DNA of 64,000 bases from a virus, in IMG/VR virus record IMGVR_UViG_3300032286_001864, positions 1 to 64,000 of that record; one strand, written 5' to 3'. How positions within the stretch are numbered: the first letter of the stretch is position 1; every line of letters starts with the position of its first letter. The notes under the pieces were generated by a model. That model was not told the origin of the DNA, did not search any database, and saw nothing but the letters and a program-made list of their open reading frames with translations. The position numbers and the translations under genes are program-made. Positions 1 through 64,000 of the stretch are shown piece after piece.

Positions 1-51
1 AGCGAAGGAAGCTGTTCATGAACCGAAGCCGGCGTTACCGGGCGAGAGGAC

Positions 52-760
52 GTGAGCTGCTCAACAGGCGTGTGCACTGTTGAGTGAGCTCACTAGAAAA
101 GCCTCCGATTCTGCGTGTGCGGAATCAGAGGCTGTGCAAAAGCTGTATGCTTAGGAGCAGATGTATGCACAACTGGATGTGCTTGTGAACACCTCTTTCG
201 CCCCCTATGACGCGTGCGTGCGTGGTGGGCGGAGGGTGTGGTCGCGCGAGGAGTATGTGCGTTGGAGCTATTGATAAAGCAGGTGAGAAGGGTTGCGGTG
301 CAGGGGAAGTAGGGCGATTGAGGCGTGTGATGGGGTAAGGATAGGCATAGGGAATGCGTAGGTGTGTGCGGGTGAGGGGATGATTGCGGATGGTTGCAGT
401 TGTAAGGCGTGTGCGTGTGCATGAGTAGCGCATGAGGCGTGTGCGGCTGCTGCTGCGTGAGCGCCGCGAGTGCCGCGAGTGCGTAGCGTGAGCCGCTGCT
501 GCATGCGATTGTGTGCAGCGGAAGGCGTATGTTGCGTGCGCTATAGCAGTTGCGATCGCCGCGGCCTGCGAGGGCTGCTACTGCACCCCTGTTGCATGCC
601 TCTGCTGGCTGCTGCGCTGCTGCTCGCCGCTATTGACACCCGTGTGTACTGCTGAGTGCGCGCACTTCTTTTTTTTCCTACAGCCTTCACGCTGCTTAGG
701 GAGGGTTTTAATGTATCTAGCGCGCCGCAATAAAAAATAGAAAGCTCTATAGGGCCTCTT
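52..760. repeat. Non-coding G/T-skewed region with GCGTGTGC repeats and two hairpins
   Basis: GCGTGTGC at 68, 113, 407, 413, 437; hairpins 52-93 and 100-133; T-run near 668-677 and A-run near 733-738; only low-complexity ORFs. Confidence 0.7.
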
Positions 761-892
761 TTTGCTTCAGCTCAATGATTCATGGGGCAAAATCGCCTTT
801 TCGCATGCACACCGCAGCCCCGGACGCGGTGTAAGCCATGGAAATCAGCCCCGATAGACTCATCTGACGGCAATTCGCGGGACGAGCGGGCA

Positions 893-3800
893 ATGGCGAG
901 GCGGATCGGCGGCTTTCGAGACATTGGCGACCCCAATGACGCCCGCAGGAGGGTCGGTCCAAGGCCAATGGGCTCCGCTGCGCCCGGAATGCCCGGGTAT
1001 GGGGACGCCGTCGACGCCATGGTGCTTGGCCCCAGGCCAGCGGACCCTGTTGCGCTCGGAATACCCGGGTTCGGCCCTGGTATCAGCGTCACTCCCCAGG
1101 GAGTCGGGACTGGCTGGCGCTCATTGCCCCTGGGAGAGCGCGCACAGTGGTACAACCCCGGTAGCGGCGTTGTCGCCTCCCAGGACCAGGCCCCCTCGGC
1201 TGTCGGTCAATGGCTTCAAGGGGAAGACGAACAGAAATACAGGCACTCTCCGTTCAGGTACACCGGTTACGGCCAGCCTTCGCTGCTGCCAGGGGGCAGA
1301 GCGGAGGGTGTCAGCGCTCCCTACCGAGCTCCGGACCCTCTTTCGGAGGGCGGTAATCGGCGCTCAGCGGCCATTCCCTACTCCCAGCGCCTCCTGTCAC
1401 TCCTAGATGGAACGGATCAGGTTGTTCTGCAAGATCCAGCACTACTGAGCGGTTCGATCCGGAAACGCACGCAGACCCCGGGCGGTGTCAAGATTGCCGT
1501 CTCTCGCGACGATCTTGGCGCTGGGGCCGCATTTGCAGGCGCCGACCCAGGGGACGCCATGGGGGTGTATCGCGAGCTGTTTGGCAGCGAGAAAGCGAGA
1601 GAAGGCGAGCCTCGGGCGGAATACAGCGATGGAACCCCTGTCGAGCAGTTTCCCGTCAACTGGAGCACTGGGCTCCCCGATGACACCCCACTGTTCGCCA
1701 GGGGGAGATCAGGCGCCGACCGTGCGGAAACCAGGGCACTTGGAGGCACCGTGCTGGGCTCTATTGGCCAGGATCCCGCCCTCGTCTCAACCCAATTCCG
1801 TGGTAAGGCGTCAGGAGAAGAGCCCGAAACGATGGTTCCATACGTCTATCACAAAGGCGGAAGGGAATTTGAAATTCGCTACATTGACCCCACGCAGGTT
1901 GTTGAAAACATAGAGATTGACCCTAGTCAAAGAACCAGCGCACACACATCCGACTCGTTCAACGAAGTCACCCTTGCCAGCAAAATACAGAATGCACTTA
2001 ACGACGCAAAGATACCTCTTATGCCGCTTTCGGCCCTGGAGGATGCCAGGAGGCGCGGGCGGTTCCTCCCCAATCGGGACGAGCAGCGAGGCACTCTGGC
2101 TGGCTACATCTTGAACCAAGGCGTCCCGGGAAGTGCGTTAAGAAATTTCGCTTCCGCGGACGACATCCCAGAAGCGGACCTCGCGGCAAAAGCCGGCATC
2201 TGGAATCCCGTCTACGCGCCAGAGACTCGCGACGGCCGGCTCACGATGCGTCGAGACGTCCCGCCGGAGCGGGGGTATGGCAACGCAGAGGCAGTCCAAG
2301 AGCTGGCCTATCGAGTCGGGGGCCCTTTGAATCGCGATCCCAATCGCTTGCGCGAGTACCTCAAGGAGGCCCTCGGGCTGGCCGGCGTGCAGACATCTAG
2401 GGAATACGCAATCCCTTGGAAACTTGAAGACAGGAACCAGGGGCTCACGCATCTTGGGCGCCTGCAGAGCGGCATTGATCGCGGTTTCCAGGTTCTGCCT
2501 GCTACTCCTGGATCGCAGCCAATCGCACGCGAAGAGCTTGCCCCCCTCTTGCAGCGCATGAGAGGGCAAAAGGACGATCCGCTGGCGTCAGGACTGAACG
2601 TCGTCTACGACGGCAACACCGTTCACAGGCTCTTACCCGAGAGGGACCTGGGCGGCCGACTGACCGGTCGGTTCTACACGGCTCAGGAGCAGGAGATCGG
2701 CCCAGCCGTGCTGATTGAAGACGAGCTCTTGCGGCAAGAAGCAGAGAAGTTCGCCGAAAAACAGGGGCTCGGCAAGGGCGCCACGCTCGACGGCTTCGCC
2801 AGGGCGATGGCCAGCGCGGGGGCTATGGCGCCAAAGTTCGTGCCGCGCCCCCCGGCAAACGCGGATCCGATCGCCGCGCTTGTGGCCAAAGCGGCCTTGA
2901 GCAGGCAGGAGTTGGCGGCCAATCCCGCCCTGGCGGCTCACCTGGACCGCGTCACGGGGGATCGCCTTCCGTTCATGTTTCTCCCGAGGACCTTCAACGA
3001 GGCAGGCACTCCGCTCGTCCAAATTCCGCCGGTGATTGCGGCAAAAGGCTCCTACGACGCCGAGGACCTCCTGGCGCAAAGCGTGCACGACGTGACGGGC
3101 CAAAGAGTCCCCCTGGCAACGATTCGCGAACGCCTGCAGTACCAGGACCGACCTGCACCCGCGGAAACTCCCATGGACCGGGAGTTCGATCACTACGACC
3201 CTGTTGAGCGTCGCTGGTTGCCGACATCGAGGGGCCAGATCGTCGATGACGCCAGGCGGCAACGGGAAGATCACGTAGACCTGCCGGAAACGGTCTCAAA
3301 CACGTCCTGGGCCCCCTTGCAGGAGCAGGCCGCAGAACAGCTACTGGGCACCGGCGGCCAGCAGCTTGGCCTGCCGAGGGAGGGCAGTCGACTGACGGGC
3401 ACTCAGTTCCAATGGGCACCCGATCCCGCCACGGATGCGCTGCGGGAGTACATGGCGCTTCGTGCTAGGCAGATGCCGGCGAGGGTGCGCAATGTACAGC
3501 CCGCAGACCAGCTCCAGCTACCCCTGGATCCAGCGGTCGAGCAGCTGTCGTTGGGGCCAGCGCCGCAGCTCCGACTCAGCCCCTTCAGCCCGGAGATGGC
3601 TGCACGAATTTCGCGCCTGCGCACGGCGCCCGTAGTGCGGGCCGGCGAAGGCCGCGGACCGCGGGTCGATCAACTGGGCCTCCCACTGCAGACAGGGGTC
3701 TACGCCACGGCGAATGGCGAGGTGCGGCGCTCCTTCGACCCTCCGGATCGCCCTGGGTTCAGGCCGGCTCGCAGCGTTGGCCGCGCAGCAGGGCCCAATG

Positions 3801-4051
3801 CAGGCAGCGATTACTACGGCCTGGGCGGCGACGCCGGCGCCTACCAGCAGCCGATGACCATGGCAGGGGCCATGGGTGGATTCGACTACGGCGCCATGGC
3901 AGAAGGGCTTGGTGCAGCGCCAGGCAGCCCTGAGCACACCATGGCTATGGCTCAACTGGCTAGTCGAGTCGCCGCACGCCGGAGGGCGACCGCTGCTGGC
4001 TCTCAGCGCACCGTGACCCCCCAGATGGAGCAGATGGGCCTCCTGCCCTGA
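893..4051 (+). CDS. Large hypothetical protein, possibly internal virion/ejection protein
   Basis: Open frame from 782 (1089 aa); ATG 893 (MARRIGG) is a more plausible start; Gly/Pro/Ala/Arg-rich; first gene of the rightward virion arm. Confidence 0.75.
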   Translation: MARRIGGFRDIGDPNDARRRVGPRPMGSAAPGMPGYGDAVDAMVLGPRPADPVALGIPGFGPGISVTPQGVGTGWRSLPLGERAQWYNPGSGVVASQDQAPSAVGQWLQGEDEQKYRHSPFRYTGYGQPSLLPGGRAEGVSAPYRAPDPLSEGGNRRSAAIPYSQRLLSLLDGTDQVVLQDPALLSGSIRKRTQTPGGVKIAVSRDDLGAGAAFAGADPGDAMGVYRELFGSEKAREGEPRAEYSDGTPVEQFPVNWSTGLPDDTPLFARGRSGADRAETRALGGTVLGSIGQDPALVSTQFRGKASGEEPETMVPYVYHKGGREFEIRYIDPTQVVENIEIDPSQRTSAHTSDSFNEVTLASKIQNALNDAKIPLMPLSALEDARRRGRFLPNRDEQRGTLAGYILNQGVPGSALRNFASADDIPEADLAAKAGIWNPVYAPETRDGRLTMRRDVPPERGYGNAEAVQELAYRVGGPLNRDPNRLREYLKEALGLAGVQTSREYAIPWKLEDRNQGLTHLGRLQSGIDRGFQVLPATPGSQPIAREELAPLLQRMRGQKDDPLASGLNVVYDGNTVHRLLPERDLGGRLTGRFYTAQEQEIGPAVLIEDELLRQEAEKFAEKQGLGKGATLDGFARAMASAGAMAPKFVPRPPANADPIAALVAKAALSRQELAANPALAAHLDRVTGDRLPFMFLPRTFNEAGTPLVQIPPVIAAKGSYDAEDLLAQSVHDVTGQRVPLATIRERLQYQDRPAPAETPMDREFDHYDPVERRWLPTSRGQIVDDARRQREDHVDLPETVSNTSWAPLQEQAAEQLLGTGGQQLGLPREGSRLTGTQFQWAPDPATDALREYMALRARQMPARVRNVQPADQLQLPLDPAVEQLSLGPAPQLRLSPFSPEMAARISRLRTAPVVRAGEGRGPRVDQLGLPLQTGVYATANGEVRRSFDPPDRPGFRPARSVGRAAGPNAGSDYYGLGGDAGAYQQPMTMAGAMGGFDYGAMAEGLGAAPGSPEHTMAMAQLASRVAARRRATAAGSQRTVTPQMEQMGLLP

Positions 4052-4105
4052 AGGCGATGAACTCCGCTCCGGCCCAACTAGCATGCAATTATCAAGGCCT
4101 TGACC

Positions 4106-4396
4106 ATGGCTAGTCATACCGGCATCAACGTGGATCGCTACGCCGGCGAACACCTGATCGCAGCGCTCCATGCCGCCGACGATCAGAAGAAGAAGAAGCG
4201 CGATGTGTCCATGAGTTCTCAGGAGGGCGTATCCAACAAGACGCCGTCCAATGAGTTCCTCGCGATTGGCGTCAACCAAGGAGAGTTCGGCAAGGCAGCT
4301 GCAGATCCCAAGAACCCGTTCTTCAACGCCTATGTCGCTCGCTTGCAGCAATTCCCCGAGTCACAGCCTTCCCCCTCTTCGTCCTCAGCCGCCTGA
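4106..4396 (+). CDS. Small hypothetical protein with RYAG tag
   Basis: TAGCAT box 4079-4084 precedes ATG; MASHTGINVDRYAGEH. Confidence 0.7.
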   Translation: MASHTGINVDRYAGEHLIAALHAADDQKKKKRDVSMSSQEGVSNKTPSNEFLAIGVNQGEFGKAAADPKNPFFNAYVARLQQFPESQPSPSSSSAA

Positions 4397-4402
4397 TTCG
4401 CC

Positions 4403-4951
4403 ATGAGATTCGCTGCTCAAGCATTGCAGGGTCTTAAGGGACTGGCCGGGAGTCGCGTCGGTCGGGCGGTCCTCCCCCAGACCGGTGCGGAATGGCTCAT
4501 GAGCGTCGGACCTAACGTGGCTTTTGCCGGCATGACGGCCATGAACCAGCCCGAAGGGACCGACGGCCTGACTCGCTTCGGGGCCGGCGTAGAGGACCTG
4601 TTTGGCAGCGGGTTACTGCAGACCGTGGGTCGCGGCTTTGGCCATGGGGTTGTTGGCGGGGCTCGCCGCATGGGAGTCCCCCTGAACAGCGAGTGGGGCA
4701 TGGGCATCAAGGGCTTCGCTGAGCTGGGCACCGAGGCACTCGGGTACGGCCTGGTACCAAGGCCTTTCGCGAACAGTGCTTATGAGAGGTTTGAAGAGCG
4801 CATGAGCGAACAGCAGCGCGCTGAACTGGCCGCTCGCGACGAAGAAATTCGCCGGGAGGCGCTGGTCGCTGCCGGGATTCGCGGCTATATGTTCCCGCCA
4901 GGGTTGCAGCTGCCAATGTTCGGCGGTGGCATGAACGAAGGTGCCATCTGA
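4403..4951 (+). CDS. Gly-rich hypothetical protein (MRFAA start), putative virion protein
   Basis: 182 aa; TGATG coupling to next gene. Confidence 0.75.
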   Translation: MRFAAQALQGLKGLAGSRVGRAVLPQTGAEWLMSVGPNVAFAGMTAMNQPEGTDGLTRFGAGVEDLFGSGLLQTVGRGFGHGVVGGARRMGVPLNSEWGMGIKGFAELGTEALGYGLVPRPFANSAYERFEERMSEQQRAELAARDEEIRREALVAAGIRGYMFPPGLQLPMFGGGMNEGAI

Positions 4952-6261
4952 TGGAGACCCCCCGGATCCCCAGGTCAGGCCTTGGGCTGCGGGATGTCTT
5001 CAAGCAGGCTTTCATGGCCGATCCGGACTTCAGGTCCTATGGGAGCGTCGCGGATCCATTTGCGTGGCTGATGCGCCGCTCGAACATCCTCGATGCCGCC
5101 AGGCAGTACGCACCGGACTACCTGCTTGGATACGGCCCTGAAAAGCTCAAGGCGTTCGACGAGCAACGGGCAGTCGACCCCGAGATGCGGCAGAACACTC
5201 TGCGCGTCGGGGACTTCCCTGAGCTCGACGGCAAGGAGGTCAAGCAGGGGCGCGGGCCTGACCTTGCTCGCCGCGGTGCCCAGTTCGCCGGCGCCGCCGC
5301 CAAGGACGCCACGACACAAGGACTCCAGAGCATCTGGTGGTTCCTGAACGCCCCAGAAGCCGCTTCAGTGCTGGCCGCCAGCCAGGCGCAACACGGGGCG
5401 CTGGCGAGCCGCCTGCTGCCGTGGGAGGAGCCGATCCCTCAAGCCCCCGCAGGATCCCCGATCACTCGCCCATCGCTGAGGTTCGCCGCGGCGTTCCCTC
5501 TCGTCCTGGCCGCCTCCGCTGCATCGGGCACCCTGTTCCGTCAACCCGGCTACGGGGCTGTCCTGCCTACCGAGGAGGACAGGAAGGAGAGTGCCGATCC
5601 GATCACCGAGAGGCTCTACCGCACCGTCGGCCGCAGCGGTTCACTGCTGCCTTACAAGGAGTTTGTCCAGGAGCGCCCCGACGTGTCGCCCGGGGAGTAC
5701 GAGTCGTACAAGGCCTTCCTTCATGGCGACAAGGGACTCGTCAAGTTCACTCCGGATGGGATCCATGGGGCGGAGGTCAACTTTGTCGGCAAGTCGATCC
5801 CCCTGCTGACCGGCCTGCTGCCCCTGGTCGGTGGTCTTGCGGCTGGCCGAGCCGGATTGCGGATGGCCGGCAAGCGCTTGGCCGACTCCCCGAGCGGCAA
5901 TCGCTTCGAGGAGCTCCAATCCCTCAGGGAAGCCAAGGACAAAGCGAAGCTCAACCTGACCTACACCAAGGGAGGCTTCGCGCCTGAGGCCCCGGGCGGC
6001 GGGAAGCTGACGACCGAGGAAGCGACCAAGATTCACGCAAGAGCCGTTGAGGATTACACGGCAGCCGCGAATCACGTCGAGTCCAGGCTCCTGCTGGGCA
6101 CCCTGGCCGGCACCTCGGCGGGACTGGGGATCACCGGTGCCGGGGCAATGCTGCTCGAGCAGGTGCGCCGCGCCCGCAACCTGGAGGAACATCGCCTCGC
6201 CGCAGAGGAAGAAGCGAGGCAGCTACAGCTTTCAGGCAGGCCTCCCGAAGGCACCACATAG
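4951..6261 (+). CDS. Hypothetical protein with Gly/Ala-rich hydrophobic segments, putative ejection protein
   Basis: 436 aa, GC-ending codons, hydrophobic stretches (FAAAFPLVLAASA, LLTGLLPLVGGLAAG, LAGTSAGLGITGAGAML). Confidence 0.78.
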   Translation: METPRIPRSGLGLRDVFKQAFMADPDFRSYGSVADPFAWLMRRSNILDAARQYAPDYLLGYGPEKLKAFDEQRAVDPEMRQNTLRVGDFPELDGKEVKQGRGPDLARRGAQFAGAAAKDATTQGLQSIWWFLNAPEAASVLAASQAQHGALASRLLPWEEPIPQAPAGSPITRPSLRFAAAFPLVLAASAASGTLFRQPGYGAVLPTEEDRKESADPITERLYRTVGRSGSLLPYKEFVQERPDVSPGEYESYKAFLHGDKGLVKFTPDGIHGAEVNFVGKSIPLLTGLLPLVGGLAAGRAGLRMAGKRLADSPSGNRFEELQSLREAKDKAKLNLTYTKGGFAPEAPGGGKLTTEEATKIHARAVEDYTAAANHVESRLLLGTLAGTSAGLGITGAGAMLLEQVRRARNLEEHRLAAEEEARQLQLSGRPPEGTT

Positions 6262-6291
6262 AATGCCTGGGTAGACAGAGCGAGAGCTAGC

Positions 6292-6648
6292 GTGAATAGC
6301 GGCTTTGATCCGTTCGATGGGCGCAATCCCTTCCAAGCGGCAGCAGCGCGTGGTCGTGCGAATGAATGGACCAAGATGCGCGCAGAGGAGCAAGCGAAGC
6401 AACGCAGCTACATGCAAGCCATGAACGCCAGCAACGGGCAGGGCGGTGCGCCCGCGCAAGCGCCTGCCTCCTCTCCCCTGCAGCAAGGGCTGGGTGCCGT
6501 GGCAGATAAGGCTGGCGGGTTCCTTGGCGGCGCCCTTGCTAAGGGCCTCTCTGGCATCCTTGGCGGCGGATCGACCGGCTCTTCCTTGTGGGACAAGAGC
6601 GCATCGATCGGCCCGTCGACCTGGATGTCCGGTTTCGGGATCAAGTAG
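6292..6648 (+). CDS. Gly/Ala/Gln-rich hypothetical protein
   Basis: 118 aa, same strand and tightly packed. Confidence 0.65.
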   Translation: MNSGFDPFDGRNPFQAAAARGRANEWTKMRAEEQAKQRSYMQAMNASNGQGGAPAQAPASSPLQQGLGAVADKAGGFLGGALAKGLSGILGGGSTGSSLWDKSASIGPSTWMSGFGIK

Positions 6649-6650
6649 TC

Positions 6651-6983
6651 ATGGCAAGCCGTTTCACAGCTAACGGGTTCAACACCAGCGGGCTGGAAGC
6701 TGATGTGGCTGCTGGGCCAGGAAGTAGCACGAAATACTACGGCAACACGAGGTTCATGGATGGCTACCTAAACGAAGAAAGCGAACGTAATGCTTATGAA
6801 ATTGAGCAAAAGAATACCGACAGCTGGAGGAGGGCCTACGAGCTTTCGGACCTGCGCAGGCAAGCCACTGCTGGGGCAGGCGGCGGCCAGGCCAAGGCTC
6901 CGAACTTTGTCGGGGAGCTAGGCAAGGTTGCAGCCGGTTCGGCCGTCAGTGCTGCGGTGACCGCCGGCTTCGCGCTGATCTGA
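6651..6983 (+). CDS. Hypothetical protein with hydrophobic C-terminus
   Basis: ATG 2 nt after previous stop; MASRFTANG...AVTAGFALI. Confidence 0.7.
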   Translation: MASRFTANGFNTSGLEADVAAGPGSSTKYYGNTRFMDGYLNEESERNAYEIEQKNTDSWRRAYELSDLRRQATAGAGGGQAKAPNFVGELGKVAAGSAVSAAVTAGFALI

Positions 6984-6987
6984 CGCA

Positions 6988-7878
6988 ATGGATGACTTCT
7001 CCAAGCGCGTTGATCGAACCCTGGTGCTGATTGAGCGCGGTCACGAGTCGTTTCCGCTGAGCGCGGTGCTGTGGTCGGGCGGCAAGGACTCCATGGTCCT
7101 GCTGCACCTGCTGCATGACCTCGGGTTCCAGCCGCCGGTGATCTTCTTTCGCGAGCCATGGCAGCCGCGCCGGTACTCCTTCCACGACAGATTGATCCGG
7201 GATTGGGGATTGCAGGTGATCTCCTGGCATCCGAGCCTGGTCGCCTTCCAGTCGCATGGCGATGAGTTCGAGCTGCAGAACATCTACCGGCTCAACGGCG
7301 GCAACTTCTCCTGCCCCACGGGGATCACGCACCGCGGCCCTGCCCCAGCCGGTAAGAACAAAGACGAGCCCTGGGTTTGCGCGGTCGACATGGCGTACCG
7401 GCCGACCCAGGAGCGACTAAAGATGCAGACACCGTTCCAGGCGTTCTGGGTCGGGCACAAGGAGTGCGACACCGATGCCGTGCTGGGCGGCCCGGCTGGC
7501 ACCAAGGTGGACGCCGTGATGCGCGTCGATGGGGCCATGGCTCTGTTCCCTTTGCGGGACTGGAGCGATGCGGACATCTGGCGCTATATCGAGGCCTACA
7601 ACGTGCCCTACGACCGGGAGCGTTACCGGCTCATGGATCCGCTGCTCGGGCACCCGGTCGAGGATCCGGATCGCCGGCACAACATTGACTACGTGCATGC
7701 CTGCACGGCGTGCATCGATCCTCGGCCGGGCGCCCCTGAGTCCGTCTACTGCCCGAAGCTCGATTGCACGATCGCCAACTGCTCAGAACTGGTGCCCTGG
7801 ACGGAGCCAGTGAGGCCGAAATACATGGCCGAGAGGGAGCAGGAATCACTGCCTAGAATCGGCGCAGACTCGAAGTAG
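6988..7878 (+). CDS. PAPS reductase-family (PP-loop) protein
   Basis: WSGGKDSMVLLHL PP-loop, PLRDWSDADIWRYI motif, C-terminal CxxC...C. Confidence 0.85.
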   Translation: MDDFSKRVDRTLVLIERGHESFPLSAVLWSGGKDSMVLLHLLHDLGFQPPVIFFREPWQPRRYSFHDRLIRDWGLQVISWHPSLVAFQSHGDEFELQNIYRLNGGNFSCPTGITHRGPAPAGKNKDEPWVCAVDMAYRPTQERLKMQTPFQAFWVGHKECDTDAVLGGPAGTKVDAVMRVDGAMALFPLRDWSDADIWRYIEAYNVPYDRERYRLMDPLLGHPVEDPDRRHNIDYVHACTACIDPRPGAPESVYCPKLDCTIANCSELVPWTEPVRPKYMAEREQESLPRIGADSK

Positions 7879-7885
7879 CAGAAAC

Positions 7886-8512
7886 ATGTCCGGCCTTGCC
7901 ACGGTTCCGGCTCATCAGAAGTTCCTGAACAACCTGACCCCTGCTCAGCGACGCTCTATCAGTGCCGCGGGCTTTGCGCTGAGCGGTGTTCCAATTGCGT
8001 TGAGCGCGATGAACGAGCTCAACGGCGACCCGACGAACCCCCTGGCGAACGCCGGCGGAGCGGTCGGGTCGCTGGGGCTTGGCGCAGCTGGCGGTTTCGT
8101 TGGCGGCCTCCTTGGCAGTCCTTTTGGTCCGCTGGGCGCTTTCGCCGGTCGAGCTCTTGGCGGCCTCGCCGGTAGCGCTCTGGGTGGCTCCCTCGGTGAG
8201 GGCGCCGTCAAGGGCGTGCAGGCGCTGACGACTGATCCGGTCGGTACAGAGATTGCTGCCAACGAACGCCGGACCGCGTCGGCCTTGAAGATGCAGCAGT
8301 TGGCCGCATGGCCGCAGCTCTCGATTCAGATGGCTGCTCAGAGGGCTGCTGATGCTTCGCAGGCGCGGCAGGCGACTATTGCGTCGGATCTCAATGCCAG
8401 GAACGCCTACATGCAGGCGCTATTCGGTGCGGCGATGAATCCTGGGCGCTCCTATTCGGATCCCAGCAGCTCTGCGATGCTTTCCAATATCTTTACTCAG
8501 GGGCTGGCCTGA
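7886..8512 (+). CDS. Glycine-zipper-like hypothetical protein, putative ejection protein
   Basis: GxxxG repeats (GGAVGSLGLGAAGGFVGGLLG); TAGAAT box 7854-7859. Confidence 0.75.
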   Translation: MSGLATVPAHQKFLNNLTPAQRRSISAAGFALSGVPIALSAMNELNGDPTNPLANAGGAVGSLGLGAAGGFVGGLLGSPFGPLGAFAGRALGGLAGSALGGSLGEGAVKGVQALTTDPVGTEIAANERRTASALKMQQLAAWPQLSIQMAAQRAADASQARQATIASDLNARNAYMQALFGAAMNPGRSYSDPSSSAMLSNIFTQGLA

Positions 8513-8979
8513 TGACCGTGATCACGCCTGAACCGTTCAGTGGCATCATGGGTGGCGCCTGGGATTACAAGGCTTCGCCCTTCCAGACGCACGAGCTTGC
8601 ACGGGTAAACAATCAGGCGTTACTCGATCAAGCCAGGATCCAGGCGGCCAATCAGATTGACGTGGTCAATGCACAGGGTGCAAACCTTCGCGAGACCAAC
8701 CGTCAGACGGCCCTACTCAATCGCCGGGCCAATGCCCGAGCCAATCTCTTCAACCTTGGCTCAGCATTTGCCAACCTTGGGGGAGTACGGAAGGCGGGCT
8801 CCTCCGACATCCAGGAGAGGCTTTTGGCCCTCGGGGCTCCGGTTTCGGTAAATGATCAGCTGGCCAGCGCCTACACGACCATGACAGGCTTGCGAGGCCT
8901 TCAGGGGGAGATGACCTCCTGGGATAGCCGAAGCGACGCCGCTGTTTCCGCCGCCCTGAGCAATGGCCTTTTCCAGTAG
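8512..8979 (+). CDS. Hypothetical protein
   Basis: 155 aa, TGATG coupling. Confidence 0.7.
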   Translation: MTVITPEPFSGIMGGAWDYKASPFQTHELARVNNQALLDQARIQAANQIDVVNAQGANLRETNRQTALLNRRANARANLFNLGSAFANLGGVRKAGSSDIQERLLALGAPVSVNDQLASAYTTMTGLRGLQGEMTSWDSRSDAAVSAALSNGLFQ

Positions 8980-9048
8980 GCCCGCCTGCTGTAGCTGACG
9001 CTTTGTCACTTCTCCTAGAATCGGGCGATAAAGGCAGGACGCCGCTCC

Positions 9049-9735
9049 ATGGGTTTCTTCACTGACCTGACGGCCGGCGCCGGGAACGCCGCTTTTGCGC
9101 TCGGCCGACCGTTCCGGGAAGAGGCCAGGAGGGCGGTTGCTGATCAGGAGCAAAAGGCCGCTGCCGCCAAAGCGGATTTTGAGAAGTACTCGACAAAAGC
9201 TGAGAAGCTGAGGCGAGAGCATCAGCTTGAAGATGAAGATCGGGCCCCCGGACTGGCGGCCCAGGTACAGACCGTCCAGCAGCGTGGGCTAGATCGGGAT
9301 CACGACAGGGGCAAGGACTTCTTGACCCATCAGACCGATGAAGGGATTAGGGCCATTGGGGTGGCCGTCCCAGCCAAGATCGCTGTCAGTACGGCCGACT
9401 ACAACAATCAAGGGACCCTGGACACAACGCGCACCAGGAATGAAATTTCCAGGCTGAACGCAACCTACGGCGGCCAGCGGGGGCTTCTTGGTGGCACCTA
9501 CATGGACCTCCTTGATGCGCAGAGGAGGGCCGGCGCCGGCACTCAAGGGCGGTTCATTGGGTCGACTCCCTTGATGGAGCAGTTAGGGGCGAACCAAAGA
9601 GACAGTCAGCGCGACTACCTCAACACCGTGCTGGAGCTGGACAGGCGGAACCAGCCGCAGGGGATCGCAAAGTTTTCGCAGCAGCTCGCCCCAATCGTTG
9701 GCTTGGGCGCCTCGATCCTCAGTGCATTTCTTTGA
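9049..9735 (+). CDS. Hypothetical protein, putative virion protein
   Basis: 228 aa; TAGAAT box 9016-9021; hydrophobic C-terminus. Confidence 0.75.
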   Translation: MGFFTDLTAGAGNAAFALGRPFREEARRAVADQEQKAAAAKADFEKYSTKAEKLRREHQLEDEDRAPGLAAQVQTVQQRGLDRDHDRGKDFLTHQTDEGIRAIGVAVPAKIAVSTADYNNQGTLDTTRTRNEISRLNATYGGQRGLLGGTYMDLLDAQRRAGAGTQGRFIGSTPLMEQLGANQRDSQRDYLNTVLELDRRNQPQGIAKFSQQLAPIVGLGASILSAFL

Positions 9736-9738
9736 GCC

Positions 9739-10284
9739 ATGAGCAGTAGAGCAGGTCGCGTCGCGCGGGCAGAAGCCAGGGCCAGGGCGGCTCAGCAGCT
9801 GGCTCAACGCTCTGAGGAGTCGCCGAAGCCAGCGGAGCCGGACTACAACACGCCGAGTTCGTTCTACGGAGCGAGCCCCGAGTTATCGGGCTCAATCACT
9901 GGTTGGCTGAACAGCAACAAGGGCAACAAGGCCGTTGGTGCGGCCGGTGCCGACCTCTTCTACAACTCCGCGACTGCGGCGCTCAAGGAGGGCAGTGACG
10001 TGAGTTACGCCAAGGCCATGGCACCCCAGGCCCTGGATTACCAGAGGCAGTCGCAGGGGATCGCATCTGAGGCCAGGGACCGCGAGATCGCCTCTCAGGG
10101 CAAGGTCGACTACGACCGGACGAAGCTAACGACAGACACCACAAGAGATACCGCAAGGGAGGGCTATCAGAGCCAGGAGAGGCAGATCGGCCTGACCGGG
10201 GACGAAGCGCGCAAGACACTCCTTGCAGGCCGCGCGGATGCCCGGGGTGCCATGCGGGAACGGGGGCGGACGCTGTTTGCCTGA
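9739..10284 (+). CDS. Hypothetical protein
   Basis: 181 aa, tightly packed. Confidence 0.72.
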   Translation: MSSRAGRVARAEARARAAQQLAQRSEESPKPAEPDYNTPSSFYGASPELSGSITGWLNSNKGNKAVGAAGADLFYNSATAALKEGSDVSYAKAMAPQALDYQRQSQGIASEARDREIASQGKVDYDRTKLTTDTTRDTAREGYQSQERQIGLTGDEARKTLLAGRADARGAMRERGRTLFA

Positions 10285-10807
10285 GCCCTACCCGGCTGTT
10301 GCTGGCTTCCTGTCGTCCCTTGATGGCGTCCAGAGGGAGCGGTTCCTCGCTGCCTGCGAGGCTCGTGACTCCGCGTTGCAGACCTGGGTCTACGCCTGCG
10401 CGATGGGCTATGAGGGCGACTTCCTGGCCCTTGATGGTTGGTTGCAGGCGCGTTACCCCCGGCTGGACCGACGCAAGATGCTGCTTGCGGAGGCGATCAA
10501 GCTCGAGTCCGACATCGCCAAATTACGCGACCCGGACGGCCTTGTCGGCTCCGGTGATGACGGCGCTGCACCGGTCAGGCCGCTGGACGCAACGAAAAAC
10601 ATTGCCTCCCTCTCGAAGGAGATGCGCGGGCACCTTGTCGAGGTCGAGCGGATGACCCGAACCATGGATCGCCGCGGGCTCCTACTGACCGGTGCCGATC
10701 GGCTCCTGCGAATCCAGCAGGACATGTTTGCCGACAACGACGAGATGAAAGCGGCCCTCGAGCAGAGCTTTGAGGCGTTCTGGAGCCAAATGAACGACGA
10801 GCGCTAG
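10277..10807 (+). CDS. Putative terminase small subunit
   Basis: Helical protein directly upstream of terL; TTG start 10277 overlapping previous stop (track start 10223). Function is positional inference. Confidence 0.55.
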   Translation: MPEPYPAVAGFLSSLDGVQRERFLAACEARDSALQTWVYACAMGYEGDFLALDGWLQARYPRLDRRKMLLAEAIKLESDIAKLRDPDGLVGSGDDGAAPVRPLDATKNIASLSKEMRGHLVEVERMTRTMDRRGLLLTGADRLLRIQQDMFADNDEMKAALEQSFEAFWSQMNDER

Positions 10808-10828
10808 CTCAGCGGTTACGCTTGTGCC

Positions 10829-12373
10829 ATGGCAGACCTTGCGCTTGCCAGGGCACACAAACGCTCTGGGCGTCTCACGGCGCGGCGCGTCCCTCAGTCC
10901 AAGGCCGACTTTGAAGTCGTCAGCGAGCGCGTCAAGCTGGCTCGTGACGATTTTGGCGTTTTCTGCACTGCGATGGGCAAGCCGCCGGCGCCGCACATGC
11001 TGGAGTGGCACCGAGAGCTAATTACCGGCAACAGTAATGAGCACCTGCTTGATATTGCAGGGGCTGATGAATGCTTACTAAGTCCGAGAGGTTCAGCCAA
11101 AAGTACAGTCATTGGCCTGCTTTGTGCTTGGTGTATCGGACGTCATACTCTAGCAAAGAAGTTATTACGAATCCTTTACGTTTCATTCATTGTCGACGTC
11201 GCCCGGGGCAAGAGCGCCGCGATCAAGAACACGATCCTCTCCGAGGCCTACCAGGAGATCTTCCCCTGCGTGCGGCTCTCCAAGACTCGCACCAGTGACG
11301 AGCTCTGGTCGATCGACTTCGAGCACGCCGAAATCGACATCCGCGGGGAGGACGCCTTCACGCTGGCCTGCGCGGGCCTTGCCGGTGCGATCACCTCAAA
11401 GCGATCAAACCTGGTCATCCTCGACGACTTGATCAAGTCCAAGAAGTCGATCGAGAACCCGGAGATCCGCCGGGAGATGGAAGCCAACTGGAACAGCGTG
11501 ATCGTTCCGACCATGTTCCAGGGCGCCCGGGCGATCGCCTTGGGCACTCGCTTCCACTTCGACGACGTGTTCGCAACGACCTTCATTGAGCGCAACGGCT
11601 GGAAGGTCATGATCCAGGCGGCGCTGATGTTCGACGACGAGGGCGTGCCCCGCTCGTATTGGCCGGAATGGTGGTCTCTCGAATACTTGCAGGACCTGCA
11701 GGAGAAGGATCGGGTCTCGTTCGCGTACCAGTACATGAACCGTGCGGTGCGCTCGACCGAGCTGGGTATCTCGCCAGATCTGTTCATTCGCGGCCAGATC
11801 CCCGATCAATTCGACTTAATTGGCGTCGGCATGGACCTCTCCTCCGGGATGAAGGAGCGCAACGACTACACCGTTTTCATGCTGGGCGGCTTGGACGGGG
11901 ACACCTTCTACATCATCGACAAGCGGCGGATCAAGACGATGGGAAACATCGAGAAGGTCGAGGCCCTCTGCGAGCTGCTGCACGAATGGAACCTGCTGGG
12001 GCGCGACCCGGATGGCCGCTACCTGCCGACCGGCTCGGACGTGACGATCTGGCCGGAAGCCGTCGCCTACCAGAAATCGTTCGAGGGCGACTTCAAACGG
12101 ATTGCGCATCAGGAGTCGAGCCTGGTCCGCGAGCCGCTTTTCAACCTGCGGGTCCGGCCGGTTACTGGAGTCCGCGGGGACAAGCTGGCTCGCTTCCGCG
12201 GTGTTATGGGCTTGTTCGAGACCGGCAAGGTCGTCTTCAATAGGTACCGAGACTTCCGCGTGGTCTTCGACGAGGTCGTGAACCTGGGCAACTCCCCGCA
12301 CGATGACTGCGCTGACGCCCTGCAGATTTTGCTAGATCAGGGGTCCCGGCGCGGCAAAATCCACATTGAGTGA
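10829..12373 (+). CDS. terL: Terminase large subunit
   Basis: Walker A SPRGSAKST, Walker B LVILDDL, coupling motif LGTRFH, nuclease GVGMDL and HDDCADA. Confidence 0.95.
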   Translation: MADLALARAHKRSGRLTARRVPQSKADFEVVSERVKLARDDFGVFCTAMGKPPAPHMLEWHRELITGNSNEHLLDIAGADECLLSPRGSAKSTVIGLLCAWCIGRHTLAKKLLRILYVSFIVDVARGKSAAIKNTILSEAYQEIFPCVRLSKTRTSDELWSIDFEHAEIDIRGEDAFTLACAGLAGAITSKRSNLVILDDLIKSKKSIENPEIRREMEANWNSVIVPTMFQGARAIALGTRFHFDDVFATTFIERNGWKVMIQAALMFDDEGVPRSYWPEWWSLEYLQDLQEKDRVSFAYQYMNRAVRSTELGISPDLFIRGQIPDQFDLIGVGMDLSSGMKERNDYTVFMLGGLDGDTFYIIDKRRIKTMGNIEKVEALCELLHEWNLLGRDPDGRYLPTGSDVTIWPEAVAYQKSFEGDFKRIAHQESSLVREPLFNLRVRPVTGVRGDKLARFRGVMGLFETGKVVFNRYRDFRVVFDEVVNLGNSPHDDCADALQILLDQGSRRGKIHIE

Positions 12374-12432
12374 GCGGCGAAACCAGCACTGAGCGACGTG
12401 TCTCGCGCCAGTGTCAACCCTAAGATGCACCC

Positions 12433-14634
12433 ATGGCCCAGCAAGACACCGGACGCTTTGAGCAGATCCTCGAGGCGGCTCGCGAACGGAAGAGCGACAA
12501 CGGCGCCGACACGACAATCGTGTCCGGGCATCTTGCACAGATGCGGCTGTTCATGCTCCGGCAGGGCATCGAGTTCTACCCCAGGGCCGACACTTACGGA
12601 TTCCGGCACCCGTTCCTTGAGAAGCTGATCGAAGAGAACGAGATCGATCAGCGGCTGGAGGGCATCACTGATGACTTCATCGCTCGGGGCAAGGGGTTGT
12701 GGTTCTTCCGCCCGGTCGGCAACAACTACCGCATCATGTGGTTTGGCCGTGACGACTATAAGGCGTACTACGACTCCGACCTGCAGCTCGAAGAGCTTGA
12801 CCTGATCTATTCCTTCCAGTCCCGGGCCAACGTGGGGGCTCCGGCTCTGCAGCAGCCCGGAGGGGCCAAGAAACAGTACGTCCGGTTGTCGGTCAAGCGG
12901 GATCAGATCGTCGAGAGCATCTCGGACGAGAGGCCGACATTCGATACGCCGCTCCCGGTCGACACTCTCACCGGCCGGCGCCGGACGACCAATAACTCGT
13001 TGGGGTTCGTCCCTGCTATCGAGGCCTTCAATTGGATGCGCTCGACCGGCATGGACGCCACGGGCGACTTCGCTGGACTTGAATCGCACATCCTCAAGCA
13101 CGACCGGCTGGTCCGGAACATCGGGGACAACATCAACTTCTTCGGGAGCCCGACTCTCGTCTCGAGCCGACCTAAGAGCGACCTGGTCGAGGCCGGTGAC
13201 GGCGCTTCCGCTCAGCGACCGACGATCAGCAGCCGTGCGGGCTTCTCCTCAGAGGATCGCTCAAGCACTCGCTTCTCCTTGACCGGTGCGCCGACACTGG
13301 ACGGAAGCGTCAGGGTGCCAAGGCTGATTGCCAATCTTGAGTCAACGGACCGGGTCCAGTACATCTCGCCGAATGCCGTCACCGGTGACCAGAACCTCTA
13401 CGCCCGCCAGTACCGGGAGGAAGTGCGCACGGCTCTCGGGGGCGTCGATGAACTGGGCATCAGCTCCGGCGCTACGGCCTACGAGATCAAGAGCCTCTTC
13501 GGGCGGGCGGCGACTACGGCCCTTCGTAAGTGCCGGGGGCTGCTGACCTACGGGCTCTGCAAGCTGCTGAGCCTGGTGATCTACAACGAGGAGCGGATCT
13601 TCCGCGAGAGCTTCTCGATGGCGGTGAACGTCTTGCCGCCGGATGCTCCGATGAAGGAAGACTTCGAGGGCGACGACGAGGCCTTCTCCGCCGCTGAAGA
13701 GAAGTACCGGGCCGGTTATGCCAAGTATCTGGACAAGCTGGATGCCGCGATCGGGAAGGCGATCGAGAAGCAGGAGTTTCCGCCGGGAGTGGTCGGGCTG
13801 ATCCCGGACGGGGATCGCCGGATCGAATGGCGCTGGAGAGGGCCGGTGTTCGAGGAGTCGACCGAGGACATCCTGAACAACTCGATCGTCGTCCGGAACC
13901 TACAGGAACTCGGGGTCAACTCAATCGAAGCCCTGCGCTACCTGTTCCCGAGCAAAACCGACGAGGAAAGGAGCGCTATGCTCAATGGGTACCCATTCAG
14001 GCTGGCTCAGGCGACGCAGCAAAGCATTGCGACGTTCCTGAACCTCATAGGATCGATGCGGCAAATACCGCATCCTCAAGCGCCCAATCTGCCACTCATC
14101 GCAGACGCCAGGCTCGACCTGACACCCTTCCTCTACCGAACCTTTGATTTCCTCAAGCGGGAGCTGACTTATGCAGGACAGTTTGGTGATGCCCCAGGCT
14201 CAGGCGACCCCGCAGAGCTCGATCCCATCCAACGTGCCCGCGTCAATGCAGGCCGCCCCGTCGATGCAACAGGCGCCGATCGGGCAGCCTTCGTACCCGA
14301 CGCAGCCCAGCTATCAGCAGCCCGCACCGCCGGCCCAGGATCCATGGCAGGCGGCGTACAGCAACCTGGCAGGTCGTTTGAGCGCGACGCCCCAATACCA
14401 GCCCCAGGAGCCCTCATGGGCACCGACCCTATCGGGAAGCGCCTACCAGGCTCCCTACCCTTCGGCCGTTCCCAGCTACCCCCCGGCATACAGTTCGGCG
14501 ACGCCGACCTACGCGCCCCAAGCAATGCCGGCGTATTCGCCGAGCTTGCAGAACGCGTGGCCAAGCGCCCCGAGCGCACCAGTCGCCCAGCACGCTCAGG
14601 GCGTCGACGGGTACCTCGACAACGTCAGCAATGA
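12433..14634 (+). CDS. Portal protein
   Basis: 733 aa immediately after terL, helical character; TAAGAT box 6 nt before ATG; C-terminal ~154 codons overlap the next gene. Confidence 0.8.
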   Translation: MAQQDTGRFEQILEAARERKSDNGADTTIVSGHLAQMRLFMLRQGIEFYPRADTYGFRHPFLEKLIEENEIDQRLEGITDDFIARGKGLWFFRPVGNNYRIMWFGRDDYKAYYDSDLQLEELDLIYSFQSRANVGAPALQQPGGAKKQYVRLSVKRDQIVESISDERPTFDTPLPVDTLTGRRRTTNNSLGFVPAIEAFNWMRSTGMDATGDFAGLESHILKHDRLVRNIGDNINFFGSPTLVSSRPKSDLVEAGDGASAQRPTISSRAGFSSEDRSSTRFSLTGAPTLDGSVRVPRLIANLESTDRVQYISPNAVTGDQNLYARQYREEVRTALGGVDELGISSGATAYEIKSLFGRAATTALRKCRGLLTYGLCKLLSLVIYNEERIFRESFSMAVNVLPPDAPMKEDFEGDDEAFSAAEEKYRAGYAKYLDKLDAAIGKAIEKQEFPPGVVGLIPDGDRRIEWRWRGPVFEESTEDILNNSIVVRNLQELGVNSIEALRYLFPSKTDEERSAMLNGYPFRLAQATQQSIATFLNLIGSMRQIPHPQAPNLPLIADARLDLTPFLYRTFDFLKRELTYAGQFGDAPGSGDPAELDPIQRARVNAGRPVDATGADRAAFVPDAAQLSAARTAGPGSMAGGVQQPGRSFERDAPIPAPGALMGTDPIGKRLPGSLPFGRSQLPPGIQFGDADLRAPSNAGVFAELAERVAKRPERTSRPARSGRRRVPRQRQQ

Positions 14635-15133
14635 GTCGCTGGAGGTCCTCCAGCACTTCGGCGGCGAAGCTCCGGCACTGCTGAACAAGTACGCCTGCGC
14701 CGTTGAGGATGCTTTGCTGGTGCAAGCGCAACAAAGTGCCGAGTCTCTGCAGCAATTGCAGCAGCTGCACGGCAACCTGCAGCAGCTGGAGCTTGCGTTG
14801 AACGCAACCCTGGAGGATAACCAGGCCTACAACCTGTTGACCACGAACCCCGACCTGCTTGCCGACTACGTCAACGAGTTCTTCGGGCCCAATGGTCCCG
14901 CTCCGGTGGAGCTGCCCCAGGATCGCCTCGAGGCCGAGGTCGCCGCTCGCAATCCCGGCTATCAGCGCCCGCAGATGGATATGCCAGCCCCTGGCTACCA
15001 GCCCGCTCAGAACTCCGAGTTCTGGGGCACCTTCTCGCAGGTCGCCGAAAAGCAGCCCGATCAGCTCTGGCGCCTTCTTTCGCAGGCCCCCGCTGAAGCC
15101 CTGCGCGGCAAGCTGCTGATCTCTGATTCCTGA
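14171..15133 (+). CDS. Putative capsid scaffolding protein
   Basis: GGAG before ATG 14171; P/Q/S/Y-rich disordered N-terminus followed by coiled coil (QQLQQLHGNLQQLELAL); position after portal. Confidence 0.7.
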   Translation: MQDSLVMPQAQATPQSSIPSNVPASMQAAPSMQQAPIGQPSYPTQPSYQQPAPPAQDPWQAAYSNLAGRLSATPQYQPQEPSWAPTLSGSAYQAPYPSAVPSYPPAYSSATPTYAPQAMPAYSPSLQNAWPSAPSAPVAQHAQGVDGYLDNVSNESLEVLQHFGGEAPALLNKYACAVEDALLVQAQQSAESLQQLQQLHGNLQQLELALNATLEDNQAYNLLTTNPDLLADYVNEFFGPNGPAPVELPQDRLEAEVAARNPGYQRPQMDMPAPGYQPAQNSEFWGTFSQVAEKQPDQLWRLLSQAPAEALRGKLLISDS

Positions 15134-15148
15134 TCACGGAGCAACTCC

Positions 15149-15514
15149 ATGAATCTGTTCACAGGCGGCAACCCAACGCTGCTGGGCAACTCCGCTGCTG
15201 GCGGATCATTCCATCAGTCCCGGATCAGGCCGGCACAAGTTCAGTCCGCTGCTGGCTCCCTGGCAATGACGGCTGGGCCCGTGAATGCTGCGGCCCAGGG
15301 TGATGCGCTCCGCAGCGCCGCCATGGAGGTCAACACCGAGCGGAGCCGGATGATGCAGGCCGGGCAAAACCAGCAGGCGGAAATGGCCGCAGCTCAGTCC
15401 CTGCTCAACGAGCACAAGACGCGAGCAATCCTGGGTGAATGCCATCGCTGTGGCATCGATCCCTCAGGCCTGGCCCTCCCGAAGCTTGCCCAAATGATGA
15501 TGGGCGCGGCCTGA
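15149..15514 (+). CDS. Hypothetical protein
   Basis: GGAG RBS, 121 aa, Ala/Gln-rich. Confidence 0.72.
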   Translation: MNLFTGGNPTLLGNSAAGGSFHQSRIRPAQVQSAAGSLAMTAGPVNAAAQGDALRSAAMEVNTERSRMMQAGQNQQAEMAAAQSLLNEHKTRAILGECHRCGIDPSGLALPKLAQMMMGAA

Positions 15515-15524
15515 GAGCTGAGTC

Positions 15525-15845
15525 ATGGCTGATCGTGCCGCAGCCAAAGCGAGGGCCAGTGGTCACATCGAGGTTGCCGGCGAGCGCTTCGAGGGGCTGA
15601 ATCAGCCGAAGCGGACCCCGGGCGCCAACAAGAAATTCGCGGTAGCCGTCAGGAATCCCAGGACCGGTGATCCGCAGATTGTCCGATTCGGCGATCCCTC
15701 GATGGAGAACTACCGCAATGGTCCCAATGGCCGCGGGGGGCATGGCGACGAGGGCCGGCGTGACAACTTCAAGTCCCGGCACAACTGCAGCGAGAAGACC
15801 GACAAGACAACGCCCGGGTACTGGAGCTGTCACTGGTCCTGGTGA
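15525..15845 (+). CDS. Small basic phage protein (IVRFGDP...RHNC...GYWS family), paralog of 53734-54018
   Basis: Very similar to the second copy; motif recalled from cyanophage small proteins. Confidence 0.8.
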   Translation: MADRAAAKARASGHIEVAGERFEGLNQPKRTPGANKKFAVAVRNPRTGDPQIVRFGDPSMENYRNGPNGRGGHGDEGRRDNFKSRHNCSEKTDKTTPGYWSCHWSW

Positions 15846-15884
15846 TCGCCCTGGCTAGCATCGAGGGAACTCAGGGTGTAGATC

Positions 15885-16148
15885 ATGCGGATGGCCGCAG
15901 CAGCGCCGATTGCCGGCCGGTTGTCTCAGCTTCTCCTAGATAGCGACGGCGTCTTGGCGGGCAACCCCAGCTTTGATCTGAGCTACCCCAAGATCCCCGG
16001 CAGGAACGTCGAAGGGGTTCCGAATGCCAACGAGCCGGAGATGCGCAAAAAACTGATGGAGCGATTTCTTCGGAACCCTAGCGGCGGCGAATATCTTCCC
16101 GGCTTCCTGAAGAAAGCAGAAGCGGAGTCTCCTTACCAGCTGCTTTGA
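15885..16148 (+). CDS. Small hypothetical protein (MRMAA start)
   Basis: TAGCAT box 15856-15861. Confidence 0.65.
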   Translation: MRMAAAAPIAGRLSQLLLDSDGVLAGNPSFDLSYPKIPGRNVEGVPNANEPEMRKKLMERFLRNPSGGEYLPGFLKKAEAESPYQLL

Positions 16149-16185
16149 TTGCCTCATCTAGCATGGTGTTACTCCGTGTAAGACC

Positions 16186-16470
16186 ATGCGACTAGCAGGA
16201 AGCCCCGAGGTGTACCAGGCGCTGGTGAAGCACCTCACCAGTGACGAGATGCCACGGCCCGCGGCGGGGCACATGGCAGCCGAGGTGCTGACCCATGGCG
16301 AGGGCGTTGACACCAGTATTGAGCGCTTCAGGCAGGCCTACGAATCGTTCAAGCAGCAGGGGTTCAGCGACGAAGCCGCTCAACATCTCGCCGTTGAGTC
16401 GCTCGAAGAGGGAGAAAGCTACTCCGGAAGAGAGGCGGGAGAGGAGCAGTACCAATCACTGCGGGGCTGA
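16186..16470 (+). CDS. Small hypothetical protein (MRLAG start)
   Basis: TAGCAT box 16159-16164; internal repeat AAGHMAAE/AAQHLAVE. Confidence 0.72.
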   Translation: MRLAGSPEVYQALVKHLTSDEMPRPAAGHMAAEVLTHGEGVDTSIERFRQAYESFKQQGFSDEAAQHLAVESLEEGESYSGREAGEEQYQSLRG

Positions 16471-16474
16471 CGCG

Positions 16475-17245
16475 ATGACAACGGTTCCCATTTCCAGCTA
16501 CATCAGCTCCTTCGATCCGGGGAGGGCTCATCATCGCGCCTGGCTGCAGGCGGTCCTCGAGGAGCTGGTGCGCCTGGATCCGGATGCTCTGGATCGGGAG
16601 GGCAGCCTGCACTCGATCTGGAGCGCAGCGGTGCCGGCTAAGCCGTCTACCCCGGCTGGCGTTCCTGCGCCCCTCAGGATCCCGAGCAAGCCCCTGGCGG
16701 TGCCGTATTACAGCCAGAGGGACTCAGCGACGTCCCAAGCGCAGCGGATGTGCTTCTCCAGTTCCTGCGCCATGCTGCTGAGCTACCTGCGCCCGGACGC
16801 CTTGAAGGGTCCGAATGGGGACGATCAGTACCTGCGCACGGTTCAAAGCTTTGGAGACACGACTGATGCGCAGGCTCAGCTGAAGGCCCTGGCCAAGTTC
16901 GGTGTCAAGGCGCGCTACGTGCAGGACGCTGACTTCCGGTTGATCCAGAGTCAGATCGATCGAGACGTCCCGGTACCTTGCGGCTACCTGCACCGCGGGC
17001 CGATTGAGCGGCCCTCGGGCGGAGGGCACTGGCTGATCGTGATCGGATACAACACCAAGGGCATCATCGTGAACGACCCGTTCGGGGAGCCCGACCTGCT
17101 GAGGGGCACGACTTTGAACTCTTCCGGGAAGGGGCTGAGCTTGACGAGGGAGAACTTCGGCCGGCGTTGGATGGTTGAAGCGGTAGGCGGCGGAGGGTAT
17201 CGCTACGCCCCGGGGAAGGGCTGGGCGATCGTTGCTGAGCCCTGA
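16475..17245 (+). CDS. C39-like cysteine peptidase (cyanophage type)
   Basis: YYSQRD...MCFSSSCAM (Cys), GGHWLIVIGY (His), VNDPFG (Asp). Confidence 0.85.
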   Translation: MTTVPISSYISSFDPGRAHHRAWLQAVLEELVRLDPDALDREGSLHSIWSAAVPAKPSTPAGVPAPLRIPSKPLAVPYYSQRDSATSQAQRMCFSSSCAMLLSYLRPDALKGPNGDDQYLRTVQSFGDTTDAQAQLKALAKFGVKARYVQDADFRLIQSQIDRDVPVPCGYLHRGPIERPSGGGHWLIVIGYNTKGIIVNDPFGEPDLLRGTTLNSSGKGLSLTRENFGRRWMVEAVGGGGYRYAPGKGWAIVAEP

Positions 17246-17260
17246 GCGATTGCGCTCCGC

Positions 17261-17680
17261 TCAGACCTCCTTGAGGACGAGTCCTGCAACCGAGAAGCGA
17301 ACGGCATCGCCGACAGCGATCGCCAGGGGGCTGGTGAGGGTGCCGTACTCAAGGAAGTTGCCAGCTGTTGCGGCGTCCCAGCACCCGAAGTAGGTAATGG
17401 TTGCGGCGCCCACTGCTGAAGAAGAGAGGGTGACCACGGCGGTGTTGCTGCTCTCGAAGGACGTGGTACTCCCGGCCACTACCGACGTTGGGGCGCTCCA
17501 GTTTGCGGAGGCGATCGACCCCCTGCCCCCGACAGTCGCGACCGTGACATCACCTTGCGTACCGTTGGGGCCCGGTAGCGAGCTGTGCAGGCTGATGTAG
17601 ATCGTCGCAGGTGCCGCCGGCATGGCTGTACCGCGGTGCCAGTTCAGCAGGTTGTAGGCCAGGTACTGAGAGAAGGGCAT
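17261..17680 (-). CDS. Virion structural/tail-associated protein
   Basis: IYISLH...ITYFGCWDAATAGNFL motif typical of phage structural proteins; paralog of the N-terminus of 26148-28409. Confidence 0.8.
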   Translation of the reverse strand: MPFSQYLAYNLLNWHRGTAMPAAPATIYISLHSSLPGPNGTQGDVTVATVGGRGSIASANWSAPTSVVAGSTTSFESSNTAVVTLSSSAVGAATITYFGCWDAATAGNFLEYGTLTSPLAIAVGDAVRFSVAGLVLKEV

Positions 17681-17715
17681 GCCAGGGCTGTCAATACGCT
17701 CATTCTGACAGGCGG

Positions 17716-18525
17716 TTAGGGGCCGTAAGGCGAGGTCCGAGTGATCGTGCCGCTCGGGGTGGCCTGCATGGTGGCGGCGCCACTCAGCTCGCCCTGCTGG
17801 AAAAGCCGCCCGTCGGGGATGGCGCGCATTTCCGCCTTCCCTTCAAGCTTGGCGAGACCGATCCTTGCGTACGATTCGTCCAGCAGCTCGCAAACCCCAA
17901 ACAGATCTCCCGGGGGACTGATAGAGATCTGGAATCTGTACGGCAGCTGCGGCCACTGCGAGTTGGAGATCACGATGCGGTACAGCCCCGCAGGCATGAT
18001 TGCCGCAAACGGCGAAGTGAACTCCGCAGATGGGTCACTGACTCCTGTCCCTCCTGACTCCGTGACGACAGCAGAGCTTTTGGCGCAGTCGTCCTCGCAG
18101 TAGCCCGTGACCCAGTAGTCACAGGCGACGTAGCCCAGGTCAAGCGATAGCAGCACGGCCGACTCCAGGTCCCGAGGCGTCAGGACGGAGGAGTTACCGA
18201 AACCATCGATCCCGATCGGAACGGGCCCGGCTTCGTTGTTCAGGGTGATTGAAATATATTGGTCGGTGTAGCGATTAAGCAGGACCCGACGCAAACCGAT
18301 CCTCGATGGCTGGAGCGCCCGGAAGAAAAAGAAAAGAGTCTGAGAGCCGCTTTCTGCCCCGACGACACCCTCGAGATCGAACCCGGCGCTGTAGATCTGA
18401 CCGAGGTCCCTCGGCTCGTGGACTGAGGTATATCGAACGTAACGCGGCCGATTGAAGCTGGGCGAAGCGATGTCACTGCCGCCGTAAGACTGCGTTACGG
18501 CGAGCTGGAATACGGAATCATCCAC
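17716..18525 (-). CDS. Beta-rich hypothetical structural protein
   Basis: GAGGAGG RBS before GTG; GYVACDYWVTGYCE motif; C-terminal motif shared with 26148-28409. Confidence 0.72.
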   Translation of the reverse strand: MDDSVFQLAVTQSYGGSDIASPSFNRPRYVRYTSVHEPRDLGQIYSAGFDLEGVVGAESGSQTLFFFFRALQPSRIGLRRVLLNRYTDQYISITLNNEAGPVPIGIDGFGNSSVLTPRDLESAVLLSLDLGYVACDYWVTGYCEDDCAKSSAVVTESGGTGVSDPSAEFTSPFAAIMPAGLYRIVISNSQWPQLPYRFQISISPPGDLFGVCELLDESYARIGLAKLEGKAEMRAIPDGRLFQQGELSGAATMQATPSGTITRTSPYGP

Positions 18526-18628
18526 TGGACCTCCTCAGCGTGTTGACATGCCCCCGCCGGCCGCGGAAGGGAGCCGGGATACTGTTTTCCGGCGCGACCC
18601 TTGGATCCTAGGAAGCCGCCGGATGGGC

Positions 18629-19222
18629 TCATTTGTCTGTGGACTGGATCAAGGCACGGCCATGTGAGCTGCCAAGACGCAGCGTATGTCGCATGGAGCG
18701 ATGGACCAGGGGCCTCAAGCAGGACGCAAGGTCGTGCATCTGTTGCGGGCCAAAGCGGATGATGGGCCTCGTGCCAGGCAAGAGGGACGAGGCGACACCC
18801 AGTTGCTGGATCGCATGATTGACGAGTGCGGCTTCGTCTGATGAGTCAAGCCAAATCTCGCCGCTGCGGCAGATCCAGCGGCCACGATCAAGCCAAAGGC
18901 ACGCAATGCCCTGGGCTCCGGCGACCTGGAGGGCCTCTTCATTGATGCCGCCTTCGAGGATCTCGACGGCTCTTTCCAGGTACGGTGATTGGATCCGTAC
19001 GCGGCGGAGGTCGTAGTACCCCCTGCCGGAGATGTCGTCTTCCTCGACACGGATTGGTTGACGAATCGAGCGCCTCAGCGCGCGGACTTGGTGCTCAAGG
19101 TATGTGGCCTCGGTTTCCAGGCGGCGCATTTCCAACCATGGTCGCTGGCGAACCCCTTTGCGGCACAGTTGTCCGATCCCGAGCGAGTAGGCGACGGCCA
19201 GGCTGACGAAGCTTGCCGTCAT
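18629..19222 (-). CDS. Degenerate LAGLIDADG_2-type endonuclease-fold protein
   Basis: YSLGIGQL...TYLEHQ...GIACLWLDRG align to the two LAGLIDADG_2 helices, but the expected acidic residues are altered. Confidence 0.65.
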   Translation of the reverse strand: MTASFVSLAVAYSLGIGQLCRKGVRQRPWLEMRRLETEATYLEHQVRALRRSIRQPIRVEEDDISGRGYYDLRRVRIQSPYLERAVEILEGGINEEALQVAGAQGIACLWLDRGRWICRSGEIWLDSSDEAALVNHAIQQLGVASSLLPGTRPIIRFGPQQMHDLASCLRPLVHRSMRHTLRLGSSHGRALIQSTDK

Positions 19223-19851
19223 TGCCAGTCCGGAGCGAATAGGTGTGCCCTACTGGAAGGAGCATGCGGCCTAAGCGCCTCCCGCAGACGCGTAGCTTGC
19301 TCAGGCCCGAAGAGAAGGCGAGGTGAGCCCGTGCTCCTTCCTGCCTTGAGCCGGGGGTACATCGCGGTCGAGGCCGCACCGGTGAGGGATTCAAGCCAGC
19401 TGCTGACGATCCGCGCTTCTCCTTCGGTTTGACCGACCCGGCGCAGAAGGATCCCCTGGTCCATGAAGGGCCTTGCGCCCTCAGCCCAAAGCCAGGCTGC
19501 TGCCCTTGCATCGAGGATTTCAAGCGCTGGCGATGTGATCTCACGCTCGCCGCAGGGGTAGAGGAGGTTGTAGATCAGGAGCAGCTTGTCCGACGTGAAA
19601 CGGAAGCGGAGCACGGTTGTCGAGCGACCCGATTCGCGCTGCTGGGTTCGATAGGGAGTAATGCGCGCCGTCGTCGGCACCCAGCGGCGAATCTCTTCGG
19701 CCTTCTCCTCCAGGAAGCTGCGCTCGCTCTCGCCGCCGTGCATTGCCGCGGTGATGCGTTCTTTCGTTGGCGTGCGACTGCGGACTAGGCAGCCGTCTGC
19801 CAGCAGCACGCCAAGCACTCCCCGTACGCCCTGTGTGTTCAATTTCGCCAC
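19219..19851 (-). CDS. LAGLIDADG_2-type endonuclease-fold protein, second motif degenerate
   Basis: GVLGVLLADGCL...FLEEK...IYNLLYPCGEREIT...AAAWLWAEG; start uncertain (GTG 19851 preferred; frame open to 20139). Confidence 0.75.
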   Translation of the reverse strand: MAKLNTQGVRGVLGVLLADGCLVRSRTPTKERITAAMHGGESERSFLEEKAEEIRRWVPTTARITPYRTQQRESGRSTTVLRFRFTSDKLLLIYNLLYPCGEREITSPALEILDARAAAWLWAEGARPFMDQGILLRRVGQTEGEARIVSSWLESLTGAASTAMYPRLKAGRSTGSPRLLFGPEQATRLREALRPHAPSSRAHLFAPDWQ

Positions 19852-19925
19852 ATCGCTGCCGCTAGCGTAAGGCCTGGCACGCAACCCGCGCGCTTTATCC
19901 CTCATCGCTCGGAGCATTTCTTCCC

Positions 19926-21068
19926 ATGTGGGTCGATAATGATTTCCCGAAGGTGCTGGGTGCCGAGCTCTACCGGCCCCATCCCGCCTACGTGATCGAA
20001 ATGGCCGTGGACCCCGTTGTGGTCCATGACTTCGGTGCGCAGCCCGGGCAAACGGTGCAGCTGGATCGGTACCGCTATTGGGGGAATCCTGGCACCAAGG
20101 ATTCCCGCGAGCGCACCGCTGATCAGACCATCGGCACAAGCTCCTCTCGGAACATCGTCAAGGAAAAGGTCCCTGTGACCCTTAAGGAGTACACGGGTCC
20201 TGCCGACCCGCAGAACTCCAGTCAGGCGAGCACCTTCAAGGTCGCTCGGGAAACCCTGATCACTGCTCAGCGCCTGCTGATTGACACAGCGTCCCTGCCG
20301 GTCTTCCACCAGAGCATCGGTTCGATGACCCTGCTGGACGACTATCGCCGCTGGCGCGATCGCGTCTTCGCGGACGAGCTGTTCAAGGCCGAGGCCAACG
20401 GGAAGTCCGACTCCGTCCAGGGCGGCTACTACTTCCCCAAGAGCAAGACCAAGACGGGTGTCACCGTCGCGGCGTACGACGCGAACCAGTCTGCCAAGTT
20501 CGGCGTGAAGGATGACCTCCTCGAGGTCGTTCTGCAGCTGCGCAAGCGCAACGTGCCGACCTTCGCTGATGGGAACTATCGAGCCATCCTCGATCCCACC
20601 GCGATGAAGCACATGCGGCAGGACTCCGACTTCCGCGAAGTGGCCCGCTATCCCGGCTCCGGGATGGTTGACCCCAGCCAGCCGTACCTCGCTCCTAACG
20701 CCAGCTTCTACACGGGCATGGGCCCTGGCTACGGCCAGGCCGGCTTCGTGGCAGGGCAACCTGTCATGCCGACCGGCTTCGTGTTTGAGGGCGTTCGCTT
20801 CTTCGAGTCGACCAACCTGCCCGAGAAGTCGTTTACCGCAACCATTCCGGTGACCGGTAACAGCTCCTCCGCTACCTATGAAGCAGCCCCCCTGCTGTTC
20901 TTCGGGATGCAGGCAATCGGTGTCGGCATCGGTGGCGAGAACGCTCAGATCCTGCTGAACAACAACGACGACTTCAGTCGTTTCATCATCATGATCTGGT
21001 CGCTGTACGCCGGTTTCGAGATCCTGAACAGGGATTTCGTGACGGTTGCATACTCTTTCGTCTACTGA
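19926..21068 (+). CDS. Major capsid protein
   Basis: 380 aa, strongly C/G-ending codons, GQTVQLDRY and FEGVRFFESTN segments typical of HK97-fold capsids; GGAG RBS. Confidence 0.88.
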   Translation: MWVDNDFPKVLGAELYRPHPAYVIEMAVDPVVVHDFGAQPGQTVQLDRYRYWGNPGTKDSRERTADQTIGTSSSRNIVKEKVPVTLKEYTGPADPQNSSQASTFKVARETLITAQRLLIDTASLPVFHQSIGSMTLLDDYRRWRDRVFADELFKAEANGKSDSVQGGYYFPKSKTKTGVTVAAYDANQSAKFGVKDDLLEVVLQLRKRNVPTFADGNYRAILDPTAMKHMRQDSDFREVARYPGSGMVDPSQPYLAPNASFYTGMGPGYGQAGFVAGQPVMPTGFVFEGVRFFESTNLPEKSFTATIPVTGNSSSATYEAAPLLFFGMQAIGVGIGGENAQILLNNNDDFSRFIIMIWSLYAGFEILNRDFVTVAYSFVY

Positions 21069-21083
21069 TCGGAGGAAACGACC

Positions 21084-21770
21084 ATGAGCATCGCCAAGTC
21101 CATCTACCCCGGCAACTGGGTTGCACCGCTGAGTTCCTACCAGAACCAGCCGGTGATCGCCCTCCCTGGCCGGGTGTACTACCACCGAGTGGGTTACGTC
21201 AAAGTCACCTCCGTCGGTGCCACGTCGTTCGACGTGATCATCCCCAGCCCCGACAAGCGCCCCGACGACAAGCCGCGGGCCGACATCACCGGGCTGGTCA
21301 TTCCCCAGAACGCCTACCTGTATCACGTCGGACTGCGCATTCTCGATGCGCGGAAAGATCGCAGCAAGGGCACGGCCCGCTCCGGATTGACCTGGAGCAA
21401 CGGCGCCGATCGGATCAAGCTGGCCAGTGCCGTGACCGTGGGTACAACCGCGGGTGCCATCACGGCGACCACTGCCAGCACGCCGCCGCTGGATGACGCC
21501 TCGCTGACCATCGCTCCTTCTGGAGCGGCTGGCTCGGTGTTCCAGGTCATCACGCCGGTGCTGATCACGCAGTCCGGGGGCTTGACCCTCAAGCTGTACC
21601 TCGACAACGGCAGCACAGGTTCACTCGCTGCCGGCGCGGGCACCCTCTCCTCTACCGAGATTGACGGGAGCTTCTTGATTGCCGAAGCCGCCTTCTACAC
21701 CGAAGACGGCGTTAGCGATGAGTCGGTCTTCGGCGGTCTGCCGAATCCAACGCAGTCCTCCGGGGCCTGA
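21084..21770 (+). CDS. Putative capsid decoration/minor structural protein
   Basis: GGAGG RBS, directly after the capsid gene, T/S/G/A-rich beta character. Confidence 0.7.
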   Translation: MSIAKSIYPGNWVAPLSSYQNQPVIALPGRVYYHRVGYVKVTSVGATSFDVIIPSPDKRPDDKPRADITGLVIPQNAYLYHVGLRILDARKDRSKGTARSGLTWSNGADRIKLASAVTVGTTAGAITATTASTPPLDDASLTIAPSGAAGSVFQVITPVLITQSGGLTLKLYLDNGSTGSLAAGAGTLSSTEIDGSFLIAEAAFYTEDGVSDESVFGGLPNPTQSSGA

Positions 21771-21780
21771 AGTTGAGTAC

Positions 21781-21812
21781 GGAGCAGGTAGGCCACACGG
21801 CTTTCCTGCTCC
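21781..21812 (+). terminator. Stem-loop after capsid operon
   Basis: GGAGCAGG...CCTGCTCC stem; no clear U-tract. Confidence 0.55.
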
Positions 21813-21864
21813 GCTCACTTAGGATCTGAAACTGCAGGACCGCGGCCTTGACCAAGGGAAGAGC

Positions 21865-22296
21865 ATGAGCCTTTACCAGAACCAGAAGACCGGGCAAATC
21901 GTGGAGCTGATTAGCTACCACGACAAGGATTACGCCATGGTCAAGACGCAGACAGGCGCCATCAACTACGTTGACCTGGCCGACCTGCACGAATACGAAC
22001 CCGGTAAGGGGCGCACCGGCGAGCAGCCTGCCTCTCCGATGAAGAAGGATGATGCGGATCCGGAGGTTGTACCCAAGCAGGCGATTCCGCCCGACGTGCG
22101 GCTGAACCTGAACCTGGCCAGCGCCGAGATGATCGCCGACCGCATCAAAGGCGTCGGCTATTCCACGGCCAAGCGCGTCATCGAAGTTCGCATGAGCCTG
22201 CCCGGTGAACGCTTTGCGACCCTCGAGCAGCTCAAGCAGATCAAGCGCGTCGACTGGGACGAAGTTTTCAAGGCTGACCTCGTCTACGTCGCCTGA
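21865..22296 (+). CDS. ComEA-type helix-hairpin-helix DNA-binding protein
   Basis: LNLNLASAEMI...IKGVGYSTAKRVIE...FATLEQL. Confidence 0.82.
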   Translation: MSLYQNQKTGQIVELISYHDKDYAMVKTQTGAINYVDLADLHEYEPGKGRTGEQPASPMKKDDADPEVVPKQAIPPDVRLNLNLASAEMIADRIKGVGYSTAKRVIEVRMSLPGERFATLEQLKQIKRVDWDEVFKADLVYVA

Positions 22297-22334
22297 GTGG
22301 TTGCCTAGAATCTGCTGAGGCAAGCCCCGGCAGC

Positions 22335-22820
22335 GTGGAGCTCAACCAGTACGACAAATCACGTTGCCGTTTTCACCTCGGCTTCAACAGCGGCGCGCAG
22401 GTTCCAGCGGGCGATCTCGCTCGACTGGAGGAAGCGATGGCGCGCATCCCTGACTCCTACTTCTACGATCGCGTGGCCGAGCACCTTGGCCGGTGCGATC
22501 GGGCATACAGGCTCTCGGAAGTGCTGCGCAATGACACTCAGCCGATGCCAAGTCGGGTTGAGTGGATCGTTGGGGACACGGACCGCGGGATCTATCAGTC
22601 GGACCCCGAGAAATCGGATCGTCTGTACCGAGAAATCTACCTGCGAGAAGTCGATAGGCTTGCTGAGACCCTGTACGTCCCCAACTACCGGCGGGAGGAC
22701 GTCCGCCGCTACGCCTTCACGCGCAGCGGTGCCGAGTTCATCAATGCGATCCCGGGCCCAGCTGATACGTCAGTGGGCACACGCGTGATGACTCTGACCG
22801 GCGCCATCAACTGGAGATAG
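22335..22820 (+). CDS. Putative head-completion/adaptor protein
   Basis: 161 aa, DKSRCRFHLG motif; position after capsid genes; TAGAAT box 22306-22311. Confidence 0.6.
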   Translation: MELNQYDKSRCRFHLGFNSGAQVPAGDLARLEEAMARIPDSYFYDRVAEHLGRCDRAYRLSEVLRNDTQPMPSRVEWIVGDTDRGIYQSDPEKSDRLYREIYLREVDRLAETLYVPNYRREDVRRYAFTRSGAEFINAIPGPADTSVGTRVMTLTGAINWR

Positions 22821-22824
22821 GACC

Positions 22825-24111
22825 ATGCCGCAGAACTACTCGGACGCTCAAGGCACCGTCTATGACTGGCGGACCGGGCGCCCTATCAGTGGCAAGGGCG
22901 GGGTTGGCAGCATCCCCCCGTCCAGGGTCCCTCCCTCGGGGCGCGCTACGAGCAGCCGCGCACCTCTCGGCGGCACTGCACCCCGCAGTAGCGCTCCCTC
23001 GCCTCGGACGCAATCCGGGCGAATCAACCAAGCCTGGGGCACCGTCCCCGATAGCGCAAACGAACAAGGATTTGGCTACCGCAGGGGGTCCACTGCGAGC
23101 TACTCGGATGCTCAGGGGCGCGAATACAACGCCGCCACGGGTCGGCCTATGTCTGGCATCAGTGGAGTAGGCGCTATCCCTCCCTCCCTCCAGACACCCC
23201 CCGCCCCCGTTCGTTCGACACCCCCTGCTACCCCTCCCCGCCAGGTGTCTCCCGCTGCTGCCCCTGTCCGCTCGGCTCCGATGCCGGGCCTTGGGACGCC
23301 GCGGGTGGAGATCCGCGCCGGTGGTCGGCGGGCGGCGGCCCTGAACAACCAGGCCCAGCAAGCGGGTTCGCCGGCTCGGTACGCCTCGGTCGGCGATGAC
23401 GTCCGCCTGGCTCAGAGCGCACGCAGCGGCATGATCAGGAGTGCCCGCGAAGCGGGCAATGAAGTGCCGGCGAACTTGACTCCCGCCAGTGAGTCGTACT
23501 GGAACGACGCCGACATCCGAGCCTGGGCCCAAAAGAACAAAGGCCTCGCCAATCAACTGCGCAAGGAGAACGGTTTGCCCGATCTGGACGCCAACGGGCA
23601 GGCTCCCTGGGCTGCTCCGAATGTGACCTGGAGCGGCGACATCGATCGCAACCCCAGCCTGGCCTACGGCATGCAGAGCAACCTGGCTCCAGGGGCCGCT
23701 CAGGCCGGTGCTGCGATGAATGTTCCAGCTCAGACATGGAACGGCCCTGACCAAAGTGCGCTCGGCTTCAATCCGGACGTCAATCTGTCTGCACCGGAAC
23801 GGTTCCGCGCCCCGGCTAACACCTGGAACATGCAATCGAAATTCAACCCCGGACTGGACCTTGGCACCGGCTATGGGCAGCCCGGGAACTTCCAGGGCAG
23901 CTCGTCGGTGCCCGTGGCGTCGGCCTACTCCAGCGGCATGGACTTGATGGGACGGGGCACCCCGACACCCCCGTCCGGGGTCGCGGCGACCAGTTACGGG
24001 GTGCCAGGTGCGCAAGACTTCAGCCAGGGGGCTCTTGCGCAGGTTCGCAAGATGAAGGGCAGTTACGGGGGCGCTGGCCGGTTGAACTTCAACCCGCAGT
24101 CCTTCCGCTGA
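22825..24111 (+). CDS. Low-complexity P/G/S/A-rich hypothetical protein
   Basis: 428 aa with duplicated YSDAQG..Y...TGRP.SG..GVG.IPPS module. Confidence 0.7.
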   Translation: MPQNYSDAQGTVYDWRTGRPISGKGGVGSIPPSRVPPSGRATSSRAPLGGTAPRSSAPSPRTQSGRINQAWGTVPDSANEQGFGYRRGSTASYSDAQGREYNAATGRPMSGISGVGAIPPSLQTPPAPVRSTPPATPPRQVSPAAAPVRSAPMPGLGTPRVEIRAGGRRAAALNNQAQQAGSPARYASVGDDVRLAQSARSGMIRSAREAGNEVPANLTPASESYWNDADIRAWAQKNKGLANQLRKENGLPDLDANGQAPWAAPNVTWSGDIDRNPSLAYGMQSNLAPGAAQAGAAMNVPAQTWNGPDQSALGFNPDVNLSAPERFRAPANTWNMQSKFNPGLDLGTGYGQPGNFQGSSSVPVASAYSSGMDLMGRGTPTPPSGVAATSYGVPGAQDFSQGALAQVRKMKGSYGGAGRLNFNPQSFR

Positions 24112-24160
24112 TCGCCTTGGTTGACTCTCGATAAGATGAGGCAATCAACGGCCTCTTCCT

Positions 24161-24682
24161 GTGAGTAGCACGAGTACGAACAAGCAACCCCTGCTGGTTG
24201 ATCGCCCTCTTCACCGGTGGGCGACGCTTGGCCCGACTGCGGCGCTGACGAGCAACGCGAACTACTCGACGATCGTCGGCGGCGGCTGCGTTGAGCTGGT
24301 GAGCTGCATCGACAACGATGGGGCCGTCATCGACAGCCTCTCGGTCGTGGCGATGCAGGCCGGGACGACTGCTGTGGTTGTTCTGTTCTTCTTGAGCACC
24401 TCCTCGACGACCTTTGGGATCACGGACGCCAATACGTCCCTGGTCGCCTCGGTGACGGTCGGCTCTACGACAGCTGGTGAGCGGACCAATGTCGCCCTGC
24501 CTCCGCTGACGGTTCCGGTCCCAAGCCTGGGAGGGCAGGCGTCGCCGACGGAGACCTCCAAGAAGAACACTGGTCTCTACATCGAGAAGAGCCAGGTGCT
24601 CTACGTGGGGCTGAACACCGCGATCCTGGCCCCCAGCCCGGCCACGAAGATCACGGTCTTTGCCCAGGGCGGCAACTTCTAA
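24161..24682 (+). CDS. Beta-rich structural protein
   Basis: 173 aa T/S/V-rich, ends AQGGNF; TAAGAT box 24132-24137. Confidence 0.75.
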   Translation: MSSTSTNKQPLLVDRPLHRWATLGPTAALTSNANYSTIVGGGCVELVSCIDNDGAVIDSLSVVAMQAGTTAVVVLFFLSTSSTTFGITDANTSLVASVTVGSTTAGERTNVALPPLTVPVPSLGGQASPTETSKKNTGLYIEKSQVLYVGLNTAILAPSPATKITVFAQGGNF

Positions 24683-26112
24683 TGCCCGGCGGGTATGGCC
24701 GCAGGGTCGACGGCAGCAGTCCCGGCGGGTCTGTCGGGCGCGTTGATCGCCCCATGAAGCCGCGCTCGCCGGGCTCAAGCCGCACGGCAGACCGGGCGCC
24801 GCAAGGGACGGGTGGAACGATCTATCCGACCGTGATCGAGGCTTACAACCGCGACAGCGATTACAAACGCTGGCGGGCCGGGGCGGACTACTGGCAGGGG
24901 AGCGGCCAGGGCTGGAGCGACATCGAGCAGTTCTACCTGGTGCGTCTGTTCAGGGACCTTGGCACCGACCCGGGGCCGCAGCTGGTGAGTGCCACGTACT
25001 TCCCCAGTGACAGCTCTCCAGACTCTTCGTGGGTCGTCACCTGCCGCCGCCGAGGAGCGGTGATCTTGCCGCAGCTGTTGCGCCAGGAGGACATCGTGCT
25101 GGATACGAGTCATCCGAACCCTGAGCGGCATCGGCTCATCCTTGATGTGAGTCAGACGCTGAGCAGTGAGCAGCTCGATACCTGGCCCCTGCTGATCGGT
25201 GATCAGTTCGAAGACTCGGCGACCGGAACGGGCTTCCCCTCTGGCCTGATCAAAGAGCCGATCGACACGATCGCTTACACGCTGGCAGAGGTCGACAAGG
25301 GCGGCGGCAAGCTGCTGTTCGACCTCTCGCGGCCCTTCATGAGGAGCCGGCCTAACAGCGAGATCCCTCGTGCGTTCTGGGGCCGCGTTCAGTACGACAG
25401 GAAGTTCCCGATGTCATGGCGGAACAACGGCACTCGCTACCTCTGCAGCAGCCATCGGTTCTATTGCAGTTGCCCCGACTTCAGTGGATACAGCACGGCA
25501 AGCCTCCAGGGGGAACAGAGCGCAAGCCAGGCGCTGTTCCCACGTCCTTCTGCCGGGCGAAGGACAGGCAGCACCTGGGAGCGCGGCAGCGTTGGGTACC
25601 TGCGCAGATGGCGGGACCTGTCGTTTCGTGTCGACCAGCGGCGGGAGTGCAAGCACATTCACGCGACGCGTTGGTCGGTCGCCTATCCCTTCTACGAGCC
25701 CAGCGATTACGAGGTCGGCAACAGTGAGCGCCATTTCACCGGCGGAGCGATCGGCCCTCTGCACACGGGCAAGGTGATGCGGTATCACCAGCAGCGAGGG
25801 CTGACGTTGGATCGCCTGGCTCCAGCGCTGGCCGACGCTATCGGGGTCCTTCTCGATGCTGGAGAGACGGTCTCGCTGGACGAGGAGGCACCCGCCCAGC
25901 CCGGCAGAAGGCCCGTACTTTGGACAACGGAGCGCGAGCCCGCCGCGTTTAGGGCCGTGTCCGATGACTGGTGGCTGCAGATCGGAACGGCAACACTGCG
26001 GGTGTTCGATCCGGCGATGCAGAGGTTCGTCGAAACGAAGGTTGTCGACGGACAGAGGGTTCCTGTTGTTCAGCTGGCGGGAGCCACCGATCTGGTTACG
26101 GCAGGGGGCTAA
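24682..26112 (+). CDS. SWIM zinc-finger-containing protein
   Basis: FYCSCPDF...CKHIHA with long insert; TAATG coupling. Confidence 0.75.
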   Translation: MPGGYGRRVDGSSPGGSVGRVDRPMKPRSPGSSRTADRAPQGTGGTIYPTVIEAYNRDSDYKRWRAGADYWQGSGQGWSDIEQFYLVRLFRDLGTDPGPQLVSATYFPSDSSPDSSWVVTCRRRGAVILPQLLRQEDIVLDTSHPNPERHRLILDVSQTLSSEQLDTWPLLIGDQFEDSATGTGFPSGLIKEPIDTIAYTLAEVDKGGGKLLFDLSRPFMRSRPNSEIPRAFWGRVQYDRKFPMSWRNNGTRYLCSSHRFYCSCPDFSGYSTASLQGEQSASQALFPRPSAGRRTGSTWERGSVGYLRRWRDLSFRVDQRRECKHIHATRWSVAYPFYEPSDYEVGNSERHFTGGAIGPLHTGKVMRYHQQRGLTLDRLAPALADAIGVLLDAGETVSLDEEAPAQPGRRPVLWTTEREPAAFRAVSDDWWLQIGTATLRVFDPAMQRFVETKVVDGQRVPVVQLAGATDLVTAGG

Positions 26113-26147
26113 TTGCCTGCCAGAATGAGCGGATTGAAAGCTTTGGC

Positions 26148-28409
26148 GTGCCGTTCTCGCAGTATCTGGCCTCGAATCTGCTGAATTGGCATCGGCGTAT
26201 AGGGATGCCAACGCCACCGGCGGCGATCTATATCTCCCTGCATATCGGCTCGCCAGGGAGGAGCGGCACGCAAGGTGATGTCACGGTTGGCTTGATCAGG
26301 ACTCGCGGGGTCATCAAGGCAGCTGACTGGAGTGCGCCGATGACGAGCCGACAGGGGGACACCTGGCTGTTTGTGATCACCAACCTGGTCGTCGTGCCGC
26401 TGGCGACAAAGGCAGGCGCAACGGTGACCATCTCACACTTCGGCTGCTGGGATGCCGAGCAGGGAGGCAACTTCCTCAATCACGGCACGATCGCAGGACC
26501 GTTCACGGTGATCGCTGGTGATGCTGTCCGTTTTCCGCCCGGCAGCTTGATCATCCAGGTCCCATCACCGGCGGTGTTGTTCCCGGTGGCGATCCTCAGT
26601 GGTCCTGCCTTGATGCAATTGCTACCGGCGGGGACGTTGACCAGAACGGCCGACCCTTGCGCTCCGGGCGCTGTGACAGTGCCCGCCTTTACGTTACCCG
26701 CAAACCCTAATACAATAACACCTGATGATACCATTCGTACTTTTGGCTTCCAGTTTATAACAACCATTGATCGGGTGCTCAAGAAGGTTGGGATCTACGC
26801 TTGGACAACAACTGCCCACAGTATCGGCATCTGGGATTTTACACCAAGCTCCCCTCAGCTGCTATGGCAGAAGCAGATACTCCTGTCGGACCCATACATC
26901 CTTGATCAGGGGTTCCGCTGGTATGACGGACCTAACTTGATCCTAAGGGCAGGGAGGTTCTATGCGATTGCAGCAACCTGGAGTGGGCCTGATCCGATCC
27001 CGGCTCAGCTTAATCCGGTTGTTGGCGATGCAGTTACCAACATAGCCAATTTCTCGCTAAACAATACCGCCGTGCGGATAAACGGTCCTCTTCCATCGTC
27101 GCACCTGACCGACTTGAACGCATTCGCCCCGGCAGGGACCTCCGGCACTGATAACAAGGGGTATTACACGGTTAACATGCAGCTCTCTGACTGTATCCCA
27201 ACCGCCCCTTGTGATCCAGGTTACCCGACAGTGCCCACCTTTACGTTACCTGCAAACCCCAGCACAATAACACCTGGCTCAGCAGTTCGTGTTTTTGGCT
27301 ATAATTTTGATACGGAAATTGATCGGGTCGTCAAAAAAGTTGGTATTTACGCTCAGACAGCAAGGGATCACACTATTGGCATCTGGGATTTTACAGGCGC
27401 TCCCCAGCTGCTATGGCAGAAGCAGATACTCCTGTCGAACCCATACATCCTTGATCAGGGGTTCCGCTGGTATGACGGACCTAACTTGATTCTAAAAGCG
27501 GGGAGGCGTTACGCAATTGCAGCAACCTGGGGCAGTAGCGAGCCTGTGCCCGCTGGAGTAAGCCCAGGTGACATTGCGGTCAACATAAACCGACTGAGCT
27601 TGAACGACAGTGCAAGAAGAGTGCCGGGAAACCCTCTGCCGTCGTCATACCTGACCGACCTGAACGCCTTCCCCCCGGACGGGACTTCCGTCACTGATAA
27701 CAAGGGGTATTACACGGTTAACATGCAGCTCTCTGACTGTATCCCAACCGCCCCTTGTGATCCAGGTTACCCGACAGTGCCCACCTTTACGTTACCCGCG
27801 AATCCCAGGACAATAACGCCTGATAATAACATTCGTGTTTTTGGTTTTGCTTTTAGTACAGGGATCAACCGTGTGATCAAGAAGGTTGGTATCTACGCTC
27901 AGACAACAACTGACCATAGTATCGGCGTCTGGGATTTTTCCGCCACTCCGCCCCGGCTGCTATGGCAGAAGCAAATCTCCTTGTCGGACCCGTACATCCT
28001 TGATCAGGGGTACCGCTGGTATGATACGCCCGACATCTTGCTACGAGGCGAACTCCCTCCCAGCATCCTGTCTCGTTACGTGATAGGAACAACCTGGGCT
28101 GGCGAACCGATCCCCGCTCAGCTTGATCCGGCCTACGGAATCGCAACCATCAATATACTTAATTTCTCATTAGACAACACCGCGAGGATTGCATCGGGAA
28201 GCCCTCGACCATCGTCGCATCTGACTGACCTGAACGCTTACCCCCCGGCTGGTACCTCCGGCACTGATGAAAAGGGGTACTACACGGTTAACATGCAGCT
28301 CTCTGACTGTGTTCCTGAGTCACTGCTGTTCCCACAGAAGACCCTCTATGGCTCTGCCTTGATGCAAGCCCCGGCGGCGGGGACGCTGACGAGGATCCGC
28401 CCGGCTTAG
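26148..28409 (+). CDS. Putative fibre/adhesin with three tandem DUF4082-like beta-sandwich repeats
   Basis: GTG start matches paralog 17261-17680; three ~182 aa repeats (FG..F...KKVGIYA...HSIGIWDF...QGFRWYD); lower GC. Confidence 0.8.
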   Translation: MPFSQYLASNLLNWHRRIGMPTPPAAIYISLHIGSPGRSGTQGDVTVGLIRTRGVIKAADWSAPMTSRQGDTWLFVITNLVVVPLATKAGATVTISHFGCWDAEQGGNFLNHGTIAGPFTVIAGDAVRFPPGSLIIQVPSPAVLFPVAILSGPALMQLLPAGTLTRTADPCAPGAVTVPAFTLPANPNTITPDDTIRTFGFQFITTIDRVLKKVGIYAWTTTAHSIGIWDFTPSSPQLLWQKQILLSDPYILDQGFRWYDGPNLILRAGRFYAIAATWSGPDPIPAQLNPVVGDAVTNIANFSLNNTAVRINGPLPSSHLTDLNAFAPAGTSGTDNKGYYTVNMQLSDCIPTAPCDPGYPTVPTFTLPANPSTITPGSAVRVFGYNFDTEIDRVVKKVGIYAQTARDHTIGIWDFTGAPQLLWQKQILLSNPYILDQGFRWYDGPNLILKAGRRYAIAATWGSSEPVPAGVSPGDIAVNINRLSLNDSARRVPGNPLPSSYLTDLNAFPPDGTSVTDNKGYYTVNMQLSDCIPTAPCDPGYPTVPTFTLPANPRTITPDNNIRVFGFAFSTGINRVIKKVGIYAQTTTDHSIGVWDFSATPPRLLWQKQISLSDPYILDQGYRWYDTPDILLRGELPPSILSRYVIGTTWAGEPIPAQLDPAYGIATINILNFSLDNTARIASGSPRPSSHLTDLNAYPPAGTSGTDEKGYYTVNMQLSDCVPESLLFPQKTLYGSALMQAPAAGTLTRIRPA
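26650..28310 (+). repeat. Three intragenic tandem repeats of ~550 bp
   Basis: About 105 bp identical between ~27145-27250 and ~27691-27797; near-identical 26856-26941 vs 27405-27490. Confidence 0.9.
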
Positions 28410-28478
28410 AGCAGGGAGCGCTGCTTCGCTAGAATCACCAGGCACGGCCTCTCGCATCGATTCGTCCGGACGTAAGCC

Positions 28479-29126
28479 ATGGCCCTTATTACGACTCGGA
28501 ACCAGAAGGGCGCTGCACTGACCTTCAGTGAGGTTGATGCCAACTTTGTTGCCCTAAACAACGATATTGCCAACCTGTCTTCGAGCGTCTATACCGCTGT
28601 GCCGGTTGGAACGGTCATTTCCTTTGCGGGGTTTTCACCTCCCTACGGCTGGCTGAAGGCAAACGGCGATACAGTTACCAACGGCTTGGGAACAGTCCAA
28701 GGCGTTACAGCGAACTTCGCCGCTTTGTATGCCGTGCTAGGCGCGCCCGGGAGGCTCCCTGATCTTCGCGGTGAGTTTGTGCGGGGCGCGGACGATGGAC
28801 GCGGCGTTGACCCCTCCAGGGCGATCGGCAGCTTGCAGGGCGGCAGCTTTCAAAGCCACGACCACGGAATCTCCGATCCGGGCCACGACCACGGCGCCGC
28901 CGACCTTGGTCACTCGCACAGTTACACCCGGAGCGGGGATAACAACCAGGTCCTAGCAGGCGGCCAAGCCGGGCGGTGTAACTCGGGCGTCTTCCCCAGC
29001 AATACCGACCCTGGCGCTGCCAACATCGTTGTCTATCCCCACGGGACCAACATCGCCGTCCAAGCTGCGGGTGGGAGCGAGACGCGCCCGCGCAACGTGG
29101 CACTGCTGTACTGCATCAAGTATTGA
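28479..29126 (+). CDS. Tail-collar-domain fibre protein
   Basis: VPVGTVISFAG...GWLKANG...LPDLRGEFVRG.DDGRGVD...ETRPRNVALLYCIKY. Confidence 0.92.
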   Translation: MALITTRNQKGAALTFSEVDANFVALNNDIANLSSSVYTAVPVGTVISFAGFSPPYGWLKANGDTVTNGLGTVQGVTANFAALYAVLGAPGRLPDLRGEFVRGADDGRGVDPSRAIGSLQGGSFQSHDHGISDPGHDHGAADLGHSHSYTRSGDNNQVLAGGQAGRCNSGVFPSNTDPGAANIVVYPHGTNIAVQAAGGSETRPRNVALLYCIKY

Positions 29127-29322
29127 GTGCTGACTGCTGGTCGCCGACTACGGGGCGCGGCACAAACGCCCGGATCAGGCTGCCAGCTTCCAGCTTCTCG
29201 AGTGTCGTCCAGCGGATCTGGCAAAGCCGGCAGCCGCGTCGTCGCCGGACAGCGCCGTCACCGCGGTGAACAGTATTGAGCACGCAGGCATGGTCAATAG
29301 AATCGCAGTTCGGGCAACGCAT
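29116..29322 (-). CDS. NrdR-like zinc-ribbon protein
   Basis: MRCPNC...VRRRRGCRLCQIRWTTLE matches the NrdR N-terminal zinc ribbon; no ATP-cone. Confidence 0.75.
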   Translation of the reverse strand: MRCPNCDSIDHACVLNTVHRGDGAVRRRRGCRLCQIRWTTLEKLEAGSLIRAFVPRPVVGDQQSALNT

Positions 29323-29405
29323 CAGCCGAGCCGGGAGCAAAGTGCTAGCCAAGGCTGGCAGAACGCCAAGGCAGGCGGTAACCTGCTGGCACCGATGCAG
29401 CCGCG

Positions 29406-29900
29406 ATGACCGCCGAGTCTTACGAACAGCAGCCTTTGCCGGGGCTTGAGCACCTGTGCCCGCCTGTCTTAGCTGATACCCAGCGGCAGCTTGCCCTGAG
29501 CAAGGCCAGAGTCGAGATGACGGAAGCCATGTACCAAGCCAGCGGGCGGAGCGATCCGACTCATCCGATGAACGGAAAGTACACCGGGCTCTGGGTCGAG
29601 CTCTGCCTGACGACCGGGCGGGCACTGCTGGAGCACGCCCTGCTTTATCCGGAGGACGTGCAGGTGACCGCACGATCGGCGCCCCAAAGCCATGACGTCG
29701 ATCTCGGTTCGGTAGGGCCGTCCCTCGAGGGGATGTTCGCTATTCGCAAGCAGGCGCTCGCCGATGGGGCCGAATCGATCCGCTTGCAACGCGAGTCCGA
29801 CCGGTTGCGCGCTGCCTACTTCCATGGCTTGGCAGCTCTGGACGACTCCCCGGGAGACAGCCCGTTTGCGGTGCTGGGGACGTCGGCGGTGCACTTGTGA
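29406..29900 (+). CDS. Hypothetical protein
   Basis: 164 aa; LY...GR.DP.HP..G.YTGLW motif recalled from cyanophage small proteins. Confidence 0.65.
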   Translation: MTAESYEQQPLPGLEHLCPPVLADTQRQLALSKARVEMTEAMYQASGRSDPTHPMNGKYTGLWVELCLTTGRALLEHALLYPEDVQVTARSAPQSHDVDLGSVGPSLEGMFAIRKQALADGAESIRLQRESDRLRAAYFHGLAALDDSPGDSPFAVLGTSAVHL

Positions 29901-30023
29901 AGGTAGACGACATTGAGCGGCTGCTCGCTGGGCGGCGGCTAGAGGACGTCCTCTTCGAGAGCAATGCCGCCGAGTACGCGGACTGCGTCAAGGCCCGTCA
30001 GGCCAGCGCCATTTACCGAGCCT

Positions 30024-30320
30024 ATGGACCCGACGCCCTACGAAACCAGCATCCAGGAAGTCGCCGCGGTCCTTCAAGCCCGGACCCTACTGCTGCGTCT
30101 CAGCGATCACCAGCTGACACCGCGGGTCCCTCGGGAGATACGAGCAGAGGCTCGTGCGCTTCTGCGCTGGTTCCCTCGGGCAGAGCGACTGAGGCCTGTC
30201 CTGGAGGGACCGGCGCATCTGCAGCGACAAGCCAGGCGCCTCCTTGAGGCCGAAACTTTTCGTAATAACCCAATTCCAAGCCCCGAAACAACCCAAGGCG
30301 GGACCCCTTCTTCTCTGTAG
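30024..30320 (+). CDS. BPSL0761-like small protein
   Basis: ARTLLLRL...TPRVPREIRAEARALLRWFP pattern. Confidence 0.55.
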   Translation: MDPTPYETSIQEVAAVLQARTLLLRLSDHQLTPRVPREIRAEARALLRWFPRAERLRPVLEGPAHLQRQARRLLEAETFRNNPIPSPETTQGGTPSSL

Positions 30321-30345
30321 CACCATGGACGCCAGGACTGCTTTG

Positions 30346-31614
30346 TTACGAATTGCTGCTCGGGCGGTCTCGCAGCCGAATTTCGACCCGGTTGGGATCC
30401 CCGACGTAGAGAACCTCGTCAACAAGCTCCAGCAGCACTGCCCGGAGTTCTTCCGTGGTAGCGGCTTCAAGCACGCCGGGTCGCAACAGGAGCTCCTGCA
30501 GGCCGGTCCAGTTCGCTGAATTGATCGGCGGCGGCGCCAGCAACTCCAGTCGCAGTGTTTCGATGGCCTGAGCCAGGCCGGGTACCCCCTGGGCGGCTAA
30601 GGCTTCCAGCTGCTCGAGATGTGCTCGCTTGATGCGTTCCTCTGGGCTGGGCTCAACTTCCCCCGAGGACGCGGCATTGAGGGGACCCAACAGGGCGGCA
30701 CCTCGCAGGGCTTCGAGCGCCTGGTTGATGACCTTCCATTCCGCAAGGCCGCGACCCCAGCGCGGGCAGTGCAGATGCGTGCACTTCAGCCGGGGGAGGC
30801 CATGAGCAATGGTGTAGTGCATGGCCTTGCCGCACTCCGAGCAGCGGACCAGGCCGGAGAGAGCGCGAATCACCCGAGGGGCTCTGGTGCCTCCCCTCTG
30901 GCGGGAGTCGATCAGCCGCCGCGCCTGTTGCCATTCCTGCCAGGAGATCAGAGCGGCGACTCGGTCTGGCTCGTTGCTGACGATGCCCCGCAGGATGGGA
31001 TTGTCGATCCAGCGGGCCAGGCCGCGAGGGCTCCAGTCCAGGCCGTGCAAGCGGATCGTGCCCGGCAGGTTGAACTCTTGCGCGGCTAGCTGCTCCCAGA
31101 GATTACGGGCCTCTGGAAATCGCTCTGGATGGGGTACCACCTGGGAGCCGTCGTACAGGTAGCCGAAGGGGACCCGGCCGCAGGCATAGTGACCGGCGGC
31201 CTTCCTGCGCGATAGGCCGTTTTTGATGTTGATGCTCTTGATCATGGAGTCGACCTCGTTGACTACGCTCATCACCCCGGTGATCATCCGATCGGCCGGT
31301 TTGTCGACCTGAGACGGCGTACCGTCCAGAAGCCGTACCTCGATTCCCAGTCGAGCGCAGATCCGGAACAGTTGCACGTCTTCCCCCCGGCGGCTCATCC
31401 GTTGCTGGGACCCAAAGACGACCCGACGAACGCGCCCTGATGCGACGAGTCCGAGTAGCTCCTCCCAGCCCGGGCGCGTGCCGTCCTTGAATGCTGACTT
31501 CCGTTCAGAGATCACGCGATCGCAGCCGGCTCCGTACAGCTGCTGGATTTGTCCCTCGATACTGGTGTCCTGCTCGACTTTGTCGGTCGAGACGCGGGCG
31601 TAGCCGATGATCAC
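30346..31614 (-). CDS. Large serine recombinase (integrase)
   Basis: GYARVST catalytic Ser, RPG, RMSR, PFGY recombinase domain, LSGLVRCSECG zinc ribbon, coiled coil. Confidence 0.93.
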   Translation of the reverse strand: MIIGYARVSTDKVEQDTSIEGQIQQLYGAGCDRVISERKSAFKDGTRPGWEELLGLVASGRVRRVVFGSQQRMSRRGEDVQLFRICARLGIEVRLLDGTPSQVDKPADRMITGVMSVVNEVDSMIKSINIKNGLSRRKAAGHYACGRVPFGYLYDGSQVVPHPERFPEARNLWEQLAAQEFNLPGTIRLHGLDWSPRGLARWIDNPILRGIVSNEPDRVAALISWQEWQQARRLIDSRQRGGTRAPRVIRALSGLVRCSECGKAMHYTIAHGLPRLKCTHLHCPRWGRGLAEWKVINQALEALRGAALLGPLNAASSGEVEPSPEERIKRAHLEQLEALAAQGVPGLAQAIETLRLELLAPPPINSANWTGLQELLLRPGVLEAATTEELRAVLLELVDEVLYVGDPNRVEIRLRDRPSSNS

Positions 31615-31639
31615 GGGCCAGGAGCAGCTAAGAGGAGCG

Positions 31640-31685
31640 TAGTGCTTAGCGGCCCTTTTCCTTGGAGAAGGCCTCTTAAGTACTA
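31640..31685. other. Candidate attP site
   Basis: 22 bp arms around a central TT (31662-31663), 16/22 positions symmetric without gaps, 25 bp upstream of the integrase start. Confidence 0.7.
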
Positions 31686-31815
31686 GGCGGCTTAACTCGG
31701 AGCCCCAGTGCCCTGGTGCACGGAATCGACGAACACCGCGGAGCGTGAACCAAGGCCGCGGATGAGGCGATGCTTGCCCTGGCTAGCATGGCGTTAGCTA
31801 GGAGCAGAATCCAAG

Positions 31816-32955
31816 ATGGCGACCAGGAGGTTATTCGGGCAGACCTACGACGAGATCGCCATCGTTGCCGCTGCGCCGATTCCGGTGGACGTTGGCTCAG
31901 CCGTGGTCAACATTGGGACGGCTGTTGAAATATCGAACGACGCCGGGAACCCGCTGCCGGTTTCGGGAAGCGTCAGCATCACCGGAAGCGCAGCGGTCAC
32001 CGGCCCGCTCACGGACACGCAGCTCAGGGCTACTGCGGTGCCTGTCTCCGGCACGTTCTGGCAGGCCACTCAGCCAATTTCGGGAAGCGTTTCGATCACG
32101 GGGACCCCAACCGTTACCGGGCCACTGACTGACACACAGCTGCGAGCGACCGCTGTTCCCGTCTCTGGCACGTTCTGGCAGGCCACTCAGCCAGTAAGCG
32201 GCAGCGTTTCGATCACGGGCACCGCAGCAGTTTCAGGACCGCTCACGGACACCCAGCTCCGCGCTACTGCGGTGCCTGTCTCCGGCACGTTCTGGCAGGC
32301 CACGCAGCCTGTCTCCGCCGCTTCCCTGCCGCTCCCCAGTGGCGCTGCGACAAGCGCCAACCAGACCACCACCAACACCAGCCTGAGCAGCATCGACGGC
32401 AAGTTGGCTGCCTTGCAATCTGGAGCCGTCCCGATCGGCGACAACAGCGCCAGCCTCACCGTTGACGGCACCGCCTACGCCGCCACGGTGTCGTTCACCA
32501 GGCCTGCCAATACGACGGCCTACACCGCTGGCGATGTGATTGGAACCGGCGCCAGCAACGACGCCATTCACACCCTGAGCAGCATTGGCAGCAGCGGCGG
32601 CTATGTGGTGGTGCAGAGCATCGAGCTGGTCTTGGGGATCAGCGCGGTGCCGTCTGGCATGACGTCATTCCGAGTTCACTTTTACGACAGCTCGCCCACC
32701 GCAGCGGCCGACAACTCCGTGTTCGATGTTGCCAGCGGCGACCGCGCCAAGTATTTGGGCTACATCGACATGCCTGCCCCGGTTGACCTGGGCTCCACGT
32801 GCTTCACGCAGATCGACTACCCCGGCAAGCTGTTCAAATTGGCCAGTGCCAGCACTTCCCTGTTCTGCGAGTTGCAGACCATCGGGGGCTTCACCCCTGC
32901 GGCTAACTCCGAGGCCTACATCCTGCGGGTCAAGACCCTGGAAGCTGGTAAGTAA
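31816..32955 (+). CDS. Thr/Ser-rich fibre-like structural protein with 39-aa repeats
   Basis: Three copies of SGSVSITG...GPLTDTQLRATAVPVSGTFWQATQP; FTRPANTTAYTAGDV domain. Confidence 0.8.
   Translation: MATRRLFGQTYDEIAIVAAAPIPVDVGSAVVNIGTAVEISNDAGNPLPVSGSVSITGSAAVTGPLTDTQLRATAVPVSGTFWQATQPISGSVSITGTPTVTGPLTDTQLRATAVPVSGTFWQATQPVSGSVSITGTAAVSGPLTDTQLRATAVPVSGTFWQATQPVSAASLPLPSGAATSANQTTTNTSLSSIDGKLAALQSGAVPIGDNSASLTVDGTAYAATVSFTRPANTTAYTAGDVIGTGASNDAIHTLSSIGSSGGYVVVQSIELVLGISAVPSGMTSFRVHFYDSSPTAAADNSVFDVASGDRAKYLGYIDMPAPVDLGSTCFTQIDYPGKLFKLASASTSLFCELQTIGGFTPAANSEAYILRVKTLEAGK
31960..32316 (+). repeat. Three tandem 117 bp intragenic repeats
   Basis: GGCACGTTCTGGCAGGCCAC recurs at 32050, 32167 and 32284. 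Confidence 0.88.
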
Positions 32956-34232
32956 TGGGCCATCCAATCCGCAGAACGCAAGCTGCACCCTGGCTGAAGG
33001 ATTCGTTATGGCGCGGGGCGCTGGCGGTGCCGTCGCTCGATCTGCGCTTTGCTGATAACAAGTCTTTGATGGATTCGGTTTCGGGTCAGAACCTGATCAC
33101 GTTCTCCCGTGCCAGTTCGGCAACGTACATCGACTCCACGGGGACACTGCAAACGGCCTCAACGGATGTGCCGAGGTTTGATCACAACCCAACCACCGGG
33201 GAGAGCTTGGGGCTGCTGGTGGAGGAGCAGAGGACAAATTTGTTGTTACAGTCGGAGAATCTTGGGACAACTTGGACGCTTTCTGAAGCGACTGTCTCAT
33301 TAAATACAGCCATTGCTCCAGACGGTCAAACCACGGCAGATACTGTAATACCTAGCAATGGTGCTCTTGGAGTTCCTCGCCAAGATGTTCTACTCTCAGA
33401 CTCAACTATTTATACTTTTTCAGTATTTTTTAAAACGGCTGGCCTCAACAGTGTTAATCTTCAATTTTTCAACAAAACAAATACTTTTCATGGAAGTAAA
33501 AATTTAGATTTATCCACTGGTGCTCTTTCTGGTAGCGAATATATAGGCGCTACATCAGTTGTTGCCTATGGTAATGGCTGGTATAGATTGATACTGGCCA
33601 ACCTTGGCAGTGGCACAGGAGCAACCAGTCCAAACGTTCGCATTGTTCCTAGTACAACAGGCAACGGTACTTCAGGGTTTTATATCTGGGGCGCACAACT
33701 AGAAGCCGGATCTTTCCCCACCAGCTACATCCCCACCACCACCGCAGCCGCCACCAGGGCCGCCGATGTTGCAACGATTACGGGCACGGCGTTCAGTTCG
33801 TGGTATCGGCAGGATGAGGGGACGGTGTTTGCAGCAGTTTACTTGCCTCAATTAGGAAAGGCGGCACGGATTATAGCGGTTGATGATGGAAACTTCGTCA
33901 ACATGTTAGATATAACAACAACCGGCTTAGATACTATGGGGATTGAAGCAGTAGCTAGCGGTAGCTATGGAGGAGGCATTATATCGTCAAATTCTTTTGC
34001 AAATGCCAATCCAAAGATTGCTGCAACGTACAGCTCTGGTGCAAATGAATCGGCGTGCCTTAATGGGGGCACAGTTGCAAGTGGAAATATCACGCTGCCA
34101 TCAACATCATTGACAACAATGCGGTTGGGGTGGCAATCAAATTTTGCGAATTTCTTAAACGGCACCATCCGCCGCCTCACCTACTTCCCCGCCCGCCTCC
34201 CCGACACCACGTTGCAGAGGCTCACGCAGTGA
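32955..34232 (+). CDS. Fibre/spike protein with carbohydrate-binding/LamG-like domains
   Basis: PSLDLRFA...FSRASSATY...PRFDHNP...GLLVEEQRTNL...WGAQLEAG.FPTSYIPT...TRAAD framework with AT-rich inserts. Confidence 0.85.
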   Translation: MGHPIRRTQAAPWLKDSLWRGALAVPSLDLRFADNKSLMDSVSGQNLITFSRASSATYIDSTGTLQTASTDVPRFDHNPTTGESLGLLVEEQRTNLLLQSENLGTTWTLSEATVSLNTAIAPDGQTTADTVIPSNGALGVPRQDVLLSDSTIYTFSVFFKTAGLNSVNLQFFNKTNTFHGSKNLDLSTGALSGSEYIGATSVVAYGNGWYRLILANLGSGTGATSPNVRIVPSTTGNGTSGFYIWGAQLEAGSFPTSYIPTTTAAATRAADVATITGTAFSSWYRQDEGTVFAAVYLPQLGKAARIIAVDDGNFVNMLDITTTGLDTMGIEAVASGSYGGGIISSNSFANANPKIAATYSSGANESACLNGGTVASGNITLPSTSLTTMRLGWQSNFANFLNGTIRRLTYFPARLPDTTLQRLTQ

Positions 34233-34576
34233 TCTGCTATCAATTCCCCAGCCGCGCAATCTGGAGAACCCTGGCCCTACAGACCGGCCTGGCTGCCTTG
34301 GTAGGCGGAGAGTTCCAACTACTCGGCGGCCACAATATTGCCATCGACGAAGTTGGAACGGTGGTAGATGTTGAGGCAATGCTTGATGCCAATGGGACTG
34401 TGATCACCCCTGCCGTCCTGGCGCCTGGGTTTCATGTCAACCTGATCCACCCCGACCCGCCGCAGCAGCTTGACTCATATTTGATCGTGGTCAACTCTCC
34501 CAGCCGAATCTTCCTGGGTCAGGACGGGTCGGTCCCCGATGACGAACTCCTGGCCACCATTGAAACCCTGTTGTAG
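34229..34576 (+). CDS. Putative fibre-associated protein
   Basis: GTGA overlap with fibre gene; AIDEVG...GFHVNL...PSRIF. Confidence 0.65.
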   Translation: MICYQFPSRAIWRTLALQTGLAALVGGEFQLLGGHNIAIDEVGTVVDVEAMLDANGTVITPAVLAPGFHVNLIHPDPPQQLDSYLIVVNSPSRIFLGQDGSVPDDELLATIETLL

Positions 34577-34777
34577 CCATGCCTGAAAATCCCTACCTCC
34601 GCGCTGCTCGCACCCCTGCCGGGAAGCTGCGGCTCAGGCCCATGGTTGTCAGGATCCGGTTAAAGCGTCCCAGGCCGCCGAAGCCGCCGGGGAAAGCGGG
34701 GAAGGGTGCAGCCTGAGCCAGGCGCCATGACCGCCCCGTTTGCTCGCTCCTAGGCTGATCCCAACCGGGGTACACGC

Positions 34778-35125
34778 GTGGAGGAAGAAGTCCTACCGCT
34801 TGAGCAGCTGTTCCAGCTGCGTCGCCTGCGGGACCAGTTGCAGGGCCATGACCGCGAAGAGCTGATGGAGATCATCCTGCAGGGGCACGAGAGGCTGCTG
34901 ATCGAGCGTCGCTGGTTTCGAATGGTCATGGAAGCTACGGGGATCGAGACCAGCGAAAGCAGCGGCGAGTTTCAGCTCATGCCCGAAACAGAGGAGGAAT
35001 TGATCGCGGTCTTCGGGAGGGTGCCGAGCGAAGAGGAGCTGACCGCCTACGTGAATGAACGCCTTGAGGCCGCCAGAATAGACGACGTGGACATCGAGGC
35101 GATCGCCCTCGGCTTGGAGGATTGA
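34778..35125 (+). CDS. NblA-like protein with acidic C-terminal extension
   Basis: LPLEQLFQLRRLRDQL...DREELMEII resembles the NblA LSLEQxF helix-loop-helix. Confidence 0.5.
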   Translation: MEEEVLPLEQLFQLRRLRDQLQGHDREELMEIILQGHERLLIERRWFRMVMEATGIETSESSGEFQLMPETEEELIAVFGRVPSEEELTAYVNERLEAARIDDVDIEAIALGLED

Positions 35126-35128
35126 GCC

Positions 35129-36349
35129 TTGGACCGGAACACAGTCATACAGGCGGCCAGGGAGGCGGCAAGAAGCCAGGGGATCCGAGAAGGGCTCTAC
35201 CTCGGGCTGGTTGATACGGAGTCCGGGTTCAGGGTCGACGACAGGAGCCCGGTAGGTGCGGAAGGGCCTGCGCAACTGATGCCTGCGACGGCGGCGGAGC
35301 TGGGTGTCAATCCGGCTGATCCAATCCAGAACCTCAGGGGAGGAGCCAAGTACCTCAGGCAGCAGCTTGATCGCTTTGGCGGCGACGAGCAGAGAGCATT
35401 GGCGGCCTACAACGCTGGCCCCGGAGCCGTCCAGAAATACGGCGGCATCCCCCCTTACGCGGAGACCCAGAACTACGTCAAAAAGGTCCTTGGGAAGGCC
35501 GCTGCTTACTCGGGCGCGCCTGCCGCCACTGCCGGGGCGACGCCTGGTCTCCAGCCCGCTCTCCTTCAAGGATCGCCTGCGCGCCTGACCGGAGGGAATC
35601 CACTGGAAGGGCTGATAAAGGGACTGGTGAGTGACGCTCTAAGCCCTGGCGGCTTTGGTACGCCGAGCGCTGCCCGGGCGGGAGGCACACAAAGCCAACC
35701 AAGTAGCACACCGCCGGCCAACAACATCAGGGGACTGAGCCGAGACGAGATCAAGCAAACGATCATCGGGGGCCTTCTTGGCCATTCCCCTGGTAGCCCT
35801 GGGGCGACTTCCCTCGGGGGGTCGGGTAATCGCATGGCGGCCAGTGATCCGTTTGCGAGTGCCCTTGCCCTTGCCCAAGGCAGAAAACAGACCGCTTCAT
35901 CCGCCGGTGGTGCGGGTGAGGATTCATTCGACACCGCGGTGGACGGACTGATTACTGGCATCTTCGCCCCTAGGGGCGCAGCAGCCCAGAAGCCGGCCAC
36001 TGGCGACGGCGGCGTGGCTGCTCAGGGCGGAACGGGGGGACCCCGGATTGTCGAGTACCTGACTGGCGACAAGTCGCATCCCGGCTACGATGCCAGCCAC
36101 GGAGGATCCAACTATCACGAGCACCTGGCATTTGGAAGTACGACTGAACGCGACGCGGCCATGAAGTTACTCAAGGGCCAGGGCATCCAGATCGGGTCCG
36201 TCAACGACGGCAGGCACGCTTCAAAGAGTTATCACTACTCCGACCAAGCGTTTGACGTGCCCGCCTCACAAGTCCCCGTGGGACAGGAGCAAGTGCTTTC
36301 GCGCCGGGTGCGGGAGATTCTCAGGGGCGGCGGCTTCCAAGGGCTTTGA
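35129..36349 (+). CDS. SLT lytic transglycosylase fused to a C-terminal M15-like peptidase domain
   Basis: TESG, GPAQLMP, ALAAYNAGPG, ETQNYV; C-terminal GRHASKSYHYSDQAFDV. Confidence 0.88.
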   Translation: MDRNTVIQAAREAARSQGIREGLYLGLVDTESGFRVDDRSPVGAEGPAQLMPATAAELGVNPADPIQNLRGGAKYLRQQLDRFGGDEQRALAAYNAGPGAVQKYGGIPPYAETQNYVKKVLGKAAAYSGAPAATAGATPGLQPALLQGSPARLTGGNPLEGLIKGLVSDALSPGGFGTPSAARAGGTQSQPSSTPPANNIRGLSRDEIKQTIIGGLLGHSPGSPGATSLGGSGNRMAASDPFASALALAQGRKQTASSAGGAGEDSFDTAVDGLITGIFAPRGAAAQKPATGDGGVAAQGGTGGPRIVEYLTGDKSHPGYDASHGGSNYHEHLAFGSTTERDAAMKLLKGQGIQIGSVNDGRHASKSYHYSDQAFDVPASQVPVGQEQVLSRRVREILRGGGFQGL

Positions 36350-36429
36350 GGAAGGCTCCGAAGCAAGCTAGCCTGGGCTGACAGCGAGCGCGCTAGGGCA
36401 ATCGCTGGGCGGTATCACTGGACACGAGC

Positions 36430-36615
36430 ATGAATTACCTCGCTGAATACGCGTCCCTGATCGTGGCCCTCCACACGGCGGCTCTGATCATCGTCAATCT
36501 GACACCTACTCCCAAGGACGACGAGGCCCTGGGGGCAGCCGGTAGCCTCATCGTCAAGCTCTACCGTGCGCTGGAGATTATCGCGGGTCTTGTGACGCCC
36601 TTGGCCAAGCGCTGA
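36430..36615 (+). CDS. Putative holin
   Basis: 61 aa, two hydrophobic segments around LTPTPKDD, follows lytic enzyme. Confidence 0.65.
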   Translation: MNYLAEYASLIVALHTAALIIVNLTPTPKDDEALGAAGSLIVKLYRALEIIAGLVTPLAKR

Positions 36616-36685
36616 TATTGATGAAGCCGCATGCCCTGGCAGGCATGATGCTTGATACATTCATGGGGTCGCTTCCATCGGCCCC

Positions 36686-37309
36686 ATGTTCACGACTGCA
36701 TTCGCCATCATCCTGGGCTCCATCGGGGCCGGCACCGGCTTCGCGTCCCTGTTGGCCTGCCTGCTGACCTTCCGCAAGCAGCGTCTTTTCGAAGAAAGGA
36801 TGTTCCACGAGAGCCTCTCGGTTGCGGAGTTCTTGCAGCGGAAGATCGAGACCAATTCAGCTCAGGTGTTCAGGGCTGCCGAATCGCAGTCCGCCCAGAT
36901 GGTTGCAGAAGGCGTCAACGAAGTGAACGGAACGGTCGCAGTCCTGATCAATCGCCTGGATGGCTTGGAGTTCGCAACCGCGGAAGAGTTGATCACCAGG
37001 GCTGAGGTCAGCGCTGCCTTCGCTGAGCTTGCGGCCATCGAGGAGCAGCGTCAGCGGCAGTCGATGCGGGATCCCGGGACGGTCAATGCCATGCCAGTCA
37101 ATCGATTCGGGCCGTTTTTAACTGGCGCTCAGGTGGAAATCGCCCCTTCTGCATTTTCCACGGAGGCAGTGCCCGGGCAGGCCGACCCTTGGAAGACATC
37201 GGATCAGGTCAACGCGGCGCCGGCTGATCCTGCGGCCCTACTGAAGGAGATCGCAGCGATGAATCAGCGGCTCCAGGGACGCCTCAGCGCCATGGGGGGA
37301 GCCTCTTGA
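36686..37309 (+). CDS. N-terminally membrane-anchored coiled-coil protein
   Basis: Hydrophobic N-terminus followed by helical region; in lysis neighbourhood. Confidence 0.68.
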   Translation: MFTTAFAIILGSIGAGTGFASLLACLLTFRKQRLFEERMFHESLSVAEFLQRKIETNSAQVFRAAESQSAQMVAEGVNEVNGTVAVLINRLDGLEFATAEELITRAEVSAAFAELAAIEEQRQRQSMRDPGTVNAMPVNRFGPFLTGAQVEIAPSAFSTEAVPGQADPWKTSDQVNAAPADPAALLKEIAAMNQRLQGRLSAMGGAS

Positions 37310-37344
37310 CCCTTGGCTAGGGTTGCCCCGCTGCAGCCACGGAA

Positions 37345-37662
37345 TTGGATCGCCGCTACAAGGAGAACAAAGGAGCTTCTGGCAGCACCGGCAGGCGCAG
37401 TGAAGCTCTCTCTCGAGCGCGCCTACGTAGGGCGCGAGTCAGCGCTCGCTCAATCACGGCTGACGACTCGAAGAGCCCCGATGGCGGACGCGACGCGAGC
37501 AACAGGGCCCTGGCGACTCGCAACCAGGCTCGAGGCCAAGAGCGTCAAGGGAACCAAGAGATCTTTAACGAGGAGGGGTCCGGGACGTACGGAGCCGGGA
37601 TTTCTTTTGAGGACGCACGGCGGGGGGCAAAGATGGGAGAAGGTCTGATTGGCCTGAGATGA
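37345..37662 (+). CDS. Basic hypothetical protein
   Basis: 105 aa, TTG start; last gene before strand switch. Confidence 0.5.
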   Translation: MDRRYKENKGASGSTGRRSEALSRARLRRARVSARSITADDSKSPDGGRDASNRALATRNQARGQERQGNQEIFNEEGSGTYGAGISFEDARRGAKMGEGLIGLR

Positions 37663-38107
37663 ATGAGCTGACTTCGGGGCCGACAAGCCTGGCATCGATC
37701 AGCTTGCCAGGGGATTCACTCAGCTCGATGTGACTGAGACCGTCGACAGAGCGAGAGGCGTCGATGACGTCACTGCAGGAGATCCCGTCGATGGAGAAGA
37801 GGCAAGAGCAGGCGCTCTGCTCCAGCTCCGAGCCTGGCTCCCACCAGCGGCTGAAGCGGAACGGCGTGTCGTCCAGGTTGGAATACCCAGGCAGCTGCTG
37901 ATGCAAGACATGAAGCCGTTCCGCGAGCGCGGTAATCAGGTCCGCGGCGCAGCTGGTGAGACGAGCCCGCTTCGATCGGCTGCGGGGCAGGGCTTGGCGC
38001 CAAGAGATCCAGCTGTCGAAAGCAATGGTTCGATCCAGCAGGAGCCAGCCTTCTGTTGGATGAAAAAACTCATCGTCGTCGTCGGTGGCAAAGGGTAGGT
38101 GCGGCAT
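37565..38107 (-). CDS. Possible degenerate peptidase M15-fold protein
   Basis: ISWRQAL...ITALAERL...PFRFSRWWEP resembles the M15_3 N-half, but no SxH...AxD zinc ligands follow. Confidence 0.45.
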   Translation of the reverse strand: MPHLPFATDDDDEFFHPTEGWLLLDRTIAFDSWISWRQALPRSRSKRARLTSCAADLITALAERLHVLHQQLPGYSNLDDTPFRFSRWWEPGSELEQSACSCLFSIDGISCSDVIDASRSVDGLSHIELSESPGKLIDARLVGPEVSSFISGQSDLLPSLPPAVRPQKKSRLRTSRTPPR

Positions 38108-38109
38108 GG

Positions 38110-38748
38110 TCAGCTCTGCATTTGCCCTGCGCGCTTGCCGTACTTCCTGCCCGTGGCAGCCCGGTAGCAATCGCGCCAGCGGCTTTCCCCGCTCCATTGG
38201 TCCAGTACGACCCTGCCGTAGGGCGCCGCAGCGGCATGGAAGCGTGCCAGCCCGGAAGTGAACGCTGAGGAGGGGAACGCTGGGGGCAGGTAAACGATTG
38301 GCGACCAGTCGACCGGGGCGACACGAATGGATTTCTCTAGCTCGTCGTCCCAGAAGGTCGGCGCTAGGCGCGACCAGGGGATACAAATCGGGAAGTCCCA
38401 GATCCACGGGCAGCCGACCAGTGCTTCGTTGCATCCCAACCAGAGAACAGCCTGCACAACGTGCCCGTCCCGGTACTCCTGCAAGAGCTTGTTGGCCAGG
38501 GCGCGGCTGGCTGTCATGCCGCTAGGGATCGCCAGCAGCAAGCGCTTCTGTCCAGCTGGGCTCCAGTGGCGCCCTGCAGCAATCTCAAGGTCGTCATCGC
38601 GCTCGAGATAGCGCGCCGCTTGGACGACGTGATTGACCTCGGCGGTGCTGTAAGGATCGAGGTCGATGGCGCCCATCGTGCAGCGCGCCACGTCGATCAC
38701 CGCTGCGGGTGGTGCAAGGTCACGGCGATCGGCGCGGACGGGCATCAC
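38110..38748 (-). CDS. Phage Dam-type N6-adenine methyltransferase fold, catalytic NPPY replaced
   Basis: PPAAVIDVAR..MGAIDLDPYS...VQAARYL..DD; LLLAIPS sits where VFLNPPY is expected. Confidence 0.7.
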   Translation of the reverse strand: MMPVRADRRDLAPPAAVIDVARCTMGAIDLDPYSTAEVNHVVQAARYLERDDDLEIAAGRHWSPAGQKRLLLAIPSGMTASRALANKLLQEYRDGHVVQAVLWLGCNEALVGCPWIWDFPICIPWSRLAPTFWDDELEKSIRVAPVDWSPIVYLPPAFPSSAFTSGLARFHAAAAPYGRVVLDQWSGESRWRDCYRAATGRKYGKRAGQMQS

Positions 38749-39008
38749 CTGTCTTCTGGCTCCAGGATTTCCAGCAGGGTGTCGCCAGAACCTTCACCGG
38801 ATGAGAGCAACCGGCACCAGCCGGTGTCGACAAGCGCCTGAAGATCAGGCTCGGAAAATTGCATCTCGCGACGCGAACCGCCAACGCGCAGGGTGATCAT
38901 CACCGTAAGGGCGCCCTTGTCGAGGTTGTCTTCCGAACGGCGAACAACTTCCCATCGGTCGGGATGAACGCCCCGGTAAACGTCGCCCAGTTCGATGCGC
39001 CGGCTCAC
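38745..39008 (-). CDS. Hypothetical protein
   Basis: GTGA overlaps at both ends. Confidence 0.6.
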   Translation of the reverse strand: MSRRIELGDVYRGVHPDRWEVVRRSEDNLDKGALTVMITLRVGGSRREMQFSEPDLQALVDTGWCRLLSSGEGSGDTLLEILEPEDR

Positions 39009-39448
39009 AGCGTGGCGGCCTCCTGGGCCCTCTGAATACTGCGCGCCGGCTGATCCCTGGGGATCGGCAGCAGGCTTGCCTTGCTGCGATCGATCAGCAG
39101 CAGCAGCACCCGCTCCTCGTAGTTGTTGAGCCGGACGACGGAGATCATGTCCCTGAGCATGCTGCTGACATCGTCTTGGCCCATGGCATCGGCAGCCAGT
39201 AAATCCCCGCACAGTTCATCGAGGGTGACGTAGCAACCGCCGCGATCCCGCAGCGCCAGGTTGAGACTCAAGACGCCGGCGCCCCTCTCCTTGAAGGACC
39301 TGTCGAAGAGGCCAATCATGTCGGCCAGGACGGCTTCGCAAGCGCGAGTGTTGATGGCAATGGCGGCCTCTGTCTCGCCACCGGTGCCGGTGTCACCGAG
39401 CTCGGGGAAGAATTTGCGAAGCAACTCAAGGCGGGAGGGACGTGCCAT
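39005..39448 (-). CDS. Hypothetical protein
   Basis: 147 aa, packed after thyX. Confidence 0.72.
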   Translation of the reverse strand: MARPSRLELLRKFFPELGDTGTGGETEAAIAINTRACEAVLADMIGLFDRSFKERGAGVLSLNLALRDRGGCYVTLDELCGDLLAADAMGQDDVSSMLRDMISVVRLNNYEERVLLLLIDRSKASLLPIPRDQPARSIQRAQEAATL

Positions 39449-39451
39449 GGC

Positions 39452-40210
39452 TCAAGGGGCAAGGAGGGCGCGATTGAGCCGGTTGGTTTCGTACCAGGCG
39501 TAGATCTCGGGGATCCAGTTCTTGACGTGCCCAGCGACGAGCTCCATGACCCAACGAACCTCCTGCTGAGCGTCCCCCTTGCTGCGCACATCGAGCAGGT
39601 GAAACCAGCTGCGGATGTTGCCGGTCAGGCAGACGTTCTGCAGGTAGCTGGTCGGCAAGACGTAGCGGGCATGCTCTTCTGTGACATTCTTGGCGCGAAG
39701 GTCGGCGTAGTCCTGCGCGGCATTGAGCGCCAGGATCTTGAGCGTGGTGTTCTGCTGCTCCGTCCACTCGTAGCCATCCCCCTGGCGATCGCGGTAGACG
39801 CCTGGCGGACGGAAGTAAAAGACGTCTTCTACGGGGACTTCACCCCGGGCGACGCGCTCGATGCGGTGACCGGTGTAGCGCATCGATTGAACATCAAAGC
39901 TCAGGCCGACACGGTGCGTGCGGAGCTGCACCATCGAGTTGTGATCCATCTGGACCAGCAACGTCATATGGGCGTGCTCCAGGGGGCCGAAATGGCCGCG
40001 CTTGCTCTCCAGCAGCCGGGCGATGGCGATCTCGCCGCAGCGATCCTCGGGGATGTCGGTCGTCGGACAGAACTCCTCCGAGTAGTCGGTATGCAGGGCG
40101 ACGTAGGCGACCTGCTGCGGCAGCTCGTAGGCGCCGACACGCTCGGCCTTGAAAGGATTCTGCACGAGGAAGCGCTGGACTCCAGCGGAACCGTAACCCT
40201 TGGCGCGCAC
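39452..40210 (-). CDS. thyX: FAD-dependent thymidylate synthase
   Basis: GHFGPLEH, QLRTHRVGLSFDVQSMRY, EHARYVLP, GNIRSW, DAQQEVR. Confidence 0.93.
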   Translation of the reverse strand: MRAKGYGSAGVQRFLVQNPFKAERVGAYELPQQVAYVALHTDYSEEFCPTTDIPEDRCGEIAIARLLESKRGHFGPLEHAHMTLLVQMDHNSMVQLRTHRVGLSFDVQSMRYTGHRIERVARGEVPVEDVFYFRPPGVYRDRQGDGYEWTEQQNTTLKILALNAAQDYADLRAKNVTEEHARYVLPTSYLQNVCLTGNIRSWFHLLDVRSKGDAQQEVRWVMELVAGHVKNWIPEIYAWYETNRLNRALLAP

Positions 40211-40235
40211 AGTTGCAAGCTGTGGCGATCAAACG

Positions 40236-40907
40236 TCACGGCTCCCCGAGGTCCGGATCGTCATCAAGCAGGGGTTCGCCGCGGTTGATGCGTCGCCGGA
40301 TCCAGTCGGAATTGACGGCCTCCAGCTTGGCGAAGACGCCGGGCAGTTGCCGTTGGGTGACCTCCAGGTACTCCTGGGTATCTCGGACCAAGCGGTGCCG
40401 GCTAGCGGCCAGTTCGATTGTCGTCAAGTGCCGCCGGTGATGGAAGTGATTGACCCCCTTGACTCTGATGTGAAGCGGATTGCAGCAGAAATTGTTACTG
40501 CAGGCATGGGTGAGCGGCAGCCGGCCGATGTCACCCCAGGTGAACCAGGTCGCCACACGCGGCGCCGAATACTGGCGGCCCTTGCCCCAGTGCCGCATGA
40601 AGGGAAAGTAGGTGGAAGAGCCGTTGCCGTAGACGTGCCCCTGCCAATCCCAGCATTCGCCAGGGTCGGCAATAGCGACAAACGACCAGAACTCAAGGAA
40701 CTTGCGCCGGTGGATCCTGTGGATCCGGTTGATGCTGAGCTCCAGTCGGCCCTCCGTCAGGGCGCCAATGCAGCGAACGCAGGCGTGGCTGTCGTCGTAG
40801 CGGGGGATCTGGCCATCAAGGCTGCCGTAGCTGTGTTCAGTGAAGGGGCACAGTGGCCCCTGAGTGATGCGACTGTGAAGGTCCCGGGGGATCGGCCATT
40901 GGGCCAT
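40236..40907 (-). CDS. His-Cys/HNH-fold protein, atypical
   Basis: ECWDWQG...SAPRVA...THACSNNFCCNPLHI; N-terminal C/H/CxxC zinc site. Confidence 0.72.
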   Translation of the reverse strand: MAQWPIPRDLHSRITQGPLCPFTEHSYGSLDGQIPRYDDSHACVRCIGALTEGRLELSINRIHRIHRRKFLEFWSFVAIADPGECWDWQGHVYGNGSSTYFPFMRHWGKGRQYSAPRVATWFTWGDIGRLPLTHACSNNFCCNPLHIRVKGVNHFHHRRHLTTIELAASRHRLVRDTQEYLEVTQRQLPGVFAKLEAVNSDWIRRRINRGEPLLDDDPDLGEP

Positions 40908-40941
40908 CGGTGATTCCGCTCGATTAAGCCCGAAGCCACTG

Positions 40942-41937
40942 CTATCCCAGCTGGCCCCGGAAAAGGTCGTTGGACAGATCCGCTGACGCAGCCCCAAGAG
41001 CGGCGTTTGAGAGAGGCAGAGCTGCGTAGGAGAGCAAAGGGATGATCGCCTGAGCAGCGTACCTTCGTCTACTGACACCCATGGCCTTGGCGTACTCAGC
41101 GCCGCGACGCCAGGCTTCCGCCTCTACGGCAAACAGGGGGAGGCCGGTCGCTGCACCGACTAGACCGCCGACCGCGGCACCGTTATCTCCCAGGAGAGCG
41201 CCTGCTCCGATCCCTGCCAATGCGCCCGCCGCAGGGAGGAAGGATCTCTTCCAGTCGCTGCCGGTCTTACCGGTAGCCATAGCCTGGATCGGCGGCAGCC
41301 AGTCGACCTTGTTTTCTTGCAACTGGCTGATCAGGTCGGAAGCGGCGTTGTTGATCTGGTTCGCCCTTGCGTACATCTCAGCGTGTCCCATCTCGTGGGC
41401 CAGCGTGGCCGGATCGGCCTGGACCTGCACGGCGACCTCCGGCCCCTGGCCAGCTCTCCTGAAGAAGTTGCGATGCCTCTCCGCGCTGAGGACGTCGTTG
41501 TTGGATTGACGAATCCTGATCCCTTGTTCATGCGAAGGCTCAAATTCGTCGGGATCCGTGTATTCGTGATAGTTGCCCTCTGGATCTCTAACTGTGCGGG
41601 TAAGCAGTTTTCTCTCCTGCTTGGGAGGGGCATACTTGTCATCCCATATCTTCTTGGCGATCGCCGTATTGGTCGACCAGGCCTGCCGCTCTTGCTCAGT
41701 GGGCTCCGCCGTGTACTTCATCCGCCTGCGCGCCAAGGCGGGCGCCAAGGCGACCCCACGGAGAAGGAGCGCCGCAACGGCCAACTCTCCAGCCCCGCTC
41801 AACGCGCCATCGTCGTATTGACCTTGAGTGGCCGCCAACTGTTGACTGTCCACGCGTCGCTCTACCGCTCTACCGGCCACTGTAGAAGCGCTTCGCGAGG
41901 CGCTTCTGAGATCAGTATCGCTGCCTGAGATCTGCAA
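40942..41937 (-). CDS. HExxH zinc metallopeptidase-like membrane protein
   Basis: TLAHEMGHA...VEAEAWRRG...LLSY with Gly-rich hydrophobic hairpin; start uncertain. Confidence 0.72.
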   Translation of the reverse strand: MQISGSDTDLRSASRSASTVAGRAVERRVDSQQLAATQGQYDDGALSGAGELAVAALLLRGVALAPALARRRMKYTAEPTEQERQAWSTNTAIAKKIWDDKYAPPKQERKLLTRTVRDPEGNYHEYTDPDEFEPSHEQGIRIRQSNNDVLSAERHRNFFRRAGQGPEVAVQVQADPATLAHEMGHAEMYARANQINNAASDLISQLQENKVDWLPPIQAMATGKTGSDWKRSFLPAAGALAGIGAGALLGDNGAAVGGLVGAATGLPLFAVEAEAWRRGAEYAKAMGVSRRRYAAQAIIPLLSYAALPLSNAALGAASADLSNDLFRGQLG

Positions 41938-42109
41938 GGGCTCGCGTCAGGTCCAAACAAGCGCGCCTGCAGGCGCCTGATTCCTTGGAGTGCCAGATGA
42001 GTCTGCCGTCGTCGCGGCCCCGAGAGATCTCTCGTTCTTGCAATCGGCGAGCGGCCACCAAGAAGCGCTCGGCTTCTGCGATGGCAGCGTCAAGGGTGCG
42101 CTCAGCCAT
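41912..42109 (-). CDS. Small hypothetical phage protein
   Basis: GGAGGG RBS; AIAEAERFL...GACRRACLDLTRALADLR. Confidence 0.68.
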   Translation of the reverse strand: MAERTLDAAIAEAERFLVAARRLQEREISRGRDDGRLIWHSKESGACRRACLDLTRALADLRQRY

Positions 42110-42362
42110 TGGACCCCTCCAGTTCGTCGGCGATGGCGAGGAGTTTGCGACGAATCGACTGCAAATTGAAACGGATTGCCGTAGTAGGGTAGTTTTCATA
42201 CTCGCTCGAAGGTTTCCACTGCTCCGGCACCACCTGATCCGCAGCGGCGCGGAGGGCGGCACCGAGGGGTTGGTCCATATCCTCTAGAGGCCCTTGGGCT
42301 TCGTAGGCATTGCTCCAGGCGTCCCAGACAGCCTGCGCGGCGGGGGAGAGGTGGGTGGTCAT
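42102..42362 (-). CDS. Cyanophage-type small protein (LSPAAQAV module)
   Basis: LSPAAQAV...AALRAAADQVVPE...LLAIADELE; overlaps neighbours. Confidence 0.72.
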   Translation of the reverse strand: MTTHLSPAAQAVWDAWSNAYEAQGPLEDMDQPLGAALRAAADQVVPEQWKPSSEYENYPTTAIRFNLQSIRRKLLAIADELEGSNG

Positions 42363-42592
42363 AGCGGTTTGGCCTGTTTTTTGATGATCTGGAAAATACG
42401 CCTCCTGGCCTTGTCCGATTCGGCCTCGGTGAGGATGCAGCGGACACGAAGGCGCGTCACCGCATCGGCATCGCGCTGTAGGTGATCACGCTGCAGAGGG
42501 TCCATGTCGAGCCTTAGCCCCTGCCCTCTGAGCTGTTCGTCAATCGGTGGGGAGAGGGCACCAAAGGAGATGCGGATGTTCCGCTGGCTCAT
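42359..42592 (-). CDS. Small hypothetical protein
   Basis: ATGA overlaps at both ends. Confidence 0.68.
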   Translation of the reverse strand: MSQRNIRISFGALSPPIDEQLRGQGLRLDMDPLQRDHLQRDADAVTRLRVRCILTEAESDKARRRIFQIIKKQAKPL

Positions 42593-43041
42593 GACTGCCC
42601 TCTTGGTTCGGCGGGGATGGCAGTGGCGTTGATGGTTATTGAAACCTCTAAGTCTTCGGCAAGTTCGTTCAATGCGTCAATGCAGTTTCTAATGCCGTCA
42701 ATGAACTCATTCCTTGGTTGCTGCTGTATTTCAGCCGCCCAATTTTTGGCAATAGCACGAAGGGCGGCGGCGACGACCAGCATGTCCAGGGGGCAGGCCA
42801 GCCTTTTTATGTTGCAATCGGCGTACATTGACAGCGCAGCGTCTTTCACCGCCTGCGCGGATGGGCTCAGGGGGGTGGGCTGAGGTGCCGAGGATTCTTC
42901 GGTGGCTGCGGGCTTCATCCATGGCAGCCCTGACTGCGGCGCCGGGATTGATCGCCAGGGGCCATTCGGGTGGTCTGCGCCCTGCCATTCGTTGTCGCGC
43001 TGGCGGATGTAGCGGGGGAGGTCAGGTAGACATTCGCTCAT
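42589..43041 (-). CDS. Mosaic hypothetical protein (LSPSAQAV module)
   Basis: Shares module with 42102-42362; AT-rich 3' part. Confidence 0.65.
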   Translation of the reverse strand: MSECLPDLPRYIRQRDNEWQGADHPNGPWRSIPAPQSGLPWMKPAATEESSAPQPTPLSPSAQAVKDAALSMYADCNIKRLACPLDMLVVAAALRAIAKNWAAEIQQQPRNEFIDGIRNCIDALNELAEDLEVSITINATAIPAEPRGQS

Positions 43042-43105
43042 CGGGTCACCCAAGCAACAATGGCAATAACAACAGCACCAAATAATAGTGTTGTCTGATA
43101 GTCAG

Positions 43106-43573
43106 TCATCGGTCCATCTCCTCACGCAGCCAAAGCGAGCAGCCGTGAAGCCCATACCGATCCAGCCAAACTGCCACCTCGCGGATAGCAGCGCGGGCAT
43201 TCTCTTCTAAATCAATCTCGCCAGCCACCATGACTTTCTTGACCAACCCCCCGGCAGGAGCGGGCGGTGCAGGCGGCGATTCGTTGACTGGAAGCACCAA
43301 GGTGCCTTTTTGATGATTGTCATAAATGATCTTGCCGTCAGCAATTCTTCGGATTTCAATCCAGCAGGTTTCGAGGCAGTGAACTATAACTTTTGGCAAC
43401 TCATCATCCGTGGCCACCGGGGCAGCCTCGGGGGTGGGGGCAGACTGGGCCAGGGTGGCGCGGGCGGCGGCGATAGCAGTTTGCCAATCCTGGATCCAGC
43501 CGGCCGCTGTCTTCATCGATACGGTGTCATCCAACCCAACCAGCCGCTCCAGGGCGGTGCGGATATCACTCAT
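43106..43573 (-). CDS. Mosaic hypothetical protein
   Basis: MSDIRTALERL...ARATLAQ and PAPAGGLV...ARAAIREVA.WL modules around an AT-rich insert. Confidence 0.68.
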   Translation of the reverse strand: MSDIRTALERLVGLDDTVSMKTAAGWIQDWQTAIAAARATLAQSAPTPEAAPVATDDELPKVIVHCLETCWIEIRRIADGKIIYDNHQKGTLVLPVNESPPAPPAPAGGLVKKVMVAGEIDLEENARAAIREVAVWLDRYGLHGCSLWLREEMDR

Positions 43574-43874
43574 GGCTGTTCCCCCAGCGATACAGGAATC
43601 CCTTCAGGATCTCCCGCCCACGAATCACCGGCTCCCTGTGCGTGGCCAGGCCCTGGATAGCCATCACCACCTGGTCTAGCTGCTGATCCGTCGGCGGGGC
43701 TTTTATTGATCTCGTCGTTGGCCATGCTGCAGCGACTACAAAGGGCAGGAAAATACCAAAAGAAATGCTAAACCATTTGATTGCAAACAAGCGCGAGTTT
43801 GGCTTTGATCTGCGCCGACCTTTGACGCGAACCTTTTTAGGTGGTTCGTCGTAGATATTAGATGAATTACTCAT
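43566..43874 (-). CDS. Small membrane protein
   Basis: One hydrophobic segment; AT-rich; overlaps neighbours. Confidence 0.55.
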   Translation of the reverse strand: MSNSSNIYDEPPKKVRVKGRRRSKPNSRLFAIKWFSISFGIFLPFVVAAAWPTTRSIKAPPTDQQLDQVVMAIQGLATHREPVIRGREILKGFLYRWGNSHE

Positions 43875-44055
43875 GACCAGCCTCCCGCGGGCCGGGCAGC
43901 GGCTGCAATTCAGTCCAGGTGGCGGGAGCTTCGTCGTTGCCAACGATCAGCCACCAGGCGCGGCCAAACTGATCAATTGCGTCAAGAATATGGATGCCGT
44001 TCGGGTTGACCGTGCGGGTCAATCTGACAAAGCGGCGGGGTCGTTGTTCAGGCAT
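43867..44055 (-). CDS. Small hypothetical protein
   Basis: HILDAIDQFGRAWW motif; GGGAGG before the next start. Confidence 0.62.
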   Translation of the reverse strand: MPEQRPRRFVRLTRTVNPNGIHILDAIDQFGRAWWLIVGNDEAPATWTELQPLPGPREAGHE

Positions 44056-44160
44056 GGGAGTCTGAGGGTGAGGTGGGTGAACTTGGGACTTACAGCGCTG
44101 CCGTAAGGGGCAGGGCGGGAGCTTGAGGCATGACAGGAGCGGGTAAAGAACAGGTGCTGA

Positions 44161-44448
44161 TCAAGAGCGGCGTGTGACCAGTGGGTAGCCCTTGGGGGGC
44201 TGGAAGAGTCCGCCAAGGGAGGGCAGCTGCTCCTCGAGGGGGAGCAAGGTGAGCTCAGCGAGGGGCCACTGCTCCGTTCTGCCGCTAGAGGAACCCTCCG
44301 GCATGACCTCCGCCCAGGGCAGCCCCCTGCTGTTTCTGACGACACGATCCACCGGGACCTCAATGACGAGGCCGGTGCGGGCGGGGCCTGATGGCGGGGT
44401 GCGATGGACGCGGGCGCCGCGGCGGATCGTGAGCTTCTCGTCAGGCAT
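44161..44448 (-). CDS. SH3-like small hypothetical protein
   Basis: Overlaps upstream stop; beta-strand pattern RTGLVIEV...WAEV. Confidence 0.55.
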   Translation of the reverse strand: MPDEKLTIRRGARVHRTPPSGPARTGLVIEVPVDRVVRNSRGLPWAEVMPEGSSSGRTEQWPLAELTLLPLEEQLPSLGGLFQPPKGYPLVTRRS

Positions 44449-44908
44449 GGGGATGAAGAAGAGGCGAGAAGACCACGTCGAGGTCGATCTGGACAATCTC
44501 GACACCCAGGGAAGACGCCGCCCAGCGGCAAGCGTGTTCGTCGTCTTTCAGCCGCTTGGGCACCGGCGCATCGGGAATCAGCACTTTTGAGATGCCGCAC
44601 CCGAGCAGGAGTTGGAAGTCCTCCTGAGGCCCTAGGCCGGGGAACAGGAAGATGGCCGCTCCCCGCAAGCAAATGCCGTACTTGGCAGCCTGAGTGATCA
44701 GGCTGCGAATCGCGCTCTGGGAGGAGTCGGAACCGGCGACAGCGACAACGCGGTCGCAGCCGTCAGGGCAGGGGCGCACGGCAACGATTCCAGTGGCGCG
44801 GCTGGAGCGATCCCTGGCCCCGGAAGCAAGCCAGGCAACACGCATCCAGATGCGGTTACCGTCATTGGGCGGAGTAGGGAAAGGAGAGGCTTCCATGGCG
44901 TCACTCAT
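44441..44908 (-). CDS. dCMP-deaminase-fold protein lacking zinc ligands
   Basis: WMRVAWLAS...GIVAV...ITQAAKYGICLRGAAIFL...GISKVLI...LGVEI follows the ComEB/dCMP deaminase pattern but has no HAE or PCxxC; adjacent to dNMP kinase. Confidence 0.58.
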   Translation of the reverse strand: MSDAMEASPFPTPPNDGNRIWMRVAWLASGARDRSSRATGIVAVRPCPDGCDRVVAVAGSDSSQSAIRSLITQAAKYGICLRGAAIFLFPGLGPQEDFQLLLGCGISKVLIPDAPVPKRLKDDEHACRWAASSLGVEIVQIDLDVVFSPLLHPHA

Positions 44909-44911
44909 CGT

Positions 44912-45688
44912 TCAAGCCGGCCCAATAGGGCGACGGAGGGGGACAACAAGGCCGGTGCCGTTGCTCTCGACCTGAGCGCCGGTAGGGGTAGCGTCGAAAG
45001 GCCCCAAGCCATTGAGCGGGAAGCCGAGGGAGGTCACCTCCTTCCGGACCTGCTGCAGGAGGTCATGGATCGTTCCGTCGTTGCGAAACCGGGCATCGAA
45101 GCAGGGGTAGTGATTGAGACCGCCCTCGCTGGGATGCAAGGAAGAAAAGAGCTTCCAGGGCAGAAGCTGTTGCGGTGAACGCAGGAATCGCCCAGGACTA
45201 AAGCGACGGCACAACTCGCGCTGCCGCTCTTGACGGGTCCGCGGCCTTTCGACCATCCACATGAATCCCCCAAGCGTGCGGATCAAGTCGGCTTCGCTGG
45301 GGAAGCGGACGTCATCGACAACGACATGAAGGTCGCGGCCTCCGTCATGAGCGGCGTGACGCAGTTGCATCAGGCTTTGCTCCCAGATCGTTGTCCATAG
45401 GTGGGGCGAGATGCAACGGCGGCCCCAGTCCGTACCAAGGGTCTGCAGCAGGTGCCGGCCAGTGACCCCGATCTCCGGGATGACGATGTTGCGCTCGTGG
45501 TAGAGGAAGCGCTTGGCATCGAACCGGCTGACCCCGGCCTCACGGAGGATGACGCCGCCGATCCGCTTGAGCGGTTCAGCTAGGGGCAGCCGCACAAAGC
45601 CAGCATTGTTGACCAGGGCCTGAGCAACAGTCGTTTTGCCCGAGCCGGCGCGGGAGGCGGCAATGCCGATCACGGTTGGTTTGTGCAT
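44912..45688 (-). CDS. Deoxynucleoside monophosphate kinase (T4 gp1-like)
   Basis: AGSGKTT, LAEPLK, RHLLQTLGTDWGR, VVVDDVRFPSE, HPSE. Confidence 0.9.
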   Translation of the reverse strand: MHKPTVIGIAASRAGSGKTTVAQALVNNAGFVRLPLAEPLKRIGGVILREAGVSRFDAKRFLYHERNIVIPEIGVTGRHLLQTLGTDWGRRCISPHLWTTIWEQSLMQLRHAAHDGGRDLHVVVDDVRFPSEADLIRTLGGFMWMVERPRTRQERQRELCRRFSPGRFLRSPQQLLPWKLFSSLHPSEGGLNHYPCFDARFRNDGTIHDLLQQVRKEVTSLGFPLNGLGPFDATPTGAQVESNGTGLVVPLRRPIGPA

Positions 45689-45690
45689 GG

Positions 45691-46050
45691 TCAGTCCTCC
45701 ACGTCAGCGCCGGAACCGATGGCCTCTGCCGAGAGCGCTGCCGTAGGCGTCCAGCCAGAACGCCAGATGGCTCGGGTCATGGAGAAGAGTTCCGCCTGGC
45801 TCAGCGACCAGTTCCTGAGCACTCGGTTCAGCAGGTCGCGCAGGTCGGCAGAAAGCCGGGAGTCGCGGTAGCGAGTGATCAGCCGGGCGGCGTTGACCAG
45901 GTCGAGGTCGGAGGGCTCCCTGGCGAGAAGGAGGCCATCAATCGTCTTGCGGTCGAGGTGATCGAGCGGGTGGAGCCCGGCAGGGATGCCACGACCGGGG
46001 GCATCCGGCAGTCGCGCATAAGAGACAGGGGGCGACCAGGCGGGAGACAT
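45691..46050 (-). CDS. DUF3288-like protein (cyanobacterial family)
   Basis: HPL...DR..ID.LL...AARL..RY...W.L...ELF..TRAIW. Confidence 0.75.
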   Translation of the reverse strand: MSPAWSPPVSYARLPDAPGRGIPAGLHPLDHLDRKTIDGLLLAREPSDLDLVNAARLITRYRDSRLSADLRDLLNRVLRNWSLSQAELFSMTRAIWRSGWTPTAALSAEAIGSGADVED

Positions 46051-46074
46051 AGGGCGTACGACCGGTGACGGCCA

Positions 46075-46670
46075 GATCGTACAGGGTCATGCAACCCCTG
46101 TCTCGCATCGTGGATACCAAGGCGAAGGGGGCTTAGGGGGCGAAAAAGTGGCCCAGCGGGGGATTCTCTGAGAAGCCTTGCAGTGACTGGGGCCTTGAGA
46201 AGTGGCCCAGGGGGGGCCACCGTGACTCCTACTCTTCCCAGAAAAATCCTTTCCCCTCTGGGAGTGCCCCCAGACCCAGAGCAAACACTAGCGAGTTGAA
46301 GGGTACGCAGGTGAGTCCCGAAACAAGACAAGTGATCGTTGACGCGAGTTGAGCGCTCCAAGAGGGAGGGGAGGGGTCATGAATTTCTTTTTTCCGCAGA
46401 AGAGGGAGTCGCGGTGGGCACGGTGGGCCACTTCCCGAGAAGCCTTGCTACAACTACAAAACGCTCAACAGGGTGCTGGGCCATTTTGCCGCCCAGATCC
46501 GGTAATTCCGGAAGCAAGTCTCATGGGTCTCACCAGTTACGGACCGATTCGATAGGGAGAGCTCATTCATCGCACTAGGTGTCTGCTGAGTCTTACAGCA
46601 AGAATGAAGGGTCTTGTCTCGCATCGTGTCCAATGAGTCTCACCGCATGCGACACGAAGACCCGAATCAG
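46075..46670. other. Non-coding repeat-rich region, candidate replication origin
   Basis: Direct repeats TGTCTCGCATCGTG (46099, 46615), GAGAAGCCTTGC (46170, 46437), AAGTGGCCCAG (46146, 46200); hairpin 46609-46663; downstream of primase-helicase. Confidence 0.55.
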
Positions 46671-46726
46671 GTGGCGTGCCGCCAGGCGCCGGTAGCCTGG
46701 GCTCGCATTGCTACCCCTTGCGTGCC

Positions 46727-46957
46727 ATGTCTGACCAGTTGGCCCTGACTGTCGTGCAGCAGTTCGAGGTCGAGCGGATGGGCCGGGTGATCGATGCGAC
46801 CAGCGACATCGAGGCACTGCGAAAACTCAGCAAGCAACTGGTGCAGGCTTGGCACTGCCAGAAAGCGGCGACTCGCTGGGTGATGGGCCATGTCACCGGG
46901 CCGCCGATCCCTGGCCCCGATCCGTCGAGCTTCGGGGATCCTGAAGTGCTCAGCTGA
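46727..46957 (+). CDS. nblA: NblA-like phycobilisome degradation adaptor
   Basis: LTVVQQFEVERMGRVI...DIEALRKLSKQLVQAWHCQKAATRWVM; TAGCCT box 46693-46698. Confidence 0.62.
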   Translation: MSDQLALTVVQQFEVERMGRVIDATSDIEALRKLSKQLVQAWHCQKAATRWVMGHVTGPPIPGPDPSSFGDPEVLS

Positions 46958-46959
46958 GA

Positions 46960-49560
46960 TCAGGAGCCCCAGTCGGAGGGGAAGTCCCCGTCGGTGGTGC
47001 CCTTCTTGGGGGGATTGGCTAGAAACCAGATCCGCAGCCTGGTGCCGTACCTCCGGATCCGCGTGCTGGTGTAGCCGAGGCGCTTGAGCTCGTCGGTCAC
47101 GCCGGTGCTGAGCCCCGGGCGAGGGTCGATCGGGAGATCGAGCCATTTGTAGATGTCATCGAGCCTGTAGGCAGGCTGGTCCTCGTGCATGAACGAATGG
47201 TTGCGAGACAGCACGTTCTGAAGCGCACCCGTCAACGGGCTGTCGACCGTGTGGTTGTTCAGGTAGTCGTCAATGAAGCTGATTTCGTAGGAGGAGAACT
47301 CGTAGACGGGCTCATCGAGGTAGCCCTGCAGGGCAGCAGCCCAGATCCGCATGCGATCAATCTTGACCCGGTCCAGGTCGATGATCCGCACGGCGGGGTC
47401 CTGGGGACTGGGTGCTACGCCATGCACGGTGATCGGCATGAAGCGGCGGTTGCCGGACGGATCGACCAGGAAGTCACTGCTGTTGGTGCAGCCGACCAGC
47501 ACGAAGGACCGGCGGAATGTCCGCTCGTTCTCGTAGAGGCGCCTGGAGCGGTCAACCGAGACGGTGACTAGGTTCTTGAACTCTTCTGTGTACTGGCGAC
47601 GGAAGAAGCGCTCGACCTCATCAAGGTTGATGATCCAGCCGGCATGCAGGGCGTGCGGCTTCTCCTTGAGGTACGCGATCCCTTGCTGGATCGTTGGGCA
47701 CCAGGCGTAGTCGTTGCTCAGCGGGTTGGGCGGAGTCAGGTATTGGAAGAAATTCGTTTTGCCGACGTTCTGCGGACCGATCAGGATCGGCATCCAGCCC
47801 ATTGAGCAGCCTGGCTCCTTGGCCCTGGCTACGGCAGCGATCAGGAAGCGGCGCAGGATCAGATCAGCGAGCAGGCGCCCGCAGGGCATGCGCGGATTCT
47901 CTGGCCCTTCCTCGGCGACCCCAAGCAAGGTCGAGGCAAGGGTATCGAAGTACTCGATCGGCTCGTACTTGGAGCAGTCGTCGAGGAAGCGGTGAACTGG
48001 GTTGTAGCCGTTTCGTTGAGCGGAGAGGTGAATGGCGTCGTACACATGCGTCTTAGCGAAGGGCTTGTCTTCTGTTTCGGAGATCAGCAGATAAGCCTTG
48101 TCGGCGTCATCGATCAGCTTGGGCTCGTCCATGGGGCCGCACTCGAGCTGCATCGTGAGTTGGTTGAGCCGCAGCCCGGGGTAGAGGGCCTTGACCTTGG
48201 CGCGGATCCTGGACACTTCGCTGCCAGCGGGACCAGCTCCTTTGGCCGGCCGACCGCGCTTCTTCTTGCCCGGCGGCTCAGGGGGCAATGAAGCGTCGCC
48301 TGTGGGCATGGGAATCAGGAGGTCGTCTGGACTGCCCATGAACTCGGGATCGGCTTCGTCGACACCTGGAACCGCTACTGCCAGCAGAGCCGCAATGTGA
48401 GCCGGCATCTTGGGCATGTCGTCATGGACGTCAGCCGGCTCGGAAGGGGCCTCTACTGAGGATGTCTCAGAGTGAGACTCATCTACCGTTACTGGGATTC
48501 CAGCAACGGAATGTCCCGTCTCAAGCTGAGGGCTTTGAGCCGCCTGGGCCGCAGCCCATTCGAGGATGGAAGGGGTGCGGAGCTTGCCGGCCTTAGGCAG
48601 GTCGTACTCCGGATCGCTGTGGCCGAGGAAGTCCTCGTGCCGGTAGCCAGGGGGCAGCTTGGAGTCGTAGTTCCCTGAGGAACGCAGATCGTCAGGCAGG
48701 GAGTCGCGCCAGTCGGGGTCCCGCTCAGAGGCCAGGAAAAACAGGGTACCCAGCGAGGAGCGACCAGAAAAACCGCGGAAGAATCTCTCACTGGCCTGCC
48801 GGCTGTTCTTGCCGCTGCCGTGGTGCCCTCGAATCGCCCAGTCCGACCAGGCGGGAAAGAGGGGATCGCCGGCCGAGGCTGCCGCTGCCGTGATTCGCAC
48901 GAAGAGATCGCGCTCTCCGTCCGCGGTGGGGTCAAGGACGTTTTCAAGGACGTAGATCGCTTGGCCGATCGAGGTCTCGTCGTATTCGTCTGAGCGTTCC
49001 TCAAAGCTCGAGCGCTGGCTCAAGGCTTCCTTGCGAGCATCGGCGATGAAGCTCTTGGGCAGGCAGGCGCCCGACTTGCCGGACCAGTCCTGGCAGTTGC
49101 TGTTGCCGTAGTAGAGGCGGCAAGGGTCACTGCAGTTCTTGTCGCCGCCAAGGGCGCGGATCAAGGCAGTGGTAACGGCTTTGTAAAGGCCAGGGTCTGC
49201 GATCCGCTCCGGCAGGCGAAAGATGACCCGGAAGCGATGCTTGCCGGGTTCGTCCTGGTGGCTGCAGCTGGTGTAGGTCAAGCAGGCGTGCTTGGCCAGC
49301 GGATGGGCGCGGAAGTCATCAAGGTCGAGGCCGTGATCGATGTCGACAACGGCCAGGTCGGCATGGAGGAAAGCGGATGAGCTCCGGTGAGAGGAGCTCA
49401 TCGCTGCGGCGATGAAGGCATACCCCAGGTGGATCGTCTCCCGCAGGCCGTCAAGGTCAGTCTCGACGGACTGCCAGTTGTCGGCGAACTCGTCCCTCCA
49501 GGCGGAGGGCTTGTTGCGGATGCGGGTATTGAGTGAAACCGCCAGGGTTTGTGTGCTCAT
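46960..49560 (-). CDS. Primase (AEP-like + PriCT-2) fused to VapE-like helicase
   Basis: VVDID, YTSCSH, RFRVIF, DPCRLYYG; SLGTLFFLA; Walker A GPQNVGKT, Walker B INLDEVE, GCTN, DPSGNRRF. Confidence 0.9.
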   Translation of the reverse strand: MSTQTLAVSLNTRIRNKPSAWRDEFADNWQSVETDLDGLRETIHLGYAFIAAAMSSSHRSSSAFLHADLAVVDIDHGLDLDDFRAHPLAKHACLTYTSCSHQDEPGKHRFRVIFRLPERIADPGLYKAVTTALIRALGGDKNCSDPCRLYYGNSNCQDWSGKSGACLPKSFIADARKEALSQRSSFEERSDEYDETSIGQAIYVLENVLDPTADGERDLFVRITAAAASAGDPLFPAWSDWAIRGHHGSGKNSRQASERFFRGFSGRSSLGTLFFLASERDPDWRDSLPDDLRSSGNYDSKLPPGYRHEDFLGHSDPEYDLPKAGKLRTPSILEWAAAQAAQSPQLETGHSVAGIPVTVDESHSETSSVEAPSEPADVHDDMPKMPAHIAALLAVAVPGVDEADPEFMGSPDDLLIPMPTGDASLPPEPPGKKKRGRPAKGAGPAGSEVSRIRAKVKALYPGLRLNQLTMQLECGPMDEPKLIDDADKAYLLISETEDKPFAKTHVYDAIHLSAQRNGYNPVHRFLDDCSKYEPIEYFDTLASTLLGVAEEGPENPRMPCGRLLADLILRRFLIAAVARAKEPGCSMGWMPILIGPQNVGKTNFFQYLTPPNPLSNDYAWCPTIQQGIAYLKEKPHALHAGWIINLDEVERFFRRQYTEEFKNLVTVSVDRSRRLYENERTFRRSFVLVGCTNSSDFLVDPSGNRRFMPITVHGVAPSPQDPAVRIIDLDRVKIDRMRIWAAALQGYLDEPVYEFSSYEISFIDDYLNNHTVDSPLTGALQNVLSRNHSFMHEDQPAYRLDDIYKWLDLPIDPRPGLSTGVTDELKRLGYTSTRIRRYGTRLRIWFLANPPKKGTTDGDFPSDWGS

Positions 49561-50090
49561 CAGGCCTTCTTCTGGTTGCCAGCGGACGTGGTCAGGGGCC
49601 CGGAGGGCGCGGTTCCCTGGGGAACGGTTCTCCGGTAGTCGGTCGGCGTGATCGCCAGATCGAAGGGAACGCCGCGGTCAAGCCGTGAGCGGAGCGTGAT
49701 CTCGTTCACGCCCATGTGCTGGGCCCAGTCGTGGAGGGTGCGAGCTTCTCCGTTGAGCTCAAAGACACGGGCGACGCGCCCGGGACGGCGAGGCCCGGAG
49801 ATCTGGGCCCAGACGAAGTTGCCCGGGCCGCAGGGCGACTCGGGATCTGGGCAGAGGGGGCGATGGTCCTCTGGGCAGGGGCCAACGTCATCGAGGAAGG
49901 CATCGAAGGAACGGATCCAACGGAGGTCGACAGCGGGGATGGTTTTGCGGGAGTTGGGACTGCGGAGAGGGGGACGGTTCTGGATGCGTAGCCAGGCCTT
50001 GTGGGTCCGGCGGATCTCCGGAGGGGAGTCCTTGCCAGATGGCTTGAGGATTGAGCGCTTGCGGAGCTGAGGAAATGCCTTGGTTGTCAT
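49560..50090 (-). CDS. Degenerate HNH-type endonuclease fold with C-terminal HTH-like module
   Basis: RWIRSFDAFLDDVGPCP...GPGNFVWA...NGEARTLHDWA..MGV...TLRSRL; the usual DRID and GGRGI motifs are absent. Confidence 0.68.
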   Translation of the reverse strand: MTTKAFPQLRKRSILKPSGKDSPPEIRRTHKAWLRIQNRPPLRSPNSRKTIPAVDLRWIRSFDAFLDDVGPCPEDHRPLCPDPESPCGPGNFVWAQISGPRRPGRVARVFELNGEARTLHDWAQHMGVNEITLRSRLDRGVPFDLAITPTDYRRTVPQGTAPSGPLTTSAGNQKKA

Positions 50091-50280
50091 GCGTTGTGAT
50101 TGCTGTGGCAAGCGGCACAGTGCCTCAGGTGTGCCGGGCGCGCAAGCCCTGGCGACACACAAAGCCGCAAGCTGGTGCACGCACAATCTCAGGAAATGCA
50201 AAGGACTGTTAAATGCAGCAGATGTGAGGGAAGTTTTCTGTAGGAGTGGGCAAGCAATGTTAAATGTGTTGGTACAATCC

Positions 50281-50934
50281 ATGGCACCGATGAGAACCGC
50301 TTTGGAATCCGCAGGCAAGACCGCACCGCCAGAAGCGGTGACAGCCGCAGAAGCTGCGCAGACTCAGCGCTTTGCCCAGGCGCTCCGGCAAGCGATGGTT
50401 CGCAACCGGCTGAGTGAACGCAGGCTAGCGACCGAGCTGGGTATCACGATCGGCACGACCCAGAAGTACTTCCGCTTCCGTGTGCAGCCGCTCAAGGTGG
50501 CAACAGGCATCAACCGCCAGCTGGCCCGCTTGCTGGGGATCACGCTGGACGCCCTGGTGAGCTTTTACGAAACCGGAGAGTTTCGTAATGCCTTGAGCTT
50601 CGACGAAGTGGCCTCCTGGCTGCGCTCAGATGCCGGCATCGAGCATCTGGCGCCGGTCCTTGAGGCGATGAGCGATCTGAGCAAGAAGGCCACCAGCTGC
50701 GGTGGCGCGCCCGAGCTGCCGCCAGCGCGTTATACCTGGCCCTTAGAAGAGTTGGAGCAGGCCAAGGTATCGCCGGCCCTGCGGCAACGCATGGGCTTAA
50801 CAGAGGGAGCACTGGAAGCTCTAGCAACGGAAGGGGTATTTACGGACGAGCTCGTTGAGGCCTTCAGCATTGCGGTCAATCTGGATGAAGGGGCTGTCCG
50901 CGAAGCATTCGCGGCACGCACCGCTGTGTTATGA
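50281..50934 (+). CDS. XRE-family HTH regulator, putative repressor
   Basis: FAQALRQAM...LSERRLATELGITIGTTQKY; divergent from the replication operon. Confidence 0.78.
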   Translation: MAPMRTALESAGKTAPPEAVTAAEAAQTQRFAQALRQAMVRNRLSERRLATELGITIGTTQKYFRFRVQPLKVATGINRQLARLLGITLDALVSFYETGEFRNALSFDEVASWLRSDAGIEHLAPVLEAMSDLSKKATSCGGAPELPPARYTWPLEELEQAKVSPALRQRMGLTEGALEALATEGVFTDELVEAFSIAVNLDEGAVREAFAARTAVL

Positions 50935-50996
50935 GCTGGGCTCCAGCGTGGTACGCTCACATCGGTCGGAAACGAGGCCGACCAACAGAGAGGACG

Positions 50997-51026
50997 GGCG
51001 AACCCCTGAGAAGGTTCGCCTTTTTT
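50997..51026 (+). terminator. Rho-independent terminator
   Basis: GGCGAACC/GGTTCGCC stem followed by T6. Confidence 0.85.
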
Positions 51027-51074
51027 GTGCCCGGATGACCATCGCTAGACTCAGCTGAAGGTCTGACTGCTGTG

Positions 51075-51461
51075 ATGTTCAGGCGTTCAGTTGCTGAGGT
51101 GCTGTCGCGGGGGACCGCCGAGACGCTCGGGGATGCCATCCGCAGTGGCGTGATGACGGACATCGAGGGTTACCCGATGTTCTTCCGTGATGCGCCGAGC
51201 GAGGATGCGCAGCGGCGGATCACCAAGAAGTTGGGGCATCCGGAGGGGAGGACGTTCACGGCCGAGGAGCTCGAGGCGATCGCCAGAGGAGCCGGGGTGA
51301 ATGGGGAGATCAACGATGAGCTGCTCAAGGCGATGCAAGCCCTGTACGACAACCACGACCCACGGCGGATGGCAGGGGCCGCGTTGCTGGGGGCCCTGGG
51401 CGCCGGCACTGGGATTGCGCTGCTGACGCCGGGCAAGGAGGAGCGGGGGTCCCATGCCTGA
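51075..51461 (+). CDS. Hypothetical protein with C-terminal RMAG and hydrophobic tail
   Basis: TAGACT box 51046-51051; overlaps next start. Confidence 0.7.
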   Translation: MFRRSVAEVLSRGTAETLGDAIRSGVMTDIEGYPMFFRDAPSEDAQRRITKKLGHPEGRTFTAEELEAIARGAGVNGEINDELLKAMQALYDNHDPRRMAGAALLGALGAGTGIALLTPGKEERGSHA

Positions 51462-52731
51462 TTACTCGGCCGGTTGGATCACAGTTCCGGGCAAGGGGCG
51501 CAGGTGGCGTACTAGCAAAGGCGAGTACATGGCGCAGCGCCCGGCAGGTGACGCGCCTGGGGTGATGGGCGCGATTCAAGGGGCTTGGGCCGGGGCGGAT
51601 AGGGCCGTGGGCGGCTGGCTGCCCGGGGGCGGCGTAGCAAACCCCGCAAGCGGGGCGGTTCGAGGTGTCTCGAAAGCGGCCCTAGGGGGCGGTGTCCTTG
51701 CCTCGATGCCTCGTCTAGCCGTGGGTGACGCAGCGGGAATCGGGGGCTACTTTGGCATTGCGGCAGCGGCAGGTGCCCTTACCCCTGTGCTCCAGAAGAT
51801 CGCGGGGAGCGGAGGCCGGCCCTCGGTAGGAGTGCTGGGCCAACAAATGAAAGTACTGAATAGTGCGCACAAGTATCTGGGCGAGATGGGATCGGGCGTT
51901 AATCAGGGCGCGATGATCGAAGACGCAACCCGTGACGCAAAGGGGCTGGAGCCTGCTCCTCGCCCCGCCAAGGGCAAGATGATTGACTTCAGTACGGATG
52001 GCTCGCCTATCGGACCGGCCTACCAGCCAGTGGGGTCTGCTTACCTAAAAGGAAAGGTTGCAATAAATCAAGACACGCCGGCCTGGGTGCTCGCTCACGA
52101 GTTTGGCCATGCAGCTGATCACGTCAAAAGACCCGGCTCGTTCACGTCGACTGACCAATTGCAGAATATGCCAAGATCACAGCAAGAGGGATACGTGAAC
52201 AGCGCAAGGTCAAGGATGACCGGCGCGAGCGCAGGAGTTGGGACTTTGTTTGCCCGTCCCGGTGATGGGAACCGCAGCGTGCTGGAAGCCGGCGTCCAAG
52301 GAGCTCTCTTGGGCCTTGCATCCAATTGGGACACCCTGGCCAAGGAAGCAAGGGCGGACATCCATGGGATGAGGATTGCCAGGAATGCAGGCGTACCCTG
52401 GAACACGAAACAGAACCTTGCCGCCAAAGGCTCGTACGTGCTGGGCACAGCGGGTCCCGGCTTCATCCAAGGCGCCGCCGGAGAGGTAATTTCGAGGGGG
52501 GTGGATCAAGCGTCAAAGGTGTTGAAAGATGCCGTCGTCGATCCAGCGTTGCGCAACGTTCGTGGCGGCGATAGCCCCGCGGAACAGAGCTTGCGTAAGT
52601 ACGGATACAACCCCGAGCAGTATGCGCTGGGCGCCCCCTCTGACCAAGGGGAGTCTTTTGGCCGGGGGGACCTCGGGGTAAGGAAGCGCCATCCGATTGG
52701 CTCAGCGGTGATGCGAGGGTGGGCGAAATGA
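51454..52731 (+). CDS. HExxH zinc metallopeptidase-like protein, Gly/Ala-rich
   Basis: VLAHEFGHA...KEARADIHG...GSY. Confidence 0.75.
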   Translation: MPDYSAGWITVPGKGRRWRTSKGEYMAQRPAGDAPGVMGAIQGAWAGADRAVGGWLPGGGVANPASGAVRGVSKAALGGGVLASMPRLAVGDAAGIGGYFGIAAAAGALTPVLQKIAGSGGRPSVGVLGQQMKVLNSAHKYLGEMGSGVNQGAMIEDATRDAKGLEPAPRPAKGKMIDFSTDGSPIGPAYQPVGSAYLKGKVAINQDTPAWVLAHEFGHAADHVKRPGSFTSTDQLQNMPRSQQEGYVNSARSRMTGASAGVGTLFARPGDGNRSVLEAGVQGALLGLASNWDTLAKEARADIHGMRIARNAGVPWNTKQNLAAKGSYVLGTAGPGFIQGAAGEVISRGVDQASKVLKDAVVDPALRNVRGGDSPAEQSLRKYGYNPEQYALGAPSDQGESFGRGDLGVRKRHPIGSAVMRGWAK

Positions 52732-53087
52732 GCGGCATGCGAATGGCTGGTGCTGCGTTTGGAGCAGGGGCCGCGCTCGGGGCTGGAGGCCTTGCCCTGG
52801 CCCAGCACCTGATTGAGCAGGGCACGCCGACCTACGCGCGCGAGATGTCGCAAGAGGAGCATGCAAAGAACAACCTGGGCGGCCTCCGGCAGCGCCAGGG
52901 TGACATGTCGGTGAAGGACCTGGCCCTCTACGAAGGGATCCGCCAAGGGCTGATGTCCGGTGAGGTCAGCGGCGAGGAGGTGTACGGGCTCGTGAAGGGC
53001 GGGAAGCTGCCGGCGCGGGTCGTCTCCTTGCTGGGTGATGTGATCGACCTGGGCGCGTATATGCCGCCTCCAACTCCAGGAGCCTGA
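52728..53087 (+). CDS. Hypothetical protein (MSGMRMAG) with N-terminal hydrophobic segment
   Basis: ATGA overlap. Confidence 0.72.
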   Translation: MSGMRMAGAAFGAGAALGAGGLALAQHLIEQGTPTYAREMSQEEHAKNNLGGLRQRQGDMSVKDLALYEGIRQGLMSGEVSGEEVYGLVKGGKLPARVVSLLGDVIDLGAYMPPPTPGA

Positions 53088-53089
53088 CC

Positions 53090-53218
53090 ATGGCCATCCG
53101 CAAAGCCGGAGACAAGCTTGCCGCCGCCTGCTGGAAGGGCTACGAAGCCATCGGCACGAAGATCAAGGACGGCCGCCAGGTGCCGAATTGCGTGCCAGTG
53201 AAGAAGGGGCGCCGCTGA
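53090..53218 (+). CDS. 42-aa CWKGY...VPNCVP motif peptide (MAIRKAG start)
   Basis: Translated by hand: MAIRKAGDKLAAACWKGYEAIGTKIKDGRQVPNCVPVKKGRR; AGGAG RBS; below ORF-track cutoff. Confidence 0.78.
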   Translation: MAIRKAGDKLAAACWKGYEAIGTKIKDGRQVPNCVPVKKGRR

Positions 53219-53284
53219 TGGCCAGTATTCGCGAAAGAAGCACAGGTACAGCAGCCGTAGAATCACCATGACGCTCTAGCTGCC

Positions 53285-53734
53285 ATGACACCTGCCCCGT
53301 ACGCAAGAACTGCTTCGCAGTACATGAGTGCTCCAAGTGCGTCTCTTGCTGAAGCGTTGCTTGCCAGCTACTTGGAAAAAGCTAAACAGGTTGCCGCCAA
53401 TAACCCCAAAGCTCGGTTTGGTTACTACGACGAGAACGGGGTTCCTCAGTACAGCTCGAACCCTGAGTATGCGGGCTTGAATTGGCGGAATCAAACAGCA
53501 GAGGGAGGGCCTGACGTGGAAGGGAATTTGTACGACCCGAATCATCCTTCATTGCCGATGATGTGGAGTAGCGATGCACCTAGCGTGATGCGCAGAAACT
53601 TGCTGGGGATGCAGGCCACAGAAGAGTGGGATGGAGCAAGACACCTTGGAGCTGGACAGAGCAGCCTGCCCGCCCAGCGGGAACTAGAGCTTGCTTATCT
53701 TCGGCCCCTGGCTGCGGACGATTTGCCGTACTAA
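53285..53734 (+). CDS. Hypothetical protein, lower GC
   Basis: TAGAAT box 53258-53263; TAATG coupling. Confidence 0.62.
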   Translation: MTPAPYARTASQYMSAPSASLAEALLASYLEKAKQVAANNPKARFGYYDENGVPQYSSNPEYAGLNWRNQTAEGGPDVEGNLYDPNHPSLPMMWSSDAPSVMRRNLLGMQATEEWDGARHLGAGQSSLPAQRELELAYLRPLAADDLPY

Positions 53735-54018
53735 TGGCCAGCATCCGTTACGCCGGCGAAATCTTTCAGGGCTACAACCAGCCCAAGCGAACGCCTGGCG
53801 AAAACAAGAAGTTCGCCGTGCTGGTCAAGGACAACGACGGTGATCAGAAGATCGTGCGCTTTGGGGATCCATCGATGGAGAACTACCGCAATGGCCCGCA
53901 CGGCAGGGGCGGCCATGGCGATGAGGATCGTAGGGTGAATTTCAAGGCCCGCCACAACTGCAGCGAGAAGAACGACAAGACCACACCGGGGTACTGGAGT
54001 TACCACTGGAGCTGGTGA
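53734..54018 (+). CDS. Small basic protein, paralog of 15525-15845 (MASIRYAG start)
   Basis: Shared NQPKRTPG...IVRFGDPSMENYRNGP...RHNCSEK...GYWS.HWSW. Confidence 0.8.
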   Translation: MASIRYAGEIFQGYNQPKRTPGENKKFAVLVKDNDGDQKIVRFGDPSMENYRNGPHGRGGHGDEDRRVNFKARHNCSEKNDKTTPGYWSYHWSW

Positions 54019-54023
54019 GATTC

Positions 54024-54305
54024 ATGGAGAACCGCATGGCCGGCGAAAAACTGGCACTGCTGATTGCCAGGAAGTACGCGGAGGGCGACCACTTGGTCGA
54101 CGGTGGACCCGATGTCGGACTGTTCTGGGCAAGCAACATCCAGGACCCGTCGACTTTGCCCGTGCTTTCGATACAACACGCGCGAGACGTGCTGGCCGCT
54201 CGAGGGACAGAACAGAGAGGTCGTATTCACTTCACCGATTATGCCCTGCAAGGCTCAAGTGATCGATGGTCGCCGCAAGTCGGCAGCTGGCCGGAGGCAG
54301 CATGA
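54024..54305 (+). CDS. Small hypothetical protein (MENRMAG start)
   Basis: GGAG upstream, ATGA overlap downstream. Confidence 0.65.
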   Translation: MENRMAGEKLALLIARKYAEGDHLVDGGPDVGLFWASNIQDPSTLPVLSIQHARDVLAARGTEQRGRIHFTDYALQGSSDRWSPQVGSWPEAA

Positions 54306-55249
54306 CGTTTCAGATGCCCATGAACTTCAAGTACACCCGGCAGGGCCCGGATGGCTGGAAGTTCTATGGCACGCCGGGTACGCCGGCGACCACGATGGAC
54401 GCCATCATGCAGGGTCTGCGCACATCGACATTGCGCAAAGGATTGAGTCGAGGCCTTGAGCCTGGGTCCAACGTCCTGTTCACGGATAACGATGGCCGCC
54501 GCCAGCCGGCAATCGTGACCGGCAAGCGCATGGTCGATCCCTCCATGGCGGAGGAATTGTCCAGGACCGAGCGCTGGACACCGGAGTTCCTGCGCTGGTA
54601 CATGGGTCAGAACGGCCTGGACAACGGTCGGATGGAGCAGCTGCTGTACCAACTGCCAAGCCAGGGCGTGATTGCAACCCCGCGCATGGCCGGAGACGCC
54701 TTGATCGCCGCGGCTGCAGCGCCGACCGGGCCGATCTGGGCCTTTGGCGGGGCAAGAGCTACTCCGCCGGACGTGCTTGAGCTGATCTCCCAGATCGGCA
54801 AGAAGCACGCCGAGAGCGGCGGACGCATCGTCCATGGCGGAGCCCCCGGCGCAGATCGCGCTGCATCGCGGCTGGTGAGCAATCCAGAGGCGCTATCGAT
54901 TCTTCTGCCTGGTCCCAACGATCCCCGCGGGCCGGATCCTCAGTACGCCGGGGGACGCGTCTTCGATGCCACTCAGCTTCCAACTTGGGAGCGGGCTCAT
55001 GCGATCGCCAGGCAGTACGAAGACCCGTACCGTCCGGGCGGACGGAACTACAACGCTCGCAACGTGATGGTGCTGCTGGGGCCCGGGCTTGATGCACCTC
55101 GAGAGAAGCTCGTGGTCTGGTCACCGGGCGCGCAAGCCATCGGTGGCACTGGCCACGCCATCCGCACCGCCGAGGGCCACGGGATCCCGGTACGGAACCT
55201 GGCGGACCCCGCAATTCGGGCTGCCGCGGAGCAGTGGCTGAGGGCCTGA
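54302..55249 (+). CDS. ASCH-like + SLOG (DprA/Smf-like) two-domain protein
   Basis: TMDAIMQGLRTSTLR...ERW; GGARATP, HGGAPGAD, ARN, GGTGHAI...GIPVRNL. Confidence 0.78.
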   Translation: MTFQMPMNFKYTRQGPDGWKFYGTPGTPATTMDAIMQGLRTSTLRKGLSRGLEPGSNVLFTDNDGRRQPAIVTGKRMVDPSMAEELSRTERWTPEFLRWYMGQNGLDNGRMEQLLYQLPSQGVIATPRMAGDALIAAAAAPTGPIWAFGGARATPPDVLELISQIGKKHAESGGRIVHGGAPGADRAASRLVSNPEALSILLPGPNDPRGPDPQYAGGRVFDATQLPTWERAHAIARQYEDPYRPGGRNYNARNVMVLLGPGLDAPREKLVVWSPGAQAIGGTGHAIRTAEGHGIPVRNLADPAIRAAAEQWLRA

Positions 55250-55301
55250 GTCGCCCTCGTTAGCCTGGGCTGGCGCCTGACAACCAGCGAGACGGAAGCC
55301 T

Positions 55302-55628
55302 GTGTCTCACAGAATCGAAGGGTCGGAGCTGGTTTCGAAACGTGTCACCAAGAACAGCTTCAGGCGAGAGATCATCAACGCCTGGGACGGGTGCTGCGCC
55401 TACTGCGGCTGTCGGCCTGAGAAGATCACGCTCGATCATGTGGTGCCCAAGGTCAAGGCCGGGACAACGCAGAAGAGCAACCTGGTGCCAGCCTGCGCTC
55501 CATGCAACGTCTCAAAGAACCACTGCGATGTCTGGCAGTGGTACGCAGAGCAGGCGTTCTACTGCGCTGGCAAGGAGGGAGTGATCAGGGAATGGTTGGA
55601 ATCCAACGCCGCCGCGGACGGGGGTTGA
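55302..55628 (+). CDS. HNH endonuclease (McrA-like, intact motifs)
   Basis: CAYCG...TLDHVVP...NLVPACAPCNVSK. Confidence 0.9.
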   Translation: MSHRIEGSELVSKRVTKNSFRREIINAWDGCCAYCGCRPEKITLDHVVPKVKAGTTQKSNLVPACAPCNVSKNHCDVWQWYAEQAFYCAGKEGVIREWLESNAAADGG

Positions 55629-55643
55629 GCGGCTGCCTGGCGG

Positions 55644-55877
55644 TCAGAAGTAACCAGCGACGGCACCAACCGGCACGATGGGGATGCCAGCGCCGCGGAC
55701 GACCAGGCAACCGTAGTTGCCCTGACCGCAGCTGTTGTTCATGAGCTTGCCGATGTTGCGAACCCAGCCGTAGCCGCCGGCACCAAGGACTACGACAAGG
55801 ATGAGGACGAGAATGCCGGTGGAGACAGCCTCGGGGTCAAAGCCAAATGAGCGAGAGGAGTTCTTGGGGCCGTCCAT
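55644..55877 (-). CDS. Small membrane protein
   Basis: GILVLILVVVLG...GWVRNI.KL...RGAGI..VPVGAV. Confidence 0.68.
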   Translation of the reverse strand: MDGPKNSSRSFGFDPEAVSTGILVLILVVVLGAGGYGWVRNIGKLMNNSCGQGNYGCLVVRGAGIPIVPVGAVAGYF

Positions 55878-55952
55878 GAAACGTCTTGAGGTGCAGAGGT
55901 GTTCTACAGGAGCGGCGGGCAGGTTGCAAGCCGTGTCAAGCGCCAGCAACCC

Positions 55953-56150
55953 CTAGCCCCACTTGCTGGCGTTGAGAGCGAAGTTGGCCTTCTTGACCAG
56001 GCCAGGGCTGTGCTCGTCTTTGTGGGCCAGGACATGCCGGGCGTACTCCTGCACGCCCGTGCCGGCTTTGGTGGCAGAGGCGGTGAAGGATCCCTTCGTG
56101 CCGCCTTGCGACATGGCCTTCTGCATGCGCTCACCAGCGAAGCGTGTCAT
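55953..56150 (-). CDS. Small basic protein (MTRFAG start; GSFT...KKANFALNA motif)
   Basis: 65 aa; motif recalled from phage virion/cargo proteins. Confidence 0.75.
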   Translation of the reverse strand: MTRFAGERMQKAMSQGGTKGSFTASATKAGTGVQEYARHVLAHKDEHSPGLVKKANFALNASKWG

Positions 56151-56521
56151 GGGTGCTGCGGCTGCTCCTGATCCCGCATCATCATGACGGCCGGGATCCC
56201 GCCTGCGATGGCACCGGCCAGGGCTCCGTAGGCACCGCGACGAGCGCTCTGACGTTCGAGTCGCTCGACCTCAAGGAGACTCTTAACGGAACGGGGCCTG
56301 ACTGAGTGAGCTCCGGCAAGGGCGCCTCCCGTGGCGGTTGCGTAGGGCAGTAGGGAGATGAGTAGGTTGAGAGGAATCTCTCCAGAGTTCGACCCGTTGG
56401 TATCGCCCAAGAAGAGGTCGGCGGCGCCGTAGATGCCAGTAGTCCCCAGCCCCAGCTGAGCAAGAGTGTTGACAGCCAATGCGTGCAGGTCTGAATCGCT
56501 GCCCGCAAAACGCGTGTTCAT
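56147..56521 (-). CDS. Gly-rich membrane-like protein (MNTRFAG start)
   Basis: 124 aa, ATGA overlap. Confidence 0.72.
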   Translation of the reverse strand: MNTRFAGSDSDLHALAVNTLAQLGLGTTGIYGAADLFLGDTNGSNSGEIPLNLLISLLPYATATGGALAGAHSVRPRSVKSLLEVERLERQSARRGAYGALAGAIAGGIPAVMMMRDQEQPQHP

Positions 56522-56524
56522 GAC

Positions 56525-56743
56525 TCAGCGCCCCTGAGCAGGCCGCTGCTGTCCCTGCGACGTGGGCTGCTGGTTGGGGCGTTGCCCGGGGCGATAGCCA
56601 GCCTGGAGGTTGGGATCGCCTTGCTCCTGCCCGACGGCTTGGTTGTCCTTGCCGCGGCGCATCATCTTCTTGGCCCGGTCCTTGTGCTTGTTGAGCACGC
56701 CCTGGCGATCGTTGGGGGCGGCGCCTTGCTGCGGGCTGTTCAT
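56525..56743 (-). CDS. Small Gln-rich protein
   Basis: ATGA overlap with exonuclease. Confidence 0.65.
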   Translation of the reverse strand: MNSPQQGAAPNDRQGVLNKHKDRAKKMMRRGKDNQAVGQEQGDPNLQAGYRPGQRPNQQPTSQGQQRPAQGR

Positions 56744-57564
56744 GCGTGGACCAGAAGCTTCTGGCCTATGTTAGAAGGAACAATCGGAGCCTCCTCCTTG
56801 TCGAGCCCCAGGGCTGCAAGCTCCTTCTCGCGGGCAAGGATCTGGTAGTAGTCGGCAACACGCTGGGTCCACTTGTAGCGCCAGGCGTGGAGCTCATGGC
56901 CGCGGAGCAGGAAGCTCTGAGTGATGCGCGGCGTGGTCACCAGGATCTGGGCCATCTCGACCGAGATCCCCAGGGTTTCTTCGAGGGCGATCGCATAGGC
57001 GCCCAGCTGGAGGGCGCACTTGTTGAACTTCATCCAGCCGCCGTAATGCTCCCTGGGGACACCGTTCTCCTCGCCCTTGGGGAAGTAGCGGCAGTAGGGG
57101 CCGTTGCTGGACTTGACGTCAGCGAGAACGACGATGCCGCCGCGGACGCCGACGATGTCGGGACAGCCGCAGTATCCGTGCTGGTGAGACCAGATCCTGG
57201 AGATGCCATCGTCCCCGATACAGAAGTTCCACTCAGGCCGTAGCGGCTTCTCCGACCAGGTGAAGTAGTCGTAGGAGTCGAGGTGGGGAGCTACTCCGTT
57301 CCAGTAGGGCAGGATCTCATCGGGGATTTCGACAGCTTTGCCACGAAGATGGTCTTCACAGGCCTTGTGGATGATTGAACCGCGGTTGGCAGCGGCTTCC
57401 TTGCCGCCCGGGTTCTTGATGTTCCACTGCTCGAGGGTTTGCTTGGAGCGGGCGCTGGCGGTCTTACCCAGGATCGCAGTGACAGAAGGGTAGGCGCAGT
57501 CTGGCCGGTCACCCGTCCGATAGTGGCGAACACCATCGATTTCGAAGCGGGTTGGCCGTTTCAA
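56740..57564 (-). CDS. PD-(D/E)XK exonuclease
   Basis: YPSVTAIL, RGSIIH...E, GCPD, ADVKS, LQLGAY. Confidence 0.88.
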   Translation of the reverse strand: MKRPTRFEIDGVRHYRTGDRPDCAYPSVTAILGKTASARSKQTLEQWNIKNPGGKEAAANRGSIIHKACEDHLRGKAVEIPDEILPYWNGVAPHLDSYDYFTWSEKPLRPEWNFCIGDDGISRIWSHQHGYCGCPDIVGVRGGIVVLADVKSSNGPYCRYFPKGEENGVPREHYGGWMKFNKCALQLGAYAIALEETLGISVEMAQILVTTPRITQSFLLRGHELHAWRYKWTQRVADYYQILAREKELAALGLDKEEAPIVPSNIGQKLLVHA

Positions 57565-57646
57565 TCTCGCCTCTCTTTACAGAGAATGTAGCGAGACCTG
57601 AGAGACGCAGGATGAGAGAGCAGCGGGTTCGCCGCTTTGGCTGCGA

Positions 57647-58084
57647 TCAGCCGTTGGACTTGATGTCGCCGAAGTTGGCTTCCAGGTAGTCAAGAGCGCC
57701 TCGTTCGCCTTGGTAGGCGTCGAGAGTGCGCAGGAGCTGGCGGGCCAAGACAGCAGCGCCCTTGGTCATCTCCTCGAGGTAGTCGCCTTCCTTTGGGCGA
57801 GTGCCATCGATGCGGTCACCAAGGATCGGCCCCAAGATGGCGGCATAGACCATCACCAGGGGGCTGACCTGGTAGGCCTGGAAGGACGAACCCCCGGACG
57901 TGAAGCCTTCCAGTAGCCGAGCAACATCGGCCAAGCTCCGGGCGATCTGCTCTTGCCGCTCCCCCTGCTGGTGACCCAGAGCAAGGAGAGCGGAGAGCTG
58001 TTCACGGATCCTCGTCAACTCGCTCAGCTCGGTCGGAACGGGCTTCGGGGAGAGGCCCTTCGGGGTTGGTGATGACGGTTCCAT
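57647..58084 (-). CDS. Helical hypothetical protein
   Basis: 145 aa. Confidence 0.68.
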   Translation of the reverse strand: MEPSSPTPKGLSPKPVPTELSELTRIREQLSALLALGHQQGERQEQIARSLADVARLLEGFTSGGSSFQAYQVSPLVMVYAAILGPILGDRIDGTRPKEGDYLEEMTKGAAVLARQLLRTLDAYQGERGALDYLEANFGDIKSNG

Positions 58085-58280
58085 CGAATAGCCGGCAGAT
58101 GTGAAGAGCGCCGCGCTCAGCAGGGCTCAGCTGCTGCCAAGCCCTGTTGACGCTCTCATGATCATGGCGCTCCTGAAGAGCCCTGACATCAGAGCTTCGG
58201 GTGGCACGCTGCAGGGCAAGCAGGATCGACGGATCGTAAGACAAGGATGGCAGTGAGGTTGTGGGGGCAAGACATGGCAT
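58002..58280 (-). CDS. Hypothetical protein
   Basis: VNRAWQQLSPAER motif; overlaps both neighbours. Confidence 0.5.
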   Translation of the reverse strand: MPCLAPTTSLPSLSYDPSILLALQRATRSSDVRALQERHDHESVNRAWQQLSPAERGALHICRLFDGTVITNPEGPLPEARSDRAERVDEDP

Positions 58281-58563
58281 GGTCGTCGATGGTGCCGTTT
58301 TCGAGCCCTCGAACAAAGAGGACGTCTCCTTCTGCTAGGAGCCGGCGAAAGGCTGCGATCACCTCGTCTGCAACAGCAGTGGACGGGACGAAGAGGACTT
58401 GGGCGTAGGCTTTCGCCCCTTCCTTGCTCGGATGAGCTACCGGAACGGAAAAGGAAGGTGAGCCAAGCTGCAGCAGCAGGACTGCGCAAAGATCGTCTGC
58501 GTCAGGGCGCAGGGGCAGGTCTTGCCAGGTTGAATCCAGCGCAGGCATTGCTTTTGTAGACAT
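58189..58563 (-). CDS. Hypothetical protein
   Basis: 124 aa, preceded by a T11 tract on the minus strand. Confidence 0.55.
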   Translation of the reverse strand: MSTKAMPALDSTWQDLPLRPDADDLCAVLLLQLGSPSFSVPVAHPSKEGAKAYAQVLFVPSTAVADEVIAAFRRLLAEGDVLFVRGLENGTIDDHAMSCPHNLTAILVLRSVDPACPAACHPKL

Positions 58564-58631
58564 GAATCTGCTAAAAAAAAAAAGTTTTGAATTTGAAAGA
58601 GTACCCTGTGAGCGGGCACTGTGAAGCGTTC

Positions 58632-58660
58632 GGGGTGGACTTCGGGGGAAGTCCGACCCC
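58632..58660 (-). terminator. Strong stem-loop after ssDNA-binding gene
   Basis: GGGGTGGACTTC...GAAGTCCGACCCC. Confidence 0.55.
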
Positions 58661-58680
58661 TTAAGTGAAGTAACTCCGAG

Positions 58681-59370
58681 TTACCAGCCCGCAGCAGGAA
58701 GTTCCCTTCCACCGGCGATCTCCTCGTCGGCGCCCAGCTCATCGCGGCGGGTCATCGGTTCCTGGGAGGGGGCCTTTGATCCGGCGGGGCGGCCTTCGAA
58801 TGGATCGCCGCCCTCGAAGAGCGCTGGCAACCACATGTGATCAGCCCGGGCGTGCCAGTGCTTGGTCTCAGCAGCTGACGCCGCCTTGAGAACCGGGGTG
58901 ACGTCGTACTTGGTGTCCAACTTCTGGCCGCGACGGGTGATCGTCAGATAGAAGTTGGCCATCTCGCCGTTCTCGATGGTGTAATCCTCGATGTTGAGAA
59001 TCGCTTCGATGGCTTCGCGGACCTTGAGCTGAGTGATGTCAAAGACCTGGTAGTCGTCGGCTTCCTTGCGCTTGCAGGCCCAGGCCAGGAAAAAGGTAGG
59101 AACGGCCTTTTCGGTGCCGCCGCTCTTCTTGGCGTCATAGGTCAGACCGATGTCGTCCATGTACGACTTGGGGAAAGTCGGGAAACGCCGGGGCTTGCCT
59201 TCCATCGTGAAGTACTGGTAGCCGGCAATGCAGTGACCGCTATCGCCCGTGCCGCAAAGGCGTATGGTCGTGCTCTCGCCGTCAGCGAGCTTCTTGAGCT
59301 CGAAGTATTTGGCGGGAACGGCGGGGTCTTCTTGGTTGGTGGCAACGTAGTTGGAGGGGAAGATCGACAT
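58681..59370 (-). CDS. Putative phage ssDNA-binding/annealing protein
   Basis: YFELKKLADGESTTIRL...ITRRGQKLDTKYDVTP...LFEGGDPF, acidic tail. Confidence 0.68.
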   Translation of the reverse strand: MSIFPSNYVATNQEDPAVPAKYFELKKLADGESTTIRLCGTGDSGHCIAGYQYFTMEGKPRRFPTFPKSYMDDIGLTYDAKKSGGTEKAVPTFFLAWACKRKEADDYQVFDITQLKVREAIEAILNIEDYTIENGEMANFYLTITRRGQKLDTKYDVTPVLKAASAAETKHWHARADHMWLPALFEGGDPFEGRPAGSKAPSQEPMTRRDELGADEEIAGGRELPAAGW

Positions 59371-59416
59371 CGGGTTGGAAGGATTTGCGAAAGGGATGAA
59401 AAGGAAGTAGCTGTTG

Positions 59417-60094
59417 CTACCAATTGGTGGGGCAATCGTCGGGCTGGCCTTGGAAGGATTCGTGGCTGTAGCCAACAGCGCTTGTGCCAGCAGCTGGATT
59501 GCTGCTCTTGGAGCCGCGGTGAACGCGAACAAAGCGGGCCTTGACCTCGACGTAGGGTGTGCCATCGGCGCTGGTCATCTGCGTGAAGCAGCCGTTGATC
59601 TCGACAAGAGCGCCGACGTCGGCGGCGCTCAGGCGATCCTTGGTGAAACCGAAAGCGCGGATGGAGAACCAGTCGGTGACTTCGACGGGCTCAGTGGCCT
59701 CCGGGTCTGGGCTGCGGAAAAAGCGATTAACGGCGACCGAACGCCTCGTGGACTTGCCGCTTTCGGCGTCCTTGGCGGTGCTGCCGATACGGCCGACGAT
59801 GACGACCTCGTTAAGGTACTGGTCGTCACCGGCGGGCGAGATCACAGCCGTGGTGATGATCGGCACGTCGCCATCGGGTTGCACGAGGGAGGCTTCCCCG
59901 GAGGCAATCAGGCGGTCACCGGTGTCCTTCTCGGCTAGGGCCTTGGCGGCGACGCTGTCTGCGTAGGCCCGCACGAGGACGGCGATGGGTTCCTGGCCGC
60001 AGATGACAGCTGAGGCGGCCAGATAGTCCCTGCCGTCGAAGGAGCGGACAGCCGGCTTCTCGTTCAGAGCAACGATTGATGAGGCATAGCTCAT
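59417..60094 (-). CDS. ssb: Single-stranded DNA-binding protein with tandem OB-folds
   Basis: LNEVVIVGRIG...SVAVNR...TDWFSIRAFG...GALVEING; acidic tail QPDDCPTNW. Confidence 0.78.
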   Translation of the reverse strand: MSYASSIVALNEKPAVRSFDGRDYLAASAVICGQEPIAVLVRAYADSVAAKALAEKDTGDRLIASGEASLVQPDGDVPIITTAVISPAGDDQYLNEVVIVGRIGSTAKDAESGKSTRRSVAVNRFFRSPDPEATEPVEVTDWFSIRAFGFTKDRLSAADVGALVEINGCFTQMTSADGTPYVEVKARFVRVHRGSKSSNPAAGTSAVGYSHESFQGQPDDCPTNW

Positions 60095-60161
60095 GATGTG
60101 CTGCAGAGGGCACGCCAGCATAAGCCTTGCGCTTGCTGTGGCAAGCAGCCCTCTATACGTG

Positions 60162-60800
60162 TCAGACGCGGGCGTACTGACTGAGCCAGTCCGGTGCGGC
60201 GGGGATCGGCTGAGCGGTTTGCGGCATCAGCAAGACGACCATCTGGATGTCCTCCCGCTGGAGCCGGAGCGGTCCGCCGTGGTAGCCAGAGAGGACCAGT
60301 GAATCGCTGTCGTCGACCATGGCCTTGATCGCTGGGAGCAGCAGGCTGAGGTCATAGCGACCAGCGGTCGTCGAGGTCTCGGGTGTCGTGCCCCAGCGCT
60401 CAAGGGCGGCGGCGATCGCGGGGCGATAGGAGGGGAGCTCACTCGAAGCGCGGATCGTGAAGTCCTTAAACGTGTTGTGCTCCTTGTAATACGTGGTCAC
60501 CCGGGCGGCCAGGGATGACAGTTCGTCGCCTTCGATACAGACGTCGCGCCCGGCCGTCTTGATGCCATTGGCGGCCTTGACCAGGGCGCTGTCGGGGAAG
60601 ATCAAAGCGCTGGCATCCGCCTTGCCCTCCGGGTCGTAGCCGATCATGCCGACGGCGCCGCGATTGAAGGCGGCGATGGTCACGCCGGAGTCAAGGTCGC
60701 CGTAACGCAGGGGAGCGACCTCAATGCCCTGGTCGGTGCCGAACTTGCCGGTGAAGGCGGCGGCGTAGGCGAGAAGTGCCGAGTTGAAGGTCAGCCTCAT
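60162..60800 (-). CDS. Beta-sliding-clamp-like protein
   Basis: GVTIAA...PSYR...YDLSLL...VVLLMP...PDW pattern; in replication operon. Confidence 0.5.
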   Translation of the reverse strand: MRLTFNSALLAYAAAFTGKFGTDQGIEVAPLRYGDLDSGVTIAAFNRGAVGMIGYDPEGKADASALIFPDSALVKAANGIKTAGRDVCIEGDELSSLAARVTTYYKEHNTFKDFTIRASSELPSYRPAIAAALERWGTTPETSTTAGRYDLSLLLPAIKAMVDDSDSLVLSGYHGGPLRLQREDIQMVVLLMPQTAQPIPAAPDWLSQYARV

Positions 60801-60890
60801 GGGGGACGCCGTGGTGCCACGAAGGTAGCCCAGCATGCAAGCCCTGTCCTGCAACTGCTGGTTTCGCCAAGCGGCCCTTCGTAGGATTGC

Positions 60891-61094
60891 GTGAGTGCAC
60901 CGGCATGGCTGGCGATGGGAGCGGAGGCGATCGTTGCTTTAGGGGCCTTGGGGTGCTCCGGCGTCGTGGCACTCTGGAAGATCGCCAATGGTCTCGGGCG
61001 TTTTGAGGCAAGGACCGGGACGATCCTCGAGGGGATCCAGAAGATGCTGGGGGACCACGAGGCTCGGCTAAGGGACCTGGAGAGCGACCGCTAG
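60891..61094 (+). CDS. Small membrane protein with C-terminal coiled coil
   Basis: Hydrophobic segment then LGDHEARLRDLE. Confidence 0.65.
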   Translation: MSAPAWLAMGAEAIVALGALGCSGVVALWKIANGLGRFEARTGTILEGIQKMLGDHEARLRDLESDR

Positions 61095-61152
61095 TCCGCT
61101 AGCCGTGTAGCGCAGAGGACCTTGCGCATGCAGGACAGGTCGCTAGCCTGAA

Positions 61153-61214
61153 CGCGGTTGTGATCACCCGGGGAAGCGCGCTGCGTGAAGCGGCAATCGA
61201 GCCCCGGGTCCGCG
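61153..61214 (+). ncRNA. Candidate structured RNA/leader
   Basis: Nested stems CGCGG/CCGCG, ACCCGGGG/CCCCGGGT, GCTGC/GCGGC directly after a TAGCCT box. Confidence 0.35.
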
Positions 61215-61324
61215 ACCCTTACCCATCATGAGGTCCGGCCATGGACTTCGGTCTAGCAAGGTTGGTCAGGTTTTTCCGGAAGCTTGACAAGAACCTTGAT
61301 CTAATCCCACTGCAATCTCACGCA

Positions 61325-61618
61325 ATGTCCGCTCTTTCCGATCGCGTAGCCACAGTCGTCAAGTTCCTGCTTGACGAAAAGGCCGCTCTCCTTGCCGAAG
61401 TCGCCGTGACCAAAGAGGCCCTGGCGACTGCCCTGTCGAACGACGCCGCCGACGCCGAAGCTATCGCTGCTGCGACGGCTGACGCCGAGGTTTCCAAGGC
61501 CGCCGTTCAGGAAGCCGAAGCCAAGGCCGCCGCTCTCCAAGAGCTCGCCGACGCCGACGCCGCCGAAGACGAAGCCATCACCGCTGTACTGGACTCCGTC
61601 ACCATTCAGCCCGAGTGA
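61325..61618 (+). CDS. Acidic Ala-rich coiled-coil protein
   Basis: MSALSDRV...; strong GCC/GAC codon bias; frame open from 61241. Confidence 0.75.
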   Translation: MSALSDRVATVVKFLLDEKAALLAEVAVTKEALATALSNDAADAEAIAAATADAEVSKAAVQEAEAKAAALQELADADAAEDEAITAVLDSVTIQPE

Positions 61619-61643
61619 TCTCACTCGCCACTTAAGGCACATG

Positions 61644-61667
61644 GCCCCCGGTTCACCGGGGGCTTTT
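61644..61667 (+). terminator. Rho-independent terminator
   Basis: GCCCCCGG-TTCA-CCGGGGGC-TTTT between convergent genes. Confidence 0.88.
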
Positions 61668-61688
61668 GTTTGGCCAGTGCTCAGACGA

Positions 61689-61922
61689 TCAGACAGCTTC
61701 GACTTCGATCAAGCCGCCGTGGTCGCGGAGGCGGACGACACGGAGGGTGCCACCGCAGACGAGGGATGCGCGATCTCCTAGTTCGAATGCGCCGGCGCGA
61801 GTGTCGAAGCGATCGGCACTGCTGAGAGAGCAGAACTCAGGCACCCTGCTGTTGGGGTTCATGCGGATTCCAAAGCCCCAGCTGTTGCCGTCATGGGCTT
61901 CGACGCGGTAGGTGACGGTCAT
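61689..61922 (-). CDS. Small hypothetical protein
   Basis: GGGAGG RBS, ATGA overlap. Confidence 0.62.
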   Translation of the reverse strand: MTVTYRVEAHDGNSWGFGIRMNPNSRVPEFCSLSSADRFDTRAGAFELGDRASLVCGGTLRVVRLRDHGGLIEVEAV

Positions 61923-62830
61923 GACTGTGCCTCCCCGGCCCGGGGCAGTAAATTCAGTTCTTTTGCTCGGCAATCAGCTACCCACTTCAACCCAAGCACG
62001 ACAGATTCACCTAGCGTGTCGGCGTAGACCCACTTCGTGGTGTAGCGCCCCCAGCTGTAGGTGCTTGTAGTACCCCGCATGACCGGAGTAGCAAACTGAA
62101 CAAAAAAGCCTAGCCGTTCGTTCCGTACCAACCATTCCACGATCTCAGTGTATTCCTCGTTATCAATACCTTCAAGCAGGTTCTCAGGTATACCAGGAAA
62201 AAACTCAAGCAATTCCTTGTTGCTTTGCTCCCCAAGCATTTCCCTTAGGCATTCCGGGAGCGTATCAGCATCCGCCGTCATGCCGCCAATATGCAGCAGC
62301 GTTTCGATTCTTGCCGTAGCAGCGTCGAGCTCCTGAAGAATCTTTCTGTTTGTTGCGAGCTCCATGGATAGGTCGGTGGTGGTGAAATTGGAGGCCGGGG
62401 CGGGCGCGGAGAGCTGCTGGAGCAGGGTGGCGGCGCTGCTGAGAATTTTGGCATCGCCAAACTGGCAGGCCGCAGCCGCATGATTGGCCATCAGCTCCAC
62501 TTCAGCTACCAACTCCGCCACCTCCCCTGGCTCCGGCGCGGGTGACGCAGGGCGACCCCAGCGGGCGAGGGCACGCTGCAGAATCTCGTGGCCACGGTCA
62601 ACCGCCTCCAGGCTGTGGGTGTCCCATGGATTTGGGGATGGAATCAACGCCTGGATGGCGATCACCGTGACATCAAGTTGGTCCTCTGTCAACCCATGAC
62701 CATCTGGCTGGGCCAGGGCGGCGCGGGCGCGGGCAATCAGATCGAGTACGTCTTGGGGAATGTCGCCCCAGGTGTAGTCAATCTTTTCGATCAGCTCAGC
62801 GCACAGGGCGCGAATGTCGGGGGTGGTCAT
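61919..62830 (-). CDS. Mosaic hypothetical protein
   Basis: DIRALCAEL...ARARAALAQP, ALARWGRP and GEVAELV modules fused to an AT-rich C-terminal domain. Confidence 0.72.
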   Translation of the reverse strand: MTTPDIRALCAELIEKIDYTWGDIPQDVLDLIARARAALAQPDGHGLTEDQLDVTVIAIQALIPSPNPWDTHSLEAVDRGHEILQRALARWGRPASPAPEPGEVAELVAEVELMANHAAAACQFGDAKILSSAATLLQQLSAPAPASNFTTTDLSMELATNRKILQELDAATARIETLLHIGGMTADADTLPECLREMLGEQSNKELLEFFPGIPENLLEGIDNEEYTEIVEWLVRNERLGFFVQFATPVMRGTTSTYSWGRYTTKWVYADTLGESVVLGLKWVADCRAKELNLLPRAGEAQS

Positions 62831-63045
62831 TGCTTGTGCTCCTGTGTGCCGGTGCTAACCAGCCGAACGACTGAGATCTGTGCATCGGCTGGGACTTTAG
62901 GGTCCTTGCCGCGGACGTGATCAAAGAAGTGCTCGGCGGCTTCTTCGCAGGAGGCGCACTCTTCGATACCGGTGAAGCCGAAGCGCCCGCAGGGGCGTTC
63001 CCAAACAACGGAATAGGCGTTGTTTGACTTGGTGGGACTGGTCAT
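62827..63045 (-). CDS. Small hypothetical protein
   Basis: ATGA overlap. Confidence 0.55.
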   Translation of the reverse strand: MTSPTKSNNAYSVVWERPCGRFGFTGIEECASCEEAAEHFFDHVRGKDPKVPADAQISVVRLVSTGTQEHKQ

Positions 63046-63252
63046 ACGAGGTGGTAGTTGGGGTCGTTTGGGCAGAATCGTTTGAGGTAAGCAGGCTCGA
63101 GGACCTGCAGCCACTGCTGAGCGCAGAGGGTGCGACCGCTCTGCTGGTTGAGCTCGAGGGCAGCGAGCGGGAACCCGTGGGGGAGTCCCGCCGCTTCCAG
63201 AGCCAGGGCAGTCGTAAGGCGGAGCAGGCAGTGGCTGGTGATCTCGATGGAC

Positions 63253-63999
63253 TCAGGCGGCAAGCTGCCTCCGGTTCCTGCTGGTGCCGTAACCGGTGAA
63301 GTCGCCTTTGCGGCGGCGCGCGGCGATGGCTTGACCGGCAGCGCTACCGGCGGGCTGCATGCCGTGGCTGAGGTGGCAGAAGTGAATGGGCTCGTCCTGC
63401 CAGGCAAGGCAGTCGGTTGTGTCGATCGGCAGGCCCATGCGTTCGGCTTCGGCGCGGGTGTGCACCACGCGAGCGGTGCGGGGGAAGAGGGGGGCGAGGT
63501 AGTCGAACTTGCCGCCCCAGGATGCCACAACTCGCAGATTGCCGGGTAAGTCAATCACACGCTCGTAGGAGGGAGCAAGCAGGGGCAGGTTCTTGGTGTA
63601 GAAGTAGTGAACGAGGTCCTCGGTTTCGCGGCAGGCCTGGAAGATCGAGTCCCGCAGGACGACCGAGTAGAGGTCACCGCCGACGAACCAGCGGCAATGA
63701 GTGCTCTTGTGATCAAGGGCCTGGCCGATGCCAGCGAGCAGTAGGTCGGTGACCTCGGTGGGGTTGAGGCCGCGGATGATGTCGAAGTTCTTCCAGCGGC
63801 TGGCACGCACGTTGGGGCGGAAGTTCTCGATCGAGGCCTCGTGGCAGCGGAAGGCTTGCTGCGGGCCATCGGAGATCTTGCCGGTTTCCCGGTCTGCCAG
63901 GGCCAGGCATTGGAGAGCGCCTGGGCAGGTGTGACCCGATGGCAGCGCGAAGGTCAAGGTCGAATCGGGGAGCTTGCTGTTGCCGCGACCGAAGAAAGG
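63253..63999 (-). CDS. Gp88-like protein (5' end outside window)
   Basis: FGRGNSKL...FALPSGHTCPGA..C...RWFVGGD...YFYTK; frame stays open to the window edge. Confidence 0.78.
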   Translation of the reverse strand, partial: PFFGRGNSKLPDSTLTFALPSGHTCPGALQCLALADRETGKISDGPQQAFRCHEASIENFRPNVRASRWKNFDIIRGLNPTEVTDLLLAGIGQALDHKSTHCRWFVGGDLYSVVLRDSIFQACRETEDLVHYFYTKNLPLLAPSYERVIDLPGNLRVVASWGGKFDYLAPLFPRTARVVHTRAEAERMGLPIDTTDCLAWQDEPIHFCHLSHGMQPAGSAAGQAIAARRRKGDFTGYGTSRNRRQLAA

Positions 64000-64000
64000 A

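Follow-up and report, generated by a model that had tools for sequence, protein, structure and literature searches.

RESULTS

The window analyzed here is a 64,000-nucleotide stretch that makes up 64 kb of the 82-kb genome of an S-EIV1-like cyanophage. Ten proteins of the window carry a short tag, R[FYMLK]A[GA], near the N-terminus, and all ten read as the first-pass annotation had given them. The proteins are otherwise dissimilar, with a best pairwise blastp E value of 0.026 among 11 tagged proteins, and among the motif matches listed, none lies in the terminase, portal, capsid, primase-helicase, or ThyX proteins. Relatives (labeled G001, G002, and so on) were found with the portal-type protein 12433..14634 (+; phrog_20475, E 4e-164; 42% identical to S-EIV1) as the anchor.

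The structural block holds five tagged genes: 79512, 4106, 4403, 15885, and 16186. Upstream of the terminase gene, 4106..4396 (+; 96 aa, ..VDRYAGE) carries the tag DRYAGEHLIAAL at residues 10 to 21 (core, nucleotides 4136 to 4147); orthologs read RYAGD in G006 and RFAGD in G008, and the tag is lost in G001. The next gene, 4403..4951 (+), encodes a 182-aa Gly-rich protein that starts MRFAAQALQGL and belongs to a family conserved clade-wide, in which 8 of 10 orthologs have R-φ-A-[AG] close to the N-terminus, the other 2 having RFAF and RFPM. The S-EIV1 gene at the matching position begins MRLAGRLAE. With portal and capsid genes on either side, 15885..16148 (+; 87 aa) starts MRMAAAAP, and the tag is kept in G001 while the G008 N-terminus is different and untagged. 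The tagged family with the highest conservation is that of 16186..16470 (+), a 94-aa acidic protein that starts MRLAGSPE. MRLAG stands unchanged in all 12 genomic copies even as R, L, A, and G use 3, 4, 4, and 3 different codons, respectively, and it is present in 23 of 26 aligned homologs, the remaining three rows beginning at a later Met. A second copy of the tag lies near the C-terminus in 15 of the 26. The two clade-wide conserved tagged families both sit in the structural block. A codon-score gene caller shortened the starts of 4403, 15885, and 16186, and orthologs support the longer starts annotated at first pass. We note that CTAGCAT occurs 28 nt upstream of 4106 and 30 nt upstream of 15885.

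Six further tagged genes lie between 52728 and 56521 amid regulatory and replication-type genes (an HTH regulator, a DprA/SLOG-like gene, and an exonuclease), and two of the six, encoded on the minus strand, lie upstream of the exonuclease gene. The product of 52728..53087 (+; 119 aa, MSGMRMAG) starts MSGMRMAGAAFGAG, continues into a Gly/Ala-rich hydrophobic stretch, and has its tag kept in G006. The 42-aa basic protein of 53090..53218 (+; MAIRKAGD) joins the tag IRKAGDKLAAA to a CWxGY..VPNC module. The 94-aa product of 53734..54018 (+; MASIRYAGE) starts MASIRYAGEIFQGYN and is a DUF5754/phrog_7595 protein, and the 93-aa product of 54024..54305 (+; MENRMAGE) starts MENRMAGEKLALLIA, with RMAGE in G006 and MRFAGG followed by an insertion in a 45% identical ortholog (L012). 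On the minus strand, 55953..56150 (65 aa, basic, MTRFAGE) starts MTRFAGERMQKAM and is tagged in 2 of 8 orthologs, and 56147..56521 (124 aa, MNTRFAGS) starts MNTRFAGSDSDLHAL and is tagged in 4 of 4 (RFAGS, RFAGS, RMAGS at 52% identity, and RMAGE at 39%). Like most tagged proteins, those of 53090, 53734, 54024, 55953, and 16186 are small, soluble looking, and free of a hydrophobic segment. Basicity does not clearly set the tagged proteins apart, as a pI above 8 was found in 4 of 10 of them versus 29% of the 66 small proteins that lack a tag.

As a short linear motif, the tag covers about 11 residues and opens a protein or a domain. It can be written [RK]-[FYML(K)]-A-G-[DES]-x-φ-x-x-[AL]-φ, in which an extended R-φ-A stretch leads to the glycine and the initial turns of a helix come next. 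The stretch after the glycine is amphipathic and helix-like in every copy, and a leader of between 1 and 10 residues precedes the motif.

The motif is real. Within the first 14 residues of the window's 84 genes, R[FYMLK]A[GA] was counted 10 times versus about 0.41 expected (by arithmetic from 3.5e-4 per position) and 9 times in the other 17,227 positions versus about 6.0 expected. Extended to all 82 kb of the genome, the count gave 10 N-terminal matches among 118 called genes versus 0.63 expected; the caller used there left out 16186 and took in 79512, which lies outside the window. The strict form R[FYM]AG was found 7 times at N-termini versus 0.109 expected and 3 times elsewhere versus 1.21 expected. 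Moreover, an exhaustive 4/5-mer scan in a 9-class reduced alphabet returned '+hAG-' and '+hAG' (a basic and a hydrophobic residue, then A and G, with an acidic residue last in the longer form) as the top N-terminal patterns, and none of 200 internal-window sets and none of 200 shuffled sets reached the observed p. Neither of two weaker scans gave a significant result. In an exact gapped-tripeptide scan, R.AG ranked fifth (7 versus 1.57 expected, p 1.2e-3) and did not survive multiple testing, and in a BLOSUM seed count, the motif was top at all three thresholds (9, 6, and 5 proteins) against control maxima of 8 to 10, 6 to 7, and 4 to 5. C-termini were not enriched for the motif. In the reduced-alphabet scan, the proposed N-terminal excess is borne out against both shuffled and internal-window controls.

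Selection acts on the tag at the peptide level. Codon usage differs between the copies, and diverged orthologs retain the tag although flanking residues and codons differ; in orthologs that are 39 to 59% identical, the hydrophobic position interchanges F, Y, M, and L while neighboring residues diverge. The tag is also gained and lost within families, being present in 2 of 8 orthologs of 55953, 1 of 2 of 15885, and 2 of 3 of 4106. Unrelated proteins are tagged in a phage with a 60% identical portal as well, and in G009, 4 of 7 tagged proteins have no blastp match in the window's genome. G006, G008, and G009 likewise had '+hAG' as their leading N-terminal pattern. Control sets reached the de novo p in G009 (31 of 200 internal-window and 7 of 200 shuffled) and in G008 (64 of 200 and 49 of 200), however, such that these genomes support the pattern only as a prespecified motif. 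The consensus shifts by lineage, from F/Y/M in this phage to L in G009 and AGKY in S-EIV1, where the AGKY variant (4 versus 0.31 expected) accompanies MRLAGRLAE. Only two families are tagged in G002 to G005, one G007 protein has two tandem tags, and 0 of 62 proteins have the motif in the unrelated cyanophage KBS-S-2A. We conclude that the tag is portable and maintained at the protein level, as first proposed: it is kept through codon change, gained and lost within families, and found on unrelated proteins of another lineage.

Perhaps the tag has no common receptor and instead combines a favored N-terminal helix start (a hydrophobic residue and small residues followed by a D, E, or S cap, as in G-S-P-E) with sequence intrinsic to a family and with 5' ends that were copied locally. 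Likeness between proteins would then be structural convergence and drift inside one clade. The helix-like stretch in every copy fits such an origin, as do the two nonsignificant scans and two adjacent G006 genes that have their first 8 codons in common (22 of 24 nt identical). Moreover, in the DUF5754 family of 53734, the segment is part of the domain itself: Y-x-G-E-x-F is intrinsic to the family and present far outside the clade, where homologs have YRGE at the tag position. Many 53734 homologs read IRYAGE, including that of G009, a complete 85-kb S-EIV1-like genome, and several of the 90%-identity clusters that these homologs form have members on 77- to 88-kb contigs. An untagged DUF5754-type paralog (HIEVAGERFEGLN) is encoded by 15525..15845 (+), between the portal and capsid genes. 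A helix-start preference, however, should also appear in internal windows, yet 0 of 200 controls reached the observed level, and it should appear in sister lineages and other phages, contrary to the counts from G002 to G005 and KBS-S-2A. Nor does it account for the R and hydrophobic residue ahead of the helix, which are conserved through synonymous changes, or for the reappearance of the tag on unrelated G009 proteins. We regard an origin without a receptor as unlikely.

The motif also occurs internally, and the three RMAG copies reported at first pass were located at residue 304 of 4951..6261 (+), residue 98 of 51075..51461 (+), and residue 140 of 54266..55249 (+). In the 327-aa product of 54266, PRMAGDALIAAAA falls between an N-terminal domain and a DprA/SLOG-like domain (residues 158 to 326); G001 and G006 retain the motif, and G007 has SRMAGQALIAS. 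The 128-aa product of 51075 has RRMAGAALLGALG right ahead of a hydrophobic tail, with the motif kept in G001 and G006 and RLLAG in G008. The 155-aa product of 8512..8979 (+) has RKAGSSDIQERL at residue 93, where orthologs in G001 and G006 have RFAGSPELQKLL, like the N-terminus of 16186. Finally, the 436-aa product of 4951 has hydrophobic segments, and its two copies, LRFAA at residue 177 and LRMAGK at residue 304, flank membrane-like stretches. R-φ-A-[AT] is found at the former in 16 of 17 alignment rows, S-EIV1 being the exception, and R-[MK]-A-G at the latter in 11 of 17, the others having RRGG, RRGL, KRGM (three rows), and, in S-EIV1, VKNR. The 4951 copies may be a feature separate from the tag.

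In another reading, the tag could link ejection or membrane-channel proteins to one another rather than to the capsid, with N-terminal peptides binding the membrane-like 4951 protein to form an ejection complex. The motif occurs in both 4951 and the adjoining 4403, and Gly/Ala-rich hydrophobic stretches are found in several tagged proteins (52728, 56147, and 51075) and, comparably, in a crass protein that bears the cargo-1 domain. Most tagged proteins, however, are small and soluble looking, and we consider an ejection complex highly improbable.

The motif might instead be mainly a cleavage site. A protease of phage or host origin would cut at A-G-[DES] or after it, trimming leaders and, at internal copies, separating domains in a maturation comparable to that at prohead-protease sites. 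Cleavage would suit the variable leader, the copies at domain boundaries (residue 140 of 54266 and residue 93 of 8512), the copies at both ends in the 16186 family, and a family with an N-terminal tag in G001 and G008 but, in G006, a tag that sits after a 115-residue extension. Pfam and PHROGs searches, however, detected no prohead protease, and the single-residue leader of M-R-L-A-G offers a protease very little to recognize. Moreover, the three proteases that the first-pass annotation had nominated, a C39 peptidase and two HExxH proteins, do not track the tag in their distribution. The C39-like protein of 16475..17245 (+) matches Pfam Peptidase_C39_2 (E 9.5e-10) and PHROG 10051 'endolysin' (E 1.2e-63). 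By tblastn, its gene was found only in G001 and S-EIV1, with a G008 match limited to residues 7 to 60; it was absent from G002 to G007 and G009, and other lysin types occupy its slot in G002 and G009. The gene resembles a swappable lysin, and its product is more likely a virion-associated or lysis peptidoglycan hydrolase. The 425-aa HExxH protein of 51454..52731 (+; HEFGH at residue 215) had no Pfam or PHROG match and no homolog among 10 related genomes, and weak structural hints point toward Zn-peptidase or SprT-like folds. The other HExxH protein, 40942, had a homolog only in G001 among the 10. The nominations are not supported by these searches, and we find a primary role in cleavage quite improbable.

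DISCUSSION

Three of the tagged modules have a head-internal context in other phages. In ICP1, the 53734-type module is the C-terminal part of Gp125, annotated 'capsid protease' (PF14550, Peptidase_S78_2, E 3.5e-10), and in KBS-S-2A it lies between head-morphogenesis and capsid genes. The 53090-type module was found in 11 longer proteins, of which 4 have PF14550 (Peptidase_S78_2) and 3 have PF04860 (portal); it forms the C-terminal end of two S78_2 proteins, and among T4-like cyanophage proteins it appears in 'gp114' and a 'structural protein'. In crass-like cr108_1, the 55953-type module comes after a domain matching crAss_CARG1 (crassvirus cargo protein 1, E 2.9e-58), and in crass-like cr10_1 it is free-standing, with portal and peptidase genes on one side and the major capsid protein gene on the other. 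ΦcrAss001 cargo protein 1 is described as detected in virions by mass spectrometry, with fragments resolved inside both capsid and tail (PMC10172136). Short portable addresses have also been described, as a capsid-targeting sequence is reported to be the only thing common to diverse internal proteins of T-even phages (PMC3012670), and 30 residues at the N-terminus of P1 DarB are reported to be enough for targeting (PMC9024508).

The tag could instead dock on a shared non-head partner, for example a host protease or chaperone, in which case it would signal timed degradation, or a hub protein of the phage or host, and a set of accessory proteins would be jointly regulated or localized. The six tagged genes near the HTH regulator, DprA/SLOG-like gene, and exonuclease fit such a set, and the phage encodes an NblA-like adaptor. 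Bacterial degradation signals are frequently N-terminal, and the motif is strictly so. Moreover, lineage drift of the consensus fits coevolution with any kind of partner. A non-head partner leaves unexplained, however, why three modules occur in capsid protease, portal-domain, and cargo proteins elsewhere and why the two clade-wide tagged families lie in the structural block. We think it rather unlikely.

We tentatively favor, at a probability of roughly 0.4, that the tag is a portable address that docks small proteins on a putative shared head receptor for packaging in the virion. A head-targeting role is plausible, the contexts of the three modules lend it circumstantial support, and the location of five tagged genes in the structural block also speaks for it. 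Part of the original interpretation thus stands, the portable protein-level tag, while cleavage by the named proteases does not and the capsid cargo is circumstantial. Because no protease was found, tag removal is left out of the head-loading reading. Against head loading, six tagged genes (52728 to 56521) sit in a regulatory and replication-type neighborhood, the 53734 motif is partly intrinsic to its family, G002 to G005 tag only two families, and no R-φ-A-G-type tag is present on the modules in their crass, ICP1, and T4-like forms.

If the tag does address the head, diverse small proteins of S-EIV1-like cyanophages would dock by it on one receptor of the assembling head, perhaps the scaffold, the portal-type protein that served as our anchor, or the major capsid protein (19926..21068, +; phrog_1357), which is 74 to 89% identical in relatives and has no N-terminal tag. 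We infer that docked proteins would end up inside the virion and would probably be delivered along with the DNA. Elsewhere, the modules may enter the head fused to capsid protease, portal-domain, or cargo proteins. In this phage, the modules are free-standing, and the tag may replace fusion.

N-terminal enrichment of the tag

The first-pass annotation proposed that a short peptide, R-φ-A-G with φ a hydrophobic residue, addresses otherwise unrelated proteins of this cyanophage to the capsid and/or marks them for cleavage. The ten N-terminal copies and the three internal RMAG copies that it reported are all present as described (proteins are named here by gene start). Genes were called with our own codon-score caller, a non-standard tool. 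R[FYMLK]A[GA] occurred 10 times in the first 14 residues of the 84 called genes, against about 0.4 expected, and 9 times in the 17,227 positions elsewhere, against about 6.0 expected, both expectations being our own arithmetic from 3.5e-4 per position. The strict form R[FYM]AG was found at 7 N termini (0.109 expected) and 3 times elsewhere (1.21 expected). The motif was defined after the data had been seen, and thus searches that do not presuppose it were run. When 4- and 5-mers were scanned exhaustively with a nine-class alphabet, the top patterns were basic-hydrophobic-A-G-acidic and basic-hydrophobic-A-G, and the observed p was reached by 0 of 200 sets of internal windows and by 0 of 200 shuffled sets. 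Two cruder scans were less favorable: R.AG was fifth among exact gapped tripeptides (7 versus 1.57 expected) and was lost after multiple testing, and in a BLOSUM seed count the motif was the top seed at all three thresholds, barely above controls. C termini had no motif enrichment, which rules out C-terminal use as a general feature, the 16186 family (16186..16470, plus strand) being an exception.

Pairwise comparison of the tagged proteins gave a best E value of 0.026, which rules out paralogy and agrees with the annotation that they are otherwise dissimilar. A short N-terminal peptide is thus common to otherwise unrelated proteins of one phage, as in a T4-type capsid-targeting sequence (CTS) system. 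Beyond the window, the same genome has an eleventh tagged gene at 79512-79733 (MDRFAGD) and a KFAGD copy in 67686-68123. The latter gene and 68116-68301 (minus strand) are adjacent paralogs that read ..AARGKFAGDDD.. and ..AAQGKFPGDND.., respectively; the first has a tag-like copy at residue 17, and in the second the copy is degraded.

Gene set and position of the tagged genes

The whole virus record is 81,948 bp at about 62% G+C, of which the window is the first 64 kb. By Pfam and PHROGs, its head genes are those for a large terminase, a portal-type protein, and a major capsid protein, and other genes encode a serine recombinase, an NblA-like protein, ThyX, a primase-helicase, and an exonuclease. 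When a phage collection was searched with the portal, the sole match was the polar Synechococcus phage S-EIV1 (42% portal identity). A preprint, in excerpt, describes marine S-EIV1-like relatives with NblA and integrase and recognizes as structural proteins only the large terminase, portal, major capsid protein, and putative tail proteins (10.1101/325100). Here, the serine recombinase gene (30346-31614, minus strand) and the NblA-like gene (34778-35125, plus strand) sit within the structural block, which fits such a lysogeny-capable marine lineage, as far as that preprint's excerpt describes it (10.1101/325100). Two proteins, encoded at 17261-17680 (minus strand, 139 aa) and 26148-28409 (plus strand, 753 aa), have in common a Gp80-type fiber N-terminal domain (MPFSQYLA.NLLNWHR), and the pair suggests one docking domain for alternative fibers. 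Moreover, the capsid gene is split into two or three pieces in several relatives (41111-44027 in G002 and 63055-64375 in G009, both IMG/VR genomes, and 61540-62010 in S-EIV1), with an opposite-strand gene between the pieces in G002. A LAGLIDADG-type gene of the window (19219-19905, minus strand) lies directly upstream of the intact capsid gene; the capsid gene is likely to harbor introns or homing elements.

The structural block contains five of the tagged genes, three of them with a promoter-like element of their own, CTAGCAT. Exactly four plus-strand copies of CTAGCAT occur in the window (4078, 15855, 16158, and 31783), each 28 to 33 nt upstream of a start codon (4106, 15885, 16186, and 31816, respectively), and three of the four genes are tagged. 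By its sequence, the element fits a putative -10-like element of the form TANNNT. Six tagged genes are found among regulatory and replication genes, which counts against docking of the tag in the head. The tag could instead dock to a partner outside the head, perhaps as a degradation signal, and we regard this as unlikely. That the tag serves to assemble ejection proteins with each other seems very improbable. The window also codes for an SLT-domain protein of internal-virion type.

Selection on the peptide

Relatives were drawn from IMG/VR by anchoring on the portal, on the exonuclease, and on the 53734 family, and their records were put together from consecutive pieces. In the 16186 family, MRLAG was invariant in 12 of 12 genomic copies while 3, 4, 4, and 3 kinds of codon were used at R, L, A, and G, and thus conservation is at the protein level, as the annotation had held. 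A search of 5.8 billion proteins gave N-terminal MRLA[GA] in 23 of 26 aligned 16186 homologs, the other three being gene calls that begin later, and a second copy near the C terminus in 15 of the 26. The tag was also present in 4/4 orthologs of 56147 (down to 39% identity), 2/2 of 54024 (one with an insertion directly after the tag), 2/3 of 4106, and 8/10 of 4403, and the S-EIV1 gene at the position matching 4403 begins MRLAGRLAE. F, Y, M, and L swap at φ in orthologs, and the tag stays while adjacent residues diverge. Gain or loss occurs within families, as only 2/8 orthologs of 55953 (55953..56150, minus strand) and 1/2 of 15885 are tagged.

Aligned copies give a longer consensus, R-φ-A-G-[DES]-x-φ-x-x-[AL]-φ, and conserved internal copies occur at domain starts, at residue 140 of 54266 and residue 93 of 8512, where relatives read RFAGSPELQKLL, resembling the start of 16186. 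The tag might be a helix-start motif without a receptor, which we find unlikely. Copies within 4951 adjoin membrane-like segments and may represent a distinct feature. In G006, two adjacent and otherwise unrelated genes (40978-41262 and 41259-41573, minus strand) have the same first 8 residues, MTTIRYAG, with 22 of 24 nt identical, suggesting that a tagged 5' end was copied recently. One protein of G007 (13911, minus strand) carries two tags in tandem, RRRMAGEGEDPDEKGVDSRRFAGDALNKIV. A 94%-identical homolog of 54266 in G001 (25738-26703) contains one in-frame TGA.

Several other explanations were discarded. A DNA- or RNA-level signal is out because first and second codon positions are fixed while the third varies, and because the motif recurs at 49% G+C. 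A Shine-Dalgarno-like reading of the A-G-E codons is out, as these are GCC GGC GAA and similar. A true start at the M of R-M-A-G is likewise out, as the R before it is conserved and Met is missing from the F, Y, and L variants. Finally, a likeness between 16186 and the CW_7 cell-wall-binding repeat of Cpl-7 (5i8l) was set aside as unreliable: the summed E value was 4.4e-6, but single repeats reached no more than about 11 bits, and a similar score was obtained with interferon tau.

Spread through the clade

The enrichment recurred within the close lineage, where tagged genes numbered 6/107 in G001, 8/73 in G006, 3/36 in G007, and 7/127 in G008. G009 is a complete genome of 84,978 bp at 49% G+C with a portal 60% identical to that of the window. 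There, "+hAG" was again the top N-terminal pattern (6 versus 0.38 expected), and 4 of 7 tagged proteins had no blastp hit in the window's genome. The de novo test was not significant in G009, where p was reached by 31/200 internal-window and 7/200 shuffled sets, and in G008 it was reached by 64/200 and 49/200 sets, respectively; both genomes count only as tests of the prespecified pattern. In G002 to G005, the tag was on just two families. S-EIV1 (KJ410740) has a shifted variant, AGKY (4 versus 0.31 expected), three copies of which fall within the first 13 residues; the N-terminal form is φ-A-G-K-Y-[AS], in genes 15480, 50430, 60269, and 48012-48629. The heptad GKYAGLP is also present in gp114 of T4-like cyanophage. 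In the unrelated cyanophage KBS-S-2A, the motif was in 0/62. Literature searches on capsid targeting in cyanophages, which brought up only a T4 review, and on S-EIV1 turned up no report of the motif. By sequence comparison, the tag is clade-wide and not general, and its portability is supported by its occurrence, in G009, on unrelated proteins.

Tagged modules in other phages

Most tagged proteins are without a known family. Protein Data Bank sequence searches returned nothing for 53734, 16475, 782-4048, or 55953, the phage collection nothing for 4403 or 54024, and the Atlas nothing for 16186. A profile match covering the module places 53734 in the DUF5754/phrog_7595 family (phrog_7595, E value of 2.7e-19; Pfam DUF5754, 5.6e-6 and 26.7 bits, just under the 27.4-bit cutoff). 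In Vibrio phage ICP1, this module is the C-terminal part of Gp125, which is annotated "capsid protease," matches Peptidase_S78_2, and sits between portal and scaffold genes. Its neighbors in KBS-S-2A are a head-morphogenesis gene on one side and scaffold-like and capsid genes on the other, and the window has a paralog, 15525, situated between portal and capsid genes. The 53734 family has Y-x-G-E-x-F as an inherent feature, which reads YRGE outside the clade, such that only R and A are special to the IRYAGE subgroup. Among the 90%-identity clusters of that subgroup, several have members on contigs of 77 to 88 kb, and G009 (complete, 85 kb) carries it.

The 53090 protein is a CWxGY..VPNC module. 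It was found in 11 longer proteins, 4 with Peptidase_S78_2 and 3 with a portal domain, is at the C-terminal end in two protease-type proteins, and also occurs in "gp114" and a "structural protein" of T4-like cyanophage. The 55953 protein matches, at 62% identity, the segment that comes after the crAss_CARG1 (cargo protein 1) domain in a protein of a crass-like phage (cr108_1). It matches only this module; it has no Pfam hit, and the CARG1 domain itself (PF25725) is absent. In cr10_1, the same module makes up a 75-residue protein of its own, encoded between portal, peptidase, and capsid genes, and in cr127_1 it stands at the head of a lysozyme-type protein. According to excerpts of one report, ΦcrAss001 cargo protein 1 is in virions by mass spectrometry, and fragments are resolved inside capsid and tail (PMC10172136). 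Thus, ICP1 Gp125, portal-domain proteins, and crassvirus cargo protein 1 have the same modules as 53734, 53090, and 55953; there the modules are covalently joined to head proteins or are encoded within the head gene cluster, and none of the foreign versions has R-φ-A-G, whereas here they are separate tagged genes.

Candidate proteases

Whether the tag is a cleavage site bears on the annotation's suggestion that a C39-like peptidase or two HExxH proteins process it. Like double-glycine leaders, the tag has a small-residue pair, A-G, near the N terminus, and the C39-like gene (16475-17245, plus strand) adjoins two tagged genes. Unlike such leaders, those here are down to a single residue, and the C39-like gene is lysin-type (Peptidase_C39_2, with a match to an endolysin PHROG) and the sole protease family in Pfam or PHROGs among the 84 window genes. 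Nor was it co-inherited with its supposed substrates, as a double-glycine/C39 system predicts: G002 to G005 and G009 have the 16186 family and no C39-like hit, and G008 keeps only the first 60 residues of the gene (match at residues 7 to 60). The 16186 family is always followed by a gene for a cell-wall hydrolase, C39-like in the window and S-EIV1 and of other endolysin types in G002 (36404-37570) and G009 (69408-70592), and the slot appears to hold an exchangeable catalytic cassette attached to a conserved N terminus. Of the HExxH proteins, 51454 had no homolog in 10 related genomes, and 40942 had one only in G001. All three were rejected on distribution as protease or reader of the tag. Moreover, Pfam and PHROGs detected no prohead protease among the 84 window genes that would remove the peptide as in a T4-type CTS system. 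The processing part of the original idea thus fails, and a cleavage site is improbable.

Discussion

How the tag works may be approached by analogy. We favor, at a probability of roughly 40%, a portable peptide by which free-standing cargo modules dock onto a common putative receptor of the assembling head. Modules that are covalently part of head proteins elsewhere are here separate tagged genes. A short N-terminal CTS is the only feature common to the otherwise diverse small internal proteins of T-even phages, as excerpts of one account state (PMC3012670). The tag is likewise N-terminal, the sole common feature, and portable in principle. Unlike in the T-even case, Pfam and PHROGs revealed neither a T4-type prohead protease nor a scaffolding core among the window genes, the phage has podovirus-like Gp80-type fiber domains and belongs to an unrelated clade, and packaging of the tagged proteins is putative. 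The N-terminal 30 residues of P1 DarB suffice to direct protein into the capsid, an N-terminal address as proposed here; that signal, however, is described in the excerpted report on DarB and not as a motif common to many proteins (PMC9024508).

A more specific version of the docking proposal draws on encapsulins, in which a short terminal cargo-loading peptide brings varied cargo into an HK97-fold shell. S-EIV1-like cyanophages might load a changeable set of small cargo into the head, a very short N-terminal peptide binding capsid or scaffold directly and protease-free, with modules fused to a protease, portal, or cargo protein elsewhere plugged in as free genes via the tag. The resemblance is in principle only, capsid binding here being putative, and we hold this version quite unlikely. 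If it is true, however, the tag could package foreign proteins into cyanophage.

If the tag serves another partner, it would still be a rare clade-wide short linear motif in phage proteins. If it is a head-targeting signal, it would be the first of its kind beyond the T4 and P1 models and would account for the recurrence of these small modules in distant phages as fusions with proteases, portal-domain proteins, and cargo proteins. S-EIV1 is cultured and has a variant of the tag, and thus the idea is directly testable. Ultimately, the signal would operate in a clade of cyanophages, freshwater and marine, that is abundant yet little studied, and would provide a sequence rule predicting which "hypothetical" proteins travel in the virion and enter the host with the DNA.
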